A stretch of DNA of 64,000 nucleotides from the IMG/VR virus record IMGVR_UViG_3300017991_000105, positions 3,901-67,900 of that record, one strand, 5' to 3'. The stretch comes from a virus. The notes beneath the pieces were generated by a model. That model made no database searches. It was given only the letters and a program-made list of their open reading frames with translations, and was not told where the DNA came from. Below, piece by piece: positions 1 through 64,000 of this stretch. Each line of letters opens with the position of its first letter. The stretch's first letter is position 1. The translations under genes were made by a program, and so were the position numbers.

Positions 1-207
1 AGCCGCCGTGTCCGTGGGGTCCATCCGCCACCGGATGAAGGCCAGGAACAGAGCCCCGCCTATCAGCGTTCCCACTTCGTAGAGCCAGGACGCCGGGTGG
101 AGCGCTTCCCCTGACTTGGTCTGTTCCGCGTAGCTCTGATGACTCTGGGCCAGGGCCGCCGCGTAGCGTCCCAGGATCTTCTTCAGTTCATCCAGTTGGA
201 TCTTCAT
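1..207 (-). CDS. Hypothetical protein (runs off window edge), with hydrophobic segment
   Basis: Manual translation MKIQLDELKKILGRYAAALAQ...GTLIGGALFLAFIRW, open to position 1, GGAGG upstream. Confidence 0.65.
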   Translation of the reverse strand, partial: MKIQLDELKKILGRYAAALAQSHQSYAEQTKSGEALHPASWLYEVGTLIGGALFLAFIRWRMDPTDTAA

Positions 208-664
208 GGTCCCGTTCCTCCGCCAAACAGTTCAGACAGATCAGGTTCCCATCCACAGGAGCGTGGGGACCCCTGGGACCATTCTTGAATAGCGCGTTAT
301 ATCGAAGCGCCACCCCGTTGGGAAGCTTGACCTTCAGCGCCTTCTCTGACTTGTCATAGCCACAGACGGAACAGGACCCGCCCAACAGGTCAATCAAAGA
401 CAGCCACCTGTTCAGCTTGTCCTTCCGCTGGGCCGCCTGGTAACAGGACCTACAGACCTGATAGTGTTTCTGGCCGCGCCTGAATTCGTCCAGGTTCTTG
501 TCCTCCTGACACTCCAGACACATCCTGATCCGCTCCCCCTTCACAGGGGGCTTGACGGACTTGGTCCTGGGAGCGTAGGGCTTGCAATCGGGACACACCT
601 TCCGCGTCAAGCTGGCCAGCTTGAACTCCCGTCCACAGCGTTCACAGATAGCCATCTTGGACAT
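188..664 (-). CDS. Multi-zinc-finger protein with degenerate HNH-like C-terminal domain
   Basis: Several CxxC pairs; LGGSCSVCGY...LICLNC layout of phage HNH proteins but catalytic His residues absent. Confidence 0.6.
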   Translation of the reverse strand: MSKMAICERCGREFKLASLTRKVCPDCKPYAPRTKSVKPPVKGERIRMCLECQEDKNLDEFRRGQKHYQVCRSCYQAAQRKDKLNRWLSLIDLLGGSCSVCGYDKSEKALKVKLPNGVALRYNALFKNGPRGPHAPVDGNLICLNCLAEERDHEDPTG

Positions 665-1027
665 CTATTCCTCCGTTTCTTCGTCCTCCTGGTCCTCCAG
701 GACTGGGACTTCTATCTGGTCTACCTCCACGCCCTGGGGAAGGAACCAAACACCTGGGAACCTGGGGTCTGTGTCCACCTGGTCAGGGGTACATCCGAAG
801 ACCAAGGTGACCGCCGCCGTGACGGGGACCGTTTCGGAAGTCAGCTCCGTGACCGTCCACAGGTCATCATTGGAGTCCCGCATGGTTTCCCCTATGATCG
901 TGGAGGATACATAGCGCCTGTTCACGCCACACACCCAAGCCGTCAGGATCACTGTCACGATCCCCAGCGCCACGATGGCGAACAGAACCGGGACCAGTAA
1001 CGGGTTCAAGACTTCATACAGTTCCAC
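665..1027 (-). CDS. Membrane protein (start revised to GTG 1027, downstream of the tRNA)
   Basis: N-terminal TM segment LLVPVLFAIVALGIVTVILTAWV; purine-rich RBS before GTG; the longer track ORF overlaps the tRNA. Confidence 0.6.
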   Translation of the reverse strand: MELYEVLNPLLVPVLFAIVALGIVTVILTAWVCGVNRRYVSSTIIGETMRDSNDDLWTVTELTSETVPVTAAVTLVFGCTPDQVDTDPRFPGVWFLPQGVEVDQIEVPVLEDQEDEETEE

Positions 1028-1074
1028 CTTCTTCTCCCTTCGTGTTGGGCCTCTGGCCCGTTTCGTGTTCAGGA

Positions 1075-1147
1075 TAGCCCCAGGGGGAATTGAACCCGCC
1101 GCTACATGGGTGAAAACCATGTGTCCTATCCACTGGACTATGGGGCC
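1075..1147 (-). tRNA. trnE: tRNA-Glu (anticodon UUC)
   Basis: Reverse complement folds as a cloverleaf: GGCCCCA/TGGGGCT acceptor, GTCC-AGTGGATA-GGAC D arm, CATGG-TTTTCAC-CCATG anticodon arm, GCGGG-TTCAATT-CCCCC T arm (one C.C mismatch); no encoded CCA. Confidence 0.92.
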
Positions 1148-1153
1148 TTGTGT

Positions 1154-1390
1154 TCACCTGTTCCATGGTTTACAGAACGATCCTGGCCAACTGGCCCAGA
1201 CAGAGTCCCCTTCTTCAAAACAGGGGTCATACACCGCCCAGCCCGTGGCGTCATCGTGGTAGAACAGTTCAGCTTCTCCGCTGATGATCTTGTCCTTCAG
1301 GTCCGGGTCCTTGTGGCTTGTGATCTGACTTTCAACGTAGACAGCCTTCCGTCCGTCCGCGAAGACCACCAGATAGGTCTTTTCAGGCAT
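1154..1390 (-). CDS. Hypothetical protein
   Basis: 78-aa ORF with strong AAAGGAGG RBS. Confidence 0.65.
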   Translation of the reverse strand: MPEKTYLVVFADGRKAVYVESQITSHKDPDLKDKIISGEAELFYHDDATGWAVYDPCFEEGDSVWASWPGSFCKPWNR

Positions 1391-1433
1391 CCTTCCGCCT
1401 CCTTTCCTCCGCCCCCACGCCGTTGGCGTGGAG

Positions 1434-1469
1434 GAATAGAAGGAGTAGGAGCCCGAAGGCCCCTACTCC
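1434..1469 (-). terminator. Probable intrinsic terminator / stable hairpin with cUUCGg tetraloop
   Basis: Minus strand GGAGTAGGGGCC-TTCG-GGCTCCTACTCC followed by TTCTATT. Confidence 0.6.
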
Positions 1470-1506
1470 AAGTCCTAGCTTGACCAAGATGATCCAAAAG
1501 TCCACT

Positions 1507-1794
1507 TCAGTCCGCCTTGATCTGGGTTTCTTTCAGGTTGGGGAGCCTGTGGAAAGGCTTTTCCCCGCCCGCCAACATCCTGGACAGCCACCGGTATTCT
1601 TCAATGGTCCGTTCAGCCGCTACCAGCTTGGCCTTGGTGTCCCTGGCCGCCTGGTTCTCCGTCTGAAGATGGACCATCACCTGTTGGTTGGCCTCCAGGG
1701 CCTTGGCGTTGGTGTCTTCCAGCTCCTGAACCTTGGCTTCAAGCTCCTGGATCGTCTCCAATAGCTGGGCCTTGGTTTGTGTAGTGTCTGACAA
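1507..1794 (-). CDS. Coiled-coil hypothetical protein
   Basis: Heptad-rich 95-aa ORF, TTG start with AAAGGA RBS. Confidence 0.65.
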   Translation of the reverse strand: MSDTTQTKAQLLETIQELEAKVQELEDTNAKALEANQQVMVHLQTENQAARDTKAKLVAAERTIEEYRWLSRMLAGGEKPFHRLPNLKETQIKAD

Positions 1795-1834
1795 AGTCAG
1801 TCCTTTCTCCGCGTGGGGGTTCTTGGGTTTGGGT

Positions 1835-2305
1835 TTAGCTGTCCAGGCCCTGGTTCCCTACGGAAGCCTGGAACTGATCCTGAAGGGGACCGTCCACCTT
1901 CGCCTGGTTGTCAGGGAGTCCCTGGCGCTCTTCCTCCTGGGGCTCTTCAGCCTCCTGGGGCTCTTCCGCGTCCGTGGGTTCCCCCAGCTCCGCGTCTTTA
2001 TCCAGAAGGTCCTGGATGATCCCCACGATGAACTCCAGGATGTCCTTCAGGACCTCCATGTCAAAGAAGTCCTTGACATTCAAGGAGAACGCCTTGGCCT
2101 CCATGGGGGTGGCGTTGGGAAGGTCTCTGACCTCCGCCTTCAGCTCCCCCGCTCCAGCCGGAAGCGTGATCTCCAGGTCCAGATCCTTCCTGGGCCTGTC
2201 CACGTGGACCCGACATTTCACCGGGCCGCCTTGTCCGTCCGCGTGGAACGATAGTTCCACGTCTTTCCCGTCAACCGTCTTCGTGTAGCTTAACAGCTCC
2301 GCCAT
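1835..2305 (-). CDS. Hypothetical protein with acidic C-terminal tail
   Basis: 156-aa ORF, RBS AAAGGAAG, native codon usage. Confidence 0.7.
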   Translation of the reverse strand: MAELLSYTKTVDGKDVELSFHADGQGGPVKCRVHVDRPRKDLDLEITLPAGAGELKAEVRDLPNATPMEAKAFSLNVKDFFDMEVLKDILEFIVGIIQDLLDKDAELGEPTDAEEPQEAEEPQEEERQGLPDNQAKVDGPLQDQFQASVGNQGLDS

Positions 2306-2354
2306 GTGGTCTTCCTTTCCGTGTTCGTTTCAGTGTGACGTGTGACTAGGGTGT

Positions 2355-2528
2355 CTATGAAGACTGGTGTGGGTCTAGCTCTTCCAATGCCTCCATGATC
2401 TGAGGGATCAGCCGTAGGTCATAGGGGACCCCGTTTCCCTTGGTTTCGTAGTCAGGAAGGGGGTAGTCCTCCAAGAGCGTCCCGTTCTCCAGGGATGTTT
2501 TAACCTGTTCAGTTGTGGGAAGTGACAT
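2355..2528 (-). CDS. Small hypothetical protein (57 aa, not in ORF track)
   Basis: Manual translation MSLPTTEQVKTSLENGTLLEDYPLPDYETKGNGVPYDLRLIPQIMEALEELDPHQSS; AAAGGGG RBS. Confidence 0.6.
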   Translation of the reverse strand: MSLPTTEQVKTSLENGTLLEDYPLPDYETKGNGVPYDLRLIPQIMEALEELDPHQSS

Positions 2529-2724
2529 GTTGGCCCCTTTCGGTTCTCTGGTCTAGCGGAAGGTCACACCTTTCATCATACCGCTTGACCTTGACGAAGG
2601 GTAGACAGGACGGGTCCGTCCACGCCAGGACCTCCTGGAGATGTTGCTGGCGTGAAGGGATGTTCCTGTTGATCTTGGCTACACAGCGCCCGTCATCTGT
2701 TCTACATCCAATACGTTCACACAT
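2509..2724 (-). CDS. Small Cys-containing hypothetical protein
   Basis: 71-aa ORF with AAGGA RBS filling the gap between neighbours. Confidence 0.5.
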   Translation of the reverse strand: MCERIGCRTDDGRCVAKINRNIPSRQQHLQEVLAWTDPSCLPFVKVKRYDERCDLPLDQRTERGQHVTSHN

Positions 2725-3094
2725 TGTCCTTCCCCTTGGTGGGTTTCCTGATGACCCGCCGCTTGGGCCTCTTCTCTTCTGTCAGTAGCTGGGACCGTGA
2801 AATGGTCCTGGAGAACTTCTTGGGTGGTTTCACGCCTGAAGCCTGGTCTACAGGAACTCCAAACAGTTCATCCAAGGAGATCTCCAGCGCGTCCGCTATC
2901 TGGAGCGCCATGTGGATGTTCATCAGTGAACCCGTCTTCAAGCCCTTGGTGACAGAGCCATAGCTGACTCCCACGATCCGCGCCAGCTCCGCCTTGGTAC
3001 TGATCCCCACGTCCATCATGGCCTCTTCCAGCCTGTTGACGTAGCGCCTGTTCAGGTCTGACCGGATCTCCTTGAAGCTTGGGGTCTTCGCCAT
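2717..3094 (-). CDS. XRE/Cro-C1-type helix-turn-helix regulator
   Basis: STKAELARIVGVSYGSV...ALQIADALEISLDELFG HTH_3 pattern. Confidence 0.88.
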   Translation of the reverse strand: MAKTPSFKEIRSDLNRRYVNRLEEAMMDVGISTKAELARIVGVSYGSVTKGLKTGSLMNIHMALQIADALEISLDELFGVPVDQASGVKPPKKFSRTISRSQLLTEEKRPKRRVIRKPTKGKDNV

Positions 3095-3134
3095 GTAGAC
3101 GTTCCTTCAGTGTAAAATTTCGTCTTATGTCACT

Positions 3135-3163
3135 ACTATAGCCCGGGGCGGAAATCTTGTCAA
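3135..3163 (-). promoter_or_regulatory. Sigma70-type promoter overlapped by an 11-bp inverted repeat (3151-3183)
   Basis: TTGACA-N17-TATAGT; GAAATCTTGTC-N11-GACAAGATTTC. Confidence 0.85.
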
Positions 3164-3181
3164 GGAAAAAGAGACAAGATT

Positions 3182-4489
3182 TCAGGATTTTCTGGCCACC
3201 AGGACCATCTCCGTGGGGTAGGTCTGGCTGGCCCCTGGCCTGGCCTTGGAGAACCGCCCCGTCTTGGGGTTCCTGGTGGACGGGAGAAGCTTGGAAGGGA
3301 TCTCCCGCTTGAAGACCCTGACCAGCTCCATGGCCGCCAGGTCTTCTATCATCTCACAGAACACAGCCGCGTTCTGGATCTTCACTCCCTTCAGCGTGGT
3401 GTCACCTATGACTATGACCATGTGGCCGCCCCGCTTCAGGATGTGGGACATGGCCAGCCAGGTCTCCCACATGTCCAGGTAGTATTGGGACACAGCCTGG
3501 GACGTGTGAACATGTTTGTCCTTCAGCCTCCTGACTATCAGCCGCGCCAGGGAACTGTTGGGCTTCATCGTGGACGTGACGTTGGGCCGACAGTTGGACC
3601 CAATGTAGTGGGCCTTGGCCTGGGAGTCCGTCCCGCTCAGATCCAGCCAGGCTATGGATAGCTGGTGGATGGACAGATAGTCATAGGACGTACAGTAGGG
3701 AGGAGATGTCACGATGGTGTCCACCCGCCCCTGGGGCCAGCCCGTCAACCAGGGACTCTTGGGGATGGTCTGGTAGGCCCCAAGGTGACCCGCCCGGAGC
3801 CCCGAAGGGAGCGCGTCCCAGTAGGCCGCCATCCCCGCCTCCATGTAGTCCAGGTGTTTCAGGAACAGCTCTTCCGCGTTCCCTATCCGCTTCTCCTTGT
3901 CCTTCACTGGCTTGGTGGAACTGTTGGACCACCTGGACGCTGGTTTCAGGATGTGGCTGAAACAGACCTTCAAGAACATCTGGATCTCTGGGTCATCCAC
4001 AGTCATGATGTTCCCAAGAAGATGTCCCAGCCTGTAGATGTTCTCCTGGGGGAACCATCGAAGGATCAGCTCTTCATGGCGTTCTGGAATAATGGGTGAC
4101 GGGGACGGACGCCCCACCCAACCTCTGACCTTCTTCAACCGGTGGTTCAGCTTCTCTGGATCTATTGGCCGCGCCTTGACTTCAGTGATCAGCGTGGCCA
4201 AGGGGTTGATGTCCGCCCCCGCCGAAAAATAGCCCTTCAGGAGCCCACAGACCAAGGTGGTCCCGCTCCCACAGAAGGGGTCAAATATCAGAGCCGCCCT
4301 GTTCCCAGGGCCGTAGTCTTCCAGGGCTTTGTCTACCAACTGGGGGATGAACTTGGCTGGGTATCTGTGGAACCCGTGGGTGTAGGCTGACCGCTCCTTC
4401 CGCGTGGCTCCCGCGAAGGTCCAGTCAGGGTCCACCACAGCCCCGTCCACCAGGTTGGCGTAGTAGGCCGTCTTCCTGATAGCCATCAC
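3182..4489 (-). CDS. DNA amino-methyltransferase, alpha class (probably N4-methylcytosine)
   Basis: THGFHRYPAKFIPQL, motif I DPFCGSGTT preceding motif IV TSPPY. Confidence 0.88.
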   Translation of the reverse strand: MMAIRKTAYYANLVDGAVVDPDWTFAGATRKERSAYTHGFHRYPAKFIPQLVDKALEDYGPGNRAALIFDPFCGSGTTLVCGLLKGYFSAGADINPLATLITEVKARPIDPEKLNHRLKKVRGWVGRPSPSPIIPERHEELILRWFPQENIYRLGHLLGNIMTVDDPEIQMFLKVCFSHILKPASRWSNSSTKPVKDKEKRIGNAEELFLKHLDYMEAGMAAYWDALPSGLRAGHLGAYQTIPKSPWLTGWPQGRVDTIVTSPPYCTSYDYLSIHQLSIAWLDLSGTDSQAKAHYIGSNCRPNVTSTMKPNSSLARLIVRRLKDKHVHTSQAVSQYYLDMWETWLAMSHILKRGGHMVIVIGDTTLKGVKIQNAAVFCEMIEDLAAMELVRVFKREIPSKLLPSTRNPKTGRFSKARPGASQTYPTEMVLVARKS

Positions 4490-4803
4490 TGACCGCCTTC
4501 CGTGGGGGCCGGGGATGGCGTGGTGATGTCCGCCACCTGTTCATCCAGTAGCTCTTCCGCCGTGTATTGGTCTTTGATGGCAATTTCCGCCCCGCCGTCC
4601 TGGACCGCGTTGATCAGGAGCGCCGTGGATAGCTGGACCTGGTCCCAGGGCTCCAGCTCCCAGGGAAGAAGGATCTGTGTGTGAAGAGCCTTCCGCCCAG
4701 CGTATTTCATCCCGCCGTAGAACCCGGCCGCAAATACCGCCAACACCGCCAGCGTGATGGCCACGCCTAACACCGGCCCCATGGGCCGCCTGTCCTGTGT
4801 CAT
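4486..4803 (-). CDS. Single-pass membrane protein
   Basis: TM VLGVAITLAVLAVFAAGFYGG; AAGGAGG RBS before ATG 4803. Confidence 0.65.
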   Translation of the reverse strand: MTQDRRPMGPVLGVAITLAVLAVFAAGFYGGMKYAGRKALHTQILLPWELEPWDQVQLSTALLINAVQDGGAEIAIKDQYTAEELLDEQVADITTPSPAPTEGGQ

Positions 4804-4813
4804 CCTGTCCTCC

Positions 4814-5008
4814 TTACTGTCTACGTGTCTGGATGTAGTCTTCCACATCCGTCTGGGAGACCCTGATGTTCTTCTTCCCGATCCTGAAGGATGGAATGTC
4901 CCCGCGTTTGACCATCCTGTAGACGGTCATCTTATGGACGCCCATCTGGTCAGCCGCTTCCTTCAGGTTCAGAAGCTTGGGTCCGTGTTGTGTGTTCGTT
5001 TCTTCCAT
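4814..5008 (-). CDS. Excisionase-family (HTH_17) DNA-binding protein
   Basis: LLNLKEAADQMGVHKMTVYRMVKRGDIPSFRIG..IRV. Confidence 0.88.
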   Translation of the reverse strand: MEETNTQHGPKLLNLKEAADQMGVHKMTVYRMVKRGDIPSFRIGKKNIRVSQTDVEDYIQTRRQ

Positions 5009-5018
5009 GTCTGGCCTT

Positions 5019-5816
5019 CTACGCCGCCGCCTGAAGCCGCTGGGCTTCTTCAAAGGTCAGCGTTTTTCTGAACTGGTTGGTCTGGTCAATGTCCCCTAGA
5101 CCGTTGAACCTGTAGACGTGGTCCGTGTCCAGGTCCACGAAATAACAGGCTTCCCTGGTCCAGCCTCCTGGGTTCATCATCCGCTGGCCCTGGGGGAACA
5201 CGAAATCCCAGACTTCATGTGTGTGGCCACAGATGTAGCCAAAGTAGCCTTCCGTGAACTTCTCCATGGCCGTCCTGGCGTAGTGTTCCCAGGTCAGCCG
5301 CTCCCCACAGGGGAACACCTGGTCCACCATCCAGTTGGCCAACTGAACCGCCCGCTGGTCCAACATGGGGAAGAGCGTTTCCAAAGCTACCGCCGTGGAC
5401 AGGAACGCCTGGGCCGCCTTCAGGCCCTTGGAGGTGTTTACGTCAAAGACGCCGCCAGCTCCCCAGATCGGGTCCCTTTCGTGGCCGTGTTCCCTCCACC
5501 ATCTCCGCCCCTGGCTGTCAATGAACTCCCCTGGCTCCGTGATGTCCCACATGAACAGCCTGTCCAGGTGGGTGATCCCGAAGTCATGATTTCCAGGGAT
5601 GAAGTCCACCTGGGACGTGGCCAACAGGTGGAAGGTTTCTTCATATTCCTGGAGCGTCTTGACGTAGGTGTGGGGGAACAGGTCAAACACGTCCCCCAGG
5701 AGTCCCAGACGGTGGCCTTCAGCGTGGACCCACTGACAGAAGTCAAGGGCCAGGGGGTTCTGATCACTGGCCCGCTTGAACCCCTGGAAGTGTAGGTCCG
5801 CCGCCTGGACGTTCAT
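5019..5816 (-). CDS. Calcineurin-like metallophosphoesterase (LpxH-like motif set)
   Basis: ADLH, LGDVFDL, PGNHD, EHGH..DP, CGHTH, NPGGW motifs. Confidence 0.88.
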   Translation of the reverse strand: MNVQAADLHFQGFKRASDQNPLALDFCQWVHAEGHRLGLLGDVFDLFPHTYVKTLQEYEETFHLLATSQVDFIPGNHDFGITHLDRLFMWDITEPGEFIDSQGRRWWREHGHERDPIWGAGGVFDVNTSKGLKAAQAFLSTAVALETLFPMLDQRAVQLANWMVDQVFPCGERLTWEHYARTAMEKFTEGYFGYICGHTHEVWDFVFPQGQRMMNPGGWTREACYFVDLDTDHVYRFNGLGDIDQTNQFRKTLTFEEAQRLQAAA

Positions 5817-6568
5817 GACTGACTCCCGTTGAAGATGACAGGGTTGGACCCCAGTTGGATCTCCGGATAGGCTCCCGTGTCACCCCGCTGGTTCCAGCGC
5901 CACAGCTTGACGTGTAGCTGTTCTCCCGCCTTGGTGATCAGGCCCACATAGCCCGTCCCCCGGTGGTTCGTGGCCCTGTATTTCACGTAGACGTTCCAGG
6001 AGCCTGAATGGGGCATTGGGACCCAGATCAGACCGCGCATAGTCCCGTCAGTTCCCGCTTCCTTGGCCGCCACCCTGGTGATATACAGGTAGGGTTTCTT
6101 CTCCCCTGGGTGGTCCCCGTTGTCCGTCCAGTTGGTGGCCCCGTTGGGTCCAACACAGTAGGGCTGATCAGGACTCTTCTGGGTGTTCCTGGGCTCCAGG
6201 TGTTTGTAGTCCACCAGCATGACCTGACCCGTGGAAGGGTTGACAAACTTGACATGAACGAAGGACAGACCCGCGCCTTTATCCCGTCCGTTGATGTAGC
6301 CCGCCACGTAGTTCTCCGTGGCCAGGATGAAGCCTGGGTGTCCCTCCGTCAGGGCCGCGCCGTCATAGACAGGTCCTTCAGGGGGGTAGAATTCGATAGG
6401 ATCAGGGGGGTGGTCCTTGGTCCGGTGGTCCTTGGACCCACAGACTTCACAGGGTTCATATTTCTCCTGTTCCTTCTCCAGCCACTTCTTCAGCCAAGGG
6501 ATCAGGTAGTCACCCACAGCCTTCAGAAGCTTTCCCATGATGTTCCTGTTGAATAGACCCATGATCAT
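5813..6568 (-). CDS. Hypothetical protein with amphipathic N-terminus and zinc-knuckle-like motif
   Basis: CEVCGSKDHRTKDH (Cx2Cx4Hx4H); overlaps both neighbours by 4 nt. Confidence 0.7.
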   Translation of the reverse strand: MIMGLFNRNIMGKLLKAVGDYLIPWLKKWLEKEQEKYEPCEVCGSKDHRTKDHPPDPIEFYPPEGPVYDGAALTEGHPGFILATENYVAGYINGRDKGAGLSFVHVKFVNPSTGQVMLVDYKHLEPRNTQKSPDQPYCVGPNGATNWTDNGDHPGEKKPYLYITRVAAKEAGTDGTMRGLIWVPMPHSGSWNVYVKYRATNHRGTGYVGLITKAGEQLHVKLWRWNQRGDTGAYPEIQLGSNPVIFNGSQS

Positions 6569-7740
6569 CCCTCCAGTTCCTCCCAGGTGGTCATGGTGAC
6601 CTCCTGGGTCTGTGGCTTCCGCTCTTCCAGCGTAGGGACCAGAAGCCGCTTCCGTAGTTTGGGCTTTAGAGCGCCATTCATCTTCATGATCACCCGGGGG
6701 GTGATCTCTTCTATCTTCTGTTCCTGTAGTAACCAGGCTACCACAGAACAGACATCTTCATCATCCCAGTCCACGGGCTTCTGGCCGTTCTGAAGAGCCT
6801 GGATGATCTCCACGTAGGCCCGCCGCTGTTCAGGGTCCTTGACCGCGTACCAGCGGAACTTGGACGCCCATTCATAGACTTCATCATCCGTCAGGGGGCC
6901 TGTGGGAAGCCTGAACTCCCAGTAGGGTGTGGTGACCCGCTGTTCATCCAACCAGTGTTGGAGTTTTGTGTAGGCCACCAGGGCCGATCTGGACAGCGCC
7001 GCCTTCTCCCTGTTGGCTATCTTGGCCCAGTCCAGCCCTTCCTCTTCCAGCTCTTCCTTCATCAGGACCCAGTCATCTTGACGGTGTCTGGACAAGGTCT
7101 TGACCTTCTCTTCCCCATCGTGCCAGTAGTACAGACAGCCCCAGCGTTCCGTGGTCTTCCAGGTGGTGGAGTCCGTGGTGTAGTAGTAGCCCTTCTTCAG
7201 GGACCAGTCATCCGTGATCCCAAAGCCGTGGACCTTCGTCAGGAAGGCCCGCGCCACGGTCATCAGGTTCTCCACGTCCGCCCGGTCCAGGCCCTTGGTC
7301 AGCCCCACGTAGGGGAACCGCTGACACATCATTTCCCAGACCGCCATCCCCCGCTGGGGGTGGAACACAGGGATGACCGGGATCTTCAGGTGGGTGTAGG
7401 TGTCCCACCATTCCATGACCTGGTCCAGGCCCACCCATTCCTCCACGTCCAGCTCCACAGCCGTGTAGATGTAGTCCTGGTATTTCTCCAGCCAGGACAG
7501 ATATTCATCATGGTAGGCTTTGAAGTCATCCGTGTCTAACTCCCGCCCCTTCTTCTGGAACGTGTAGGCCCCGGAGTCCACCATGAAGTCCACGTCTGGG
7601 TTGGCTTCCTTACGCTGGACTATGATGTCCGGTCTTTCCCTCATCTTCCAGTAGCTGACCAGGACCGCGTCCACCCTGTACTCCGTCACCAGGTCAAAGT
7701 AGAACTTTTCATCACACCCGCCAAAGAAGATCCGCGTCAT
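6565..7740 (-). CDS. TGT/DpdA-like 7-deazaguanine DNA transglycosylase
   Basis: LVSY, FMVDSGAYT, ELDV, IPVFH, VHGFG, DSTTW motifs of phage TGT-like proteins; queC/queD in the same window. Confidence 0.75.
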   Translation of the reverse strand: MTRIFFGGCDEKFYFDLVTEYRVDAVLVSYWKMRERPDIIVQRKEANPDVDFMVDSGAYTFQKKGRELDTDDFKAYHDEYLSWLEKYQDYIYTAVELDVEEWVGLDQVMEWWDTYTHLKIPVIPVFHPQRGMAVWEMMCQRFPYVGLTKGLDRADVENLMTVARAFLTKVHGFGITDDWSLKKGYYYTTDSTTWKTTERWGCLYYWHDGEEKVKTLSRHRQDDWVLMKEELEEEGLDWAKIANREKAALSRSALVAYTKLQHWLDEQRVTTPYWEFRLPTGPLTDDEVYEWASKFRWYAVKDPEQRRAYVEIIQALQNGQKPVDWDDEDVCSVVAWLLQEQKIEEITPRVIMKMNGALKPKLRKRLLVPTLEERKPQTQEVTMTTWEELEG

Positions 7741-7749
7741 GTTCCGTCC

Positions 7750-7941
7750 TCAGTTGGCCAAGGGATGGCTGATGGTTTCAGGTTGGGTGTCTTCGTCCTC
7801 TTCTTCCTCCAGGTCCACGCCCGCCATCATGGCCAGGATCTTCAGGAGTCCCACACCAGCCGTGATACAGAACGCCATCACCAGGCCAGTGATGAAGATG
7901 GCACAAATACACAGACACAGCTCCAAGATCATTCTGTCCAT
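7750..7941 (-). CDS. Small membrane protein
   Basis: Long hydrophobic N-terminus plus acidic tail; GGAGG RBS. Confidence 0.6.
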   Translation of the reverse strand: MDRMILELCLCICAIFITGLVMAFCITAGVGLLKILAMMAGVDLEEEEDEDTQPETISHPLAN

Positions 7942-8319
7942 TCAGTCCTCCGTGTCTTCGTCAATCAGTCCGCCCATCTTCACCAGCCGCTTGGAACAGC
8001 GTTCCACACAGACCATGAAATGGGTAGGTTTCCAGTCCACGCCCGCCTTCTTCAGCTTTCCGTCAGGGATGTAGAAGGCGTTCACCCACACCCGCTCCAG
8101 GGAGTTGGTGGGGACTCCGCACATCTCACAGCATAGGATGGAACCGTCATTCTTGGAGTCCCAGCGTGTAGTAGTCTTCTGGGTCTTCTTCGCCCAGGGG
8201 AACGTCCGTCCCCGCTGGTCCCTGGCCCGCCTGACGTATTTCATCCGCCTGGGCCTGGGTTTGGGGGTCTTCGCTTTCGTCTCCGTTTTCACCTTGTCCG
8301 CCCACAACAGAGGGGTCAC
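7942..8319 (-). CDS. Basic hypothetical protein with Cys cluster
   Basis: CCEMCG...CVERC; abuts neighbours. Confidence 0.6.
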   Translation of the reverse strand: MTPLLWADKVKTETKAKTPKPRPRRMKYVRRARDQRGRTFPWAKKTQKTTTRWDSKNDGSILCCEMCGVPTNSLERVWVNAFYIPDGKLKKAGVDWKPTHFMVCVERCSKRLVKMGGLIDEDTED

Positions 8320-9284
8320 TTCTTCGCCTTTCTGACTTCTGTTCCTGTCTTGTGTAGGACATCACGGAATTCATTGAATTCTTGGGGGGTCAGCCCGCGT
8401 GTCAGTTGGACCAGCTCTTCCTCCTTCTGTTTGGTCTGTCCTTCTACTACCAAAGCTATGGACGCCTCCATGACCTTCTTCACCTTGGGGGACATCTTGA
8501 TCCCGTTCATGGTGGCCGTCCGTAGATCGTCAGGGGTGGCTCCAGCCTTGGGGGCTGGGTCCGCCTTCTTGGGCTCCTTCTTGGGCTTTGGTGGATCAGG
8601 CTTGGGCTCTTCTACCTTGGGCCGCTCCACTGGAGCCCCGGCCTTCCGCCGCCTCCGCCTGGTTGGGAAAGCGTGGTCCTGGGTCACCCCGTCCACCACT
8701 TTCCAGTAGTGGGCCGCCAGGGCTTCAGGACTGTCAAAGACCTCCGCGTCCGCGTCCTTCAGGGACTCCAGGAAGGAGTCAAAGTCCACGTTCACGTCCA
8801 GGTTGAACAGGGACATGGCCTGGAACTCCTTGGCTTCAGGGACCCCGTCCAAGATCATCCGCCGCCTGTTGGGGTTGTAGAAGTCCAAGACCAGACCGTT
8901 GGTGTCCACGATCTTCAGGAGCGCGTCCCCTGTGTCTTCGTCCTTTCCTAGCCAGTTCTTCCCAGCGTTGGTCCGCCGCCAGTTCTTGTCAATCTTCCAT
9001 CCCTGGGCCATGGCTCCCATGGACATGGTTTCCCCCATGGCCATCAGAATGTCCCGTTCACAGAAGATCTTGTCCACAGTGAACAGCCTGTCATCCATGG
9101 TTGGGTTCCGCCCTGGGTGAAAGACGTAGCCCTTCCCCTTCTTCTGGAAGGCCGCCCAGGAGTCCGACAGGTCCCGGCCGACCACAGCCCGCCTGACCTC
9201 CTGAACGTCAGACAGGTAGGCCGTGGCCGCACAGAAGACGCCCGCGCCCTGGTTGGTTCTGATCTTGGCTAGTGTAAACAACAT
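8316..9284 (-). CDS. Hypothetical protein
   Basis: 322-aa ORF directly after the VWA gene; Pro/Lys linker. Confidence 0.75.
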   Translation of the reverse strand: MLFTLAKIRTNQGAGVFCAATAYLSDVQEVRRAVVGRDLSDSWAAFQKKGKGYVFHPGRNPTMDDRLFTVDKIFCERDILMAMGETMSMGAMAQGWKIDKNWRRTNAGKNWLGKDEDTGDALLKIVDTNGLVLDFYNPNRRRMILDGVPEAKEFQAMSLFNLDVNVDFDSFLESLKDADAEVFDSPEALAAHYWKVVDGVTQDHAFPTRRRRRKAGAPVERPKVEEPKPDPPKPKKEPKKADPAPKAGATPDDLRTATMNGIKMSPKVKKVMEASIALVVEGQTKQKEEELVQLTRGLTPQEFNEFRDVLHKTGTEVRKAKK

Positions 9285-9285
9285 G

Positions 9286-10884
9286 TCAGTCCCGTCCCTT
9301 CACCGTGGTCACAATGTCCGCCAGGTCAGACGTGGCGGAATTCATGATGGAGTAGCTGGTGGCCGCGTTGAACAGCGTGTCATCCACCCAGTCTTCCTCC
9401 CCTGTGTGCCAGGTGGCGTCAGACATCTGAATGACGTGTAGTTCTATGTCCTTGAAGTCAGGAAGCTGTTCAGGCCGTAGCCCCTGTTCCGCGTCCGTCA
9501 ACAGAAGGATCTTGGCCCGCCCCAGGTCAGAGTCTTCTTTTTCCCTGGCCTTGGTGATGTCCTTGACCGCCCGCTTCAGCGCCGTGTCTATGGCCGTCCC
9601 GCCTCCGTTGAAATCTGACAGCCCAAGGAGCCGCCCAATGTGAGAGAAGCCCGCTTCCGTCTTGGCCTTGTAAAGCTTCCCAGGGCTCCCCGCGAAAGTC
9701 CGAAGGAAGGCCACGCCGTCCTTCTCCTGGATGTCCGCCAGGAAGGCCAGGGAGAACGCCGTAGCAAAGCCGCCCTTTGACAGGGTCCAGCCGCCCCGCT
9801 GTTGGCGTGTCTTCACAGAGATGGAGTCCATCATGGACCCTGACACGTCCACCAGAAGATAGAGTAGGGGCCTTCCCACGTTCTCCTGGTGTTCGTTCAC
9901 CATCAGGGTCCCGTCAGCTATCTTCTGGAAGAAGACATCATCATCCATAGCCTGTTCCCTGGGGAGCGCGTCCACAGCCTGGGAGATGTCCGTGATGGTG
10001 GTCACATCTTCATCATCCGCTGGCGTGGGGGTCCTATTCCGCTGGGTGTCTTCGTGACTGTTCAGAACTCCCTTGACGAAGGTCACTATATCCAGGATGG
10101 ACAGGATCTTGGCGTCCAGCCTGGCCGCCACCCTTTCCACAGCTCCCAGGAAGGACGAACCCGTGAACGTAGCCGGGGCCTTCCCTTTTCCAGCCGGTCC
10201 TCCGCCGCCAAAGCCTCCAGGCTGGCCCTGATCTTCGTCATCACCGCCCTTCCCGACCCCAAACAGCTCCTTCAGCTCTTCTTCCACCTTGGGGTCCATG
10301 GGAGCGTTGACGCCTCCTGGAATGATGGCGTCCAGGATCTTGGTGGGCTGGACCTTCGCCGCGCCTCCAAGGAAGCCCGCCTGGGCCGCGTTGGAAAACA
10401 GTTTGTTCAGGTAGTCAGCCCCGTAGCCCACCAAGGAGATCAGGCCCTTTGACGGGGGGTCCGGACAGTCCTCATGAACCAGCTTGTCCGGATAGGTGGT
10501 GTCATCCAGCCGCGCCACAGCTATGTGGGCTCCGAAAAGACAGTGATGTTGAAGGTTACAGCTTTCACAGGTCTTGATCCGCCTGATCTTGGACAGGGTC
10601 AACATGACCCCTACAAGCTGTTCAGCTTCGTCCAGGATGGAGTCAGAACTGACCTTGTCCCAGTAGGGGGTTTCCTCCAAGGATGAAATCAGCTCCCGCC
10701 GCTGACAGTATTCCGTGAACTGGGGTCCCATGAAGACGCCCAGTTCCTGGCTGGACTTGATCCGTTCTCCACGCCTGTAGTTCAACAGGTCAATGAACAA
10801 AGATCCTTCCACGCCGTACTGAACGCCTAACTCTTCCGCTTTTTCCTGTTCCTGTGGGGTGGTCTGTCCGTCCACTATTTCCAT
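9286..10884 (-). CDS. VWA-domain protein (MoxR partner, ViaA/CoxE-like)
   Basis: MIDAS LLVDVSGSM, GGGTAI, LLLTDAE; adjacent to MoxR ATPase. Confidence 0.88.
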   Translation of the reverse strand: MEIVDGQTTPQEQEKAEELGVQYGVEGSLFIDLLNYRRGERIKSSQELGVFMGPQFTEYCQRRELISSLEETPYWDKVSSDSILDEAEQLVGVMLTLSKIRRIKTCESCNLQHHCLFGAHIAVARLDDTTYPDKLVHEDCPDPPSKGLISLVGYGADYLNKLFSNAAQAGFLGGAAKVQPTKILDAIIPGGVNAPMDPKVEEELKELFGVGKGGDDEDQGQPGGFGGGGPAGKGKAPATFTGSSFLGAVERVAARLDAKILSILDIVTFVKGVLNSHEDTQRNRTPTPADDEDVTTITDISQAVDALPREQAMDDDVFFQKIADGTLMVNEHQENVGRPLLYLLVDVSGSMMDSISVKTRQQRGGWTLSKGGFATAFSLAFLADIQEKDGVAFLRTFAGSPGKLYKAKTEAGFSHIGRLLGLSDFNGGGTAIDTALKRAVKDITKAREKEDSDLGRAKILLLTDAEQGLRPEQLPDFKDIELHVIQMSDATWHTGEEDWVDDTLFNAATSYSIMNSATSDLADIVTTVKGRD

Positions 10885-12010
10885 GGGTCACCCTTTCACG
10901 GAGCGTGTCCGTGGCTTTTTCTCTCAGTTTCTGGATGGTGTCCACGATGGCCGCCACCCGTTCATCCAGTTCAGGTCCCAAAGACTGGGCCGCCAGTCCA
11001 GAGTAGTAGGCTTCCAGCCTGACCAGGTTCTGGCTGACTTCGTTCAGCCACTTGGGGTCAGCTTTGTGGGTAGCGAAGGAGCGCCTAAACTTCCCCAGAA
11101 GGCTTTCCGCGCCTCTGACATTGTTGTAGACCTTGTCTTCCGCGCCCATCTTCTTGGCCACGGACTCCAGAAGCTTCCAGAAGTCCGCCGTACTACCTCC
11201 CATTGGAACGATGGCGTGACAGAGCGCCGACAGATCCACGCCTGTGACCACGTTGTCACCACGGAGCCAGGCGTGGGCCTTCATCAGGTCCAGACACCAG
11301 ACTCTCCGCCTGGGGGAGATCACCTGGTAGGCGTCCTGACACCTGTCCAACAGCTCCGCCACGTGGTTCATGGTGAACCTGGACAGGTGAACCTTTTTCA
11401 CTGACGCCCTGGCCGCCTGGAACTGTCTGAAGGACATCCGCTTCATGGGCCTGTGTTCCATAGACTGGGCCATCATCTTGACCTGGTCCGTCCTGGACAT
11501 CTTCCCATCCACGGCTATCCTGATCAGGAACCGATCCATGACCGCGTCCGTGGCCAGCTCTGGCTTGTAGTAGTTGGTAGTGGCCAACACAGAGATCAGG
11601 GGACACCTGATGACCCGCCCGGTGTTTCGGCTGAAGGTCCGTTCATTCAGGACCTCCAGGATGGACCGAAGGAGGCCCGGGTGTGCGTCAAACAGTTCAT
11701 CCAGAAACCCAAAGTCACAGTCCACCAGGGTCCCCGTGGTGTTATGTTCCACAGTTGCCTGGGTCCTGTATTTCTGAAGATCCATGGGTCCAAACACATA
11801 GTCAGGACTCATGTCACGCGCCAGTTGAAGCTTGAACACTGACGCGCCCTTGATCCCCCCAAGGACCAGGGAAGCCAACATGGACTTCCCGATCCCCGGG
11901 GGGCCTTTCAGGAGGATGTGTTGTCCGGCCAACATCGCCAGCCCCATCTGGTTGACGATCACCTGTCTGTTGACCATCCGTTCAGATACATCCGCCAAAA
12001 ACCGCTTCAT
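10790..12010 (-). CDS. MoxR/RavA-like AAA+ ATPase
   Basis: Walker A GPPGIGKS, Walker B FLDE, LEVLNERTF, AVMDRF, ISPRR. Confidence 0.92.
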   Translation of the reverse strand: MKRFLADVSERMVNRQVIVNQMGLAMLAGQHILLKGPPGIGKSMLASLVLGGIKGASVFKLQLARDMSPDYVFGPMDLQKYRTQATVEHNTTGTLVDCDFGFLDELFDAHPGLLRSILEVLNERTFSRNTGRVIRCPLISVLATTNYYKPELATDAVMDRFLIRIAVDGKMSRTDQVKMMAQSMEHRPMKRMSFRQFQAARASVKKVHLSRFTMNHVAELLDRCQDAYQVISPRRRVWCLDLMKAHAWLRGDNVVTGVDLSALCHAIVPMGGSTADFWKLLESVAKKMGAEDKVYNNVRGAESLLGKFRRSFATHKADPKWLNEVSQNLVRLEAYYSGLAAQSLGPELDERVAAIVDTIQKLREKATDTLRERVTHGNSGRTDHPTGTGKSGRVRRSVRRGRIFVH

Positions 12011-12013
12011 GAC

Positions 12014-13132
12014 CTACTCCACCGGGACCACTTCGTCCACAGTTCCGTCCGCCGTCACCACGAAATACTGGGTCCCGTCAGGGCCTTCTGTCTGTCCAAC
12101 ATAGGCCGGATCCGGTTTCCCGTCCTTCCCTTCTTCCTTCCAGACAAAGGGACCTTCACTCTGGGGTTCGTCCAAGGGGAGACCGTTGGCAAACCCACAG
12201 CCGTTATGAAGGTATCCCTCCCCCCAGTCATGGCGGAGTCCGCTGTCATCGTAGAACGCCGCTTCAAACCTGATGACCAGGTCTTTGTCAGACAGCGCCT
12301 TCATGTCTTCCTGGATCACGTCAGGAAGGGAGGGGACCCACCATTCCTTGGCCTCTTCCAGGGAGTCCTTGAAATCATCCGTCACCATGGCCTTGGCCAT
12401 GTCCAGGAAGGGGGACCAATCGAAGGCTAGACGGATGTCGTCTTCTTCATCGTCCTCTTCCTCTTCATCGTCCTCTTCTTCATCGTCCTCTTCTTCATCT
12501 TCTTCTTCATCCCCGGACCCCTCTTCTTCCGGGTCTTCCTCTTCTTCGTCATCCTCTTCCTGATCTCCGTCTTCAGGGTCTTCTTCGCCAGAGGTTTGGT
12601 CCCCCTCCGTTTCTTCCTCTGAACCTTCCTCCGCTTCGCCGTCCGCCCCTTCAGCGCCTCCATCATCCTGTCCAGGATCGTCTTCTTCATCTTCTTCTTC
12701 ATCCTCCGTGTCTGGCTTCGTCACCGTGGAACCGTCCGCCAGGATCTCCCCAAGCCTGGAAGAGATCTCTGACAACAGGAACGTCATGTCCGCGTCCTCC
12801 AGCTCCACACCAACCAGCTCCCCGGCCTCCTTGGCGTCCGCCTCTTCCGGGTCAAAGTCAAGGTCCGCTTCATAGGCCCCCACCAGGACGCCCAGAAGCT
12901 TCTTCATCTTGGGGACCTTGGTCTTGGGCTTGAACTGGAACCCCAGTCCGGCCGCCAGGTCAACCAGCTCCGCCTTCTTCATCTTGGTCAGCTCTGACTG
13001 AAGAGGAAGAACCCGTAGTTTGTCCCCTATAGCCTTCTCCGGGGACACGTGGTCCCCTGTCAGGACATCTCTGGCCTTCGTCAACATCCCAATGGCGTCA
13101 TCAATCAGACCTACCGCTTCTTCTGGCTTCAT
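12014..13132 (-). CDS. Highly acidic protein
   Basis: About 90-residue D/E tract; first gene after a sigma70 promoter; AAGGAGG RBS. Confidence 0.8.
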   Translation of the reverse strand: MKPEEAVGLIDDAIGMLTKARDVLTGDHVSPEKAIGDKLRVLPLQSELTKMKKAELVDLAAGLGFQFKPKTKVPKMKKLLGVLVGAYEADLDFDPEEADAKEAGELVGVELEDADMTFLLSEISSRLGEILADGSTVTKPDTEDEEEDEEDDPGQDDGGAEGADGEAEEGSEEETEGDQTSGEEDPEDGDQEEDDEEEEDPEEEGSGDEEEDEEEDDEEEDDEEEEDDEEDDIRLAFDWSPFLDMAKAMVTDDFKDSLEEAKEWWVPSLPDVIQEDMKALSDKDLVIRFEAAFYDDSGLRHDWGEGYLHNGCGFANGLPLDEPQSEGPFVWKEEGKDGKPDPAYVGQTEGPDGTQYFVVTADGTVDEVVPVE

Positions 13133-13181
13133 CTTTCCTCCTTGTGTGGGAAGCCCACTTTTTCGGAACTCTTGTTAACAG

Positions 13182-13210
13182 ACGATAACACAGGTATACA
13201 CTCCTGTCAA
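13182..13210 (-). promoter_or_regulatory. Sigma70-type promoter of the acidic-MoxR-VWA operon
   Basis: TTGACA-N17-TATCGT; inverted repeat GGGAAAAC/GTTTTCCC just upstream (13211-13236). Confidence 0.75.
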
Positions 13211-13249
13211 GGGAAAACTGTCTTCAGGGTTTTCCCCGCTGGGAAAAAT

Positions 13250-13765
13250 TCAGTCTGGGGGGTCTTCAGGATGGAACCACTGACGGAACCCGTGGACCAT
13301 CTGTTCCGTTTCATTCCTGAACGCCTGGTTCTCTGGGGCCTCCCCGCCGAAGGTGGCCCCTGTGGTGGGGGACTCCCAGACCGTGACTTCATGTCCAAGA
13401 ACATCCTGAAGCTTCACCGCCCTGTAGGCGTACCAGAAATAGCGGGCCAGGTTCTCCACTGTGGGAGGCCCTGGGATCAGGAACAGGTCATAGTCCTCCC
13501 CGTCCAGGTGGGTCTCCAGCGTGTCAACCAGGGGGTCAGCGTAGTCCAAGACCAGCCTGTGATCCATGGCCCACCTGTTGAACGTGTCCAGGTCACGAAG
13601 GTCTCCGAAGTCCACCACAAAGTCAGAGTCCGTTGGTCCGTGGATCGTCACGTCCACCCTGTAGGTGTGACCGTGGATCATCTGACAGCCTGGGACATCC
13701 TTCAGTCTGTGGGCCGCCGCTATGGGTTTCAGGTGTTTGAAGATCTTCATGTCTGGTTCTCCCAT
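13250..13765 (-). CDS. queD: 6-carboxy-5,6,7,8-tetrahydropterin synthase
   Basis: AAHRL...C..IHGHTYRV, DFGDL, DH, PTVENLA, VWES motifs. Confidence 0.92.
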   Translation of the reverse strand: MGEPDMKIFKHLKPIAAAHRLKDVPGCQMIHGHTYRVDVTIHGPTDSDFVVDFGDLRDLDTFNRWAMDHRLVLDYADPLVDTLETHLDGEDYDLFLIPGPPTVENLARYFWYAYRAVKLQDVLGHEVTVWESPTTGATFGGEAPENQAFRNETEQMVHGFRQWFHPEDPPD

Positions 13766-14499
13766 ATGTCTACGCCGCGTTCCTCATTTCGGACCTTGAA
13801 CAGCTCCCACCCGTGGCTCCTGATCTGGCATGACTCACAGGTCCCACAGCCGCGCCCCCATTCATGCTTGGTCATGTCCAGCTTTCCGCTGATGTGGTAA
13901 GACATACAGGACACCGTCTTCAACACCGTCTTCAGAACCCCAATGTAGTGGGCCGCGTCAAACAGGTCCGCCTTGGAACAGCCCCAGACGTTGGACGTGA
14001 CACTGAATTCCACGCCTATCCCCTGACTGATGGCGTCCCTGGCCGCCTCCATGAAGTCCTCTGACTGATCAGGATAGACAGGGGCTTCCGTGTCTGGTGT
14101 GTCATCCTCCAGGTGAACCGCCATGACTATGTCTTCCGCCTGGTATCTGGCCGCGAAGGTGGACGCGATAGCCAGATAGACCAGGTTCCTTCCCAACATA
14201 GTCCCGTCAGACATCCCATATTCTTCCGTCAGCCGCCTGGTATTGGACCCGCGCCAAAGATCGGAGATCCTGACCGTTTCCAGCTTCATGGTCCGTTCAT
14301 CCGTGGACCACATAGCCTTGGAGATCTTCTTGGCCTCCTTGACCTGGCCCATGGCTATCCGCCGGAACTCCCCCATGGCCTGGCCGTGTTCCACGTATAC
14401 GCTGACCACGGAATGTCCGCTGATGGCCAGTTCAAACAGCGCCACAGCGCTGTCAAGTCCCCCCGATAGTAGAAGGATGGTGTCCACTGGTCTCTTCAT
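13747..14499 (-). CDS. queC: 7-cyano-7-deazaguanine synthase-like protein
   Basis: PP-loop LSGGLDS, GRN, YPD, SC...CGTCESC zinc site. Confidence 0.9.
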   Translation of the reverse strand: MKRPVDTILLLSGGLDSAVALFELAISGHSVVSVYVEHGQAMGEFRRIAMGQVKEAKKISKAMWSTDERTMKLETVRISDLWRGSNTRRLTEEYGMSDGTMLGRNLVYLAIASTFAARYQAEDIVMAVHLEDDTPDTEAPVYPDQSEDFMEAARDAISQGIGVEFSVTSNVWGCSKADLFDAAHYIGVLKTVLKTVSCMSYHISGKLDMTKHEWGRGCGTCESCQIRSHGWELFKVRNEERGVDIWENQT

Positions 14500-14531
14500 C
14501 GTGTGTTCCTTTCGTGTCTTCGTGTGGGAGC

Positions 14532-14563
14532 GGGGGAAGGACGCCCGGAAGCGTCCTTCCCCC
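14532..14563. other. Perfect 13-bp hairpin in the queC leader
   Basis: GGGGGAAGGACGC-ccggaa-GCGTCCTTCCCCC; no U-tract. Confidence 0.7.
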
Positions 14564-14578
14564 TATGGAGTGAACATC

Positions 14579-15082
14579 CTATGACCTTTTCTTCTTGGCC
14601 TTCGCCCGCCTTTCCCTCTGGAGCCGCATCTTCCGCCGTTTCGGGGGCTCCTTCTTGGGGTTCTTCTTGTAGTAGCTGTCCCAGCGCTTGACCGCCGCCT
14701 TCTTGGCCTGGGACTTCCGCTGTTTGGCTGACTTCTTCTTGGCCTTCTGTTTCCGCGCCTGTTCCCTGATGGCCCGCTTCACCGCCGCCTGTCTCTGTCT
14801 GGCCGCCACGTTCCCGATCTTGGGAAGTCCACGGATGGCCCGCTGTTTGTTCTCCTGGCGTGTCTTCCACGCCAGCTTCCCCTTCTGGCTGGCGGACAGG
14901 TGGCCTGTGGGAACTACCGTGACCAGCCTGGCCTGTTCCACCTTCTTCATGACATCCGAAGCCGCCCGCTCCACGTCAGCCCTGGTGATCACATCCCCCT
15001 GGCCCGCCGCTATCTTGGCCGCCTGGACAGCTCCCGTCATCCCCATGAAGATGTTGGCTGGAAGTGTCGCTGTTCTACCCAT
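14579..15082 (-). CDS. Highly basic hypothetical protein
   Basis: K/R-rich 167-aa ORF with AAGGAG RBS. Confidence 0.7.
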   Translation of the reverse strand: MGRTATLPANIFMGMTGAVQAAKIAAGQGDVITRADVERAASDVMKKVEQARLVTVVPTGHLSASQKGKLAWKTRQENKQRAIRGLPKIGNVAARQRQAAVKRAIREQARKQKAKKKSAKQRKSQAKKAAVKRWDSYYKKNPKKEPPKRRKMRLQRERRAKAKKKRS

Positions 15083-15434
15083 CGTTCACTCCTTGATCCA
15101 ATGGAATGGCCCGCCACACAAAGGCGTCCTTGACGTAGGACTTCCCTTCTTCATCTGGCTCCGTCTTCACCATGACCCGCATGGGAACGAAGGCCACCAT
15201 GATGTTGAACAGCTTGGCCAGCTCCATCATCATGGCGTGGACCGCCTTGTCCGCCTGTTGACCAGCGTTCCCACCCAGGTAGACAAAGTCAACAGGCCGC
15301 TTCCCTGACCTCCAAAGGTTGGCCGCGTAGCGCCCCGCTGAATGTGACTTGGTGGTTCCACTAATCTTCAATGATCCTCTGTGAAACTGGTACAGCTTCA
15401 CATCATCCACTTGGACTTCCTCTTCCTTGGGCAT
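15075..15434 (-). CDS. SpoVS-like (Alba-fold) nucleic-acid-binding protein
   Basis: LKISGTTKSHSAG...YLGGNAGQQADKAV...FVP aligns by eye to SpoVS LKVSAKSSPNSVAG...AIGAGALNQAVKAV...CIP. Confidence 0.7.
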   Translation of the reverse strand: MPKEEEVQVDDVKLYQFHRGSLKISGTTKSHSAGRYAANLWRSGKRPVDFVYLGGNAGQQADKAVHAMMMELAKLFNIMVAFVPMRVMVKTEPDEEGKSYVKDAFVWRAIPLDQGVNDG

Positions 15435-15822
15435 TAGTTGGGACCTCCTGTTCTGTGTCTTCGTCCTGAAGGGCCTGTTCAACCAAGTCAAGAGCCCGGT
15501 TCATCCTCATGTTGATGACCCGCGTGACCAGTTCATCCAGGTCCTTCTGGCGTAGTACCAGGAAGAAGCCAGGTTTCCCCTTTTCCACCAATGCTAGGAG
15601 CGGAAACTTCTTCTCTTTATTCGCCTTCTGTAAAACGTCACGGAACAGCGTCAAGACGCTGAACCTTTGTCTGTATTTTACTTCAATATAGAATTCTTCG
15701 CTATCCGTGTCTGAACTCGTGTGGGCCTGTTGGTTGTTTGACCCTGATAGGGAGATCCTGACAGCGTCAAACCACTTCGCTACCGTCCGTTCAGCCCGCT
15801 TCCAGTTGTCAGACGTAGCCAT
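15403..15822 (-). CDS. PD-(D/E)xK nuclease, Holliday junction resolvase-like
   Basis: WKRAER.VA, SD...YIEVK motif. Confidence 0.75.
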   Translation of the reverse strand: MATSDNWKRAERTVAKWFDAVRISLSGSNNQQAHTSSDTDSEEFYIEVKYRQRFSVLTLFRDVLQKANKEKKFPLLALVEKGKPGFFLVLRQKDLDELVTRVINMRMNRALDLVEQALQDEDTEQEVPTNAQGRGSPSG

Positions 15823-16193
15823 CAGCGTGAACTCCAGTAGACCCTTGGACCTGGTCTGATGTCAACATGGACGTGGGACAGGTAGAAACCCAAGCCTGTG
15901 AACCTGGGTTCCAGAAGACAGTAGCGCCAAAGCGTGACCACGTCCCAGCCCTCCACGTTGATGTCCGCCGCCCGTCCCAGTAGGTGTTGGGATCGGGAGG
16001 ACGATCTGGGAAGGGAAGCGTTATACTCCAGACACCTGATCCCGCCGCCCTGGGAGATGTAGATGGGACGCCCAATGTCATAGCGCATATCCTGAAGAAC
16101 CCTGACCAGGTCCAGGGACACAGACCACAGTCCACATCCACAGGGACAGGTGAACTCTTCAACCGTGAAATTCTCCGTCCAATAGGTGGGCAT
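15822..16193 (-). CDS. Peptidase M15A endolysin
   Basis: EFTCPCGCG, RC..YN, SQHLLGRAADI, HVHVDIR. Confidence 0.9.
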   Translation of the reverse strand: MPTYWTENFTVEEFTCPCGCGLWSVSLDLVRVLQDMRYDIGRPIYISQGGGIRCLEYNASLPRSSSRSQHLLGRAADINVEGWDVVTLWRYCLLEPRFTGLGFYLSHVHVDIRPGPRVYWSSR

Positions 16194-16708
16194 TATTCCG
16201 CCTGATAGAAGGTCTTTCCCCTTCTGGTCATCTCCCGTGACAGGGTTCCATAGTTGTTATCAAACCGCCTGACCATGGTGGCCATCATCGCCTTGGTGGC
16301 CTCCGCCACGTCCAGGTTGAACTTCCTGGCCTTCCATGTCTTGTCCGCGTGTATCAGCCTATCAAACTTCCACTTGTCCCTGGTGTCCGCCTTCTCCATG
16401 GTCTTCAGTAGCTGGGCTTCCCGCTCCTTCAGAGCCGTGGTAGCCGTCTTCACCTTGTCTGACGCCTCCGCCAGCCTGGTCTCCGCGTAGGTCAGCCACC
16501 CTGACATGTAGGCCGCCCTGTCCCCCAGCTCCTTGTAGGAAATCCCAGTCAGATCCTGGGGAACATCTTGCCAGGTGTTGTCACCGTCAGGCTTTAGGGG
16601 CAAACAGAAGCCGTCTTTTCCGACCTGTACCAGAACCCTTTCGTGTATTGGATCTTGACCTGGACTGGGTGTGTTTGGTCCTTTGGGTGGTCTTTTCAGG
16701 AAGGCCAT
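16193..16708 (-). CDS. Coiled-coil protein, possible UvsY-like recombination mediator
   Basis: Helical protein next to exonuclease and RecA; family assignment is inference. Confidence 0.45.
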   Translation of the reverse strand: MAFLKRPPKGPNTPSPGQDPIHERVLVQVGKDGFCLPLKPDGDNTWQDVPQDLTGISYKELGDRAAYMSGWLTYAETRLAEASDKVKTATTALKEREAQLLKTMEKADTRDKWKFDRLIHADKTWKARKFNLDVAEATKAMMATMVRRFDNNYGTLSREMTRRGKTFYQAE

Positions 16709-17549
16709 TCAGAAATTCCTCCAGCTTGTCTCCGCCCCTACAGAGATATTCATATTCACAGGTGAAACAGTAGGCTTTCTTGGGCTTGGGTGGGAACGCC
16801 CTGTTCCCCACCATGGCGTTGAACTCCCTGGTCAGTTCTACCGCCCGCTCCAGCTCCACCGGATCGTAGACTACCACTTCATCATGGGGCTTCTGGTTGT
16901 CCTTGTTTTCGTAGAGTAGAATTCCCTCTTCCAGGCCAAGAAGGTGGAGATATACCTGTAGCTGGAGCCTGTGGAACTGGTCCTTGGCTCCGCCCGCCTT
17001 CATACAGAAATTCTTGTTATTGGCGGACTTGATCTCCAGAAGGTAGCGCTTCCCGTGTTCCCCCCGGAAGGAAGGCCAGGTTCCCTTCTTGACTTTGATG
17101 ATCCCGTCATAGCGCCCGCTGTAGGCTACGTCATCCACGTAGCCCTGGGCTCTGTCTTCACAGGACTCCAAGATCCCCATCCTGTGAAGGATGGACTGGA
17201 GCCTGATGTGGGTGAAGGTCCCATTCTTCATCCTCATAAGCCCTTCAGCCAACTGGGGGGACCGTCTCATCTTCTCCAGATCGGGGGGAGCCTGGAAGGC
17301 GTCAAAGAAGATAGACCTGGGACAGGCCCCCAGACGGGACGGAGAAAACCCCTTCACCGTCTTGGGGGTCATGTTCTCTTCCGCGTCCAAGATGGCCCTG
17401 ATGGACGCCAGCTCTTCCTGTTCATTCTGTTGTCTGGTGATGTCCCCTGTCTTCAGGGCTATTTCATTGTCCACCATGAACTGGGCTATGGCCGGTGATA
17501 GTAGGCTTTCCGCCGCCGTGGCCACAGCCAGACGTTCCTTCAGTGACAT
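16587..17549 (-). CDS. Cas4-like PD-(D/E)xK exonuclease
   Basis: SPSRLGACPR, GTFTH, GRYDG, LLEIKS, QLQVY, C..C.Y...C Fe-S motif. Confidence 0.88.
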   Translation of the reverse strand: MSLKERLAVATAAESLLSPAIAQFMVDNEIALKTGDITRQQNEQEELASIRAILDAEENMTPKTVKGFSPSRLGACPRSIFFDAFQAPPDLEKMRRSPQLAEGLMRMKNGTFTHIRLQSILHRMGILESCEDRAQGYVDDVAYSGRYDGIIKVKKGTWPSFRGEHGKRYLLEIKSANNKNFCMKAGGAKDQFHRLQLQVYLHLLGLEEGILLYENKDNQKPHDEVVVYDPVELERAVELTREFNAMVGNRAFPPKPKKAYCFTCEYEYLCRGGDKLEEFLNGLPEKTTQRTKHTQSRSRSNTRKGSGTGRKRRLLFAPKA

Positions 17550-17559
17550 CCGTGACTCC

Positions 17560-17817
17560 TTACATGTTGACGGGGAACTGGGGCTTGGCCTTCGTCTTCG
17601 TGATCCTGGCCGCCTTGATCCTCCGCTTGATCAGTGACTTGGTGTTTCCGTGGTGGTCCACCCAGATCTTCCCAGCCTTGTCTTCATAGACAGAGACCTT
17701 CCGCCTGACCGTCTTGGCTGAACCCTTCTTCCCCTTCACTCCCTTCTTGGTGTAGGTGATGGTGACCTGTCTTCCTTCCCTGGCCGCTTTCCTGATCTCA
17801 CGTAGTCCCGCCATCAC
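17560..17817 (-). CDS. Stand-alone WYL-like domain protein
   Basis: IRKAAREGRQVTITY...RKVSVYE...KSLIKRRI pattern. Confidence 0.6.
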   Translation of the reverse strand: MMAGLREIRKAAREGRQVTITYTKKGVKGKKGSAKTVRRKVSVYEDKAGKIWVDHHGNTKSLIKRRIKAARITKTKAKPQFPVNM

Positions 17818-18121
17818 CGTCCCTCATTTCCAAGAAGTCCTCTTCAGGGATGATCACATAGCTGAACTCCCTGTTCCCTTCACAGAAGGTGACCAGGAAG
17901 ACGGGAGACTTCTTGTGGATCAGCGCTTCCTGGCCGATCTTCCGAAGCTCCGCCAGCTTCAGCTTGTAGCTGGCCTTGTCCGTGTATTTCAGTTCATACA
18001 GGTGGGGCTCCGTCTGACCGTCACCCTTCCAACCTGGTAGCGCCCCGCTGGCCGGGTTTCGCCGCCCGCCGTGGCGCTTCATCACCTTGTCTTCATGTTT
18101 CCGTGACCTGGACGGGCTCAC
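17798..18121 (-). CDS. Holliday junction resolvase-like nuclease
   Basis: HE..V...GGRRNPASGA...KGD....LYELK. Confidence 0.78.
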   Translation of the reverse strand: MSPSRSRKHEDKVMKRHGGRRNPASGALPGWKGDGQTEPHLYELKYTDKASYKLKLAELRKIGQEALIHKKSPVFLVTFCEGNREFSYVIIPEEDFLEMRDGDGGTT

Positions 18122-19194
18122 TGTCTGAACCTTTCGACCGCCACAGCCATCAGAGCGTTCCTGACTTCCGCGTAGACCTTGGGATCTGTCCGGAGTAGTT
18201 CCTTGAACGCCTTCTGGGTGTGTGACTTTCCCTGGAACTCCAGCTTGGAGGCCACCTTGGCCAGGACCCCGTAGTAGAGCCCGTAGTCAATCAGGTCCGT
18301 GATGTTGTCTATGGTCCCGCTGGGGTTCCCGTCTCTGGGCTTCGTGTGGAACCTGAACCCGCCGCGTTCGTCCTGGGGTCCGCCCGCTTTGTTCTTGGAC
18401 ACCGTGAACTTGATCTTCAGGCCAATGGTTTCCTGGATGTCCTTCTTCTGGGGGGTCTGAACCTTCTTCCTGACGAAGGCTTCCCGCGTCAGCTTGACCT
18501 GTTGGGACACGAAGAACTCCCGCGCCCGTCCGCCCGTCCCGATCTCTGGACTTCCGAACATGACCCCCACCCGCTCCCTGACCTGGTTGATCAGAAGGAG
18601 CGTGAACTGTGGGTTCTCTTCCATCAGGTCCTGGCGTAGCTCTGACAGAACCTTTCTACAGAACTTGGTCACCAGCTTGGCGTGGAGCCCTGGTTGGCCC
18701 CAGTCCATCCCTTCCTCCGTCTCCTTGGTGGGAACCATGGCCGCGATAGAGTCAAGAACAGCCAAGACTGGGACGTTGGTGTTCCGTAGGTCCCGTAGGA
18801 TCTCCACCATGGCGTCCCCAGCTTCTTCACCGCCCGCTGGCCGTACCAGGACGAACCTGTCCAGGTCCCCGCCCAGCTTCTCCAGCCAGACCTTGTCACA
18901 GGACCCTTCCAGATCCATGTAGACCGCGAAGGCTTCAGGATACTTCTTCATGAACTCCACACAGGCCAGCGTGGCCAATGTGGATTTACAGGTGGAGAAG
19001 GCCCCCATGATTTCAATCATCCGACCTTCCGCCCACCCGCCACACAGGGCAAAGTCCAGAGCCAGACAGCCCGTGGGAAACCGCCTGATGTCCAGGCTGA
19101 CAGCCTTGGACGCCTGGACCAGGACGCCCCGTCCATAGCGCTTCTCCATGTTGGCCAGAAGGCCCTGGATGGCGTTGTCAGTTGATTTCTTCAT
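18118..19194 (-). CDS. recA: RecA-like recombinase
   Basis: TGCLALDFAL.GG..EGR.IEI.G, DSIAAMVP, LINQVRERVGVMFGSPE, KNK; P-loop variant GAFSTCKS. Confidence 0.95.
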   Translation of the reverse strand: MKKSTDNAIQGLLANMEKRYGRGVLVQASKAVSLDIRRFPTGCLALDFALCGGWAEGRMIEIMGAFSTCKSTLATLACVEFMKKYPEAFAVYMDLEGSCDKVWLEKLGGDLDRFVLVRPAGGEEAGDAMVEILRDLRNTNVPVLAVLDSIAAMVPTKETEEGMDWGQPGLHAKLVTKFCRKVLSELRQDLMEENPQFTLLLINQVRERVGVMFGSPEIGTGGRAREFFVSQQVKLTREAFVRKKVQTPQKKDIQETIGLKIKFTVSKNKAGGPQDERGGFRFHTKPRDGNPSGTIDNITDLIDYGLYYGVLAKVASKLEFQGKSHTQKAFKELLRTDPKVYAEVRNALMAVAVERFRQ

Positions 19195-19507
19195 ACAGGT
19201 CATCCATCTTACATCCGAAGATTTCACACAGGATCAGAGCCATGGGAGAAGACAGGAAGATTTCCCCTTCTTCCAACTGGAAGATGAACTGACGCCTGAC
19301 GCCGATCTGGCGGGCCAGGTCCACCTGTTTCATGATACCAGCTTTTTCCCGCTCTTCCTTGACCCGGCACCGGTAGCGGGCCTTGACTTCAGACGTGGGC
19401 CTGGAGTCCTCCGCCGTGGTCTTCTTCTTGGGTAGGATCTTCTTCTTCTTGCTAGGCCGCTTCAGCGCCTTCTTCTTGGTCTTCTTCACGTCCTTCAGCT
19501 TCAACAT
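19178..19507 (-). CDS. XRE-family HTH regulator with Lys-rich N-terminus
   Basis: REKAGIMKQVDLARQIGVRRQFIFQLEEG...LCEIFGCKMDDLY. Confidence 0.85.
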   Translation of the reverse strand: MLKLKDVKKTKKKALKRPSKKKKILPKKKTTAEDSRPTSEVKARYRCRVKEEREKAGIMKQVDLARQIGVRRQFIFQLEEGEIFLSSPMALILCEIFGCKMDDLYEEIN

Positions 19508-21407
19508 CTTCAGTCAGCTCCTTCCAGTTGGGTCCCAGCTCCGCGTTCACTCTGATGGGGACAGGGAGATCCCTGACGCCTTCAGGAGCCTGAACCATCA
19601 GGTCCACGATAATGTCCCGCGCCTCCGGCGCCACGTCTTCAGGGGCTTCAAACAGTAGTTCATCATGGACCTGGAGAAGTAGGTGGGTGTCCAGCTCCCG
19701 GAGCCGCCTGTCATGGTGACAGCGGATCATGGCCTGTTTGATCCAGTCTCCCACGGAGCCCTGGATGGTGTTGTTTATCAGTTCACGTTCAGCCCCTAAC
19801 CTCTTGTCCTGGGAACGTGACTCCAGGTTCTCCACGGACCTGGGCCGTCCAGTGATCAGCGGAACGAACCCGCCAACCTTGTGAAATTCAATCCACTCCC
19901 GCCGCCAGGTCCTGACGCCGGAGTAGGTTTCAAAGAACCGTTCTATGTATTGCTTGGCCACCATCTCTTCCGTGGGCTCCCCCTCCACGGTCAGGGTCAT
20001 GGCCAGGTTGGCCGGTCCCAGCCCATACATCAGGCCAAAATTCAGGGCCTTGGCCACGGGCCTGGACACATGACATTCATCCGCTGTCATCTGGTGGATG
20101 TCCCCGTCCGTCTGGTAGACCTCCACCAGCCTGGCGTCCCTGGAAAAGATGGCCATCATCCTCAGTTCAAACTGGGAGTAATCCACATCTATCAGCGTGT
20201 ATCCTGGCCGCGCCCTGAAACAGGACCGGATGGAGACGGAGCCAATGTCCGCCCGCTTGGGAATGTTCTGAAGGTTGGGGTTTGAACTGGAGAACCGGCC
20301 CGTCACCGTCCCCACAGGGTTTAGGGACGTGTGAAGGACGTTCCCGTCATCCGTGTAAGACAGAAGCCCCGTCTTGGTGTTGACGTAGGTGTTGTAGAGT
20401 TTAGACAGGGCCGCGTGTTCCAGGATCTTGGGGATCATGGGGTGATATTCCTGGATCAGGGCCAGGGTCTTCTTGTCAACCTTCGCCTGGCCTTTGTCCG
20501 TCCTGGCGATACAGGGGAGCCCTAGCCCCTTCTTCCGTCCCGTCTCCCAAGGCTTCCTGAATTCACCAAACAGGACGTTTCCTAGCTGTTGGTTGGACGC
20601 CACGTTGAAGTGACCGCCCGCCTCCACCAGGATGTCCCCGTGTAGTTCCTCCAGTTTGTTCTCCATCTCCCAGGCCGCCCGGCTGATCTTGACATCATCC
20701 AGCATGATCCCCCGCCGCTCCATGGTCTGGACCACTTCCAATATCTGGGACTCCTGGCCCCTGAAGAACTGTTCCCTGACGGAAGTGTTGGGTCCGCCTT
20801 TCCTGGGGATGAACCCCACTGGGGTCAGCTTCAAGTGTTTCACGTCCTTCACTGGGGACGTTCCTTCCGTCAGAGCCTTGTATAGCTCCCAGGTGATGAC
20901 CGCGTCCAGCTCCGCGTATTCGGACAGCTTGTCCACATTCTTGAAGTCCACAGCCCTGGTCTGGGTCTGGTAGCGCCCGACCAAGGGACCCATGGCCTTC
21001 AGACCTTTGGGCCTGTTTTCATTCTGGCACCAACAGCCCACCATGGTGTCAAAGATCCTGACCAGGGGGACCCTGTGGTTCCCCAGGACGTAGTTATCAT
21101 AGTTGGAATTGTGAAGAACCTTCAGAACTGTGGGGTCCCCAAGGAACGGACCTAGAACCTCCAGGACCGCGTCCGTGGTAAGGAAGCCGGGGAACTGGAC
21201 CGCCAGGGGGATAGCGTATGAATGATATTCAGGCCCGTCACCCCAACACAGGGAGACCATGTTAAGACGCGCCCTTGGTAGCATCCTGGCGTCAGATCTC
21301 TTCCCTGGGATGGTGATGGGGAAGGTCTCTGTGTCGATGGAGAACGCGGGCTGGTCTTCCAGCCGCTCCCGGAGATCCCACAGTTCTTCAGGTGTTTTGA
21401 TGATCAC
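19452..21407 (-). CDS. polA: Family A DNA polymerase with 3'-5' exonuclease
   Basis: DTET exo I; TGRFSSSNPNLQNIP; motifs A DYSQFELR, B KALNFGLMYG, C VHDEL. Confidence 0.97.
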   Translation of the reverse strand: MIIKTPEELWDLRERLEDQPAFSIDTETFPITIPGKRSDARMLPRARLNMVSLCWGDGPEYHSYAIPLAVQFPGFLTTDAVLEVLGPFLGDPTVLKVLHNSNYDNYVLGNHRVPLVRIFDTMVGCWCQNENRPKGLKAMGPLVGRYQTQTRAVDFKNVDKLSEYAELDAVITWELYKALTEGTSPVKDVKHLKLTPVGFIPRKGGPNTSVREQFFRGQESQILEVVQTMERRGIMLDDVKISRAAWEMENKLEELHGDILVEAGGHFNVASNQQLGNVLFGEFRKPWETGRKKGLGLPCIARTDKGQAKVDKKTLALIQEYHPMIPKILEHAALSKLYNTYVNTKTGLLSYTDDGNVLHTSLNPVGTVTGRFSSSNPNLQNIPKRADIGSVSIRSCFRARPGYTLIDVDYSQFELRMMAIFSRDARLVEVYQTDGDIHQMTADECHVSRPVAKALNFGLMYGLGPANLAMTLTVEGEPTEEMVAKQYIERFFETYSGVRTWRREWIEFHKVGGFVPLITGRPRSVENLESRSQDKRLGAERELINNTIQGSVGDWIKQAMIRCHHDRRLRELDTHLLLQVHDELLFEAPEDVAPEARDIIVDLMVQAPEGVRDLPVPIRVNAELGPNWKELTEDVEAEGREEDQEEGAEAA

Positions 21408-21670
21408 GGTTTATGAACCTTCAGCCCAGGGATGGCTCCCTTGACAGGAATGACCTTCCCTTTGGGGGCTCCGCCCTGACCCTTGGCGCTGGACAAGATC
21501 ATGTCCTTGACCACGTCCAGAAGTAGGTTCAGAAGACCCAAGTCCTGGATGTTGGTCTTGAACGCCGTGGTCCCCTTTGGTGACTGGGAGACCACGATGA
21601 ACTTCTCCACGTCCTTGGCCAGGTTCTCCACCTGGCCGTGGTCATGTGTGATCTGGATGGTGATGGCCAT
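21404..21670 (-). CDS. Hypothetical protein
   Basis: 88-aa ORF coupled to polA, GGAGG RBS. Confidence 0.65.
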   Translation of the reverse strand: MAITIQITHDHGQVENLAKDVEKFIVVSQSPKGTTAFKTNIQDLGLLNLLLDVVKDMILSSAKGQGGAPKGKVIPVKGAIPGLKVHKP

Positions 21671-21672
21671 GG

Positions 21673-22611
21673 CTAGACATCCTCCTGTTCCGCCACGTTC
21701 CCAGCCAGTCCAGCCTCCGCTATCTTGGCCAACTGTTCCGCCTGGGACAGGGGCTTGTAGAATTCGCCCAGGTTGTCACGAAGCCTTGGGGGAATGTCCA
21801 TCCCATCAGGAACTTCAGGGGACTCTTCCATGTCAGGGACCAGAACATACTGGGCCTGTTGAACGCCGTTCCTGGTGATCTCGAAATCCCGCCCAGTCAA
21901 AAGGCCCTTGTCAGCGAACTTCTGAATGTTCTGGTGAAGCTTCTGAGTGGTTTCAAACAGCCTGGGGGTGTGACAGTGTGTCTGTCCGTCCTTCTTGGAA
22001 GTCCACTCCGTCCGGTCAATGACTTCATAGACCGCCCTGACGGACCTGTTGACTCCAGCCGCACAGAACGCACAGGTGACCGCCTCCGCGTCAGGAACCT
22101 CCACGCCTTCACCACAGACGAAATAGAACCAGCGCCCCTTGATCTGGATGGCGTGGTAGTAGACCCCTGTGATGTGGGTGTTGTCCCTGAACCTGACCGT
22201 CTTGGAGTCCCCGTCTTTCAGGTAGAGCCTGGGGACGTAGCTGGTGGAAGCGTTCTGGGCCGCCTCCGCCTGTTTGTCCAGGGCCTTCTTCAGTTGGTCC
22301 GCGTTCAGAAGGTAGGACGGCTGATCCCCGCTGGGAGCCGCTGGGGCCTGGGTTTGTTCCGCGCCGTTCCCGTTCTCTTCCTCTTCCTCTTCTTCGTCCG
22401 CCGTGAAGCCGATAGCTTCCGCCACGCCCTTCAGGTCATCCGCCAGCTTTTCATAGGCGTCTTCGTTCTCCGCCAAATGGGCCAGCGCCTTCTCCGCCAG
22501 CTTGGTGGCGTCATCCTTCTTCATGACCTTCAGGTCCATGGCCCTGACCAGCTTCTTCAGTTGAAGCCTGGTCTGTCCTTGGAAGGTGGTGTCCTTCACA
22601 TCCTGTGACAT
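21673..22611 (-). CDS. Single-stranded DNA-binding protein (gp32-like), N-terminal extension
   Basis: LYLKDGDSKTVRF, H...C...CAFC zinc site, FEITRNG...Y; own promoter. Confidence 0.7.
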   Translation of the reverse strand: MSQDVKDTTFQGQTRLQLKKLVRAMDLKVMKKDDATKLAEKALAHLAENEDAYEKLADDLKGVAEAIGFTADEEEEEEENGNGAEQTQAPAAPSGDQPSYLLNADQLKKALDKQAEAAQNASTSYVPRLYLKDGDSKTVRFRDNTHITGVYYHAIQIKGRWFYFVCGEGVEVPDAEAVTCAFCAAGVNRSVRAVYEVIDRTEWTSKKDGQTHCHTPRLFETTQKLHQNIQKFADKGLLTGRDFEITRNGVQQAQYVLVPDMEESPEVPDGMDIPPRLRDNLGEFYKPLSQAEQLAKIAEAGLAGNVAEQEDV

Positions 22612-22657
22612 CGTGGTCTCCTTTCGTGTGGGATCGTGTGTAGAACGTATTGTCTAC

Positions 22658-22686
22658 ACTGTAAACCTATTCCTTGGCACTGTCAA
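22658..22686 (-). promoter_or_regulatory. Sigma70-type promoter upstream of SSB
   Basis: TTGACA-N17-TACAGT. Confidence 0.8.
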
Positions 22687-22697
22687 GGGAAAAATGT

Positions 22698-23624
22698 CTA
22701 TAGGCCAACCAGCCGGGCGGATTTCAGTGAGCCCTGGAACTGGTCTTCCGTCATGTCAGCCGGGTCCTTGACGCCTTCTGGGTAGTCCACCTTGAACAGC
22801 CTGGTCCTCCTTCCTATCCAGCCGTCCACTGTGGTGATCATCTGTTCCCCGCCTGGGTCATTGTCAAACATCAGGACCACCCGCTGGCCGTAGTCAACCA
22901 TCAGGTCCGCCTGTTTTCTACTGGGAGCGCCACCCGTGGACACCACGTTGGGGTAGCCAAAGGAAGCCACCTTCAAAGCGTCCAGCTCCCCCTCTGTGAC
23001 TATCAGGGGCTCCCTGGTCTTGGACTCACAGGTCAAGGGTCTGAAGAGCGCCAGGCCCCTCTTGAACCCGAAGTAGGGAAGAGTCTTGGGTTCCACCAGA
23101 CTCTTCCTAGCCCGGCCCGTCATCCCGTGAAGCCGCTTCCCTCCGTCCTCCCACCAGGGATAGATCACCCTGTCCTGTTTGGGATCATAGCCCAGCCTAC
23201 AGTCCCCCGCCACAGCCAGGGACACACCGCGCTTCACCAACCAGAACCCCGCCTTCTTCTGGTGGACTTCAAAGGGACGAAACAAGGACGCCGGAGTGAA
23301 CTGGACTTCTTCGTTCATCCATCTCCGTTCAAACTCTGGGATGTCCCCTGTGAATTCCGGAACCGTGTAGGAACCGAACTTCCCGATGAACTCCAGCGCC
23401 CGTTCTTTCGTGGTGGCCATGACCTTCTGAACCAACCAGATCAGGGTCCCCTTGGCCCCGCATGAATAACAGTTCCATGGGTGGAACTGTTTGGTGGTGG
23501 AGATCCCCCAAGAAGGACGCCGTTCATGGTGGATAGGACACAGGCCCGTGATGTTGGTGTGTCTGGGGGTCAGCCCTTCCACGCCGATGGCTTCACACAG
23601 GTGGAGAAGCTGTCCCGCCGTCAT
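22698..23624 (-). CDS. dnaG: DNA primase (CHC2 zinc finger + TOPRIM)
   Basis: CPIHHERRPS...CYSCG; EGELD; FDNDPGG; KDP. Confidence 0.93.
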   Translation of the reverse strand: MTAGQLLHLCEAIGVEGLTPRHTNITGLCPIHHERRPSWGISTTKQFHPWNCYSCGAKGTLIWLVQKVMATTKERALEFIGKFGSYTVPEFTGDIPEFERRWMNEEVQFTPASLFRPFEVHQKKAGFWLVKRGVSLAVAGDCRLGYDPKQDRVIYPWWEDGGKRLHGMTGRARKSLVEPKTLPYFGFKRGLALFRPLTCESKTREPLIVTEGELDALKVASFGYPNVVSTGGAPSRKQADLMVDYGQRVVLMFDNDPGGEQMITTVDGWIGRRTRLFKVDYPEGVKDPADMTEDQFQGSLKSARLVGL

Positions 23625-24952
23625 GACTGGGCCTCCTTCTTCTTCCTGAACTCGTTTTCAATCTTGACCGCCACTTTGTCCGTCCTCCGCTCTTCCTCTG
23701 GCTTGATCTCCCCTGGCGGGACTTCATCGAAACATGGGGGGTCAAAGGTGAACCTGACGTGGAAGCCGCCTATCCCTGAATTCCTGGACTTCTCCACGTT
23801 GAAGGTCCTGACCGGGTCCTTCCTGACGCCCGCCAGTTCAAAGACATAGTCAGAGTGATGGGTGATAGCGTCAGCGTAGTAGACCGTGGCCAGGCCGCCG
23901 CCTGTCTTCCCACCCTTCTCTTCCCCGCCTTCCCTCCGCTCCTGGAAGGTCTGAAGGATGAACACGTTCTTGGCCTTGGCCACCCGCTTCATCATCCTGG
24001 CCACCTTCACGCCCGTCTCTGACAGGCCGACCTTGGACGCCCCAATCAGGAGATCCGCGCCGTCAATGATGACCACGTCCGGTCTGTATTCCTGGATCTT
24101 GGACACCACAGACTGGACCCCCACAGCTTCGTCCAGGTCTTCGTCATCCACAATGATGAAGTCAGGAAGGTTCTGGCTCTTCATCCGTCTGATGGCCGCC
24201 TTCAGCTTCCGTTCCTCTTCCGCCTTCAGTTGGCCCCGCGTGTAGCGTGTATAGGACAGACCAAAATTCATACAGTCAGCCCGCTGGGCTATCTCTTCCG
24301 CTCCCATCTCCTTGGAGATGTAGACCACCCGCGCCCCCTGTCTCCACCAATGGAGTCCGAAGACCAGAGTCATCCAGGTCTTCCCCACTGATGTCCTGGC
24401 TATGATGGTGGCCAGTTGTTTGGGTTTGAACTTGGGGGCCATCTTCGCCAGCGTAGGCCAAGGGGAAGTCAAACCGTCCGTCTTCAGCTCCGCCTGGAGC
24501 CTTTCGTAGCTGGACCACTTGTCCTCCTTCTGGGCTGACCAGTCCAAGTCCGCCCTGGTGTCCCAGACATTTTGAAGACTGGTGACCGCGTCAAATATCT
24601 TCTGTGTGGCCTTCGTGGCCGCGTCTTCATCCAGGGACTCCAGGTCCACCCTGACCTCCCCCACCAGGTCCCTGACTTTGTTGAACTTCTCCCGTTCAAA
24701 CAGTTGGTCCGCCCAGTAGGACAGGGGGTCCGTCTCCGTGGGGAACTTGGGGGCCAAGGACGGGAAGCTATTCAGGAACAGCCGCTTGGAAGGGATCGTT
24801 CCGTGGTCCTTCCAGAAATTCCTGATCCACGTCCATTCCGTGATCCTGGACTTGAACAGGTCCAGCCCTTGACACCCCATCAGAAAGGATGTCCGTTCAG
24901 CCTGGGAACTATCGTAGAAACTCGCCAGCGCTTCCACTTCCATGTCAGCCAT
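23621..24952 (-). CDS. dnaB: DnaB-like replicative helicase
   Basis: Walker A ARTSVGKT, SKEM, VIIDG, KSRN. Confidence 0.9.
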   Translation of the reverse strand: MADMEVEALASFYDSSQAERTSFLMGCQGLDLFKSRITEWTWIRNFWKDHGTIPSKRLFLNSFPSLAPKFPTETDPLSYWADQLFEREKFNKVRDLVGEVRVDLESLDEDAATKATQKIFDAVTSLQNVWDTRADLDWSAQKEDKWSSYERLQAELKTDGLTSPWPTLAKMAPKFKPKQLATIIARTSVGKTWMTLVFGLHWWRQGARVVYISKEMGAEEIAQRADCMNFGLSYTRYTRGQLKAEEERKLKAAIRRMKSQNLPDFIIVDDEDLDEAVGVQSVVSKIQEYRPDVVIIDGADLLIGASKVGLSETGVKVARMMKRVAKAKNVFILQTFQERREGGEEKGGKTGGGLATVYYADAITHHSDYVFELAGVRKDPVRTFNVEKSRNSGIGGFHVRFTFDPPCFDEVPPGEIKPEEERRTDKVAVKIENEFRKKKEAQS

Positions 24953-25628
24953 TAGCTTCCTCCTTCTTCGTCTGGATCAGTAGGGGAAGGTCATAGACAT
25001 CCGGTTCAGGCCGTGGATGGTTGGCCGCCGTACAGTCCAACAGGTCCTTGGAAATCTGGTTCCACAGATGAACATCATCCTCCAGTGACTTGGTGTTCCG
25101 TAGGTAGGCCGCTGGGTGGGTGACTTCGTAGAGTAACACCCCACGGAGGACCATGGGGTAGGTGAAGCCGCGCCGTCCGACTATGGCCGCTTCAGAGATC
25201 CGCCCAAGCATGATCAGGATGTTGGGCCTGATGTGGCGTAGGGTCTCCACCAACCAGGGCCGACACTCCAGAACTTCTCCCGCTTTGGGGGCTCTGTTTC
25301 TTCTGTTCTGACGGGGGTTACACTTGACCACGTTGGTGATGAAGACCCGCCGGTTCTGGGGAACCTTCTTCCCCGAATACTTCAGACCCAGATGGGCCAG
25401 GATGTCATCCAAGACCTTCCCAGCCGGTCCCACGAATGGGACGCCGCTTTCATCTTCCTGGGCTCCTGGGGCTTCGCCAATGATGACAGCTCTGGCGTCC
25501 TTGAACCCCTTCCCGAAAACCACATTATTCCGGGCCTCTGATAGCCCGCATCTGGCACATGAACACGTCTTCTCCCTTAACTGTGGCCAAGAGATCCGCC
25601 TGTTTGATGGCGGTTTCAGGATCTTCAT
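24945..25628 (-). CDS. Uracil-DNA glycosylase, family 4 (Fe-S)
   Basis: C.RC.L, IGEAPGAQED..G.PFVGPAG, TNVVKC.P, HPAA. Confidence 0.93.
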   Translation of the reverse strand: MKILKPPSNRRISWPQLREKTCSCARCGLSEARNNVVFGKGFKDARAVIIGEAPGAQEDESGVPFVGPAGKVLDDILAHLGLKYSGKKVPQNRRVFITNVVKCNPRQNRRNRAPKAGEVLECRPWLVETLRHIRPNILIMLGRISEAAIVGRRGFTYPMVLRGVLLYEVTHPAAYLRNTKSLEDDVHLWNQISKDLLDCTAANHPRPEPDVYDLPLLIQTKKEEANG

Positions 25629-25998
25629 AACCGTTCACTCCGTTCATACACACGCCCCACGTCTGGGGAAGGTTGGAAATGACCAGACAGCCTCTGAACA
25701 TGGTCATCCATTCCTTCAATGCCTTCTGGTCAGGGATGACCAGGTAGTCCGTGAAGAAGAGCGTTGGCCCCGATTTCTGGAGCCGGGATTTCATTCTATC
25801 ATCCGTCACCAACAGGAAGACGGAGTAGAAACTGGAAGCGTCAAACAGCCACTGTCTGACGAACATGGGGACTTCATAGCTGACCCGCCGTAGGACCTTG
25901 GACTTCTTGGGTGTGAAGACCACACCAATGGCGTCCACCATGATCACAGGCTTGGGGTGGATGTTGTCCCAAGGATCGTCAGCCATTTGACCCTCCAA
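25525..25998 (-). CDS. Hypothetical protein
   Basis: 157-aa ORF in the replication operon. Confidence 0.6.
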   Translation of the reverse strand: MEGQMADDPWDNIHPKPVIMVDAIGVVFTPKKSKVLRRVSYEVPMFVRQWLFDASSFYSVFLLVTDDRMKSRLQKSGPTLFFTDYLVIPDQKALKEWMTMFRGCLVISNLPQTWGVCMNGVNGYEDPETAIKQADLLATVKGEDVFMCQMRAIRGPE

Positions 25999-26620
25999 GG
26001 TTAGCCACCAACTTCTCCCTGTAGCCTTTGGCGTCCCCGCATTTCACGATCTGGAACAGGTCCGCGATGGTGACACCAAGACGTTCCCCCACCAGGTCAG
26101 CCAAACTAGACCCACCCGTTCCCAGGGTCATGGGAGGAAGGTGGGACAGGATGACCGTGGACCTTCCGTCTTCAATCCTCCGAAGGATGACCTTCTGTAG
26201 GATGTGCCAGCGCCAGTCTTTGGCGTCAGCTACTTCCACCAGGTCAAAGACAGCCAGGTCCACTTCTTCGTAGTGACTGACCACCAGGTCATTGGGGGTG
26301 AACTCCGATGGCCTAACAGACCCGAAGACCTCCGTCAACATGGACATGGGGGAGATGAATTTGGCCGTCATGTCCATAGCCAACACAGCCTTCACCATGG
26401 TGGCTCCCAATAGCCTGGTCTGGGCCAACAGTCCACCCTGAAGATAGATGTGTTGACCAACAGCTTCCACTGGGTCCTTCTGAAACAGACCCACGAACCT
26501 CCCCACCTTCCCCGCCGCCTTGGGCGGCCCGGAAAACGCTGGCAATGAAGGCGTGTAGAACTCCGCTGGAATTCCCGCTTCCCTCAGTTCAGCGAAGGTG
26601 ACAGTCTTGGCTTCCTCCAC
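25979..26620 (-). CDS. DnaC/IstB-like helicase loader with degenerate Walker A
   Basis: AGIP, IYLQG, VDLAVFD, RR...RSTVILS pattern; no GKT. Confidence 0.65.
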   Translation of the reverse strand: MEEAKTVTFAELREAGIPAEFYTPSLPAFSGPPKAAGKVGRFVGLFQKDPVEAVGQHIYLQGGLLAQTRLLGATMVKAVLAMDMTAKFISPMSMLTEVFGSVRPSEFTPNDLVVSHYEEVDLAVFDLVEVADAKDWRWHILQKVILRRIEDGRSTVILSHLPPMTLGTGGSSLADLVGERLGVTIADLFQIVKCGDAKGYREKLVANLGGSNG

Positions 26621-26635
26621 TTGGGTTCACTCCTT

Positions 26636-26817
26636 TCACTTTTTACTTGACGCCTGGCTATAAAGGTTCTTCCTGACGGAAGAACCATTGTAGGTACTTA
26701 CCAGCCCTATCCGGGTCTTTAGATATTCAGGATCTATAGATACCCATGAACGTCCATGAACGCTAATAAGCGCTATCGCGCCCGCGCCCGTGCGCGTACA
26801 TATATAGGGCCAGAAAT
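26636..26817. other. Candidate replication origin / non-coding control region
   Basis: Compositionally atypical gap between HTH and DnaC-like genes with a hairpin, direct repeats and a CGCG...TATATA tract. Confidence 0.45.
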
Positions 26818-27441
26818 TCACAGCGCCTCCTTGGCCAGGACTTCCATGATCCCCTGGTGTTTTTCAAACAGCTCCCGGATGGTGTAGTCCTGGACGCCCA
26901 GGGTCTCCCCGTCCATCATGAAGGCGCTGATCCCTTTGTGGACCACGAAGGCCCCGAACGTCCGGACCATGTGTTTGATCCGGATGTGGTCCTTCTTCTC
27001 CGCCTTATACCTGAACCCACGGACCTCCTGATGGACCGCGTAGAAGAACTTCAGAAGATCCGTGGGGTTCATCTTGTCCGCCGGTTTCCCGCGTGGCTTC
27101 AGCTTGGCTTCTGGCTTGTGGACCCCCTGGCGCTTCAGCGCTTCAAAGTCCACGTCCGCCAACCTGTCCACGCCCTGGGCCTTGGCCAAGGCGTCAGGAT
27201 TGTAGGTGAACATCCGCTTGACTTTGATGGTGGGGGTCTTCAGAAGAACGTCCGCCTGGACCAGCTCCTTCATGTGGTTCCTGATGGTGTCTGTGTCCGT
27301 CTCCCGAAGCGTGGACAGCTCTGACGTGGACGGAAGCCGTCCGTCACTGAAATGGGGGATCATCTCCATCAGCGTGACTTTGGCTCCGTCCGTCAGCTCC
27401 GGGTGTCTGGCTATCAGTAGGAGAAGAATGTAGTCCATCAT
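26818..27441 (-). CDS. Winged-HTH protein, possible replication initiator
   Basis: LTDGAKVTL...PSTSELS.LR.TDTDTIRNHMKELVQA; sits upstream of the DnaC-like gene. Confidence 0.6.
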   Translation of the reverse strand: MMDYILLLLIARHPELTDGAKVTLMEMIPHFSDGRLPSTSELSTLRETDTDTIRNHMKELVQADVLLKTPTIKVKRMFTYNPDALAKAQGVDRLADVDFEALKRQGVHKPEAKLKPRGKPADKMNPTDLLKFFYAVHQEVRGFRYKAEKKDHIRIKHMVRTFGAFVVHKGISAFMMDGETLGVQDYTIRELFEKHQGIMEVLAKEAL

Positions 27442-27728
27442 CTGACCTGTAGGTTCTGGGCCAGCTCCGCCACTTCCGCCAGCTTGGGGACCAACTGTTC
27501 ATCCACCATGTTCCACGCCTCCTTGAACGTGTCACTGACCTGGTGGCGTTCACATGGTAGCTGACAGGCCGCTGACGCCCCTGTCCCGTACAACATGACC
27601 GACACCTTGACCTCCACAAACCCAACTTCCTTCTTCCCCTCTGTGGTCTTCACAGGGGCCTTCCTGGACTTGGTTGATTTCTTCGTAGCTTTCTTAGATT
27701 GGGGACGCAAGAGCCGTGATTTTGCCAT
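27438..27728 (-). CDS. Hypothetical protein
   Basis: 96-aa ORF, GGAGG RBS. Confidence 0.65.
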   Translation of the reverse strand: MAKSRLLRPQSKKATKKSTKSRKAPVKTTEGKKEVGFVEVKVSVMLYGTGASAACQLPCERHQVSDTFKEAWNMVDEQLVPKLAEVAELAQNLQVR

Positions 27729-28104
27729 TTTTGACCTCCGTCTTCAGCCGCTTCACTTCCAAAGCGGCCCGCTGTTTGAACCGTGTACTTTCAATGGATT
27801 TCCCGGACTTCTTCAGCCGTCCGTCAGAGCCTGTTCTGTTCAGTCCTTCCTGTTCCAGTAACATCTTGAAGATCCGGATTTCCTGGGCCGAATACCAGCG
27901 CCGTCCGTCCCGTAGCTTGAAGATGGGTTCAGGAAGAACTCCCTTCTTGTCCCAAGCCCTGATAGTCCTGACAGTCCGGCCCAGGGCCTGGGCCACCACA
28001 AACCTGGAGTAGACCGTGAACTGGGTCCCCCCAAGGGTCACCCACTTCTCCTTCCGTTTGTCTATCTTGCTTTCTGTCTGGGCCGTGTCTGTAGCTCCCG
28101 CCAT
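27694..28104 (-). CDS. MerR-like HTH DNA-binding protein
   Basis: VAQALGRTVRTIRAWDKKGVLP...GRRWYS..EI. Confidence 0.82.
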   Translation of the reverse strand: MAGATDTAQTESKIDKRKEKWVTLGGTQFTVYSRFVVAQALGRTVRTIRAWDKKGVLPEPIFKLRDGRRWYSAQEIRIFKMLLEQEGLNRTGSDGRLKKSGKSIESTRFKQRAALEVKRLKTEVKNGKITALASPI

Positions 28105-28664
28105 AACGCTTCAACCTTTCGTAGGTGATCGGAGAACAGTTCACCCGCCGCTACTTCATCTTCAAAACTGAGGATGAAGGATGGACTCCTGATCACGATG
28201 AAGGGGGTCAGGTATCCCTTCACAGCGAATTCATCAGGAAGGATGAACTGTCCCGCCAGGGTTCTGATGTCAGGGGGACTGACGCCGTGTCCCAGTAGAT
28301 ATTTAGCCGCTTCCTTCCCCACTACCACCACCAGGTTGGGACAGAAGGCTTCCAAGATGTCCTGAAAGACTTCTTCACAGGCCCGTAGGTTGGCCACCCG
28401 TGGGGTGTGTGGGAACGAACACAGCGGAAATGAAAAAGCCACCACATCTTGGGGGAACCTCCACCCAATGTCCTTCCATATGGGTTCAAAGAAGGACAGG
28501 TCTTCCATGAAGGCGTCAGGGCTGAACACCATGAACGTCTTGGGGTTCTTGGATCTCCATTCCGCCCGCTGTTGGGTGTTTTCCGGACACAGGCTACAAA
28601 CAGGACCACCTGTGTTTAGAAGATCACTTCTTTCCTTTTGAAGGATCTTTGACGTAAAGAGCAT
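28062..28664 (-). CDS. Degenerate UDG-fold protein
   Basis: CSLC, C...F..IL...PNLVVVVGKEAA..LLG, IRSPSFIL; lacks GEAPG and HPA. Confidence 0.55.
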   Translation of the reverse strand: MLFTSKILQKERSDLLNTGGPVCSLCPENTQQRAEWRSKNPKTFMVFSPDAFMEDLSFFEPIWKDIGWRFPQDVVAFSFPLCSFPHTPRVANLRACEEVFQDILEAFCPNLVVVVGKEAAKYLLGHGVSPPDIRTLAGQFILPDEFAVKGYLTPFIVIRSPSFILSFEDEVAAGELFSDHLRKVEALWRELQTRPRQKAR

Positions 28665-29121
28665 AGCTGGTCTCCTTGGTCAGTAGCCGTCCCAGGTCCG
28701 CGTCAGAGATTTCTCCCAGTTCATGAAGGGCTTCAATCTTGGCGTCATCTATGACCTGACTGGTGGCCTTCTCCCAAACACCCAGAGCCATCAGGATGTC
28801 CTCCGCTTCGTCCACGTAGCGGATGGAAACCCGCGCCGTGTAGTCCACCTGGAGCCCGTCCACACTGGCGTGGAAGGAGCCTTTTTCATCCTTCACGCCT
28901 TCCGCCTGGACCCGCTCCGTGATGGCCTTCTTCAGGCTGGACACCCCGTCATTCAGAAGCTTGATCTGTTTCTTCAGGTCCATGTAGCGCTTGGCCATGA
29001 AGCCCAGGGTCTGTTCCGCCGGGTTCTCCTTCTTAGGGGTCCCCTTGGGATCTTCCGTGGTGTCCGTAGCTGGGGGTGATGTGTCTGTATCTGTCCGTTT
29101 CTTCAGTAGTCTTTTGGCCAC
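28624..29121 (-). CDS. Hypothetical protein
   Basis: 165-aa ORF, AAGGAGG RBS. Confidence 0.7.
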   Translation of the reverse strand: MAKRLLKKRTDTDTSPPATDTTEDPKGTPKKENPAEQTLGFMAKRYMDLKKQIKLLNDGVSSLKKAITERVQAEGVKDEKGSFHASVDGLQVDYTARVSIRYVDEAEDILMALGVWEKATSQVIDDAKIEALHELGEISDADLGRLLTKETSYALYVKDPSKGKK

Positions 29122-29131
29122 TCTGTCCTCC

Positions 29132-30574
29132 TTATGTCAGAGACATGTTCTTGAACTTCTCCAGCCCGAAGCTGGCGTAGACCGCCCGCCGTCTCTTGAA
29201 ATGGTTCCACATGACCGGGTTGGAGTCCACGTAGTCATAGATCACAGCGTCAGACTTCCATGGAGCCGCCCGCCTGATCCTTCCAGCCACCTGTTCCGTG
29301 TCCTTTCTGTTTCCCACTGTTCCCGCCAGGAACAGCCTGTCCAAGGGATTGATGGAAGCCCCGGTCTTCGTCAGTTGGATGGTCCCAACAGCCACCTTGA
29401 CGCGCCTGTCTATCAGGGCCTGTTCTGTCTCCGCTATCTGTTTCTTGGTCCGTCCTCCTTCCAGGGGCTCCGCGTAGACCTTCGCCCGCCGTAGTAGGTC
29501 AATCAGTTTGTAGACGTGAACCTTCCTCCGGCACACCACCAGACAGGAGTGGCCCGCCAGGGCTTCACGTTTAACGTCCTCTACGATCATGGAATTCCGT
29601 TCAGTGTTTTCCTGAATGGCCTTGTCTATGTCGTAGATTTGGATCAGGGTTCCGCCTTTCTTGTCCGTCAGCTCCAGACCCGTGGTCCTGACTATCACGT
29701 CCGTGATGGGCTGGGCCGTCTCTGACGCCACGTTCCCCTTCACCTTGAAGAAGGGGTCCCCGAAGGTCAGGAAGATCACTTGGTCCAAGCCGTCCCCACG
29801 TTCTGGGGTAGCCGTCAAGCCGATCCTGAACCGCGCTGGCCAGGTGTCCACTACCTGGTGGAAGGTCTTGGCCGGACACAGATGACATTCATCAAAGATG
29901 ACCGTCCCAAACTCCCCCTTCAGTTCCTCCAGAACGTCCATCTTCTTCTTGAACATGGACTGAAGGTAGGCCACAGTGAACTGGTCCCCCAGGTGGGTCT
30001 TCTTGCCCTGGATGGTTCCAATGTCAGAGTCCTGGAACCCGTAGGTCTTCACCAGGTCCCGCCGCCAGGAATTGGCCACCAGTTGACGGTGTGTCAGTAC
30101 CAGGGTCTTCTGGCCCATCATGGAGGCCGCCATGGCCGCCAGAACCGTCTTCCCCGTGGCCGTGGGTAGAACCAGGAGGAAATTGGGGAAGGGCCGTGTG
30201 GGCCGTTGTAGCTCCCCCTCCAGCTTCATCAGCGCCTGGTTCTGGAGATCGTTGGGAGTGATCTTCCAGGAAGGGAAGTCCACGGGAGCCGTGACCGTGT
30301 CATCCACGATCCTGAACCCGTGGGTCTCCAGCTTGTCCAGTCCTCCCATGACCCCAAACCCGTAGCCCCTGGGAACAGACAGTGACCCGTCCGTGTTGAA
30401 CTTGGCCATCTGGATCTTGGGCTTCACATAGAAAGGGATGTCATATGGGGAATACTTCTCCAGGTCCCTGTAGGTGGGGTTATCTACTGACGTGTCATCC
30501 ACCAACCGCCGCTTCAAGGGGGTGGATAGTGGCTTCAGGGTCAGCCTGTCCCTGACCGTGACCGTCTTGTCCAT
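29132..30574 (-). CDS. Superfamily 2 (DExH) helicase
   Basis: PTATGKT, FDECH, GLTATP.R.DG, QVAGRIRR. Confidence 0.95.
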   Translation of the reverse strand: MDKTVTVRDRLTLKPLSTPLKRRLVDDTSVDNPTYRDLEKYSPYDIPFYVKPKIQMAKFNTDGSLSVPRGYGFGVMGGLDKLETHGFRIVDDTVTAPVDFPSWKITPNDLQNQALMKLEGELQRPTRPFPNFLLVLPTATGKTVLAAMAASMMGQKTLVLTHRQLVANSWRRDLVKTYGFQDSDIGTIQGKKTHLGDQFTVAYLQSMFKKKMDVLEELKGEFGTVIFDECHLCPAKTFHQVVDTWPARFRIGLTATPERGDGLDQVIFLTFGDPFFKVKGNVASETAQPITDVIVRTTGLELTDKKGGTLIQIYDIDKAIQENTERNSMIVEDVKREALAGHSCLVVCRRKVHVYKLIDLLRRAKVYAEPLEGGRTKKQIAETEQALIDRRVKVAVGTIQLTKTGASINPLDRLFLAGTVGNRKDTEQVAGRIRRAAPWKSDAVIYDYVDSNPVMWNHFKRRRAVYASFGLEKFKNMSLT

Positions 30575-30737
30575 CCGTGGGTTCCTCCGTGTCTTTCAGT
30601 TTAGCTGTAGCCGTGTCCTGGTCATATTCCCGCCGGTCATAGAACTCTTCCTTCTTCCCTTTGTTCCACTGTTCCACGGGCCTGTAGTAGCCGACCACGC
30701 GGGAATAGACTTCAGTTTTGCTTCCACATCTGTTCAT
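30495..30737 (-). CDS. Stand-alone glycyl-radical domain of class III ribonucleotide reductase (NrdD C-terminus-like)
   Basis: EVYSRVVGYYRPVEQWNKGKKEEF.DR motif. Confidence 0.85.
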   Translation of the reverse strand: MNRCGSKTEVYSRVVGYYRPVEQWNKGKKEEFYDRREYDQDTATAKLKDTEEPTDGQDGHGQGQADPEATIHPLEAAVGG

Positions 30738-30749
30738 TCATCTTCCTCC

Positions 30750-30778
30750 AAATTACCATGGAAATTCTCATAGGTCAA
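30750..30778 (-). promoter_or_regulatory. Sigma70-type promoter starting the replication module
   Basis: TTGACC-N17-TAATTT with TG extended -10. Confidence 0.7.
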
Positions 30779-30780
30779 GG

Positions 30781-30807
30781 AAAAAATGAACCCCAGTTTT
30801 CAGGGGT
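30781..30807 (-). terminator. Probable terminator of the structural operon
   Basis: ACCCC-TGAAAACT-GGGGT followed by TCATTTTTT. Confidence 0.5.
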
Positions 30808-30810
30808 GAT

Positions 30811-31791
30811 CTAAAGCTTGATCAGCCAGATGACCAAGGTCCCGTCCCCTCTGTCAAAGGGAGCTATCCCCACGTCAGCCCAACCCACTGGGATGGGGTT
30901 GGCGCTGGGGTAGAAGATCATCCCGTCCTGGGGGATCACCTGGGTGGCCTGTTCCGCGCCCCCCGCGTAGACCAAGGGCCGCCTGTCAAAGACTTTGTCA
31001 TCCTCCACTGGAAGGATGGTTCCCGCCGCGCCTGACCCGTCATCCTGAACGTGGATCTCCGCCAGGATCACGTGGTCATAGTATTGGCCTTCAAAATTCT
31101 CCGTGAAATTGAAGTCCTGTTCCGTCCCCTGGTTCAGCCCCTCCACTATCACGAAGTCCCCGGCCTGGTCCACCATGATCAGAACAGGCATCCAGGAATT
31201 AGGGGTCATGGCTGACAGAAGGTAGGGGAAGGACGTGAAGTCCATGGCCGTGGGTGGGATGACCACGGGGATCTTGGGTCTGATGTAGACCGTCCCGCCC
31301 GTGATCAGGACGCCCGCTGACGCCGGGTCCGTCTGGGTGACCAGGCCCGCCAGCGTGACCAGCGTCTTCTGGCCCCAGTATTGGGTCCGCCCTATGGAGT
31401 CGTAGATTTCGTTGAAATCATGAGCCCGAAGCCCAGAGCCCAGGCCAAGGTAGGACACCGTCACCGTCTTCCCGGAGTCACCCGTGTAGAACAGGATCTG
31501 GCCCGTGTTGTAGTTCACGTAGAACTCCCCGCCCGTGGTGGGACTGTAGTCTACCTCCGTGAACGTGATGGAGCCTGTGACCCCAACAGAGCCAGGTTCA
31601 GGAGCCTCCACCAGGTAGACCGTGGGGTCTGTTGGAATGACGTGTTCTTCCACCTGGGACACAGGGGAAGGCCGCTTGTCTACTTTGTCAGTGAATACAT
31701 CTAGGTCATCTGGAAACACCGTCATCCTCACTTTCTCGCCATTCAATCTGACCCACGCCAGTGATCTCCCCTGGTACGTTGGCCAGGTCAT
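30811..31791 (-). CDS. Minor tail / virion protein
   Basis: Beta-rich; GEFYVNYNTGQILF motif seen in tail proteins; last gene of the tail cluster. Confidence 0.6.
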   Translation of the reverse strand: MTWPTYQGRSLAWVRLNGEKVRMTVFPDDLDVFTDKVDKRPSPVSQVEEHVIPTDPTVYLVEAPEPGSVGVTGSITFTEVDYSPTTGGEFYVNYNTGQILFYTGDSGKTVTVSYLGLGSGLRAHDFNEIYDSIGRTQYWGQKTLVTLAGLVTQTDPASAGVLITGGTVYIRPKIPVVIPPTAMDFTSFPYLLSAMTPNSWMPVLIMVDQAGDFVIVEGLNQGTEQDFNFTENFEGQYYDHVILAEIHVQDDGSGAAGTILPVEDDKVFDRRPLVYAGGAEQATQVIPQDGMIFYPSANPIPVGWADVGIAPFDRGDGTLVIWLIKL

Positions 31792-32533
31792 CCGGGTGTA
31801 GGACGTAGACTGGGATCAGTAGGTCAAAGCCGTTCACGATCCGCTCCACGGGAGACATGGTCCATCCGAAATTGGCCCCTTCACCCATGAATGAACCGCC
31901 GATGAAGGAAGGGCCGTCATCCGCCGTGAAGGTCAGAACCAACATGACCTGACCTCTGGACTCCGCCGTGACAGGAGCCTGGAACCCAATGGTGACATCC
32001 AGGTAGCTGTCAGAGTCCATGTAGCCCAGCTCCAGCCCTGAAGGGATGAAGTCAGGCGTCCCTGTTCCTGCTATGAAATACTGGGCCATCTCTGACCCTT
32101 CTGGGAGCGTGGCCCCTGTGGGTTCACAGGACAGCGTCAACCCATAAAGGTCCTCCGCGTCCGGGTGGTCTTTGTTCCACCAAAGCCTGGCCGTCAGCTC
32201 CCGCGTGGTTCCAAGGACGTAGAAGTAGAAGGGGATGGAAGGGACCAGGATGTCATCATCATAGAACCCCAGGAACTTGGTCTGGTCATCCACGTCAGGG
32301 AACAGGGGGATCTCCAGCGTGGCCGGTTCTATGTTCCTGAAGTAGCCCCATTCAAAGATGGCTTCCGTGTCATGTCCTCCGCCCAGGGGGATCAGGACAA
32401 ACTGTCCGAACTGGAAGATGGGTTCTCCCTTGAAGAGCCCAGGAACCTCTGTCCAGACGTTGTATCCTTCCCAAATGTGGACCGTCTGTCTGGTTCTGTT
32501 CACGTCATAGACGTGTCTGATGGCGTGTTTCAT
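31706..32533 (-). CDS. Putative virion protein
   Basis: 275-aa ORF in tail cluster. Confidence 0.55.
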   Translation of the reverse strand: MKHAIRHVYDVNRTRQTVHIWEGYNVWTEVPGLFKGEPIFQFGQFVLIPLGGGHDTEAIFEWGYFRNIEPATLEIPLFPDVDDQTKFLGFYDDDILVPSIPFYFYVLGTTRELTARLWWNKDHPDAEDLYGLTLSCEPTGATLPEGSEMAQYFIAGTGTPDFIPSGLELGYMDSDSYLDVTIGFQAPVTAESRGQVMLVLTFTADDGPSFIGGSFMGEGANFGWTMSPVERIVNGFDLLIPVYVLHPDDLANVPGEITGVGQIEWRESEDDGVSR

Positions 32534-33507
32534 CCCGCCCCCACTACCAGGTCAAAGTGAAGCCCGCTGGCCTGGGGGGAGCCCGCGTCCACGGTCCTCC
32601 GGAGCCAGATGGTGGCCACCTGTTCTTCCGTGTCTACTTCCAGGTCCAAGGGTTCCGCCTCCGTGGGGTGGAACAAATTGACACCCAGGGGGCTCTGGTC
32701 ATCCGCTGGGATCGTGGAGGCCGGGTAGCCTTCCGTCCCTACGTCCACAGACGTGTAGAAGGAGATCACGTCCCCAACCATACCGCCTCCGCCGCTGTAC
32801 GATGGAACAAAGAAGGAAGTGTCTGTCTTGGAAGAGTAGACCAGGTTATGATCCCGCGTTTCATTCCTGATGACCCCCTGGGGAGGAAAATTCACCGTTG
32901 ACGCCACGTAGACCGTCAAGGGTCCCGTGGTGGGGTAGCCTTCCACGTTGGACACCGTGGTGGGGAGAACATTGTTCTCCATCCAAATCTGGGCCGTGGC
33001 CATGGGGGTGGTCCCGATATTCCGGAGGAACAGACAGCGATAGTCAAAGATCCCTTCTTCCGCTTCTATGGCCGTGATGTCATCAAAGATCCCGTTCAGT
33101 GTTGGCCGTAGGGTTATGGGGTAGGGCTGACCAGACACCGCCGGAAGAATGTCATGTCTGACGATCACGCGGACCACTTTGTCAGGGTCTTCTCCGTCTT
33201 CCAGCCGAAGGTGGGAGTGTTCGTCACCCAGGTAGTCAGGCGGAACCGCCTGATAGGCTCCCGCCGTGGAAGAGCCAGGAGCCCGCCAGGCCAAGGACTT
33301 CCCGTCCACCAAGATAGTCCCGACCCGTCCCAGTCTCATGTTCCTGGGGGAAGCGTCCACCAGCCAGACACCTGTCAGAGCGTGGGGGATGTCCCCTGTC
33401 ACGCCAGGGATTTCCACGCCTGTGTAGACCCCGCCCAACATGTCCCACTCCAGAAGTCCAGGGTCTTCCCCCAGACTGTAGCTTCTGACAAACCGAAGGT
33501 CCAACAT
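32530..33507 (-). CDS. Tail protein (paralog of 35856-36863)
   Basis: SLAWRAPG...IFDDI...YRCLFLRNIG shared with paralog. Confidence 0.65.
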   Translation of the reverse strand: MLDLRFVRSYSLGEDPGLLEWDMLGGVYTGVEIPGVTGDIPHALTGVWLVDASPRNMRLGRVGTILVDGKSLAWRAPGSSTAGAYQAVPPDYLGDEHSHLRLEDGEDPDKVVRVIVRHDILPAVSGQPYPITLRPTLNGIFDDITAIEAEEGIFDYRCLFLRNIGTTPMATAQIWMENNVLPTTVSNVEGYPTTGPLTVYVASTVNFPPQGVIRNETRDHNLVYSSKTDTSFFVPSYSGGGGMVGDVISFYTSVDVGTEGYPASTIPADDQSPLGVNLFHPTEAEPLDLEVDTEEQVATIWLRRTVDAGSPQASGLHFDLVVGAG

Positions 33508-33989
33508 CAGATCCCCGTCCTTGCTGTGGTGGTGATGGTGAATTCCTTGAAGACGGTTCCGTCAGGTCTGAAGAACCGAAGCGTGGAACCGTCCTTCTCC
33601 CAGTCCGCCGTCATCATGACCGCCAGGAACTGGGCCAGGGAGCCCGCTATGTTCTTGTGATCATCCACAGCTTCTCCCAGGACCGCGTCCGCTATCTCCG
33701 CCGCCGTGATCCCCAGGGAAGACAGGGGAAGATCCAGGTTGAAGTCATAGGGGTGTAGGTGGATCGGGATGTAGCGGTCCCTGTTGTCCAAGACATCCCC
33801 TCCGTCCATGACTCCCACGATGGGCTCCGCTACCGTCAGGTCAAACTTGTAATGTCCCCCGCCCACTTCGTCAATGGTTGGCTGGACCACGTCCACGCCC
33901 GTAGACACTACCTTCAGACTCTCGAATTCTGGAGTCAGCCCTTCACGGGGAATTCCCGCGCTCTGGAAGTATAACGTGTAGATACTCAT
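33507..33989 (-). CDS. Putative virion protein
   Basis: EVGGGHYKF, AEIADAV...H..AGS motif; tail cluster. Confidence 0.55.
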   Translation of the reverse strand: MSIYTLYFQSAGIPREGLTPEFESLKVVSTGVDVVQPTIDEVGGGHYKFDLTVAEPIVGVMDGGDVLDNRDRYIPIHLHPYDFNLDLPLSSLGITAAEIADAVLGEAVDDHKNIAGSLAQFLAVMMTADWEKDGSTLRFFRPDGTVFKEFTITTTARTGI

Positions 33990-34309
33990 CTAAAGCCCCT
34001 TCTGGTTTTCCAAGGGCTCCCGCCCTGGACTGATCCCTGGCCTTCCCACGCGCCTGGTGGCTTCCCGAAGTCAGACCGTGGACCCGTGTGTCCGTTTACG
34101 TTGTAGGGTAGGATAGCTTCCGCTTCCAGCCTGTTCCCTTCTATGGCCCACTGACCGAAGAAAGCCGTCCGAAGCCTACCGTCAATCAGGTAGGTGTCTA
34201 TGAACGCCCGCCGTCTTCGCCGTCCCGTCAGAAGACCCAAAGGGGTCCAGGTCTTTCCTGGAACCGTCTGGACTCCGAAGGGAGTGATGAATACTTGATC
34301 ATCTGACAT
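33986..34309 (-). CDS. Hypothetical protein
   Basis: 107-aa ORF coupled to neighbours. Confidence 0.55.
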   Translation of the reverse strand: MSDDQVFITPFGVQTVPGKTWTPLGLLTGRRRRRAFIDTYLIDGRLRTAFFGQWAIEGNRLEAEAILPYNVNGHTGPRSDFGKPPGAWEGQGSVQGGSPWKTRRGFR

Positions 34310-34310
34310 G

Positions 34311-35846
34311 TCAGAACAGCCTTGGAATGGGGTCTATATAAATACTCTTCCCTGGTGAAAAGGTGGACAATACCACCCTGATAGGGACTCTCTGGTTCTC
34401 TGGTCCTAAGTGAGTGAACGCTATAGGAACATACATGACGAACGGAACATAGGCCCCCTGATTTTCCCACGTGGATGTGGCGTCAGCTACCAGGTCTACT
34501 CTGTCCTGGGCCGCGTTAGCTATGGGCCGACCTGACAGAGTAAAGCGGACCCCTGGCTGAAAGGCGCTAATGTCTCCGTGGTCTATCTCCGCCCAGATCG
34601 TTCCCTGGTGGAGTGTAGCCGCTGGCCAATTTTGGTGAAGACCGTGAACAGCCACCCCCAAGACACTGGTGGTCCCTGGCGGGAAGTCCATGTAGGTCTG
34701 TTCCAGGCCCCACAGGTTCAGGATCAGTCTGGCCGCCCTGTCTGGTGGGTTCGTGTTAGGGTCCAGCCTGTAGGACAGCGGGAAGGACCCGTGTCTGTAG
34801 ATGGTCTGGTCCGTGGTGATTTCCCCGCCCCACTGGAACGCCCTGTAGGCCAGGGGGTCCTGTTGGTATTCAGACATGTTCAGTTTGTGATAGTTGATGG
34901 GCTCCCAAGTCCCAGAACCCGGAGAGAATTCTATGGTTTCGTGGACCAGCTCCACTCCCCTACACTGGACAAAGGCCCCGTAGTTCTGAATTCTTAGGTC
35001 ACTGACCGATCCGTCAAGCTGGGAGTCCGTGACACTGACAGCTCCCCTACAGTTGATCAGGTTCAGCCCATAATTCCCGGAGTAGTTCTGGACATTGTTC
35101 AGGTGGACGTGGGAAGAGTCATCAAAGGTCAGCTTTGGCGTGGAACAGGCTATGACCTCCACAGAAGAACACTGGTCAAAATTCCAAGGATAGCTGGTAG
35201 GGTTACTCTGGCATTGTTGGAACCTGATGTTGTGTGACCTGAAGGCGTCAATTTCCAAAGTCCCGCCGCCCCCGGTCTTGGCGAATTCACAGGCGTAGAA
35301 CTGAACGTCCCTGGACTGATTGATGTAGACAGTCCCGTCAAACTGACACTGAACAAACGTGTTCCCTGTGGGTGTGTTTCCAGTTCCTTCTGATCCTGGA
35401 AGCTCCACGGTTCCTTGGAAGTGACACCTGTCAAACCTGGTGTCCGCCTGGGAGTCATCCGCGTAACAGTCCGCTTGACACTTAAACCTGAAGAAGCGCT
35501 GGTTGGACCCCCAGTAGATAGACAAGACTTCCACGTGTGTGTAGGTTAGAACGTCAGGGTCCCAGTCAACTCTGACCTGTCCCGCTGGTCTGGCCGTGAA
35601 CAGTTCATCCCCGGACTCTGGCCACCCTATCCACTTGACGGTCCTGTCCAAATATTGCATGAAAATCTGTGATTTCCCAACCTGGTAGGCCGTCCTCCTG
35701 ACCCACACGTTGTCCCCGTTGGACAGGGCCGTGTAGACCACGCCGTCCACCTTATTCCAGGCCCCTGGCTGGGTGTCCGCTGAAGCTTGGGTGTGGGACA
35801 GGCCGTCCCCGTGAAAGGTGGCCGTGAAGTCAATGTAGTAGTCCAT
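34311..35846 (-). CDS. Right-handed beta-helix tail spike / receptor-binding protein
   Basis: Repeated F..C.F / V...N turns; tail cluster. Confidence 0.65.
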   Translation of the reverse strand: MDYYIDFTATFHGDGLSHTQASADTQPGAWNKVDGVVYTALSNGDNVWVRRTAYQVGKSQIFMQYLDRTVKWIGWPESGDELFTARPAGQVRVDWDPDVLTYTHVEVLSIYWGSNQRFFRFKCQADCYADDSQADTRFDRCHFQGTVELPGSEGTGNTPTGNTFVQCQFDGTVYINQSRDVQFYACEFAKTGGGGTLEIDAFRSHNIRFQQCQSNPTSYPWNFDQCSSVEVIACSTPKLTFDDSSHVHLNNVQNYSGNYGLNLINCRGAVSVTDSQLDGSVSDLRIQNYGAFVQCRGVELVHETIEFSPGSGTWEPINYHKLNMSEYQQDPLAYRAFQWGGEITTDQTIYRHGSFPLSYRLDPNTNPPDRAARLILNLWGLEQTYMDFPPGTTSVLGVAVHGLHQNWPAATLHQGTIWAEIDHGDISAFQPGVRFTLSGRPIANAAQDRVDLVADATSTWENQGAYVPFVMYVPIAFTHLGPENQRVPIRVVLSTFSPGKSIYIDPIPRLF

Positions 35847-35855
35847 GGGGGTCTC

Positions 35856-36863
35856 CTATGCGTCAATGGACAGTCTGACGGAGAACTTCTGGTCTGTGAT
35901 GGGCCTGGACGAAGGGTTGACCCAGCGTTCTACCCACAGGCCGTATTTGTTTCCGTCCACGTCTGGCGTGGCTGGGGCCAGGTTCCCAAGAGTCAAGGCC
36001 GCTCCTTGGGTAGCGTAGCTGAAGGCCACACCAACAGGAGCCTGATCTTCCGCTGTTATCTCTGTGATGGCGTTCCCCACCACTGGGTCCTTCCCCAGAC
36101 TAATGGCGGCCCTGTAGCTGATCACGTCATCCACGGAACCCGCCGCCGGTGTGGTTCCTCTGGCTCCGCGCCCCACGGCCGGGATAACCAGCTTTTCATT
36201 GTCTTGGGTCTTGGAAGCGTAGTAGTACCACTCCCCCGTTGTTTCGTTCTCCAGGAACCCGTTCAGGGGGTATTCCGTCACGTCTCCGGTGTCCAGGTAG
36301 AACGCGCCTGAAGAGTCATGGCCCGCCAGAAGCGCCTGGGCAGGAACGTCTGATGTGTCAATGTAGGCCCTGACGTTGGTCATGATGTCCAGACCTATGT
36401 TCTTGACCACGAACCCCCTGTATTCCACATCCCCCACTTCACTTTCATCCGCGTCCACGTTGTCAAACAGGACGTTTGAAAGATAGCCCAAGGTGATGTC
36501 CTGGTCCACGTCTCCAGCCGGGAGCCCCGCCGCTGTCACATCTAACACGATATACTTGGAGTCCGTTTCCCCGTCATAAACCGTGTAGACCCCGTCTCCT
36601 GTGATGGGAACTTCCAGACCAAACTGGCCGCCAGGGGCCTTCCACTGAAGGGACGCCGTGGCCACGATGAACCGAAGGGTCCCCTGTGGATAGCTGGCTA
36701 CATCATAGGCGTTAATGGCCGCCACGTCTGTGATGGTCACGCCGCCGATGGTGGAAGCGGTCCAGGAAATCATGTCACTGTTGGCTATCTGGGTGACCAG
36801 GACAGCTCCGCCCAGTCCGCCGTTATCCGTCCGAAAGAAAGCTAGGTCCGCCGGGTTCGCCAT
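35856..36863 (-). CDS. Tail protein (paralog of 32530-33507)
   Basis: SLQWKAPG...LFDNV...EYRGFVVKNIG. Confidence 0.65.
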   Translation of the reverse strand: MANPADLAFFRTDNGGLGGAVLVTQIANSDMISWTASTIGGVTITDVAAINAYDVASYPQGTLRFIVATASLQWKAPGGQFGLEVPITGDGVYTVYDGETDSKYIVLDVTAAGLPAGDVDQDITLGYLSNVLFDNVDADESEVGDVEYRGFVVKNIGLDIMTNVRAYIDTSDVPAQALLAGHDSSGAFYLDTGDVTEYPLNGFLENETTGEWYYYASKTQDNEKLVIPAVGRGARGTTPAAGSVDDVISYRAAISLGKDPVVGNAITEITAEDQAPVGVAFSYATQGAALTLGNLAPATPDVDGNKYGLWVERWVNPSSRPITDQKFSVRLSIDA

Positions 36864-36872
36864 GGGGTCCTC

Positions 36873-39407
36873 CTATACCGTGAAGGCTTCGCCTCCTGTT
36901 TCCAAACAGTTCTCTTCTATCTGTGTTCTGTAGGCGTCTCCCGCCCAGTATCTATACAAGCAAAAATGTTTCAATCCTACTTCTTTGGCCGTTCTGACCC
37001 TGTCTTGGGTTCCGTGTGTGTAGAAGGAGTTATAGTAGCCGTCATTGGGAACGTCAATCCCCCAATGACCTGATCCGGACTCTGACGTGTCACTGACCCA
37101 CGCCACAGGGGTCACTCCTATAGAATAACATTCTCCCCCGTAGATGTTGTAGGGGATCTCCACGGTCACTTCATCGTTCCACGTCAGCCCCCGGACAGCC
37201 AAGGCGTCATGGAGATCATGGTAGGGTGTGGCCCAATACCAGAAGTATGGATAGATGTTGTCAGGGTCCCCTGGTTTCTGGTAGCCCCAGAAATTCCTAA
37301 GCTTCTCCTGGATGATCCCTGATGACCAGGTGGTTCTGGCGTGGGTGAAGGATTTGTTGAATTCTTCGCTCCATGGTTCGTGCATCCACAGCGCTATGTA
37401 GACATCTTCCTTCCCCGCCAGTAGCGTGTTCAGTTTCGATATGACAGAGTCCACCATGGTGGACGCCAGGTTGATGTTTTCAGGAAAGTCCCGTAGGGTT
37501 GGGTCCAGGAACCGAAGGGCTTTATAGTCAGCGGAAACATACATTCTGATGTGGCCGTCACTGACGTTCAGGGGGTACAGTTCATCAAAGGAGATGTCCT
37601 GGGGGCCAAAGATGTGGCGTCCTATCTTTCCTGTTCCGCCCACCCATGGCGCTATTCCTTCCTGATAGTAGAGCCTGGACCCCATCTCTTCCAGGGACTC
37701 CGCCCAGGTGACCTCCACTTCAGGGTCCTCTTCAGGTTCCTCTGGTGGGATGGGGATGGACCGGCTGGGGAAGGGGACTTCATCCGCCTGGGACGTGACG
37801 TTCCAGAACCTCCCTTCCGAATACTTCCAGTCAAGATATTCATGAAGGGATCTGATCACCGTGGCCTTCTTCGTCAGACCGTAGTCCTGGCCAGCCATGG
37901 TCAGACAGCCCCTGTCAATCATGTCCACGATACATTCCCGGGCTTCCCTGAAGTAGTCCGTGAAATTACAGGCCACGCCCTTGGTGTGTGCTACGCCAGA
38001 GAAGCCCGCGCCATACGGGCCGTCAAACATGAATTCAGACTTCTCCCCCGTGTAGAACTCCACCTTCCTGGCCGCCCAGTGTCCCACTTCTGTGGGGCCA
38101 TGACGCGGCCTGACACGAACCTGGGACGATCCTTCAGGACCGAAGACCAGATACTTGGTCAATGGTGGAAGCGTTATGGTGGACGCCATGTCAGGGTCTA
38201 TCCCGTAGTCATAGGTCCCCACGTCCCCGTTCATGGGGTAGGCCACATCCCGGTAGCTGTAGATAGGGTGAAGCTCCGGATCATTCTGGATGAAGGTGAA
38301 GTCAGGTAGGACTTCCGTTGACAGGGTCTCCGCCAGGAACCCGGCCGTCTGTGGCATATGGGGATCATCCCCTATAGATCCAGACTCTATTGGATAGTCA
38401 GGATCTTCCGTCAGCCTCCAGAACCAGCGCCGTTCACCCTTCAACTGTCTGAACCCGACGAAGAAAAGAGCCGCGCCGTTCTCCGGGGCCGCGTTGATGG
38501 TGATGGACATGGTCTTCCCAGCATACTGGCCGTCAATCGTGTAGACAGGGATTTCCTGGGGTTCGTCAGAGATGTCCACTTCTGTCAGATAGGCTGACCG
38601 TCCTTCTGTGGAGCCGTGGTAGCCGCCAAAGAAGTCCCCGTTCCCGTAGTATCTCCACTGGTCTTCCCCTCCGCTCCTGGACGGGTCCAGGTAGGGGATG
38701 AAGTATTGGCGCTGGTTCTCCGTGTAGACCGCCGTGTCAAAGCGTTCACTGACCCCGATGAAATGACGCGCCCGGCCTCCAGCGTTCATCCTGGTGTAGA
38801 ACACGATAGACTCCCAGATGGGAGACATGTTCCCCTTGATCCCGTGAACTTCTATTTCCGTGGGTATCCCTGGGACAGCGTCAAACCTCTTCACCTTGAA
38901 GTCATTGGGGAAGCCCACAGGCCGACAGATCCAGGGGGATTGATGGTGTTGAAAGTGTTGGTTTCCAAACCCGTAGGGCTTCCCGCCGACCCCAACCCAG
39001 TAGAACCTGGCCGTGGACACAGGGAACGGGACCGTCTCCATGACCGCCAGCGTGTAGTCATTGAACCCAAGGCTGAAGAACTGTCCTATAGGGAAGGTGA
39101 AGTGTTCTTTCTTACAGAAGGGAAGCCGCTGGGTCTTGGACAGGTAGACGTGGAAGTCCCAGTCATCCAGGCCGTTGAAGAACCGGATGTCATTGTGATA
39201 GTTGAAGATGGTGTTGAAGTGAGCGTCATACATTCCAACCGTAGCGTGGGGCCAGTAGGAGTCAGAAGAGCCGCCAAATTCAGGGTCCTGGTCCACTGTC
39301 ACCTGTATGGGGTCTTCAATGTAGAGCCCGCTCTGGGTTCTGTTCCGTCTGAACCTGACCGGTGGTGGAAGAAAAACGTAGCCCATTATGGTAGCCCCTC
39401 TTCCCAC
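36873..39407 (-). CDS. Large tail-associated protein
   Basis: 844-aa aromatic-rich ORF downstream of the tape measure; no motif recognised. Confidence 0.6.
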   Translation of the reverse strand: MGRGATIMGYVFLPPPVRFRRNRTQSGLYIEDPIQVTVDQDPEFGGSSDSYWPHATVGMYDAHFNTIFNYHNDIRFFNGLDDWDFHVYLSKTQRLPFCKKEHFTFPIGQFFSLGFNDYTLAVMETVPFPVSTARFYWVGVGGKPYGFGNQHFQHHQSPWICRPVGFPNDFKVKRFDAVPGIPTEIEVHGIKGNMSPIWESIVFYTRMNAGGRARHFIGVSERFDTAVYTENQRQYFIPYLDPSRSGGEDQWRYYGNGDFFGGYHGSTEGRSAYLTEVDISDEPQEIPVYTIDGQYAGKTMSITINAAPENGAALFFVGFRQLKGERRWFWRLTEDPDYPIESGSIGDDPHMPQTAGFLAETLSTEVLPDFTFIQNDPELHPIYSYRDVAYPMNGDVGTYDYGIDPDMASTITLPPLTKYLVFGPEGSSQVRVRPRHGPTEVGHWAARKVEFYTGEKSEFMFDGPYGAGFSGVAHTKGVACNFTDYFREARECIVDMIDRGCLTMAGQDYGLTKKATVIRSLHEYLDWKYSEGRFWNVTSQADEVPFPSRSIPIPPEEPEEDPEVEVTWAESLEEMGSRLYYQEGIAPWVGGTGKIGRHIFGPQDISFDELYPLNVSDGHIRMYVSADYKALRFLDPTLRDFPENINLASTMVDSVISKLNTLLAGKEDVYIALWMHEPWSEEFNKSFTHARTTWSSGIIQEKLRNFWGYQKPGDPDNIYPYFWYWATPYHDLHDALAVRGLTWNDEVTVEIPYNIYGGECYSIGVTPVAWVSDTSESGSGHWGIDVPNDGYYNSFYTHGTQDRVRTAKEVGLKHFCLYRYWAGDAYRTQIEENCLETGGEAFTV

Positions 39408-40210
39408 CCGTCTTCATCATCGTGATTTTCGTTGTAGGACAGGAACCTGGGAAGACCCATTCCACCAGCCGCTCCTATCATGATCAGGTGTTGGGAGTAA
39501 AGGTCCCCGCTGGAACTCCGGTGGAAGCCCGTCAGACCCAGGTTCACAGACCCGAAAGGATAGGACGCCGTTTCCAGCGTGAACCCGCCTGGTGTTGGAA
39601 ACAAGATCCGACCCGCCAAGGATCTGGGGTTGTCTTCGTCTTCGTCATCCACTTCATGGGAGTAGCCGTAGCAGATCCCGCCGACCTGGACCAACCATAG
39701 GTCATTTTCTAGTTTCGCCGTGACGATCCCCATGGACCCAAACGTGTAGCCTACCAGGTCTCCTAGTTCATTTTCATCAGACAAGAAGGCTTCTTCTCCG
39801 GGTAGGGTGTGTTGAAGACACCGACCTACCCCGCCCTGGTAGACCCCACGGACTATCACGCCAGCGTAGGCTGGGAGCGTGGTTTCATCCCCGTCATACT
39901 GACAAGGAAGGTATACAGGCGGAGCCCATCCGTGGTTATGTTTTCCGTATAGATGGGGGACGAAGGGAAGCATGACCTGACCTTCACGGGGGATGTGGGT
40001 GTCCCCTATCAGGTCCGTGGCCATCTCCACAAAGCCCTGGTCAGTGATGACAGGGGACTGGCCGCCTTCGTCCACCTGGACACCTGTGGTCCCGCCCTGG
40101 TTCGTGGTGGCGTGTTCCACAGCGTACAGGCCGCGCCCGTAGTTCAGGTTGGTCCGTCCCTTGGAGTCAGCTTTTCCGCTGAACATGGCTATGATCTTGT
40201 CCCTGATCAT
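39386..40210 (-). CDS. Putative minor tail protein
   Basis: 274-aa ORF in tail cluster. Confidence 0.55.
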   Translation of the reverse strand: MIRDKIIAMFSGKADSKGRTNLNYGRGLYAVEHATTNQGGTTGVQVDEGGQSPVITDQGFVEMATDLIGDTHIPREGQVMLPFVPHLYGKHNHGWAPPVYLPCQYDGDETTLPAYAGVIVRGVYQGGVGRCLQHTLPGEEAFLSDENELGDLVGYTFGSMGIVTAKLENDLWLVQVGGICYGYSHEVDDEDEDNPRSLAGRILFPTPGGFTLETASYPFGSVNLGLTGFHRSSSGDLYSQHLIMIGAAGGMGLPRFLSYNENHDDEDGWEEGLP

Positions 40211-40398
40211 TCAGTGTCCCCTTTCAACATGGGGACCCGTCCCCGCTCTTCACTGGCTATCACCTTGACCAATGGTCCGTCCCTCTGGATCACGATCTTC
40301 CCAGACATCTCTTCCTTGGAGATGACCACAGCGCTTCCCGTACAGATGAAGATCCCCCGCTGGCCGTGGGTGTTCAGAACTTCAAACCTGTCCTTCAT
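40207..40398 (-). CDS. Small hypothetical protein
   Basis: 63 aa, 4-nt overlaps on both sides. Confidence 0.55.
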   Translation of the reverse strand: MKDRFEVLNTHGQRGIFICTGSAVVISKEEMSGKIVIQRDGPLVKVIASEERGRVPMLKGDTE

Positions 40399-40592
40399 AA
40401 GATCACCATCTTATGGCCGCCCGCGATGGGGAGCGCCACACGATGGTTCCCCAGATGTCCCGCCTTTCCGGTGGGGCCGATCATGACCGCCATGTGGCCG
40501 CCGCCCGTCAGGCCGTAGGACCTTTTCCGCTGGACCGCCTGGGTCCGTCTTCGTAGTGTGATTTCTATGGGTTCAAACCCGTGTCTTCTCAT
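40395..40592 (-). CDS. Small hypothetical protein
   Basis: MRRHGFEPIEITL...; start revised to ATG just after the upstream stop. Confidence 0.5.
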   Translation of the reverse strand: MRRHGFEPIEITLRRRTQAVQRKRSYGLTGGGHMAVMIGPTGKAGHLGNHRVALPIAGGHKMVIL

Positions 40593-40596
40593 GTTG

Positions 40597-42702
40597 TCAC
40601 CCGTAGCCAATGACCACCAGCGTGGTGGTGGCGTTTCCTGATCCATCGTAGACGTGGGACCAGCCTTCCACCCTGGCCCTGTCACCGTAGCTGACAGGCG
40701 GGAAGTCCTTCATGGCGTCCTGGACTGATCCTGTGATCCTGGTTCCTATCGGAACCGTGACTATCCCCTTCAGGGTCACCGTGGTTCTGATCTGTTTGGA
40801 GGACTGGACCGTGTTGTCCCTGACGAAGTCCGCCAGCCTGTAGGCGTCATCCCAGTCTACCACCAAACCCATGGACACCGAAGCCATCCCCAGGTCACTG
40901 TCTCCGCCTGGGAGGTTTCTGTAGACTTTGATGGGCATTCCCCGCCGCTTGGACCAGGTGGTGGGGACCTCCGCCGCCGGGATCTGGGTGATGGAAGCGT
41001 TGGTCTTGTAAAGCGTGTAGTTCCAGGAAGCCTTCTGTCCCCTGGTGTTGGGTGGGGTCAGGGTCTTGGTGGGGTCCAGGACGGAACTGTAGGTGACCTG
41101 TTGCGCGTGTCTGTAGGACAGCTCCCTGTAGACCTTCTGGAATAGCCTGATCCTCCACAGGGGCTTGGAAGGAAGGGCCAGACTGTTGGTGACCTCCGTC
41201 CGCTCCAGGTCCTTCAGGGGGTAGTAGAACAGGGGGCCGTGTTTCCAGACGTACTTATTCCGCTGAAGGTTCCCGTCCTTGTCCCGTAGTAGCTGGTCCG
41301 TGAACACCAGCCCCCACTCCTGTGTGACTGACTCTTGAAGCCGTCCGCCATAGGTGTCATCTTCATAGATGTGTTCCGTCTTCTCCAGACTCCCCTTGTT
41401 TGTCCAGACTCCCGCGTAGTCCAGGGAATGTTCCGCGCTGGTGTTCTGGAGCCCGCCAGGAAGGCCAGCTATCCAGGAATATTCCACAGTTCTGGGGAAC
41501 CCGCTGGGGATGTAGAGCGTTTCGTCAGGGGCTGGGACGGACGCCTTGGGGAAGTAGAGATAGCGGAGCCGTTCTGTGTAGGTCCTGACCAAGATGGGCC
41601 TGTCAAAGACCACGCCTGTGTTCTTGTAGCTGTTGATCACGAATTCCACGGACTCCAGCTTGTGACGGTCAGGGCTGACGTTCAATGTGGGTCTGGTGGT
41701 GTAGACGTTGTATTGGAGATTTTCAACGTCCCCTATGGAATTCACGGACAGGGGCTCCCAGCGTTTGTAGACCTCCGTCCACTGGTAGGCCAGGTGGGAC
41801 ACGTCACCAAATGGGGTCTTCGCGTATAGCTGATAGACCAGGGTCAACTGGTCATTGTCTGACGTGACCGTCCATCTGTCATCCCATCCGCCTGGGCTGG
41901 TGATCTGCCAGTATTTCCCGTAGAAGTAGACCCGCCTGGCGCTGGACGCCCCGCCTTCCCATGGTCCGTCCCATTCGTTCTCCTGGAACTCCCCTTCTCC
42001 GCCTGTGAACTTCAGTTCCGCCGGGAAGGCCACATAGGACCGCTGACTGGACACCGTCTCCGCGTCCGTCAGGTTCAGGCTTCCGGAGTAGACGTTAGAA
42101 GAGCCTTGGGAAAACAGATAGACCGTGGACCCCTGAACTGTGACCTGGGGCTGGAGCGCCGTGACCCCGCTGAAGATGGACTGGAACAGGGGGACAGCCT
42201 CCTGGACCTGGTACTGTTGGACCCAGAAATTGGGGACCCCATACCACAGGTTCAGCCCCAAGACCTTGGAGAACATGTCAGACATGATGTCCTTCATGGT
42301 CCAGCCGCCCACACCGAAGTCATCCCCTTCCCGAAGGAACAGGATGGTGTTGTCATCCGTGTCTTCCTTCATGTCATCCCAGAAGACCCTGGGAGCCGAC
42401 ACAAACAGGTAGTTTTTCTTGGGGGCCTTCACCAGCATGTTGGACAGCCAGTCTCTGAAATTCACCGTTGTAGAAGGTTCCCCTTCTATCCCCTGGCTGT
42501 TCATGTTCACGTCCGCTATCCGACCTGACCGGCCGTCCAGCGTGGTCTGGTCCCCCGCGTCATAGCCGTCATAGATCCCTTCCAAGTCCAGCGTGATCCG
42601 TTCAGACAGGTCTCCCAGGGACCTGGCGAAGGTCACAGTCTTGACCCTTCCAGGGACCCCGGCCTTGGCTGAAACTGTCTTGGTGGTGTCTATGTATCTC
42701 AT
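40597..42702 (-). CDS. Tail hub / baseplate-like minor tail protein
   Basis: Follows the tape measure; C-terminal RVEGWSHVYDGSGNATTTL typical of hub proteins. Confidence 0.65.
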   Translation of the reverse strand: MRYIDTTKTVSAKAGVPGRVKTVTFARSLGDLSERITLDLEGIYDGYDAGDQTTLDGRSGRIADVNMNSQGIEGEPSTTVNFRDWLSNMLVKAPKKNYLFVSAPRVFWDDMKEDTDDNTILFLREGDDFGVGGWTMKDIMSDMFSKVLGLNLWYGVPNFWVQQYQVQEAVPLFQSIFSGVTALQPQVTVQGSTVYLFSQGSSNVYSGSLNLTDAETVSSQRSYVAFPAELKFTGGEGEFQENEWDGPWEGGASSARRVYFYGKYWQITSPGGWDDRWTVTSDNDQLTLVYQLYAKTPFGDVSHLAYQWTEVYKRWEPLSVNSIGDVENLQYNVYTTRPTLNVSPDRHKLESVEFVINSYKNTGVVFDRPILVRTYTERLRYLYFPKASVPAPDETLYIPSGFPRTVEYSWIAGLPGGLQNTSAEHSLDYAGVWTNKGSLEKTEHIYEDDTYGGRLQESVTQEWGLVFTDQLLRDKDGNLQRNKYVWKHGPLFYYPLKDLERTEVTNSLALPSKPLWRIRLFQKVYRELSYRHAQQVTYSSVLDPTKTLTPPNTRGQKASWNYTLYKTNASITQIPAAEVPTTWSKRRGMPIKVYRNLPGGDSDLGMASVSMGLVVDWDDAYRLADFVRDNTVQSSKQIRTTVTLKGIVTVPIGTRITGSVQDAMKDFPPVSYGDRARVEGWSHVYDGSGNATTTLVVIGYG

Positions 42703-45275
42703 CCTGTGATGGCTCCAAAGTCCTTCAGTCTGTTGGCCGCCGCCAGCCCGTCATCCTTGGACGGGGACACAGGGTTCCTTCCTTCTTCCATGGTCTTTTC
42801 CAGGATCTCCCTGGCCCGCTTGGCTTCTTCCGCCTGGACCCGCCCCAGCTCCACCAGCTCCGGGTTGGTCTGGTACAGGCTCCCGTATTGGTTGGCCGCG
42901 AAGCCTGGTCCAAGCGTGGGTGGTGGCGTGGTCAAGGGGATGGCTGGATTGTCCATCCGCCGGAGAACATCCAGGCCGCCCAGCTTGGTCATTCCTTCAG
43001 TGACCGTGTCAAAGAACAGACCCAAGGCTTCCAGCTTATCCTTCTGGAGCCCGAAGCGTTCCAGACTATCGTTCAGATCGTTGATCATTTCAGGCTTGAA
43101 ATTCTCGCCCATCTTGTCAGCGAAGGTTCCAATGGCTGTCAGGGCCTCCGTCAGTCCTGTGGACTTACTGGCTACATCCTGCTGGGCCTTGGCCATCTTC
43201 TCCGCTGTTTCCGCGACAGTGACCGCTGTGGCCTTCTTCATCTCTTCCAGGAGCGCCCCGTAGGCGCTGAAAAGCTGGTCCTTCAGACCTTCCATGGGTC
43301 CGCCATAGCCCAGCTCCGCCCGTTCACGCTGTAGCTCCGCCAGCCTCTTGGCCGCGTCCATCTGGATCATGGGGTCCTGGGTGAAGAACTCCGCCGCTTT
43401 GTTCCCCGTCAGCCTTTCGTAGACATCCGCGCCCACAGCCTGGGGACCTTCAGATATAGCCCGAAGCTTGGCCTCTTCTTTGGCCATGTCCGCCAGGATC
43501 TTCTCTATGTTCAGGTAGGCTTTCTTCTGGCCTTCCAAGTCATCAGACTGTTGGGCCAGGGACAGAAGCTCCGCCTGTCTGTTCAGACCCTTGGCGTTCT
43601 TCTCCGTGTCGGACATGAGCCCTTCCGCTTCCTTGAACCGGTCAATCATGTCTTCCAGGCCGTGGTTTATGGAGACCTGTTCTTCCATGATCCCGCGCCA
43701 TTCTTTCCTGATCTTTTCCAGCGTGTCCAAGGACTTGGACAGGGCCTCCTGGGCTCCTATGATCCCCTTTCGATAGTTGATGTATTCCTGGGTCTCCGCC
43801 GCCGTCATCCCCGCCCGTTCCTGGATGGAAGCCGCCAGCTCTTCAGAGATCCCCAACTGTTCCGCCATGGCGGACGTGGTCCCCTGGACCAGCTTCTTTA
43901 TAGCGCCCAGGCCGGACTCCGCCGGGTCAATGTCATTCGCCACACCTTTGATGATCCCCTGGAACTCCGCCGCCGCGTCAATGATTTCATTCCATACGGA
44001 CCCCGTCTCCTTCTCTTCTTCTGTCAGGTCAGTGAAGGACCCGGTGATGGCCGCCAGCTTCCTGTTCACCAATTCGATGATCCCAGAAATCCCTTTCATA
44101 CTATCCATCATCTTGTCAAAAACCCAGGAGAAGGCCCGCCCAATCAAGGCCGCCACTCTGACCGTGTCTCCGCCGCTGGTCTGGACAGACCTGAACACGT
44201 CAAGAGACCGCTTCTGAAGAACGTAGAACAGGTAGATCAGCCGCCCGATGGTGGAGATCAGCTTGAACGCCCATTTGTAGATTTCACGGAAGGGGGCTCC
44301 CATGTTCCACATGATCATGGCGAACTTGGTTCCCGCTGATATGATCTTCTTCAACATGGACCACAGAGCGCCAAGGACCCGCCCGCCCAAGGGGGCCAGG
44401 CTGGACAGACCCGCCACTATGATCTTGAAGGTGGACCCTATTTCCCTGGCCCACTTCTGGCCCGTGTCACCCTTGAAGAACTTTTCCAGAGCCTGGAGCG
44501 CTTCGTTCAGGACCCCTACCAGGGCTTCACTGACGCCGCTGGTGTAGATCAGGTCCTTGAACTGGGAGAACTGGTCCGCGATATTGGAGATCTTGACCTG
44601 GACCGTTTCGGACATGGCCTCCATGGTCCCGCCAAATTGAAGCTGAATGTATTTCCTGATGGTTTCCAGCGCCCGCGTGGGGTTGGACAGATCTGGGGTG
44701 ACGTTGGCCGCTTCCAAGGTGGACATGATCTGGTCCTTGGAGATACTGAAGCGCATCATGAGGGAACGCCAGTTCCCTTCCGCCGCCGCTTCTTTGATGG
44801 CCCATTGTGCGTCCTGGAGGGACCGGCCCATTCCAAAGGCCAGGTCCGCCATGTCCTCCATGACCACCTTCCCGTTCAACATGGCCGTGGGGTCAAGCCC
44901 TACCGCCTTGAAGGCCCCGAACACGTCCACCACGTCCTGGACCTGGAACGGGGTTCTGGCCGCGATAGCCACAGCTTCATTCATGGCTTCCGTGGCCAGG
45001 GTTATGTCCTTGTAGAGCGCTTTGAACTTGGCTCTGAAGCTATCGAAACTCTGACCGGTCTGTAGGATGGACCGCCCGATCTTCACGATGGCGAAGGCCA
45101 GACCTCCGAAGACACCCGTCAGCGCCAGCGCTATAGGGGACAGTTTACCCATGGTAGATCCGACCTGACCCAGTCCTTGGACTAGACCACCGGCCGCTTT
45201 CCCGATACCAGCCAGGGCTCCAAAAACCTTGGAGGCCCCACTGGTTAAAAAGCTAAGAACTACACTAGCCGCCAT
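42699..45275 (-). CDS. Tape measure protein
   Basis: AARTPFQVQDV, FGGTMEAMSETVQVKISNIADQF; long helical Ala/Gly-rich. Confidence 0.92.
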   Translation of the reverse strand: MAASVVLSFLTSGASKVFGALAGIGKAAGGLVQGLGQVGSTMGKLSPIALALTGVFGGLAFAIVKIGRSILQTGQSFDSFRAKFKALYKDITLATEAMNEAVAIAARTPFQVQDVVDVFGAFKAVGLDPTAMLNGKVVMEDMADLAFGMGRSLQDAQWAIKEAAAEGNWRSLMMRFSISKDQIMSTLEAANVTPDLSNPTRALETIRKYIQLQFGGTMEAMSETVQVKISNIADQFSQFKDLIYTSGVSEALVGVLNEALQALEKFFKGDTGQKWAREIGSTFKIIVAGLSSLAPLGGRVLGALWSMLKKIISAGTKFAMIMWNMGAPFREIYKWAFKLISTIGRLIYLFYVLQKRSLDVFRSVQTSGGDTVRVAALIGRAFSWVFDKMMDSMKGISGIIELVNRKLAAITGSFTDLTEEEKETGSVWNEIIDAAAEFQGIIKGVANDIDPAESGLGAIKKLVQGTTSAMAEQLGISEELAASIQERAGMTAAETQEYINYRKGIIGAQEALSKSLDTLEKIRKEWRGIMEEQVSINHGLEDMIDRFKEAEGLMSDTEKNAKGLNRQAELLSLAQQSDDLEGQKKAYLNIEKILADMAKEEAKLRAISEGPQAVGADVYERLTGNKAAEFFTQDPMIQMDAAKRLAELQRERAELGYGGPMEGLKDQLFSAYGALLEEMKKATAVTVAETAEKMAKAQQDVASKSTGLTEALTAIGTFADKMGENFKPEMINDLNDSLERFGLQKDKLEALGLFFDTVTEGMTKLGGLDVLRRMDNPAIPLTTPPPTLGPGFAANQYGSLYQTNPELVELGRVQAEEAKRAREILEKTMEEGRNPVSPSKDDGLAAANRLKDFGAITG

Positions 45276-45282
45276 TATTCAG

Positions 45283-46392
45283 TTACCCCTTTTTTGGTTT
45301 TCCCAAGACATCCGTGGCGTGAAGCCCGGACTTGGTGGCCGAAAACCCACAAGCCTGGTTGAAGTCATTCAATAGTTCCGATAGTCTCCCTTCGCTGAAC
45401 AGGTTCTGACCGTGCCACATGGGAACGGTATCAGCGCCCGCTGTCACTGGTGGCTCCTTCGTCTGGTAGCCCGCCTTCCGCTCCAGCTTCTGGCGGGTCC
45501 GGATCTCCGTGTCTGTGGGGAATAGCTTGAAAGCCGCCCAGTCCATCCTGACACATTGAAGTAGGATCTCCTTGGTGGGTTCACAGCCGTTCCTTTTCAG
45601 TCTCTGGTAGATGGCCCACAGTTCCGACCTGACCGCCGCCCGCTTGGCCAAGGGGTCTTCCCCTTCCAGGGCCGTCTTTCGTTCTGTGGTCCATAGTGTG
45701 TCCAGCTCCTTCTGTGTCAGGGGCTTCCCGATCTTGGCCGCTTCGTCCTTCAGTCTTTCGTGGGCCTGGATCATCCGGTCCACGTCTTGACTCTTCAGGA
45801 TGGAGAAGTCAACGTCATGTGGGAAGTCCCTGAACGGGTCTTCAATATACTTCCTGGCCATCTGTTCCTTGACCTTCCCCTTCCGTGAAGTGACAGGTTT
45901 GTCCGTGTCACCCGCGTCCGGGTCTCCGCCGTGGAGCCTGACCTGGAAGTCAATTTCATCCAGTCTACTTTCTACCATGGCCGCCGCGTAGACCTTGAAC
46001 TGTTTAGCGGTCAGCCCGTGGATACGTTCTCTGGCGTGGGGGTAGCCTGTGGCTCTTCCACACCTGTGTCCTTCACAGAGTCCTGGCCTGTGTCCTCTCC
46101 AGCATCGTTCACCGGTGAAGTCACATTCCCAGAACTTGGTTCCTTGGATGTATTCTCTGGTCCATCCGTAGTTCCTGGCGAAGGCTTCATAGACTCGCCA
46201 GCGCTGGAGGGAATTCTGAAACCGCGCTTCAAAGCTTCCTTCCGGATGGTCTCCAGGGCTTCCTGGCTGGATGTCTTGTGGTCCTCCAGATCCGCCAGGG
46301 TCTCCAGAGTGATGTCCAACATCTCCTGGGTGGGGTTGGGACCCTTCGCCAGGTTGATCCCGAACACCGCCAGGAAGCCCTCCAAATTTTTT
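45283..46392 (-). CDS. Tail assembly chaperone, -1 frameshift extension (GT-like)
   Basis: Frame of ORF 45283-45978 is open upstream to about 46400, includes YEAFARNYGWTREYI, and opens at slippery A-AAA-AAT-TTG. Confidence 0.7.
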   Translation of the reverse strand, partial: KKFGGLPGGVRDQPGEGSQPHPGDVGHHSGDPGGSGGPQDIQPGSPGDHPEGSFEARFQNSLQRWRVYEAFARNYGWTREYIQGTKFWECDFTGERCWRGHRPGLCEGHRCGRATGYPHARERIHGLTAKQFKVYAAAMVESRLDEIDFQVRLHGGDPDAGDTDKPVTSRKGKVKEQMARKYIEDPFRDFPHDVDFSILKSQDVDRMIQAHERLKDEAAKIGKPLTQKELDTLWTTERKTALEGEDPLAKRAAVRSELWAIYQRLKRNGCEPTKEILLQCVRMDWAAFKLFPTDTEIRTRQKLERKAGYQTKEPPVTAGADTVPMWHGQNLFSEGRLSELLNDFNQACGFSATKSGLHATDVLGKPKKG

Positions 46393-46841
46393 CTGATCCC
46401 TTCAGGAAGGTCCGCCATGTCAAAATTCTGTTCATACAGAACAGACAGGATGTGGACGCCCTGTTTCAGGGTCAGGTTCTTCCGTATCAGTTCAGCGTCC
46501 TGTTGAACCGCAATCCCCACGATACTGGCCACCTGGCCAGATGAAAGCATGGTCTGAAGGGTTTCCTTCACCGTGGTGATCCCCACAGCGATAGGGTCAG
46601 CCTTGGCCATGTTGGCCAGCTTCCGCTTTCCCTTCCCGTCCGGGGGAGCGGTCAAGGCGGAAGCGATAGCCGCCGCCGCCTGACCAAACAGTTCCCCGAT
46701 TTCGGACCACAGCGCTTCATATTCCCCTTCAGTCAGGGGGAGGATTTCGTAGGCTTCAGAACCTATGATGATCGTTCTTTTGACAGTTTCAGGTAGGAGA
46801 TACCGGTATTGTTCCGGAACCTCCGCCAACTTCTGGGACAT
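46011..46841 (-). CDS. Tail assembly chaperone (G-like)
   Basis: Position upstream of the tape measure; IRKN slippery site. Confidence 0.75.
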   Translation of the reverse strand: MSQKLAEVPEQYRYLLPETVKRTIIIGSEAYEILPLTEGEYEALWSEIGELFGQAAAAIASALTAPPDGKGKRKLANMAKADPIAVGITTVKETLQTMLSSGQVASIVGIAVQQDAELIRKNLTLKQGVHILSVLYEQNFDMADLPEGIRKNLEGFLAVFGINLAKGPNPTQEMLDITLETLADLEDHKTSSQEALETIRKEALKRGFRIPSSAGESMKPSPGTTDGPENTSKEPSSGNVTSPVNDAGEDTGQDSVKDTGVEEPQATPTPENVSTG

Positions 46842-46883
46842 CGTGACCTCCTGGGTTCGTGTGTTCGTGTCAGTGATCAGTCA

Positions 46884-47822
46884 TTATGTGACAGTAACCG
46901 CCACAGGCGTGGACGGATCACTGGGGACGCCGGAATAGGACGCCACGTCCGTCAGAGCCGTGACCACAGCGTAGTAGGTCCCCGCGCCAATGGTGTCACC
47001 GCCGCCCGCTATCGCGCCTCCGCCGTACTGGGTGACGTTCACAACAGCTTCCCCGCCGGAGAAGGCCGTGGGAAGAACCAGAGCGTCAGGGACCATGTCC
47101 GGGGTGATGGCCGTGGGCCTGGTGGAACGGATGTAGACCTGGTAGGCCACCACAGCCAAGTCCGTGGACTCTGTGATGGTGACATCTACCTGACCCGCGC
47201 CGCCAACCGCCGAAGCCGTGGGGGTGGTAGGCTGTTCCAACTGGGCCTTCAGACCTAGCTGGCCTTCATCCCCAAGATTGGAGTCCACCTTGACCTTGGA
47301 AAGGTTCACGATGATAGAGCCCTTCAGGAACGCCAGGTTATTGTCCGCGAACGTGGGGACCGCGCCGTTCACGATCCGCTGAAGGCTGACCGTGAAAGGT
47401 CCGCTTCCGGCGATCTCATGACAGACAAAGCGCCTGAACGTGTTGGCTGACAGAAGGTCCGTCCTGTGGTCCACGGAGAAGTCCGTCATGATCAAGATGA
47501 AGTCCCCAGCTTCCAGGTTCAGCTTCTCCAGCGCCGTGGCGGACAGGCTGATTGACGGATCTGACACGTCAAACAGATCTTCCAGGAAGGCGTAGGGGTA
47601 CAGGTTGGAAGACTTGTTTGGGGCTCCGTCCAGAAGGTCTTGGACCAGCTCCGTGATCTCCTTGAAGTAGGTCAAGCCGCCCGCCGTGGCCTTCAGGATG
47701 GCCACGTCCACTTCCTGGCCTTCCTTGTCCACCCGCGTTCTGTCCACGGACACGTTGACATTCTGTTCCTGTTGGGTCTGGTCATTGGCTCTTGTGTACC
47801 TCTGACGGATTGCAATGGACAT
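46884..47822 (-). CDS. Virion protein with C-terminal FN3/Ig-like domain (possible major tail protein)
   Basis: PTTPTASA...YQVY...YYAVVTA...S.PS FN3 pattern; upstream of the chaperones. Confidence 0.55.
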   Translation of the reverse strand: MSIAIRQRYTRANDQTQQEQNVNVSVDRTRVDKEGQEVDVAILKATAGGLTYFKEITELVQDLLDGAPNKSSNLYPYAFLEDLFDVSDPSISLSATALEKLNLEAGDFILIMTDFSVDHRTDLLSANTFRRFVCHEIAGSGPFTVSLQRIVNGAVPTFADNNLAFLKGSIIVNLSKVKVDSNLGDEGQLGLKAQLEQPTTPTASAVGGAGQVDVTITESTDLAVVAYQVYIRSTRPTAITPDMVPDALVLPTAFSGGEAVVNVTQYGGGAIAGGGDTIGAGTYYAVVTALTDVASYSGVPSDPSTPVAVTVT

Positions 47823-47834
47823 GTGATCCTCCTT

Positions 47835-48128
47835 CTAAATAGGTGTCCTCTTCATCCCTGTGGCGGAGATATTGAACAGCCTAACTCCAGGCTGAACCTG
47901 TTTTATGTCTGGCTGGCCGTCCATGGTGAAGCCGCCGTCTCCACCCGGAAAGACCTCTTCCAGCCTTTGAAGCCCATACTCCAGCGTGGTCCAGTCTATC
48001 TTCCACTGTTTGACCGTCACCAGAGCATTTCTGACCACTGTCCCCACCCCGCCCACAGAACAGGAAATGATGTTCTCTGGGTAGGAGTAGGTCAGTTCAT
48101 CTTCATAGTGTAGCGCTTCTCCAGCCAT
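47835..48128 (-). CDS. Small virion protein (paralog of 48133-48459)
   Basis: MDGQPDIKQVQPGVRLFNI. Confidence 0.6.
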   Translation of the reverse strand: MAGEALHYEDELTYSYPENIISCSVGGVGTVVRNALVTVKQWKIDWTTLEYGLQRLEEVFPGGDGGFTMDGQPDIKQVQPGVRLFNISATGMKRTPI

Positions 48129-48132
48129 TTGT

Positions 48133-48459
48133 TTAGCCCGTGGGGGCTATGGTGGTTCCCGTCTCTTCCAGGTCAGGAAGAAGAGGGGATGTCCCAAACC
48201 CACGCCCCATCACCTTGACGTTGTAGATCCGTGTTTCTGGACTGATTTCAGACACGTCCGGTTCTCCATCCATGGCGTAGATCCCTTCATCTTCATTGAT
48301 GGCTTCATCTATGAAGGGCTGGATCTCTTCTCTGGACAAGAACATCCCAGTCACCTGGATCATGTGGATATAGCCGCGAAGCCGCCCCACGTTGGACCCT
48401 GGGGTGGTGGACGTGTTCTTGTAAACAGGGATGGAGTACCGGAGAACGTGTCTAGCCAT
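48133..48459 (-). CDS. Small virion protein (paralog of 47835-48128)
   Basis: MDGEPDVSEISPETRIYNV. Confidence 0.6.
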   Translation of the reverse strand: MARHVLRYSIPVYKNTSTTPGSNVGRLRGYIHMIQVTGMFLSREEIQPFIDEAINEDEGIYAMDGEPDVSEISPETRIYNVKVMGRGFGTSPLLPDLEETGTTIAPTG

Positions 48460-48461
48460 AA

Positions 48462-49181
48462 TTACGCGGGCCAGACGCCAGCTCTGGCCGTCCCAAAGTG
48501 TTCTTCAACCGTGACTTCAGCCGTGGCCCAAGCCTCCGCGCTGAACGTGGTGGTCCTGGAGATGGTGAAATTCCCCGCCAGGACCTGGGGTGGGATCGTC
48601 ACGCCCTGGACCAGGTGGGTGGCTCCCGTGCCATCGTCCTGGGGAACGATCTTCCGTAGTTCAAACGTGAACTTGTGCCAGTCTGTGATGGACCTGTCCT
48701 GTCTGGGGTTGATCAGGATGGCGTCTTCGATCTCCACGAACACCGAACCGTCCCCAGGGATGGCCGTGGCCAACTGGAGATCATAGCCCGGGGTTCCGTG
48801 AAGGTCTTCCGTGTAGCCATCAGGAAGATCCCCAAACCCGGTCACGGACAGCGTGACTTCCTTGGACAGGATCAGGAACCCGTCAATGTAGACAAGCTTG
48901 TCCACGCCTGGCGTGTTCCCGTCAATGTAGGCTTCATGGGTGGCCACGTTTTCAGACTCCGTCAGCGTGACCGTTTCAAGGGTTTGACCCAGGGCATTGA
49001 CCAACTGGGGAGCCAGTCCCCACGCCAGGTTGGTGATGTCCGTGGTGGTCTGTGAGACCGTCCCAGACTCCATCCTGTAGACCAAGTCAATGTCCAGCCC
49101 GTCTCTGAATTCAATCAGATCCGTGGTCCTGGCCAAAGACAGGGAGTCAAGCCCAACTGTACCAAATCCAGGTAGTGGCAT
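48462..49181 (-). CDS. Putative virion/tail protein
   Basis: Thr-rich beta protein after the terminator gene; GGAGG RBS. Confidence 0.55.
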   Translation of the reverse strand: MPLPGFGTVGLDSLSLARTTDLIEFRDGLDIDLVYRMESGTVSQTTTDITNLAWGLAPQLVNALGQTLETVTLTESENVATHEAYIDGNTPGVDKLVYIDGFLILSKEVTLSVTGFGDLPDGYTEDLHGTPGYDLQLATAIPGDGSVFVEIEDAILINPRQDRSITDWHKFTFELRKIVPQDDGTGATHLVQGVTIPPQVLAGNFTISRTTTFSAEAWATAEVTVEEHFGTARAGVWPA

Positions 49182-49191
49182 GATTTCCTCC

Positions 49192-49689
49192 TTATAGGAT
49201 CACATTTGGCCGTGGGACATAGACATAGTATGTCAGGGGGACGAATTCCACCCCGTCCATGGCCCCTTCATTATCAGGTCTGGCCATCCCAAGAGCGGAC
49301 TGAAAAGGTCCGCGCTCTTCAAACCGGATAGCCATGTCCAGTTCTTGACCGTTGAATTCCACTGGGACAGGAGTCTCTGGGTTTGTGAAGTCAAGGAAGG
49401 GAATGGCCCTGACGTTCAGGGCTCCCCGTAGCCGTGTGATCATCTCTTCTAGCCGTCTTCCCATTGGGTCATCCACAGGTCTGTTGAAACAGCGGATCAT
49501 CACCGTGTTGGTGGTGTAGGGGCCGCGTCCAAAGGAGATCCAGTGAAGGTCCACCCACACATCCATGGACGTAGGGTTGAACTTCACGTCCCCGTAGTTC
49601 ACAGGGTAGCCGTGAACGTCAGAGAACTGTTCCTGGATGACCTTCTGAAAGCTGGCCTTAATGTTCAGATCAGACTGGTCCGCGCTCAT
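49192..49689 (-). CDS. Putative tail terminator
   Basis: Position after the gp10-like gene; size and composition. Confidence 0.5.
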   Translation of the reverse strand: MSADQSDLNIKASFQKVIQEQFSDVHGYPVNYGDVKFNPTSMDVWVDLHWISFGRGPYTTNTVMIRCFNRPVDDPMGRRLEEMITRLRGALNVRAIPFLDFTNPETPVPVEFNGQELDMAIRFEERGPFQSALGMARPDNEGAMDGVEFVPLTYYVYVPRPNVIL

Positions 49690-50165
49690 TTCAAAGTTTT
49701 CTTTATTCCGGTTTTCAAGGCCAAGGGGATATACCACCTGGCCCGTTCATTCGCTTCTGGGAGCGTGGACTTCACGATCCCCAGGGGTTTGGTCCCTGGG
49801 TGATGAACCCACGCCCGTAGTGATATGTCCGACAGAGGAACCAGGGGTCCCATGGCGCTGTCCTTGGGCCAGACAGTCAGGGCTCCCTTCCTCCGCGCCC
49901 GTATGATGTGGGGCCTGGTTCCATACTCCAGGTAGTCCGCCACCTTGGACGTGTTGTAGACCCTGAACCCTTTTTCCGTGGGCCGATACATCCGAAGCCG
50001 CCACTTGGACCGGGTCACGCCCAGCCGCTTGGGGGTCTTCTTCTTGACCCGCGCCAGGGTCCACTTCCCCAGTTCACGGACAGCCCGGCGAAGCTCCCGC
50101 CGTTCATTCCGCTCCAGCTTGGAGATCCACCTGAACCCCTGGAACACCGCCTTCATGGCCATCAT
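49686..50165 (-). CDS. HK97 gp10-like neck/tail completion protein
   Basis: TPKR.G..RSKW, YLEYGTRPH.I, VHHPGTKP. Confidence 0.85.
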   Translation of the reverse strand: MMAMKAVFQGFRWISKLERNERRELRRAVRELGKWTLARVKKKTPKRLGVTRSKWRLRMYRPTEKGFRVYNTSKVADYLEYGTRPHIIRARRKGALTVWPKDSAMGPLVPLSDISLRAWVHHPGTKPLGIVKSTLPEANERARWYIPLALKTGIKKTLK

Positions 50166-50593
50166 CAGCCCACCCCCGTCTTCTGGGGACGTAGCTGTAG
50201 CTCACAGCGTCCGCTGGGTTTGTGGTAGGTCTTCCGCTGGATGGACCAGTAGTTCCCAGAATTCACTTCCATCTGAATGATGTCCGTGTCCTCCGGGTCA
50301 AAGTCATAGATGACCACCAACTGGTCCGTGGACTGGATCAGCCCCCCTGAATTCATGATCTTGTGTTCCGTGTAGTCCATGAACGTACAGGGGAACGGAC
50401 CCAAGGTGTCCTCCGTCACGGTCCCTTCATGGGCCGCGTGGGGGATGGAGTCCGTCCGTGTAGTCCTGTGGATCGTCAGGAAGGGGTGGTCAAGCCGGAG
50501 CCTGTCCGTGGCCCAGATGACCTTCTGATCCACTTCATGGATGAAGTCAACGTGGAACTGGTTTATGGGGGTGGTCTTTGGAGCCCGGATCAT
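50165..50593 (-). CDS. Head-tail stopper/adaptor
   Basis: Position in the neck cluster; D.I....YW.I pattern. Confidence 0.55.
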   Translation of the reverse strand: MIRAPKTTPINQFHVDFIHEVDQKVIWATDRLRLDHPFLTIHRTTRTDSIPHAAHEGTVTEDTLGPFPCTFMDYTEHKIMNSGGLIQSTDQLVVIYDFDPEDTDIIQMEVNSGNYWSIQRKTYHKPSGRCELQLRPQKTGVG

Positions 50594-51402
50594 AGTGGAG
50601 CCTCAACTTCATCAGAAACAGCTATCTTCCCGTTGATGTCCTCCGTGACTACCACGAAATACCAGGAACCCGTTTCCAGGTCACTGATCCTGATGGAAGT
50701 CTTATGGCGTTCTTTGATGGTCTTCAACAGCTCCGCGTTATCCTTGACCCCCTTGAAGGTGGCGTCAGGATTGTTCAGAGTAGTCAGGTCCTCCAAGCCC
50801 GCTTCATCACTGACGTAGACGTAGTAGGCGTTGAAGTCCGTGTCCGTATTTTCAGACCAGACAAGATCACAGGAGTCCGGTGGGTTCAGAGCCGCCACAG
50901 ATAAAGCTGAAGCTTCCGGGCCTTCTTGAATAGACAGCGGGGTGATGTTGTCCCACAGGTCATCATAACTGACCAGAGTCCCCATGGTGACAGTCTCCCC
51001 AACCTTGGCCCCAATTTCCAAGTCTTCACAGACCTGGTCATACTCCATCCCCAACTTCTCCGCCAGCTCCATCTGATACTTGAACCGGATGGAAGGGTCA
51101 GCTTCCCCCTGTTGTCCTTTCACAGGAAACTGAAGGGAGACCTGGGTGGCCCGCCACAGACAGATGTCCTTCCATGCCAGAAGCATGACAGGCGCTTCTT
51201 CCGCCCGTGGGAGCGTGTCCCAGGTGTAGTCAGGGTTATGACGTAGTAGGGCCTCTTCCAGGAACGTGGACGCCTCCGCGCTTGAAATCTCGAATTCATC
51301 CAGTTCCTTCACCCGCGCCCGGGTGACCAGCCGACTGGTCAAATTGACCAGCCGACTGGACCCAGTCACAGAGGAAACGTCAATCAGCTCCACTAAGGGC
51401 AT
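50590..51402 (-). CDS. Head-tail adaptor with FN3 domain
   Basis: Helical N-terminus plus LVWSENTDTDFNAYYVY...L..GSWYFVV FN3. Confidence 0.65.
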   Translation of the reverse strand: MPLVELIDVSSVTGSSRLVNLTSRLVTRARVKELDEFEISSAEASTFLEEALLRHNPDYTWDTLPRAEEAPVMLLAWKDICLWRATQVSLQFPVKGQQGEADPSIRFKYQMELAEKLGMEYDQVCEDLEIGAKVGETVTMGTLVSYDDLWDNITPLSIQEGPEASALSVAALNPPDSCDLVWSENTDTDFNAYYVYVSDEAGLEDLTTLNNPDATFKGVKDNAELLKTIKERHKTSIRISDLETGSWYFVVVTEDINGKIAVSDEVEAPL

Positions 51403-51405
51403 GAC

Positions 51406-51963
51406 TTAGCCTCCGAACGCTGAACCGTTCGATATGAGGACGCCAGCCACATTCTGGGGAACCAGGTAGATCTGACCTTCCTGACAGTGTGGGAATTCCG
51501 CAATCCACCGGAACGTGAAGCTCTTGGACTTCATCATTGGCGGAGTCAGAAGGGTCTTCAACATCCTGATGGGGACGTAGCCCGCCGCCTTGGACGCCGC
51601 CGCGTCCGGGGCCGACCTGGGGAAGACGGGGGACTGGTTGGAAAGCTTGACCATGATGTCCTTATTCAAAGACTCACAGATTTCCGCTTCCGCCACCTGT
51701 TCTTCCGCCGCCGCGCTGTCCCGCCCGTCCGCCTCTTTAGCGGGGGCCGTTGGCGCTGGAGCGGTTTCTTCCGCTTCGCCATTGGGTTCATCCTCCACGA
51801 ACGCCGGGGGCTCCACAGCTTCCGCCACGTCTGGCGTGACTTCTTCCGTAGGTTCCGCCGGAACCTCTTCAGGCGTGTTGACCGCCTCTTCCTCCACAGC
51901 TTCTTCCACCTGGATGGGATCTTCCGTGGGTGTGTTCTTTGGTTGTCTCCTGGATTTCGCCAT
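51406..51963 (-). CDS. Hypothetical protein (acidic, Pro/Ala-rich)
   Basis: Follows the capsid gene; GGAGG RBS before ATG 51963. Confidence 0.65.
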   Translation of the reverse strand: MAKSRRQPKNTPTEDPIQVEEAVEEEAVNTPEEVPAEPTEEVTPDVAEAVEPPAFVEDEPNGEAEETAPAPTAPAKEADGRDSAAAEEQVAEAEICESLNKDIMVKLSNQSPVFPRSAPDAAASKAAGYVPIRMLKTLLTPPMMKSKSFTFRWIAEFPHCQEGQIYLVPQNVAGVLISNGSAFGG

Positions 51964-52012
51964 TGTGCTGACCTCCTGTAGTGTCAATGGACCAGGAAGG
52001 CCCGCCTATCTA

Positions 52013-52984
52013 TTAGGCGGACTCCCCGATGACCACATGACCACCTTCGATCAGCCCCACGCCCCAGATCCCGTACCACGCCAGCTTGTGGCGTCTTCCG
52101 AAATCATGGACTCCGTCATCCCTCAGTTCCGCCTCCAGTGAGACAGCCAGGCCGATGGAGTGATCCCCCACCATGATGGCCCTGTAGACATCTTCTGTCT
52201 GACCGGCTGTCACGTCATCCACGCCCGTGTCCAGGCCGTCAGCCCAGACGTTCCCTGACGCGTCGATGTAGGGGATCATCGTGGTTTCGATGAACCTAAC
52301 ATCTTCGTAGCGCCCGATCTCCCCACGGAAGATCTGGTCAGGAGCGCCGTAGTGGCTGGCGTCAACCCAGTGTTCATCATCACGGAGCCTCCGCGCCTGA
52401 TGGGGGTGGATGAAACAGATGTAGGCGTCCCCGTTGATCTTGGGGGCCTTGTTGGTGGCCAAGATTTCGACCATGTCCTTGACCATTTCGGTATCGAAAT
52501 AGTCAGTTGCGCCGATGGAATCCCTTCCCGTGGCGATCCCGGCGTAGACCACGTTGGACGCGGTCAACAGTTCATCCCTGATCATCCCGTCCCGATACTT
52601 GGCCATGTGATGGCCCAGCATGGTGGCGGAGTCAGAAAGGATGTCCGTGAAGGCCGTCCGGAGCGCGAACTCCGTCACCTGAAGGGCCTTACCATGTTCA
52701 GACACTGTGATCTGGATCTGGCTGGCCGTCAGGTTATCGGTTTCCATGTCCACGTTTTCCACCAGCGCCGCGTCCCCGGTCAGGGCCGCATAGCGGAGGA
52801 AATTGATGGTCCGTCCAGGCATGACAGACAGCTCTTCCTTTCGGGAAGCGATCTGTTCAAACCTCAGAAGAGGCTGGGCCTGGAAAAGGATTTCCCGGCT
52901 GTAGACTTCGATGATGGCCGGAGTGATGGGAACCGCGTTGGGGGTTCCGCCACTAGCTACCGCAGAGGTGATGTTGTCAGGCAT
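52013..52984 (-). CDS. Major capsid protein (N4-gp56 family-like)
   Basis: YSREILFQAQPLLRFEQ, EHGKA, HPHQARRLRDD, GEIGRYEDVRFIET, DFGR...LAWY. Confidence 0.93.
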   Translation of the reverse strand: MPDNITSAVASGGTPNAVPITPAIIEVYSREILFQAQPLLRFEQIASRKEELSVMPGRTINFLRYAALTGDAALVENVDMETDNLTASQIQITVSEHGKALQVTEFALRTAFTDILSDSATMLGHHMAKYRDGMIRDELLTASNVVYAGIATGRDSIGATDYFDTEMVKDMVEILATNKAPKINGDAYICFIHPHQARRLRDDEHWVDASHYGAPDQIFRGEIGRYEDVRFIETTMIPYIDASGNVWADGLDTGVDDVTAGQTEDVYRAIMVGDHSIGLAVSLEAELRDDGVHDFGRRHKLAWYGIWGVGLIEGGHVVIGESA

Positions 52985-53034
52985 TGACTAACTCCTTCTC
53001 TTGTGTGTTCGCTCTTCACTCCGGCCGTCAAGCT

Positions 53035-53883
53035 TTACTGGTTGGGATGTCTCCGTCTCAGTTCAGCCTTCAGATTTCCGCGTGAAGCCGCGAACTCTTC
53101 AGGTGACATTGACCGGACCTTGGCCGCCATGGCCGAGTCAGCGTCCGCCACTCCTGGCTGGAATTCGCCGTGTCCCGTCCCAGGACCAGCCGCTGGAGGC
53201 GGCCCGCCGTTGGGAGGGGGTGGCCCGGTCTGTTGGGTTTCTTGTCCGTTCACGCTGTCAACCGTCTTTTGCCAGACAGAACGGGCTTTAGCGTAGGAGT
53301 CATCAATTTCCTGTTCCGTGTTCCCTGTGACCAGCTCTTCAATGATCTGGCCCTGGGCCTCCTGTAGCTTCGCCGCCCTGTATTCCGCCAGGTCCTTCTG
53401 TCTCAGTGTTTCCCGTAGGGACGCCGTCTCTGAAGCGTGTTCCGTCTTCATGGCTTCCATCTGACTGGTGAACTTCTCCGTCAGCTTGGTAGCCACTTCT
53501 GTAGTGGCCGCTTCAATTCTGGCGTCCACGTCTTCCGTCTTAGACTTGGACTTGGTGGGTTCAGGTTCCTTCTTGTCTGGTTCAGGTTGACTTCCTTTTT
53601 CAAGGTCCGCCAGACGGGACTTCAAAGCTTCGTTCTCACTGGACACAGCCGCCGCTTTGTCTTCCAAAGCCGCCGCCCTATCCAGTTGACTCTGAAGCTT
53701 CGTCCGCTCTTCCATTCTGACCTTGTCCCTGAACTTGTCTATGTCCTGGGGAACCTTGGGCTCCTGGTTCTGGGCCGCCTGGGCCGCCGCCTGGGGGTCC
53801 TGGTTTCCCTGGGACTGGTTCTGACCCTCTTGGGTCTGTTGGGTCTGGTCTCCCTGACCCGCGTTGTCCTCTTGGCCTTCCAT
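53035..53883 (-). CDS. Capsid scaffolding protein
   Basis: Coiled-coil, IIEELV.G.TE.EID.S, MSPEEFA..R C-terminus; precedes MCP. Confidence 0.85.
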   Translation of the reverse strand: MEGQEDNAGQGDQTQQTQEGQNQSQGNQDPQAAAQAAQNQEPKVPQDIDKFRDKVRMEERTKLQSQLDRAAALEDKAAAVSSENEALKSRLADLEKGSQPEPDKKEPEPTKSKSKTEDVDARIEAATTEVATKLTEKFTSQMEAMKTEHASETASLRETLRQKDLAEYRAAKLQEAQGQIIEELVTGNTEQEIDDSYAKARSVWQKTVDSVNGQETQQTGPPPPNGGPPPAAGPGTGHGEFQPGVADADSAMAAKVRSMSPEEFAASRGNLKAELRRRHPNQ

Positions 53884-53936
53884 TCCGTGTCTCCTTTTCA
53901 GTGTGAATTAGTCAGAGGATGGTTGAAGTCTTTGAT

Positions 53937-54173
53937 CTACCAGATCTTCTGTCCCTGGGGACCCTTGGGCCTGTTGGACCAATAGGTTCCACGCCGGACA
54001 GGCTGGTTCATTCCCTTACCGGTGAACTCTGAATGGCGCATGGGCTGATGTTTGGAACCCTTCATCTTCTGGTTCCTACCAGCCGAAGTCCTGAACTTTC
54101 CAGCCAGGGGGCCGGTGTTCTTGGGGAACTTCCCCGCCATTCCTCTTCCCTTCGCTGTTCCTAGCTTTGGCAT
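53937..54173 (-). CDS. Small basic protein
   Basis: K/G/R-rich 78 aa between portal and scaffold, GGAGG RBS. Confidence 0.65.
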   Translation of the reverse strand: MPKLGTAKGRGMAGKFPKNTGPLAGKFRTSAGRNQKMKGSKHQPMRHSEFTGKGMNQPVRRGTYWSNRPKGPQGQKIW

Positions 54174-54182
54174 GATAGCCTC

Positions 54183-55916
54183 CTATTCTTCTTCCTCTTC
54201 TGGTTGGGCCTCTTCCTCTTCTTCATCTTCCTGTGGGGTCTCCGTGTCTTCCTTGGCTTGGGCTTCCTGTTCAGCGACAGAAGCCACCTTCTCTTCAATC
54301 TGGGAGACAGTGTCCGCGTTATCCAGGACGATCTTGTCCAGGTCTTTCCACATTTCCATCAGGCCGGTCAGAAGGGATAGTGACCCAAGAGACAAGGCCC
54401 GAAGGTTGGGGATAGCTCCGGAAGAAGCTTTGGCCCGTTCCACATCCGTCAGTAGAAGCTCCCTGTTGTCTGCTATCAGCTCCAGGGCCTTCTGTGGGAT
54501 GTTCTGGACGCCCAACTTCTCCAAGGCTCCCAGCTTGGACTCCAGGCCCATGTCCATGAGCCTCTGAAGGATGTCTAGCTTTTCGCCTTGGTCCTGTGGG
54601 AGGGGTGATGGGAATTCGACTGTGAACCGCGTGGCTTTCGCGGGATCGTCAATGTTGGACGTGATGGGGATGTCAAGAAATCCCTCCGCTATCCGTATTA
54701 TAGTACCAGCCGTCTCCAAAAGTCCACCCCCATAGGTCAACTCCTTCCGCTGGGCCTTCTCTATCGAAGGCATGAACAGAGTTTTCAGGGCCGCTTCTGA
54801 AGTGTTGGCCAAGCCTGGGATCTCTGACAGGGCCGCCATAGGCGTGTTGGAAAACTCGCCAAGGGACAGCTTGATCTGTTCCAGGTATTGGTTGGCTATG
54901 GTCAGCTCCCCCTGAAGCTGTAGGTTCTCCACCCTGGCGTCAGCGGGAAGACACCAAAGCCTATAGGCCGCCTTTTCCAACTGGCTGGCCCTGGCCCCGA
55001 AGATCAGCGTGACAGGCTTGGCGTGGTAGTCCATGATTTCTCTGACGGAAGTCATGGCCGTGTTCAGATCCTGGTTCAGTTCTTTGATGGGGTCAATGTC
55101 CGCGAAGCCAAAGGCGGACGTGGCCAGGGGAAGGTTGGCAATGTGAGCCACGCCGATCTCCCGCAGGATGTTTTCCCTGGGAGACCCTGGGACCTCCGCC
55201 CTGTTGATCCATTCCCTGATTTCATACGGGGTGATGTAGAGACTGTATAGGGCCTTTTCCCTGTTCACCGCGTCCGGGTCCGTGGCAATGACCAAGGGGC
55301 TGGCCGTGCTGATGGGGTACTGGATCAGACAGGCTTCCATCCTGGTGTAGTCAGGATTGTAGATGGGGTAGACGTAGTGGGAATTCACGGACCTGACAGA
55401 GATCCACCACTTATCCTTGGGAAGCTCCGTCCGTTCACCTGTGACAGGGTCCAGGGTAGACGTGACCAAGGTGGTCTGAAGGTAGGCGTCCCCCGAAACA
55501 GACCCGATCTGGAACAGGTCATAGACCATCCTTGGATAGTCATTCATGTCCAGGACCAGGTTGACCACGTCCGCCGCGTATTCATTCCCAGGGGGAGCCT
55601 TGATCACCGGAGGGGTGGCCGCCATCCAGTCCACGGACTTGTCCACGATGGTCCTACAGTAGTTCAGGACCATCTTCTTCTTCCCGTCCTTCGTCATCTG
55701 TTGGAACTGGTCTCCACGATAGAACGCCCAGTTCTCCCTGTACCTGTAGAGCCGCTGGATGGCCGCGTTTCTCCAGTCCAGCTCCAGGAACCCATCATAG
55801 GGTTCAAAGACAGCTTCTCCCATGATGGCGCTGGTCAGGTAGACATCAGACCGCCCCGTGTAGCTGTTCCTCCTGAACCCTTGAACCACTGAATTCACCA
55901 TAGACCTGACTGACAT
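54183..55916 (-). CDS. Portal protein (SPP1 gp6-like)
   Basis: R..RY...WAFY.G, LNYCRTIVD, GSVSGD, H..N.P....FG..DI; follows the terminase. Confidence 0.92.
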   Translation of the reverse strand: MSVRSMVNSVVQGFRRNSYTGRSDVYLTSAIMGEAVFEPYDGFLELDWRNAAIQRLYRYRENWAFYRGDQFQQMTKDGKKKMVLNYCRTIVDKSVDWMAATPPVIKAPPGNEYAADVVNLVLDMNDYPRMVYDLFQIGSVSGDAYLQTTLVTSTLDPVTGERTELPKDKWWISVRSVNSHYVYPIYNPDYTRMEACLIQYPISTASPLVIATDPDAVNREKALYSLYITPYEIREWINRAEVPGSPRENILREIGVAHIANLPLATSAFGFADIDPIKELNQDLNTAMTSVREIMDYHAKPVTLIFGARASQLEKAAYRLWCLPADARVENLQLQGELTIANQYLEQIKLSLGEFSNTPMAALSEIPGLANTSEAALKTLFMPSIEKAQRKELTYGGGLLETAGTIIRIAEGFLDIPITSNIDDPAKATRFTVEFPSPLPQDQGEKLDILQRLMDMGLESKLGALEKLGVQNIPQKALELIADNRELLLTDVERAKASSGAIPNLRALSLGSLSLLTGLMEMWKDLDKIVLDNADTVSQIEEKVASVAEQEAQAKEDTETPQEDEEEEEAQPEEEEE

Positions 55917-55925
55917 GGCGTTCTC

Positions 55926-57629
55926 CTATACAAACAAGAAATTTTCCTGGTGGACCTCCACCATGGATCCGGTGGGTGGAGTGTTGGCCGCCAGGTTCGC
56001 CAACATGGCGCTGTCACAGTAGTCATCCCTGGCCGTCTTTTCATCTGGACAGTGACACTTCATCAGGTCCCCTGTGTAGGACTTCTGAAGGTCCAACATC
56101 TGATGAACAAAGCGCTTCCAGCGTTTGTCCGTCTGGGCTTCCGTCCCCGCCGGATACTGGAACCGCCCGCTGACTATGTCCGTGTGGAAGATCTTGTAGG
56201 CTTCGCTCTTCTTGGGAGCCGTCAAGACCACGCCTTCTATCTCCACGTCCGCGCCTATCTCCGTGATCAGACGGTCCAGGAGAACAGCGCCCAACCCCGT
56301 GGCGTCCACACACAGCCGCTGAAGGTTGGGGATCTTCTGAAGGTAGTCCACGATGGCCGCAAACTGGATTTCATAGTTGTCTCCCTGGATCTCCAGCCAG
56401 TCTATGATTGACTTGGTGTAGGCTTCAAAGTAAGCACACCCGTCAGAAGAGAAGGACTCTACTTCCTGACAGATCGTGGGGTCATCCCAGTCCACTTCCA
56501 CCACAGTGACCACTGTGGAGGACTGGCCCTTCCCAAAGTCAATTCCCGCCGCCTGGTATAGGTTGGCGTCCGCCTTCCCCAGAAGGGAGTAGCGCCCGCT
56601 CTTTATACAGACGATAGGCGCGAAGATCTGATCAGGCGTGACAAACTGACCGCGTTCCAGGACCCATTCACATTCATAGGCCATCCGGACTTCATCAGAG
56701 TCCGCGCCGTAGTGTTCAATCTCCTGTTTGACGAAGTCACCATAGAGTGAATTATAGGCCGCCGCCGTCCGCCAGTTGTATTCAAAATGGTTCTGTTTTC
56801 CGCCCTGAAGGCGCTTCTCCATGTTGGACTTGATCGTGGCGTGGAACTCCCCCTTCTGGGTGGTGGCTGTTCCTACCGCCATGGTGGTCCCCTTGGTGGC
56901 CGCTATCATGGGACGGAGGGACTTCTTGATCTTTCGGCTGGAGATGTCCTGGGCCTCTTCCAGCGCCAGGATGTCATGGGTGGAGCCTTCCACCTTGGAC
57001 TGTTCACTGGCGGAACAGGCCCTGATTTCTGACCCGTTGGTCAGCCTGATGGTGTCCCTGTTCCAGGTGTCCACTTCAATTCCCAGTTCATCCAGGACTT
57101 CCATGGCCGTGTTCGTCTTCAGGTCCTTCATCAGCCGTCTGAACTGGATCTGGGCCTGTTCCAGCTTGGGAGCATAGATCCCGATGGAAACGCCCTTCTT
57201 GAAGCCCCTGTAGCGTCCCTGTTCATCCGTAAGGTTGAACCGCCAGTCCCGTTCAAACTCCTGGTCATTGGCGAAGGTTGGAAGAAGGATGGCCAAGGCC
57301 GCCAGGATAGCCGCCGTCAGCTCCGTCTTTCCGGACTGACGGGAGAACAGGGCCGTGACTGTAGCGCCTTCATGAAGAAGGACGGACTCCACCAGCCTGG
57401 CCGCTGGGGTGATCTGGTAGGGGTAGAACTGAACTTCACTGATCAGTTGGGCCGTCTGAACGATGACCTGGACCAAGTATTTGGTCTCCACCTTGGCGTC
57501 CGCCTGGGACGTGAGGGGAGTACAAACAGGACACAGGCCGTCAGCCGTCTGACCGCCTGTAGCCCGTTTCCGCCTGGCCCTTCGCTTCTTGGCCGGTTTA
57601 ACCTGTTCTTCTACTTGGATCTGGGACAT
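55926..57629 (-). CDS. terL: Terminase large subunit
   Basis: SRQSGKT, LEEAQ, GIDFGK, DATGLG, DDYCDS. Confidence 0.95.
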   Translation of the reverse strand: MSQIQVEEQVKPAKKRRARRKRATGGQTADGLCPVCTPLTSQADAKVETKYLVQVIVQTAQLISEVQFYPYQITPAARLVESVLLHEGATVTALFSRQSGKTELTAAILAALAILLPTFANDQEFERDWRFNLTDEQGRYRGFKKGVSIGIYAPKLEQAQIQFRRLMKDLKTNTAMEVLDELGIEVDTWNRDTIRLTNGSEIRACSASEQSKVEGSTHDILALEEAQDISSRKIKKSLRPMIAATKGTTMAVGTATTQKGEFHATIKSNMEKRLQGGKQNHFEYNWRTAAAYNSLYGDFVKQEIEHYGADSDEVRMAYECEWVLERGQFVTPDQIFAPIVCIKSGRYSLLGKADANLYQAAGIDFGKGQSSTVVTVVEVDWDDPTICQEVESFSSDGCAYFEAYTKSIIDWLEIQGDNYEIQFAAIVDYLQKIPNLQRLCVDATGLGAVLLDRLITEIGADVEIEGVVLTAPKKSEAYKIFHTDIVSGRFQYPAGTEAQTDKRWKRFVHQMLDLQKSYTGDLMKCHCPDEKTARDDYCDSAMLANLAANTPPTGSMVEVHQENFLFV

Positions 57630-57783
57630 TTCCGCCTGGTGTCTTTCTGTACCTGTCCTGGATGGACATAGCTTCAGAAGAACTTAGGCGTGTGGGGGGT
57701 GTGTCTGTGGGTGGTGTTTTCGTGATGTTCTTCTTGATCGTGGCCCGCGTTGGGACACTGTATCCTGGCTTGAATTTAGCCAT
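57598..57783 (-). CDS. Small basic protein
   Basis: 61 aa; ATG overlaps the upstream stop (TGATG). Confidence 0.55.
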   Translation of the reverse strand: MAKFKPGYSVPTRATIKKNITKTPPTDTPPTRLSSSEAMSIQDRYRKTPGGNVPDPSRRTG

Positions 57784-57851
57784 CAGCGTCTCTTCCTGGA
57801 CTTCTTCTTCTTTTTCTTCTTCTTCTTCTTCTTCTTCTTGGAACAGGCCAT
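57783..57851 (-). CDS. Poly-lysine micro-peptide MACS(K)13SRKRR
   Basis: GGAGG 8 nt upstream of ATG; (AAG)n tract in frame; TGATG coupling to the next gene. Confidence 0.6.
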   Translation of the reverse strand: MACSKKKKKKKKKKKKKSRKRR

Positions 57852-57852
57852 G

Positions 57853-58161
57853 TCATGATCCTCCGTTTCCTTGGCTTCTTATGGCCCTCTGGGCCTCTTC
57901 AAGCTGTTGGATCAGTTCCGTGACTTTGGTCTGGAGATCTGGGACAAGACACTGTCTCTGACTTAGGGCCGTGACTAGACTGACCACAGCCTGTCCCAAT
58001 GTAACCACGGAAACACTGTTCTTGTCCACAGCCCTGGCCATGGTCTTCAGCGCTTCGTTCTGGTCCTCCTGTTGGGACCTAGTCCACTTCAGGATCAGAA
58101 AGACCGCTATCAGGACTATTCCCGCCGTTCCAAAGTCAGCCAGCCAAGTCAGTTCATTCAA
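57853..58161 (-). CDS. Holin-like membrane protein
   Basis: N-terminal TM FGTAGIVLIAVFLILKW followed by coiled coil; TTG start after GGAGG. Confidence 0.55.
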   Translation of the reverse strand: MNELTWLADFGTAGIVLIAVFLILKWTRSQQEDQNEALKTMARAVDKNSVSVVTLGQAVVSLVTALSQRQCLVPDLQTKVTELIQQLEEAQRAIRSQGNGGS

Positions 58162-59383
58162 TGTAGCCTCCTGATCCGGTCCCTTCTGGACCATTCGCGC
58201 CCGTCAGACCGTGACCGCTGGCCGTAGAAGCCGAAGACGCCCGGCTGGCGTAAACGCCCCACTTTTCGTTGGTCAGTTTCACGGTTCCATCCGCTGTTCC
58301 TGACGTGACCTGGCCCGCGCCATTGATGTCAAAGTAGTCCACGCCTGTGGCCACCACTTCATAGGTCCCGTCCGTGATCCCAGTGTTCCCAAGGATTTCC
58401 ACCCATAGGGTATGATCCAGTTCATTCTGGGTCAGGGCCGCCCTGGACACCCGCCAGACATCCCCGCCCTGGTCTACCACGCCGGTGATGTTCTCCGCCG
58501 CTCCGCTGGTCACGTTGGCTTCCACAGCCACGTAGCTGGAATGACGGGTCTGGACGCCGCGTTTGTTGGAATGGACCACACAGTTCTCCACGGAACCCTT
58601 GGAATTCCCCACCAGATAGATCCCAGCTTCACATCTGGTGAAATGGCCTCCTGTGATGACCACGTTCCCCGCTTCCATGACGTAGATGGCGGACGTGTTG
58701 TTGTTGTAGTTGTTGTCCGTGATGTCACAGTTCAGGACCTTCACGTCATTACACTGGAGGATGGCCAGACCCGCGCTCGTGGCGGACACCTTGTCAATCA
58801 GAAGACCGTCCAAGATGACACCGTTGGACCGCGCCACAGCTATCCCACAGGTTCCTGGAACGGAGGTCTTTTCAATCTCCGCCCCGTGTAGGTTCTCTGA
58901 CTTGACCCGAAGCTTCCCCGTCCCAAGACAGGTCACGCCGTCAATGGCCAGGTAGGCCGGGGTCTGGACGGTTCCGAAACCTGGCGCTGTCATCTCCAAG
59001 GTGACAGCGTTCTGGTCATAGATCCCGTCAGCCAGTTGGACCGTGACTTCACAGTCCGCTATGGCCTTCCCTTCAATCAGAGTCAAGGCCGCGTTGGGGG
59101 ACAGGAAGGGGTTGGCCGCCGTCCCGTCCCCGGTTTCGTCGCTTCCCGTGGTGGCCACGTGGATGGTCAGGGGCCAGGTGATGACCTCTGGTTCCAGCCT
59201 CATTTCCAGCCACTTGGCGTCAGACACGTAGGACAGGCCGCCGCCAGACGTGGTCAGCTTCCAGTCCCCCGTGGTCCCGATCTTGGTAGCGCCGTCTCCT
59301 GGAGCCTGGAGCGGATGGCGGAGAACTTCCGTCTCTTCATCCGCTACCAGTTGGACCGCGCTGATGACATCCTTTATATTCAT
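58154..59383 (-). CDS. Right-handed beta-helix (pectin-lyase-like) virion protein
   Basis: HVATTGSDETGDGTAANPF, LADGIY, beta-helix repeats. Confidence 0.75.
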   Translation of the reverse strand: MNIKDVISAVQLVADEETEVLRHPLQAPGDGATKIGTTGDWKLTTSGGGLSYVSDAKWLEMRLEPEVITWPLTIHVATTGSDETGDGTAANPFLSPNAALTLIEGKAIADCEVTVQLADGIYDQNAVTLEMTAPGFGTVQTPAYLAIDGVTCLGTGKLRVKSENLHGAEIEKTSVPGTCGIAVARSNGVILDGLLIDKVSATSAGLAILQCNDVKVLNCDITDNNYNNNTSAIYVMEAGNVVITGGHFTRCEAGIYLVGNSKGSVENCVVHSNKRGVQTRHSSYVAVEANVTSGAAENITGVVDQGGDVWRVSRAALTQNELDHTLWVEILGNTGITDGTYEVVATGVDYFDINGAGQVTSGTADGTVKLTNEKWGVYASRASSASTASGHGLTGANGPEGTGSGGYIE

Positions 59384-59396
59384 GTCCGTCTCCTTT

Positions 59397-60827
59397 TTAG
59401 GTCTCTATCTGGCCGCCCGCATTGGTTCCAGTTTCGCCCAGCTCACATCTGACCAGACTATTTTCAGGGAAGTAGTAGGCTGTAGCGTTGTAGTCCGCCA
59501 GGACCCCGTATTCCAGGTTCCCCACTGAAATGTTTCCGCCTCCGGCTGGTCTAGTGGTGAAGGACCCGCTGGATCTTTCAATGTCCACGTAGTATCTACC
59601 GCTTCCGCCGTCATAGCCGTAGGCCGTAGCTACCCATGACCCGTTATTACTGGACGCGGAAGATCCGGTCAGCCTGATGATCAGACCATAAGCCTTCTCC
59701 AGATCCGTGAACTGGGTTCCAGCCGGGTCCAAGTGAACCCTGGCCGTCCCTCCACCTGTATCTGTGATTTCGGCAATGTCAGGAAGAGGGTTGACAGGGT
59801 CAGCGTCATAGACCCACCTGGCGGACGCGCCACTACAGTGTGTTGACCTCATGGCCGTTCGACACCCGAAGATCCGCGAATTGGACACCGTCACCACAGA
59901 ACAGGCGAACGCCAGAACCCCGAAGGGAGACCCCGAAATCAGACAGGTGTCTATCCCAACCATTTCAGAAGACTGAATGTAGATGGACGGAACAATCCAG
60001 AACCCTGAAATCCCTTCTCCTGGGACTCTGGTGTTGAATATACAGTTGGTCAGGGACACCTTGGAACTGGTGGAGACAGCTATTCCGCCGCCTACCACGC
60101 CGTCTATTTCCACGTTTTCGCTGTTGTCCACAGCCGTGGGTCCTAGCGTGACCTGGCCTGGGTTCTCCGCCTGTATCCGGAACTTCCCGCCGCTGTAGGC
60201 CCTGACTGTGTTGACCCAGACAGGACCGCCGAAAGGCCCAGTATACCCAAAGGGGAACAGGTAGCTGTAGATGTCCGTGAACGGGTTGAAAGCGGAGTAG
60301 TCACCATCCGCAAACTGGAAGATGATGTCCGCTCCTAAGATCACCCGACCTTCCAAGACCTGTTCATAGCCGTGTCTGTAGCTTTGCCAAGGTAGTCCCA
60401 CGGTTCCGTCACCTGTCACGTCACTTCCCGTTGGGGAGAAGTAGTAGGTGGCGCTTTCCGTGATCAGCTCTTCCGCGCCTGGGCCTGGGGGACCAGCGGG
60501 ACCTGTGGTCCCTCCGGGTTTGCTGATCCCCCTAGACGCGAAAGGGCCAGACATCACCCGAACTTCCACCAGTCCGGTGACCGCTCTGACACCTATGACG
60601 CCAGGGGTGGAGAAGGTTTCCCCGCCGTAAGGTACAGACTCCTCTTGTTTCAGGATAGGTGTGACCGCTGGGTCCGCTACAGGGATCTTCCCGGGTTCAA
60701 TGTAGACATCCCCATCCAAGGGAGTGATGATGATGGGTTCCCTGGTGTTTTCCGTCTTGATCAGGGTCCCCAGCGTGTCTACTGTGAACTGGCCGCCCCG
60801 CTTGTTTTGTAGAAGGAAATCAGCCAT
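59397..60827 (-). CDS. Right-handed beta-helix virion protein (paralog of 58154-59383)
   Basis: YFSPTGSDVTGDGTVGLPW, FADGDY; short GPAGPPGP collagen-like linker. Confidence 0.75.
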   Translation of the reverse strand: MADFLLQNKRGGQFTVDTLGTLIKTENTREPIIITPLDGDVYIEPGKIPVADPAVTPILKQEESVPYGGETFSTPGVIGVRAVTGLVEVRVMSGPFASRGISKPGGTTGPAGPPGPGAEELITESATYYFSPTGSDVTGDGTVGLPWQSYRHGYEQVLEGRVILGADIIFQFADGDYSAFNPFTDIYSYLFPFGYTGPFGGPVWVNTVRAYSGGKFRIQAENPGQVTLGPTAVDNSENVEIDGVVGGGIAVSTSSKVSLTNCIFNTRVPGEGISGFWIVPSIYIQSSEMVGIDTCLISGSPFGVLAFACSVVTVSNSRIFGCRTAMRSTHCSGASARWVYDADPVNPLPDIAEITDTGGGTARVHLDPAGTQFTDLEKAYGLIIRLTGSSASSNNGSWVATAYGYDGGSGRYYVDIERSSGSFTTRPAGGGNISVGNLEYGVLADYNATAYYFPENSLVRCELGETGTNAGGQIET

Positions 60828-60829
60828 TG

Positions 60830-61096
60830 TTACATCCTCCCTTCCTTCTGAAGGTCACTGACGTTCATCCGCCTGGGGGACTTTGGGGTCCCGTCTGTGA
60901 CATCCTTCACCACGGACTTCATGGTGGCGTCCAGGGGAGCCAGGGGCTTCATGAACTTGTCATTATCCCCAGGCCGACCCTTCCCAGCCCTTAGTCCGGT
61001 GTTTGTGGCCAGAGAAGACGTGGGCCTGTCAGGCTGACGCCTGGCCCGTTCCTTCCTGGACAGGAACTTGGTGTTCATTCCCTTTTGGTTCGCCAT
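60830..61096 (-). CDS. Small basic protein
   Basis: 88 aa K/R-rich; GGAGG RBS. Confidence 0.6.
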   Translation of the reverse strand: MANQKGMNTKFLSRKERARRQPDRPTSSLATNTGLRAGKGRPGDNDKFMKPLAPLDATMKSVVKDVTDGTPKSPRRMNVSDLQKEGRM

Positions 61097-61385
61097 TTTC
61101 TTCCTCCATCATTTGGTTGAAGAACCAGATCACGTCAGACACTGACATGTCCGCCAGGTCCTCCGTCTTGATCCCCATGGTTTCTCCGTTCAGTGTCACC
61201 TTGGACACAGGTTGACCAAAGGACACTTCCATCACCGCGCCGTAGGGAACATTGATCAGCTCCGGCTGATAGCGCCTGACCTCCCCGCCACAGCCTGGCC
61301 GTGGACACAGGGTCAGCTTCCCCATCAGGGCCTGGTCTTCCTCTTCCGTGAAGACCTCCATGGCGAACTCACACGATGAATTCAC
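61029..61385 (-). CDS. Hypothetical protein with Cys motif
   Basis: CPRPGCGG; operon packing. Confidence 0.55.
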   Translation of the reverse strand: MNSSCEFAMEVFTEEEDQALMGKLTLCPRPGCGGEVRRYQPELINVPYGAVMEVSFGQPVSKVTLNGETMGIKTEDLADMSVSDVIWFFNQMMEEENGEPKGNEHQVPVQEGTGQASA

Positions 61386-61399
61386 ACACTGATAGGCCG

Positions 61400-61693
61400 C
61401 TACTGGTTCCCGCTCTTCCGCCTGGTTTCCTTCGTTGATCTCTTTTCCCTTCCGCTTCCGTATTTCAGAGTCCTGGACGCTACCGCCTTCACGGAAGACG
61501 CCCCGCCTTTCCGCCCTTCGCCGCGCCTGGGGGATGGGTCAATCTTCTCCCCCTTGGACGCCTGTTGAAGGGCTTCCCTATCCTGGATTGACTTTTCCGC
61601 CGTCTCCATGGTCCGCTCCAGGTCCCATTCAGAATAGAACCTGAACCCTTCCATGAACGTCTTCTTGGCTTCTTTCATTTTCAACATAGTCAC
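61400..61693 (-). CDS. Hypothetical basic protein
   Basis: 97 aa, overlaps the upstream stop. Confidence 0.55.
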   Translation of the reverse strand: MTMLKMKEAKKTFMEGFRFYSEWDLERTMETAEKSIQDREALQQASKGEKIDPSPRRGEGRKGGASSVKAVASRTLKYGSGREKRSTKETRRKSGNQ

Positions 61694-62124
61694 GCCAGAA
61701 CGATAGTCAGAACTTGGATCAGAGCGTAGAGCGTGGTCTTCCCAAGGGCCTTCACAAACTTCTTCCGCCGCTTGGCTTCCTTGATCAGCTCCACCATCTC
61801 TTCCGCGTTCCGGGTTAGGGACAGGATCACCAGATCCGCGTCCATGTGGTCAGCCGCCAGTTCCAGCGCTTCTTCCATCTTCCCCTGACGAAGCTTGAAG
61901 TATATGACTTCCAACAGCTCCCGCCCGAAGGCCAGGAAGAGATCCGCGTTCTGGACTAGGACTTGTAGGTCTGTGGCCGTGAAGAGATCCCCCACAGGAA
62001 GGTCATCTAGCGTGATGTCTCCCACAGGGGTAGTGATGGTAGGACCCGTATCAGCGTGACTGTCAAGAAGGTCTTTGATAGTGTCTACCGCGTTTTCCCA
62101 ATCTTCTGTCTTTAGTTTACTCAT
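61690..62124 (-). CDS. Hypothetical protein with C-terminal hydrophobic anchor
   Basis: TLYALIQVLTIVLA C-terminus. Confidence 0.65.
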   Translation of the reverse strand: MSKLKTEDWENAVDTIKDLLDSHADTGPTITTPVGDITLDDLPVGDLFTATDLQVLVQNADLFLAFGRELLEVIYFKLRQGKMEEALELAADHMDADLVILSLTRNAEEMVELIKEAKRRKKFVKALGKTTLYALIQVLTIVLA

Positions 62125-62154
62125 TTCGTGAACCCATTTCCAGTCCCCGGGATG

Positions 62155-63114
62155 TCAAGCCCCGGTTCCTGTAGCGCCAGCGCCCAACAGTTGGGTCCGC
62201 CTGTATCCTTTCATGGTATCAAAGTCTAGCCTGTGACACGAAGACACAGACTCCCCAAGGGAAACTCCAGCTTCCTCCCCTATCATCTGGCCAACTTCCC
62301 AGACAGGTCTGGCTTCTTCTTCCACGCCAGGGGACCCGGAGTAGACACAGATCCCTTCCGTGTCATGTTTCCCGCCTTCGTCCTGAAAGCCGTGATCTGA
62401 ACAGACCACCCAGTAGTCTGGCTGGTACATCCAGACCAACATCTTGAAGATCTGTTCCACCCAACAGTGAATTCCGTAGACCCCATGATCTCCCAGGCCG
62501 CCGTAGGCGTGACAGACCCTGTCCACAGCTTTGGTCCCGACAGCCACCACGTCCTTGGACCTCAGATCATTTGAATGGCGAAATAGGAACCCGCTGTGGT
62601 AGCCAAGGATCAGGACCAGCGTGTCCAGAACTTCAGGCGGGAATGTGGCGTTGACCATCTGACCCCACACCGTTCCCAGCCTTTCGTCCATCACGTCAAA
62701 CAGGAATTCCTCTGGAAGGTCAATTCCCTGGGCTATGTCCAAGTCCGTAGGACTAGGCCATCCAGGAACGGTCCAGCTTTTCCCTACCACTTCCAGACCC
62801 CAGGTGAAGGGCATGAGGAAGGAAGCCGTGTTCTCCCCATCCAGCCAAGTAGAAGACCTGACATCCGCGAAGGTAGGACCAGACATGGTCCGCCCGTTCA
62901 TGATGACCCCGTGATCCACTGGCTGGAGTCCAGTGTAGATACTGGTCCAGTTTGGCCCAGAAAAAGGTTCCCGCGCCATGAAGTCCGTGATCATGGCGTC
63001 CGACCTGAAGAAGGAGCCCTGGTCTATGAATAGCCCCTTCTCTACACAGTAGCGAAATGAAAGCCCGTCAACTCCAAAGATCAATATCATGATCTTCTCC
63101 TTATCAGATGTCAT
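62155..63114 (-). CDS. Alkaline-phosphatase-superfamily nucleotide pyrophosphatase/phosphodiesterase
   Basis: IFGVDGL, PFSGPNWTSIYTG..P..HGV, D..CH, SDHGF, H motifs. Confidence 0.85.
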   Translation of the reverse strand: MTSDKEKIMILIFGVDGLSFRYCVEKGLFIDQGSFFRSDAMITDFMAREPFSGPNWTSIYTGLQPVDHGVIMNGRTMSGPTFADVRSSTWLDGENTASFLMPFTWGLEVVGKSWTVPGWPSPTDLDIAQGIDLPEEFLFDVMDERLGTVWGQMVNATFPPEVLDTLVLILGYHSGFLFRHSNDLRSKDVVAVGTKAVDRVCHAYGGLGDHGVYGIHCWVEQIFKMLVWMYQPDYWVVCSDHGFQDEGGKHDTEGICVYSGSPGVEEEARPVWEVGQMIGEEAGVSLGESVSSCHRLDFDTMKGYRRTQLLGAGATGTGA

Positions 63115-64000
63115 CCCCTCTGACTATGATGTAGTCTATGGAAATGGTGTCCGTCAGCGTTGGGTCATTGTTCTGGAACCGTATTCCAAAATTGGCGTTA
63201 TTATCCGAAGCGCCGCCTGAATGGGTGGAGATGTTGAACGTGTGGGGGCCTTTCCATAGATCACCGTATTGTGGAATAGTAGCCCTGGTGACCCAGGTGG
63301 AGCCGTTGGTGGTGTATAGGAACGTCACGTCCGCTTGGTCATCTGTGGAAGAATAGAAGGTGACCCTGATGTTATCCTTCCCCACTGTGGAGATGAACTG
63401 ATCCATGTAGTGGCCCGCGCTTCCGTTGATCGTCACAAAGCCCTGACCTGTGAAGTCCGTGAACCCGTAGCCTGGCTTCTGGTAGACTCCCTTCACTGGT
63501 CCCGTTCCTGGGTCATCCGGCCAGATGATGTATTCAGCGCCCACGTGGCCGCTGTAGGGGGACAGTTCATTGTGGATCGTCCTGACACTGGCCGCTGAAG
63601 ACGTGGTCCATGGTGGAACTTCAAAGGTGGGCTGACGCCCGTCTTCAAAGTCTTCATAGTAGAGAACACTGGCGGAGTCAGGGACCATAGGATAGCCGTC
63701 ACAAGCGTCCACCTTGATCTGATCAATGAAGAACTGAGAAGACGCCGTTGAAATTCCAGCCAGTTCAAAACGTAGCGTCAACTTGGTGTTGTGGGAGTAG
63801 GGGTGGGTCCCCAGCCATCTGGTGGACCCGTCTGGAACCGGTGGCGCTTCGTGGTATTCGTTGGCCCCAACCAGGTTCAGCTCCGCGTAGGTCCACGTGG
63901 AACCCACGTAGGGGAACCTGAACATCTCCCCTTCCACTGACGTGTTATTTGTCAGCCAGGCTGAACTGTTATTAGGGGACGCCCTGACTATCAGATAGCC
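63104..64000 (-). CDS. Virion protein with carbohydrate-binding-like beta-sandwich domains (5' end beyond window)
   Basis: Frame open to the window edge; YEDFEDG, Y.TNGSTW, FGIRFQ, ISIDYI patterns. Confidence 0.6.
   Translation of the reverse strand, partial: GYLIVRASPNNSSAWLTNNTSVEGEMFRFPYVGSTWTYAELNLVGANEYHEAPPVPDGSTRWLGTHPYSHNTKLTLRFELAGISTASSQFFIDQIKVDACDGYPMVPDSASVLYYEDFEDGRQPTFEVPPWTTSSAASVRTIHNELSPYSGHVGAEYIIWPDDPGTGPVKGVYQKPGYGFTDFTGQGFVTINGSAGHYMDQFISTVGKDNIRVTFYSSTDDQADVTFLYTTNGSTWVTRATIPQYGDLWKGPHTFNISTHSGGASDNNANFGIRFQNNDPTLTDTISIDYIIVRGDDI

What the first reader, a model, noticed from the sequence alone, without database searches (positions are those of the whole stretch)
1..64000. 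Extreme two-strand purge of the trinucleotide GCA/TGC, enforced by context-dependent codon choice
Seen: counting by eye in 1-3000 I find only about 6 GCA or TGC (e.g. 583-586, 880, 1387, 2388, 2645), where roughly 100 would be expected at this GC content. The scarcity appears to continue across the window, and many survivors are forced Met-Cxx junctions (ATG-C). Cys is almost always TGT, Ala is rarely GCA, and Glu-Gln is GAA CAG. Leu/Val switch away from NTG before C-initial codons: PolA motif C (19650-19685) reads CAC CTA CTT CTC CAG GTC CAT GAT GAA CTA CTG TTT. GGCC, GATC, CCWGG, GCGC and GCSGC are abundant, so this is not general palindrome or GC avoidance. Inference: depletion on both strands although all genes lie on one implies a DNA-level target rather than an mRNA interferase. 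A 3-nt non-palindromic target is shorter than classical restriction sites. It could reflect an undescribed host defence (nuclease, nickase, glycosylase or base-modifying toxin), a phage-encoded nuclease that destroys host DNA while the phage has erased the site, or a context the phage's own G-modification cannot protect.
Basis: partly seen in the sequence, partly recalled or inferred. Interest (0 to 1): 0.9.

Follow-up and report, generated by a model that had tools for sequence, protein, structure and literature searches.

The report
Phage genome purged of GCA/TGC
An uncultured sediment phage and its closest relatives have removed about 93% of the three-letter DNA word GCA/TGC from both strands, even changing their proteins to do so, which suggests that something in the infected cell reads a DNA target only about three base pairs long.

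Summary
The 67.9-kb record holds 128 GCA/TGC against about 1750 expected (O/E 0.07).

- **Not codon usage.** Under a protein- and codon-usage-preserving shuffle, codon junctions still hold 10-34 copies against 166-356.
- **Scope.** The loss is equal on both strands, holds in intergenic DNA (4 against 83.5) and in all 16 flanking contexts. It reaches the proteins: dipeptides that force the word are 4-5 times too rare, but normal in sister phages.
- **Clade-specific and current.** Five relatives with capsid identity of 90% or more, or polymerase identity of 74%, share it. None of 68 more distant capsid relatives does. Between two clade members 7.6% apart, 6 new sites arose against about 120 expected.
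- **Not hypermutable.** Surviving sites are kept at close to the neutral rate, so mutation bias is rejected.
- **Wider pattern.** The family also lacks most 6-bp palindromes.
- **DpdA.** The 7-deazaguanine gene DpdA also occurs in unpurged sisters. An N4-cytosine-type methylase and a block of unknown genes are specific to the purged clade.

Best reading (0.45): weak selection on each copy, imposed by a host DNA-targeting factor with a core of about 3 bp. Rivals are CRISPR PAM avoidance, a phage-encoded nickase, and a union of longer sites. The host and the agent remain unknown. This scan has flagged similar purges of other trinucleotides in other phages.

The parts
1..64000 (.). Genome-wide two-strand purge of GCA/TGC: 120 copies in the window and 128 in the 67.9-kb record, against about 1750 expected
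19650..19685 (-). Example of context-dependent codon choice in PolA motif C (HLLLQVHDELLF). Leu is CTA, CTT or CTC before C-initial codons and CTG only before TTT
   Evidence: PolA identified
583..586 (.). One of only 4 surviving TGCA tetramers (TTGCAA, a Cys-Lys junction), as an example of a survivor
3182..4489 (-). [quoted passage not shown] It is present in the purged clade (69% identity in G001) and absent from unpurged sisters G005 and G006. Its best cellular matches are Anaerolineae MAGs at 40-43% identity
4486..4848 (-). Clade-specific 120-aa small membrane protein whose gene overlaps the methylase start; not a nuclease
6565..7740 (-). DpdA-like DNA guanine transglycosylase (phrog_887, E 1.7e-35). 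Homologues also occur in unpurged sisters
13250..14499 (-). QueD (13250-13765) and QueC (13747-14499), which make the 7-deazaguanine precursor
188..664 (-). Clade-specific Cys-rich zinc-ribbon protein. The ESM Atlas places it near phage HNH and endonuclease VII clusters, but I see no catalytic His-Asn-His in the sequence. It is one of several paralogues in the left accessory block
22698..23624 (-). DnaG-type primase (CHC2 zinc finger plus Toprim), relevant only to the primase-site rival
52013..52984 (-). N4-gp56-family major capsid protein, used to collect 80 related loci for the clade comparison

Best explanation
GCA/TGC is kept out of this phage lineage by continuing purifying selection on the DNA itself. 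Each copy on either strand carries a small fitness cost. The cost is most likely imposed by a sequence-specific DNA-targeting factor of the host whose core recognition is only about three base pairs. Candidates are a frequent-cutting or nicking restriction-type enzyme, or a modification-based restriction system such as a Dpd-like or phosphorothioate-like one.

Shown: the depletion, its symmetry between strands, its independence from codon usage, its reach into protein sequence, its restriction to one clade, its ongoing maintenance, and the lack of hypermutability.

Inferred:
- The cost per copy is small (scaled selection about 4-5). About 130-180 copies per genome are tolerated and turn over at near-neutral rates.
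- The agent is therefore not an efficient double-strand cutter at every site. More likely it damages or marks a site with low probability, or is largely blunted by the phage's own methylase and 7-deazaguanine modification. Fitness would then fall multiplicatively with the number of sites.
- The stronger loss at GCAS and TGCA reflects flanking preference, or classical sites superimposed on the core.

The identities of the agent and of the host are not shown.
For: 1. Depletion beyond codon usage: junction frames hold 10, 15, 32 and 34 copies against 166-356. The pooled non-forced junction sites of G000 and G001 number 111 against 2413 (0.046).
2. DNA-level and symmetric: 0.039 on the coding strand and 0.053 on the template strand; intergenic 4 against 83.5.
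3. Every flanking context is depleted: 16 of 16 NGCAN at 0-0.31, and 7 of 7 strand-symmetric 4-mer pairs in both genomes.
4. Protein-level cost is accepted. The forced dipeptides MP, MH, MQ, WH, WQ and CA number 23 against 85.4 in G000 and 23 against 127.4 in G001. In the sisters they number 84 against 76.1 and 87 against 92.7.
5. Clade-specific: 3 of 71 capsid-related loci of 4 kb or more are purged (O/E 0.07-0.12), all with capsid identity of 90% or more. The other 68 lie at 0.86-1.39. L002 and L003 are also at 0.06-0.07.
6. Ongoing selection: L003 and G001 differ at 1500 positions (7.6%), yet only 6 new sites appear in L003 against 120.5 +/- 9.5 expected if the alternative bases were random.
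7. Not hypermutable: 26 of 36 G001 sites are retained in L003, against a neutral expectation of about 79%.
8. The lineage does evolve by site avoidance. 21 of 37 (G000) and 25 of 42 (G001) testable 6-bp palindromes are at 4% of expectation or less. Some differ between G000 and G001 (GGATCC, AGCGCT, CATATG), as expected from changing host restriction repertoires.
9. Short-specificity precedents in print, from passages read: phage HNH nickases with 3- to 7-bp sites and the chlorovirus nickase Nt.CviPII at CCD (PMC3592412); bacterial DpdA of the Dpd restriction-modification system, which needs a C after its target G (PMC10164549).
Against: - No restriction enzyme with a 3-bp site is known to me (recalled knowledge of REBASE, not searched).
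- The host is unknown, so no cognate system, methylation motif or chromosome composition could be examined.
- The purge is equally strong in all five clade members, although their 6-mer avoidance sets differ. A cause intrinsic to the phage, or a conserved host feature such as a CRISPR PAM, would explain that more simply than one restriction system among many.
- An efficient cutter would still cleave the 128-183 remaining sites, so the explanation needs the added assumption of a low hazard per site.
- Surviving sites on opposite strands are not kept apart: within 20 bp, 6 observed against 4.6 expected in G000 and 8 against 8.1 in G001. A simple paired-nick model predicts that they would be, though the test has low power.
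- The survey of Rusinov et al. (abstract read) finds avoidance almost only for orthodox Type II sites.
Confidence: 0.45

Rival explanations
1. CRISPR PAM avoidance. GCA (or TGC) is the protospacer-adjacent motif of a type I CRISPR-Cas system that is conserved in the host lineage. Each copy on either strand creates one more targetable protospacer, so each copy carries a small cost, and a genome with 14 times fewer PAMs is acquired from and attacked 14 times less often.
For: - The word is 3 nt long and non-palindromic, yet it is depleted equally on both strands.
- The cost per site is small and about 130-180 survivors are tolerated.
- The purge is uniform across clade members whose restriction-site avoidance differs. 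That fits a conserved host feature.
- PAM depletion attributed to selection has been reported for some phages (Kupczok and Bollback 2014, PMC4246573, abstract read).
Against: - I know of no PAM depletion approaching 14-fold. From recall, the published effects are modest; I read only the abstract of PMC4246573 and no effect sizes.
- The common type I-C and I-E PAM words TTC/GAA and AAG/CTT (PAM identities recalled) are enriched here, not depleted: GAA 1.62 and CTT 1.58, TTC 1.76 at junctions.
- GCA is not a PAM known to me (recalled).
- The depletion depends on both flanks: GCAS and TGCA are at about 0-0.07 and VGCAW at 0.02-0.31. A plain 3-nt PAM does not predict this, although competing codon constraints explain part of it.
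- The co-purged words (CGAS, TCGA, dozens of palindromes) look like restriction sites.
Confidence: 0.15
2. A phage weapon with self-avoidance. The clade encodes a frequent-cutting nuclease or nickase with a GCA core that shreds host DNA, as chlorovirus nickases are thought to do. The phage protects itself by having erased the word, with its own methylase covering the remainder.
For: - The purge is intrinsic to one phage clade and equally strong in all its members.
- The clade carries genes that the unpurged sisters lack: an SPPY methylase and an accessory block of about 16 ORFs of unknown function, including Cys-rich zinc-ribbon paralogues. The Atlas places one of these near phage HNH and endonuclease VII clusters (score 0.93; TM 0.56-0.60).
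- Phage zinc-ribbon HNH nickases have 3- to 7-bp sites. One of them nicks TG/CTC (GAG/CA), which contains TGC and GCA (PMC3592412).
Against: - The zinc-ribbon protein shows no His-Asn-His catalytic motif that I can see.
- No clade-specific ORF matched a nuclease family in Pfam or PHROGs.
- The ORF coupled to the methylase is a small membrane protein.
- The one fold attempted failed (pLDDT 42.7).
- Survivors on opposite strands are not spaced apart.
- A cognate methylase would make such an extreme purge less necessary.
Confidence: 0.12
3. A union of many ordinary restriction sites. The host range of this lineage holds so many restriction systems that the sum of 4- to 6-bp sites containing GCA (TGCA, GCWGC, CTGCAG, GTGCAC, GCATGC and others) removes nearly every copy.
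For: - The lineage avoids dozens of sites.
- The strongest contexts match known sites: GCWGC 0 copies; TGCA 4 against 120-215; CTGCAG, GTGCAC and GCATGC 0.
- The parallel CGA/TCG depletion does turn out to be composite. CGAS is at 0-0.09 and TCGAW at 0.08-0.09, but ACGAW is at 0.8.
Against: - Unlike CGA, GCA is depleted in all 16 NGCAN contexts. The contexts outside GCAS and TGCA are still about 8-fold low (82 against about 660).
- The six 6-bp palindromes that contain the word account for only about 75 of about 1750 expected copies (order-1 expectations).
- Sisters G005 and G006 lack 25 hexamer palindromes each, including GCATGC, CTGCAG and TGCGCA, yet keep GCA/TGC at 0.95 and 0.85.
- Covering every context would need about eight independent 4-bp non-palindromic specificities.
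Confidence: 0.1
4. Mutational decay. GCA/TGC is a hotspot for a deaminase, a methylation-linked change or a modification-linked change, and is lost by mutation bias rather than by selection.
For: - Context-specific mutation typically acts on 2-3 nt.
- TGC-TGT and GCA-ACA are the commonest differences at non-shared sites in the closest comparison (8 of 16 between L003 and G001).
Against: - A 14-fold equilibrium depletion needs about 14-fold hypermutability. Yet 26 of 36 sites are retained at 7.6% divergence, against a neutral expectation of about 79%.
- Ala GCA is replaced by GCC, GCG or GCT, and Leu or Val NTG by other synonymous codons. The position changed is whichever one is silent, not one fixed base.
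- Dipeptides that force the word are themselves depleted.
- Sister phages and 71 cellular loci show nothing similar.
Confidence: 0.03
5. A single-strand recognition event in replication. GCA is the template trinucleotide at which a primase starts (the host's, or the phage's own DnaG-type enzyme), or the motif of a single-strand DNA-modifying toxin. Copies on either strand are harmful.
For: - Primases read trinucleotides, and phage SP6 primase reads 5'-GCA-3' (PMC2532735, introduction read).
- A motif read on single strands of both polarities gives the same two-strand pattern (inference).
- The phage has its own DnaG-type primase and DnaB helicase.
Against: - I know of no reason or precedent for a phage to remove primase start sites (recalled: T7 keeps its GTC sites).
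- The primase gene is shared with unpurged sisters (42% and 33% identity).
- No DarT-like or other toxin motif of this form is known to me.
Confidence: 0.05

Closest known systems
Restriction-site avoidance in virulent dsDNA phages (survey: Rusinov et al. 2018, PMC6286503; abstract read)
   Same: - A short DNA word is selectively eliminated from a phage genome by synonymous codon choice, on both strands.
- It happens alongside the loss of dozens of classical palindromic sites in the same genome.
- It is lineage-specific and evolutionarily maintained.
   Different: - The word is 3 bp and non-palindromic, shorter than any recognition site I know.
- About 1600 copies had to be removed, not a few dozen.
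- Protein sequence was altered.
- About 130-180 copies remain, so the cost per site must be small rather than lethal.
PAM depletion in phages of CRISPR-bearing hosts (Kupczok and Bollback 2014, PMC4246573; abstract read)
   Same: A 2-5 nt non-palindromic motif is depleted by selection, and each copy adds a small risk.
   Different: From recall, the published depletions are modest; I read only the abstract of PMC4246573. Here the depletion is 14- to 20-fold and reaches amino-acid sequence. GCA is not a PAM known to me, and no spacer evidence was obtained.
Frequent nickases of viruses: chlorovirus Nt.CviPII (CCD) and phage zinc-ribbon HNH nickases with 3- to 7-bp sites (Xu and Gupta 2013, PMC3592412; passages read)
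   Same: These are enzymes that read about 3 bp. They are virus-encoded, and single nicks are individually tolerable.
   Different: From recall, chloroviruses protect their own DNA with a companion methylase. The passage I read says only that Nt.CviPII needs a cognate methylase when over-expressed in E. coli. No active nuclease was identified in this phage.
Dpd 7-deazaguanine restriction-modification system of bacteria (Gedara et al. 2023, PMC10164549; passages read)
   Same: It is a defence that marks DNA at a short G-C-centred motif (a C is required after the target G). This phage carries the matching chemistry (DpdA, QueC, QueD).
   Different: The only mapped site is within CAGCTG (CxGCxG), not GCA. 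Sister phages with DpdA show no purge. No host Dpd system could be examined.
Other trinucleotide purges flagged by this scan (GAG/CTC, CAG/CTG, AGC/GCT)
   Same: The same signature is reported in other uncultured phages: a strand-symmetric, codon-context-enforced loss of one trinucleotide, usually together with many missing restriction sites.
   Different: The words and the phage lineages differ. Those are unchecked AI notes that I did not re-test.

Membership tests
Classical restriction-site avoidance | The word is depleted relative to a composition- and codon-corrected expectation | tested here: met
   O/E 0.07 (Markov-1); 0.046 at non-forced junctions against the synonymous shuffle
Classical restriction-site avoidance | The depletion acts on double-stranded DNA: both orientations, coding and non-coding | tested here: met
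   0.039 against 0.053 by strand; intergenic 4 against 83.5
Classical restriction-site avoidance | The word equals the recognition site of a restriction system of the host | not testable with these tools
   The host is unknown. Its best cellular gene matches are Anaerolineae for PolA (36%) and the methylase (43%). No REBASE-like resource was available
Classical restriction-site avoidance | Site length within the known range of restriction enzymes (4-8 bp; range recalled) | tested here: not met
   All 16 NGCAN contexts are depleted, and contexts outside GCAS and TGCA are still about 8-fold low. The unit is 3 bp
CRISPR PAM depletion | A short non-palindromic motif depleted on both strands | tested here: met
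CRISPR PAM depletion | Host spacers match the phage, with protospacers flanked by the motif | tested here: inconclusive
   One search of 401 genomes of the class of an Anaerolineae MAG with window 40000-59999. The only hits below E 1e-5 were two matches of 35-36 nt to the poly-Lys (CTT)n repeat, and the rest were at chance level. The other 44 kb of the window and other phyla were not searched
Mutational-hotspot depletion (CpG-like or APOBEC-like footprint) | Remaining copies mutate much faster than neutral sites | tested here: not met
   26 of 36 retained at 7.6% divergence, against a neutral expectation of about 79%
mRNA-interferase (MazF-type) site avoidance | Depletion confined to the transcribed sense strand | tested here: not met
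   Both orientations are equally depleted, and intergenic DNA too
Virus-encoded frequent nickase with self-protection | A nuclease gene present in the purged clade and absent from unpurged relatives | tested here: inconclusive
   Clade-specific ORFs were listed. None matches a nuclease family. One zinc-ribbon protein is HNH-like by the Atlas only and has no visible catalytic motif. The one fold attempt failed
Virus-encoded frequent nickase with self-protection | Remaining sites on opposite strands are kept apart | tested here: not met
   Within 20 bp: 6 against 4.6 (G000) and 8 against 8.1 (G001); low power
Phage 7-deazaguanine DNA modification (DpdA pathway) | A DpdA transglycosylase plus preQ0-pathway genes | tested here: met
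   DpdA phrog_887 at E 1.7e-35; QueD and QueC in Pfam, both below NCBIfam cut-offs. QueE and FolE were not found among the ORFs scanned
Phage 7-deazaguanine DNA modification (DpdA pathway) | Presence of the pathway tracks the purge | tested here: not met
   DpdA homologues occur in unpurged G006 (42%), G005 (32%) and G007 (27%). Their motif specificities are unknown

The most novel reading that the evidence does not exclude
A so far undescribed agent in the infected cell reads a DNA target with a core of only three base pairs (GCA/TGC). It could be a restriction- or nickase-type enzyme, a modification-based system such as a Dpd-like one, or a CRISPR system whose PAM the phage has erased. It imposes a small cost per copy that is strong enough, over time, to rewrite about 1600 positions and even the dipeptide content of a phage proteome. 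Other uncultured phages flagged by this scan have lost other trinucleotides. This may therefore be one member of a widespread class of 3-bp-specific pressures whose specificity varies between hosts.
Probability: 0.5. Interest if true: 0.9.

Novelty: new variant of a known kind. Interest (0 to 1): 0.75.

Why it matters
Site avoidance is the oldest known anti-restriction strategy. It is understood as the loss of a few dozen 4- to 8-bp sites. Here a phage lineage has removed about 93% of a 3-bp non-palindromic word and accepted changes to its proteins. It continues to reject new copies, while sister phages with the same gene set do not. That makes a concrete, testable prediction. Somewhere in marine-sediment bacteria, or in the phage itself, there is a DNA-reading activity of about 3 bp specificity. 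The surviving sites, the clade-specific methylase and the purged/unpurged sister pair give the material to find it. An enzyme of that specificity would be new biology and a useful tool. If the cause is PAM erasure, it would be the first case of a phage escaping a CRISPR type wholesale through genome composition.

Tried and rejected
- **Artefact.** Rejected. The sequence recurs in contigs of other runs. The open reading frames are intact, and alanines conserved across 30 capsid homologues are kept. Which base is changed depends on the reading frame and the change is always silent.
- **Variants from runs.** Read laying displayed only 40 of 353 variants. Applying them creates 0 new sites against 2.35 expected (P about 0.09), which is not significant. 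No RNA holder was listed.
- **Type I or IIB half-sites** (for example GCAN6TGC, CGAN6TGC; sites recalled). Rejected by argument. Only about a dozen bipartite sites would need removing, so there is no selection on the other 99% of copies.
- **DpdA link.** Not supported.
- **Search for a clade-specific nuclease.** Pfam and PHROGs were run on the accessory ORFs. The Atlas was run on two of them. A representative search for the 120-aa ORF gave 1 real relative. AlphaFold2 of window 8316-9284 gave pLDDT 42.7, so no fold search was run.
- **Host search.** The best cellular hits for PolA and the methylase are Anaerolineae, but only at 36-43% identity, and the methylase family spans many phyla. One spacer-type search of 401 genomes found nothing usable.
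- **Paired-nick spacing test.** No signal.
- **Literature.** Searches found no description of a trinucleotide purge in a phage genome.

Full report
**What the window is.** The window is bases 3901-67900 of a 67.9-kb IMG/VR virus record (G000), which is linear and estimated 79% complete. It has no near match among cultured phages. Its PolA is at most 32% identical to any of them. Nearly all genes lie on the minus strand.

Annotation gives:
- an N4-gp56-family capsid protein, a portal and a large terminase;
- a replication module with PolA, a DnaG-type primase, DnaB, RecA, a Cas4-like nuclease, two RuvC-like resolvases and UDG;
- QueC, QueD and a DpdA-like transglycosylase, which belong to 7-deazaguanine DNA modification;
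- a MoxR-VWA pair;
- an SPPY-type DNA methylase.

The same sequence is held by contigs of several sediment and seawater runs from six studies. Independent contigs of run X4 match it with 0-1 differences over 811-2966 bases.

**The observation.**
- The window holds 41 TGC and 79 GCA against about 908 and 732 expected from a first-order Markov model. The next lowest trinucleotides are far less extreme.
- The whole record holds 128 against about 1750 (0.07), evenly spread.
- Codon usage shows Ala GCA in 12 of 1492 codons and Cys TGC in 12 of 195, although all other two-fold amino acids prefer C-ending codons.
- A shuffle of synonymous codons within each gene keeps the proteins and this skewed codon usage. 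It still predicts 166.5 and 323.7 junction-spanning GCA and 355.8 and 173.4 TGC, against 10, 15, 32 and 34 observed. No shuffle came near the observed counts.
The null is calibrated: in unpurged relatives the same test gives 241 against 229 and 183 against 171.

**Nature of the depletion.**
- I pooled G000 with its complete 99.9-kb relative G001 and left out every Met, Trp and Cys-Ala junction. That leaves 111 junction sites against 2413 expected (0.046).
- The core is equally rare on the coding strand (0.039) and on the template strand (0.053).
- All 16 NGCAN contexts are depleted. GCAG, GCAC and TGCA are almost absent (0-0.07). The remaining contexts are at 0.02-0.31, together 82 against about 660.
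- Some of the weaker contexts reflect competing constraints. Met-Leu and Met-Arg junctions need rare codons. For Phe-Ala and Ile-Ala the alternative codon creates TCG, which is also avoided.
- Intergenic DNA holds 4 copies against 83.5.
- The second depleted pair, CGA/TCG, behaves differently. CGAS and TCGA are nearly gone, but ACGAA and ACGAT are at 0.8. It is a composite of 4-mers, not a true trinucleotide purge.
- Of the 125 survivors inside genes, 34 are Met junctions, 9 are Trp junctions, 7 are Cys-Ala, 26 are in-frame codons and 49 are other junctions.
- The six dipeptides that cannot be written without the word (MP, MH, MQ, WH, WQ, CA) are themselves depleted. They number 23 against 85.4 in G000 and 23 against 127.4 in G001, but 84 against 76.1 and 87 against 92.7 in sister phages. 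The purge has therefore changed protein sequences.

**Phylogenetic extent.**
- Two relatives with 74% PolA identity (L002 in G001, and L003) show O/E 0.07 and 0.06. G001 as a whole has 183 against 2543, evenly along its length.
- Of 80 loci encoding capsid relatives, 71 are 4 kb or longer; the 9 shorter ones were dropped.
- Only the three with capsid identity of 90% or more (L016, which is G001, plus L017 and L018) are purged (0.07-0.12). The other 68, at 42-60% capsid identity, lie at 0.86-1.39.
- Sister phages G005 (76 kb) and G006 (85.8 kb, complete) share most genes with G000 in tblastn comparisons. They have GCA/TGC at 0.95 and 0.85 and no strongly depleted 4-mer.
- None of 71 cellular loci of 5 kb or more (9 of 80 dropped), including 11 from Chloroflexota, is depleted (0.75-1.29).

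**Selection, not mutation.**
- L003 and G001 differ at 1500 of 19,612 aligned positions. If the alternative base at those positions were random, 120.5 +/- 9.5 new GCA/TGC would appear, with a minimum of 92 in 200 trials. L003 has 6 that G001 lacks, and G001 has 10 that L003 lacks.
- My own calculation from that ratio (0.05-0.08), using standard mutation-selection theory, gives a scaled selection coefficient of about 4-4.5 per copy. That is clearly effective but far from lethal.
- Of 36 G001 sites in the aligned region, 26 are kept in L003 (72%, against a neutral expectation of about 79%). Survivors are therefore neither strongly conserved nor hypermutable.
- A 14-fold depletion by mutation bias would need about 14-fold hypermutability. 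This contradicts it.

**Context: a lineage that lives by site avoidance.**
- Among 6-bp palindromes without GCA/TGC and with a both-strand expectation of 10 or more, 21 of 37 in G000 and 25 of 42 in G001 are at 4% of expectation or less. Others (GAATTC, TGATCA, TGGCCA) are normal or enriched.
- A few differ between the two genomes. GGATCC is purged only in G000. AGCGCT and CATATG are purged only in G001.
- TCGA, TTAA, CTAG, GTAC, GANTC, CTCA/TGAG and CGAS are also low.
- The sisters G005 and G006 lack 25 hexamer palindromes each, but no 3- or 4-mers.
- GCA/TGC is thus the extreme end of a habit of erasing target words. That is the main reason to read it as a response to a sequence-specific DNA-targeting agent.

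**What tracks the purge.**
- DpdA does not: homologues occur in the unpurged G006, G005 and G007.
- Genes shared by G000 and G001 but without a tblastn match in G005 and G006 are the following:
  - the SPPY methylase;
  - a small membrane protein coupled to it;
  - window 8316-9284, 14579-15082 and 25979-26620;
  - MoxR;
  - an accessory block of about 16 small ORFs, several of them Cys-rich zinc-ribbon paralogues.
- The Atlas places one of these (window 188-664) near phage HNH and endonuclease VII clusters, but I see no catalytic motif in it.
- G001 also carries an ArdC-like anti-restriction gene in the 29.5 kb that G000 lacks.
- No nuclease specific to the clade was identified. The one structure prediction was too poor to use.

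**Mechanism.** The data require a cost per copy that is read from DNA on either strand. It must be small enough that 130-180 copies are tolerated, and it must be specific to this clade's situation.

I rank a host DNA-targeting factor with a core of about 3 bp first (0.45). The same genomes show dozens of classical avoidance signals. Enzymes and systems with very short specificities also exist. Phage HNH nickases read 3-7 bp and Nt.CviPII reads CCD (PMC3592412). The bacterial Dpd system's DpdA requires a C after the target G (PMC10164549). A low hazard per site would follow if the phage's methylase and deazaguanine protect most but not all copies.

The rivals are:
- **CRISPR PAM erasure (0.15).** It fits the length, the symmetry and the small cost per site. 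No PAM of this sequence and no depletion of this size is known to me.
- **A phage-encoded nickase with self-avoidance (0.12).** It fits the constancy of the purge across the clade. There is no candidate enzyme.
- **A union of longer sites (0.10).** The uniform depletion across contexts and the unpurged sisters count against it.
- **A single-strand event such as primase initiation (0.05).** SP6 primase reads GCA (PMC2532735).
- **Mutation bias (0.03).** Contradicted here.

**Novelty and caveats.**
- My literature searches found restriction-site avoidance and modest PAM depletion, but no genome-wide purge of a trinucleotide in a phage. Supplements were closed.
- Earlier notes of this scan report analogous purges of GAG/CTC, CAG/CTG and AGC/GCT in other uncultured phages. 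I did not re-test them. They suggest that the phenomenon is general and that the word varies between lineages.
- Gene calls here are my own simple ORF calls. Exact counts by frame depend on them slightly.

Noticed in passing
L061, L062, L064 (record G007; capsid 44% identical, GC about 65%): Another sub-clade of capsid relatives is depleted in AAT/ATT (O/E 0.13-0.18, Markov-1). At codon junctions L064 has 7 against 28.8 and 4 against 26.0, while GCA/TGC is normal. This may be a second, independent trinucleotide purge in the same phage family.
   Followed up: partly
G005 (L104-L107) and G006 (L099-L103): Sister phages without any 3- or 4-mer purge still lack 25 hexamer palindromes each (10% of expectation or less). 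Mass loss of 6-bp palindromes is therefore a family-wide trait.
   Followed up: partly
window 1-64000, coding (minus) strand: CCG is depleted at codon junctions on the coding strand only (267 against 989.5, with CCGA, GCCG, ACCG and CCGC low), while its complement CGG/GCGG is enriched. This is a strand-specific effect, unlike GCA/TGC, and it is unexplained.
   Followed up: no
window 188-664 and record bases 105-2322 (L108): A family of at least five Cys-rich zinc-ribbon paralogues ends in a similar C-x2-C-F...L-E-G motif. It is specific to the purged clade. Its function is unknown.
   Followed up: partly
L011:5270-6226 (+) in G001: An ArdC-like anti-restriction gene (ArdcN plus a zincin metallopeptidase) lies on the opposite strand, in the 29.5 kb of G001 that the G000 fragment lacks. 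It is another anti-restriction layer.
   Followed up: no
window 63104-64000 and L010:11729-16192 (-): The ORF that runs off the right end of the window is the C-terminal part of a 1487-aa protein in G001 that has an N-terminal papain-family cysteine protease domain.
   Followed up: no
L012:6937-7009 (-) in G001: The only tRNA gene found (Glu, anticodon TTC) has a TTCAATT T-loop. From recall the usual form is TTCGAAT. It thus contains neither TCGA nor CGA.
   Followed up: no
window 57797-57834: The (CTT)n / poly-lysine micro-ORF region gives matches of 35-36 nt in two genomes of the Anaerolineae class. These are low-complexity matches, not spacers.
   Followed up: no
window 1-64000 and G001: CTCA/TGAG (O/E 0.10-0.16 even after trinucleotide correction) and GAATC/GATTC (0-1 against 40-62) are strongly and symmetrically depleted in both clade genomes. 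These are further short non-palindromic or interrupted words.
   Followed up: partly
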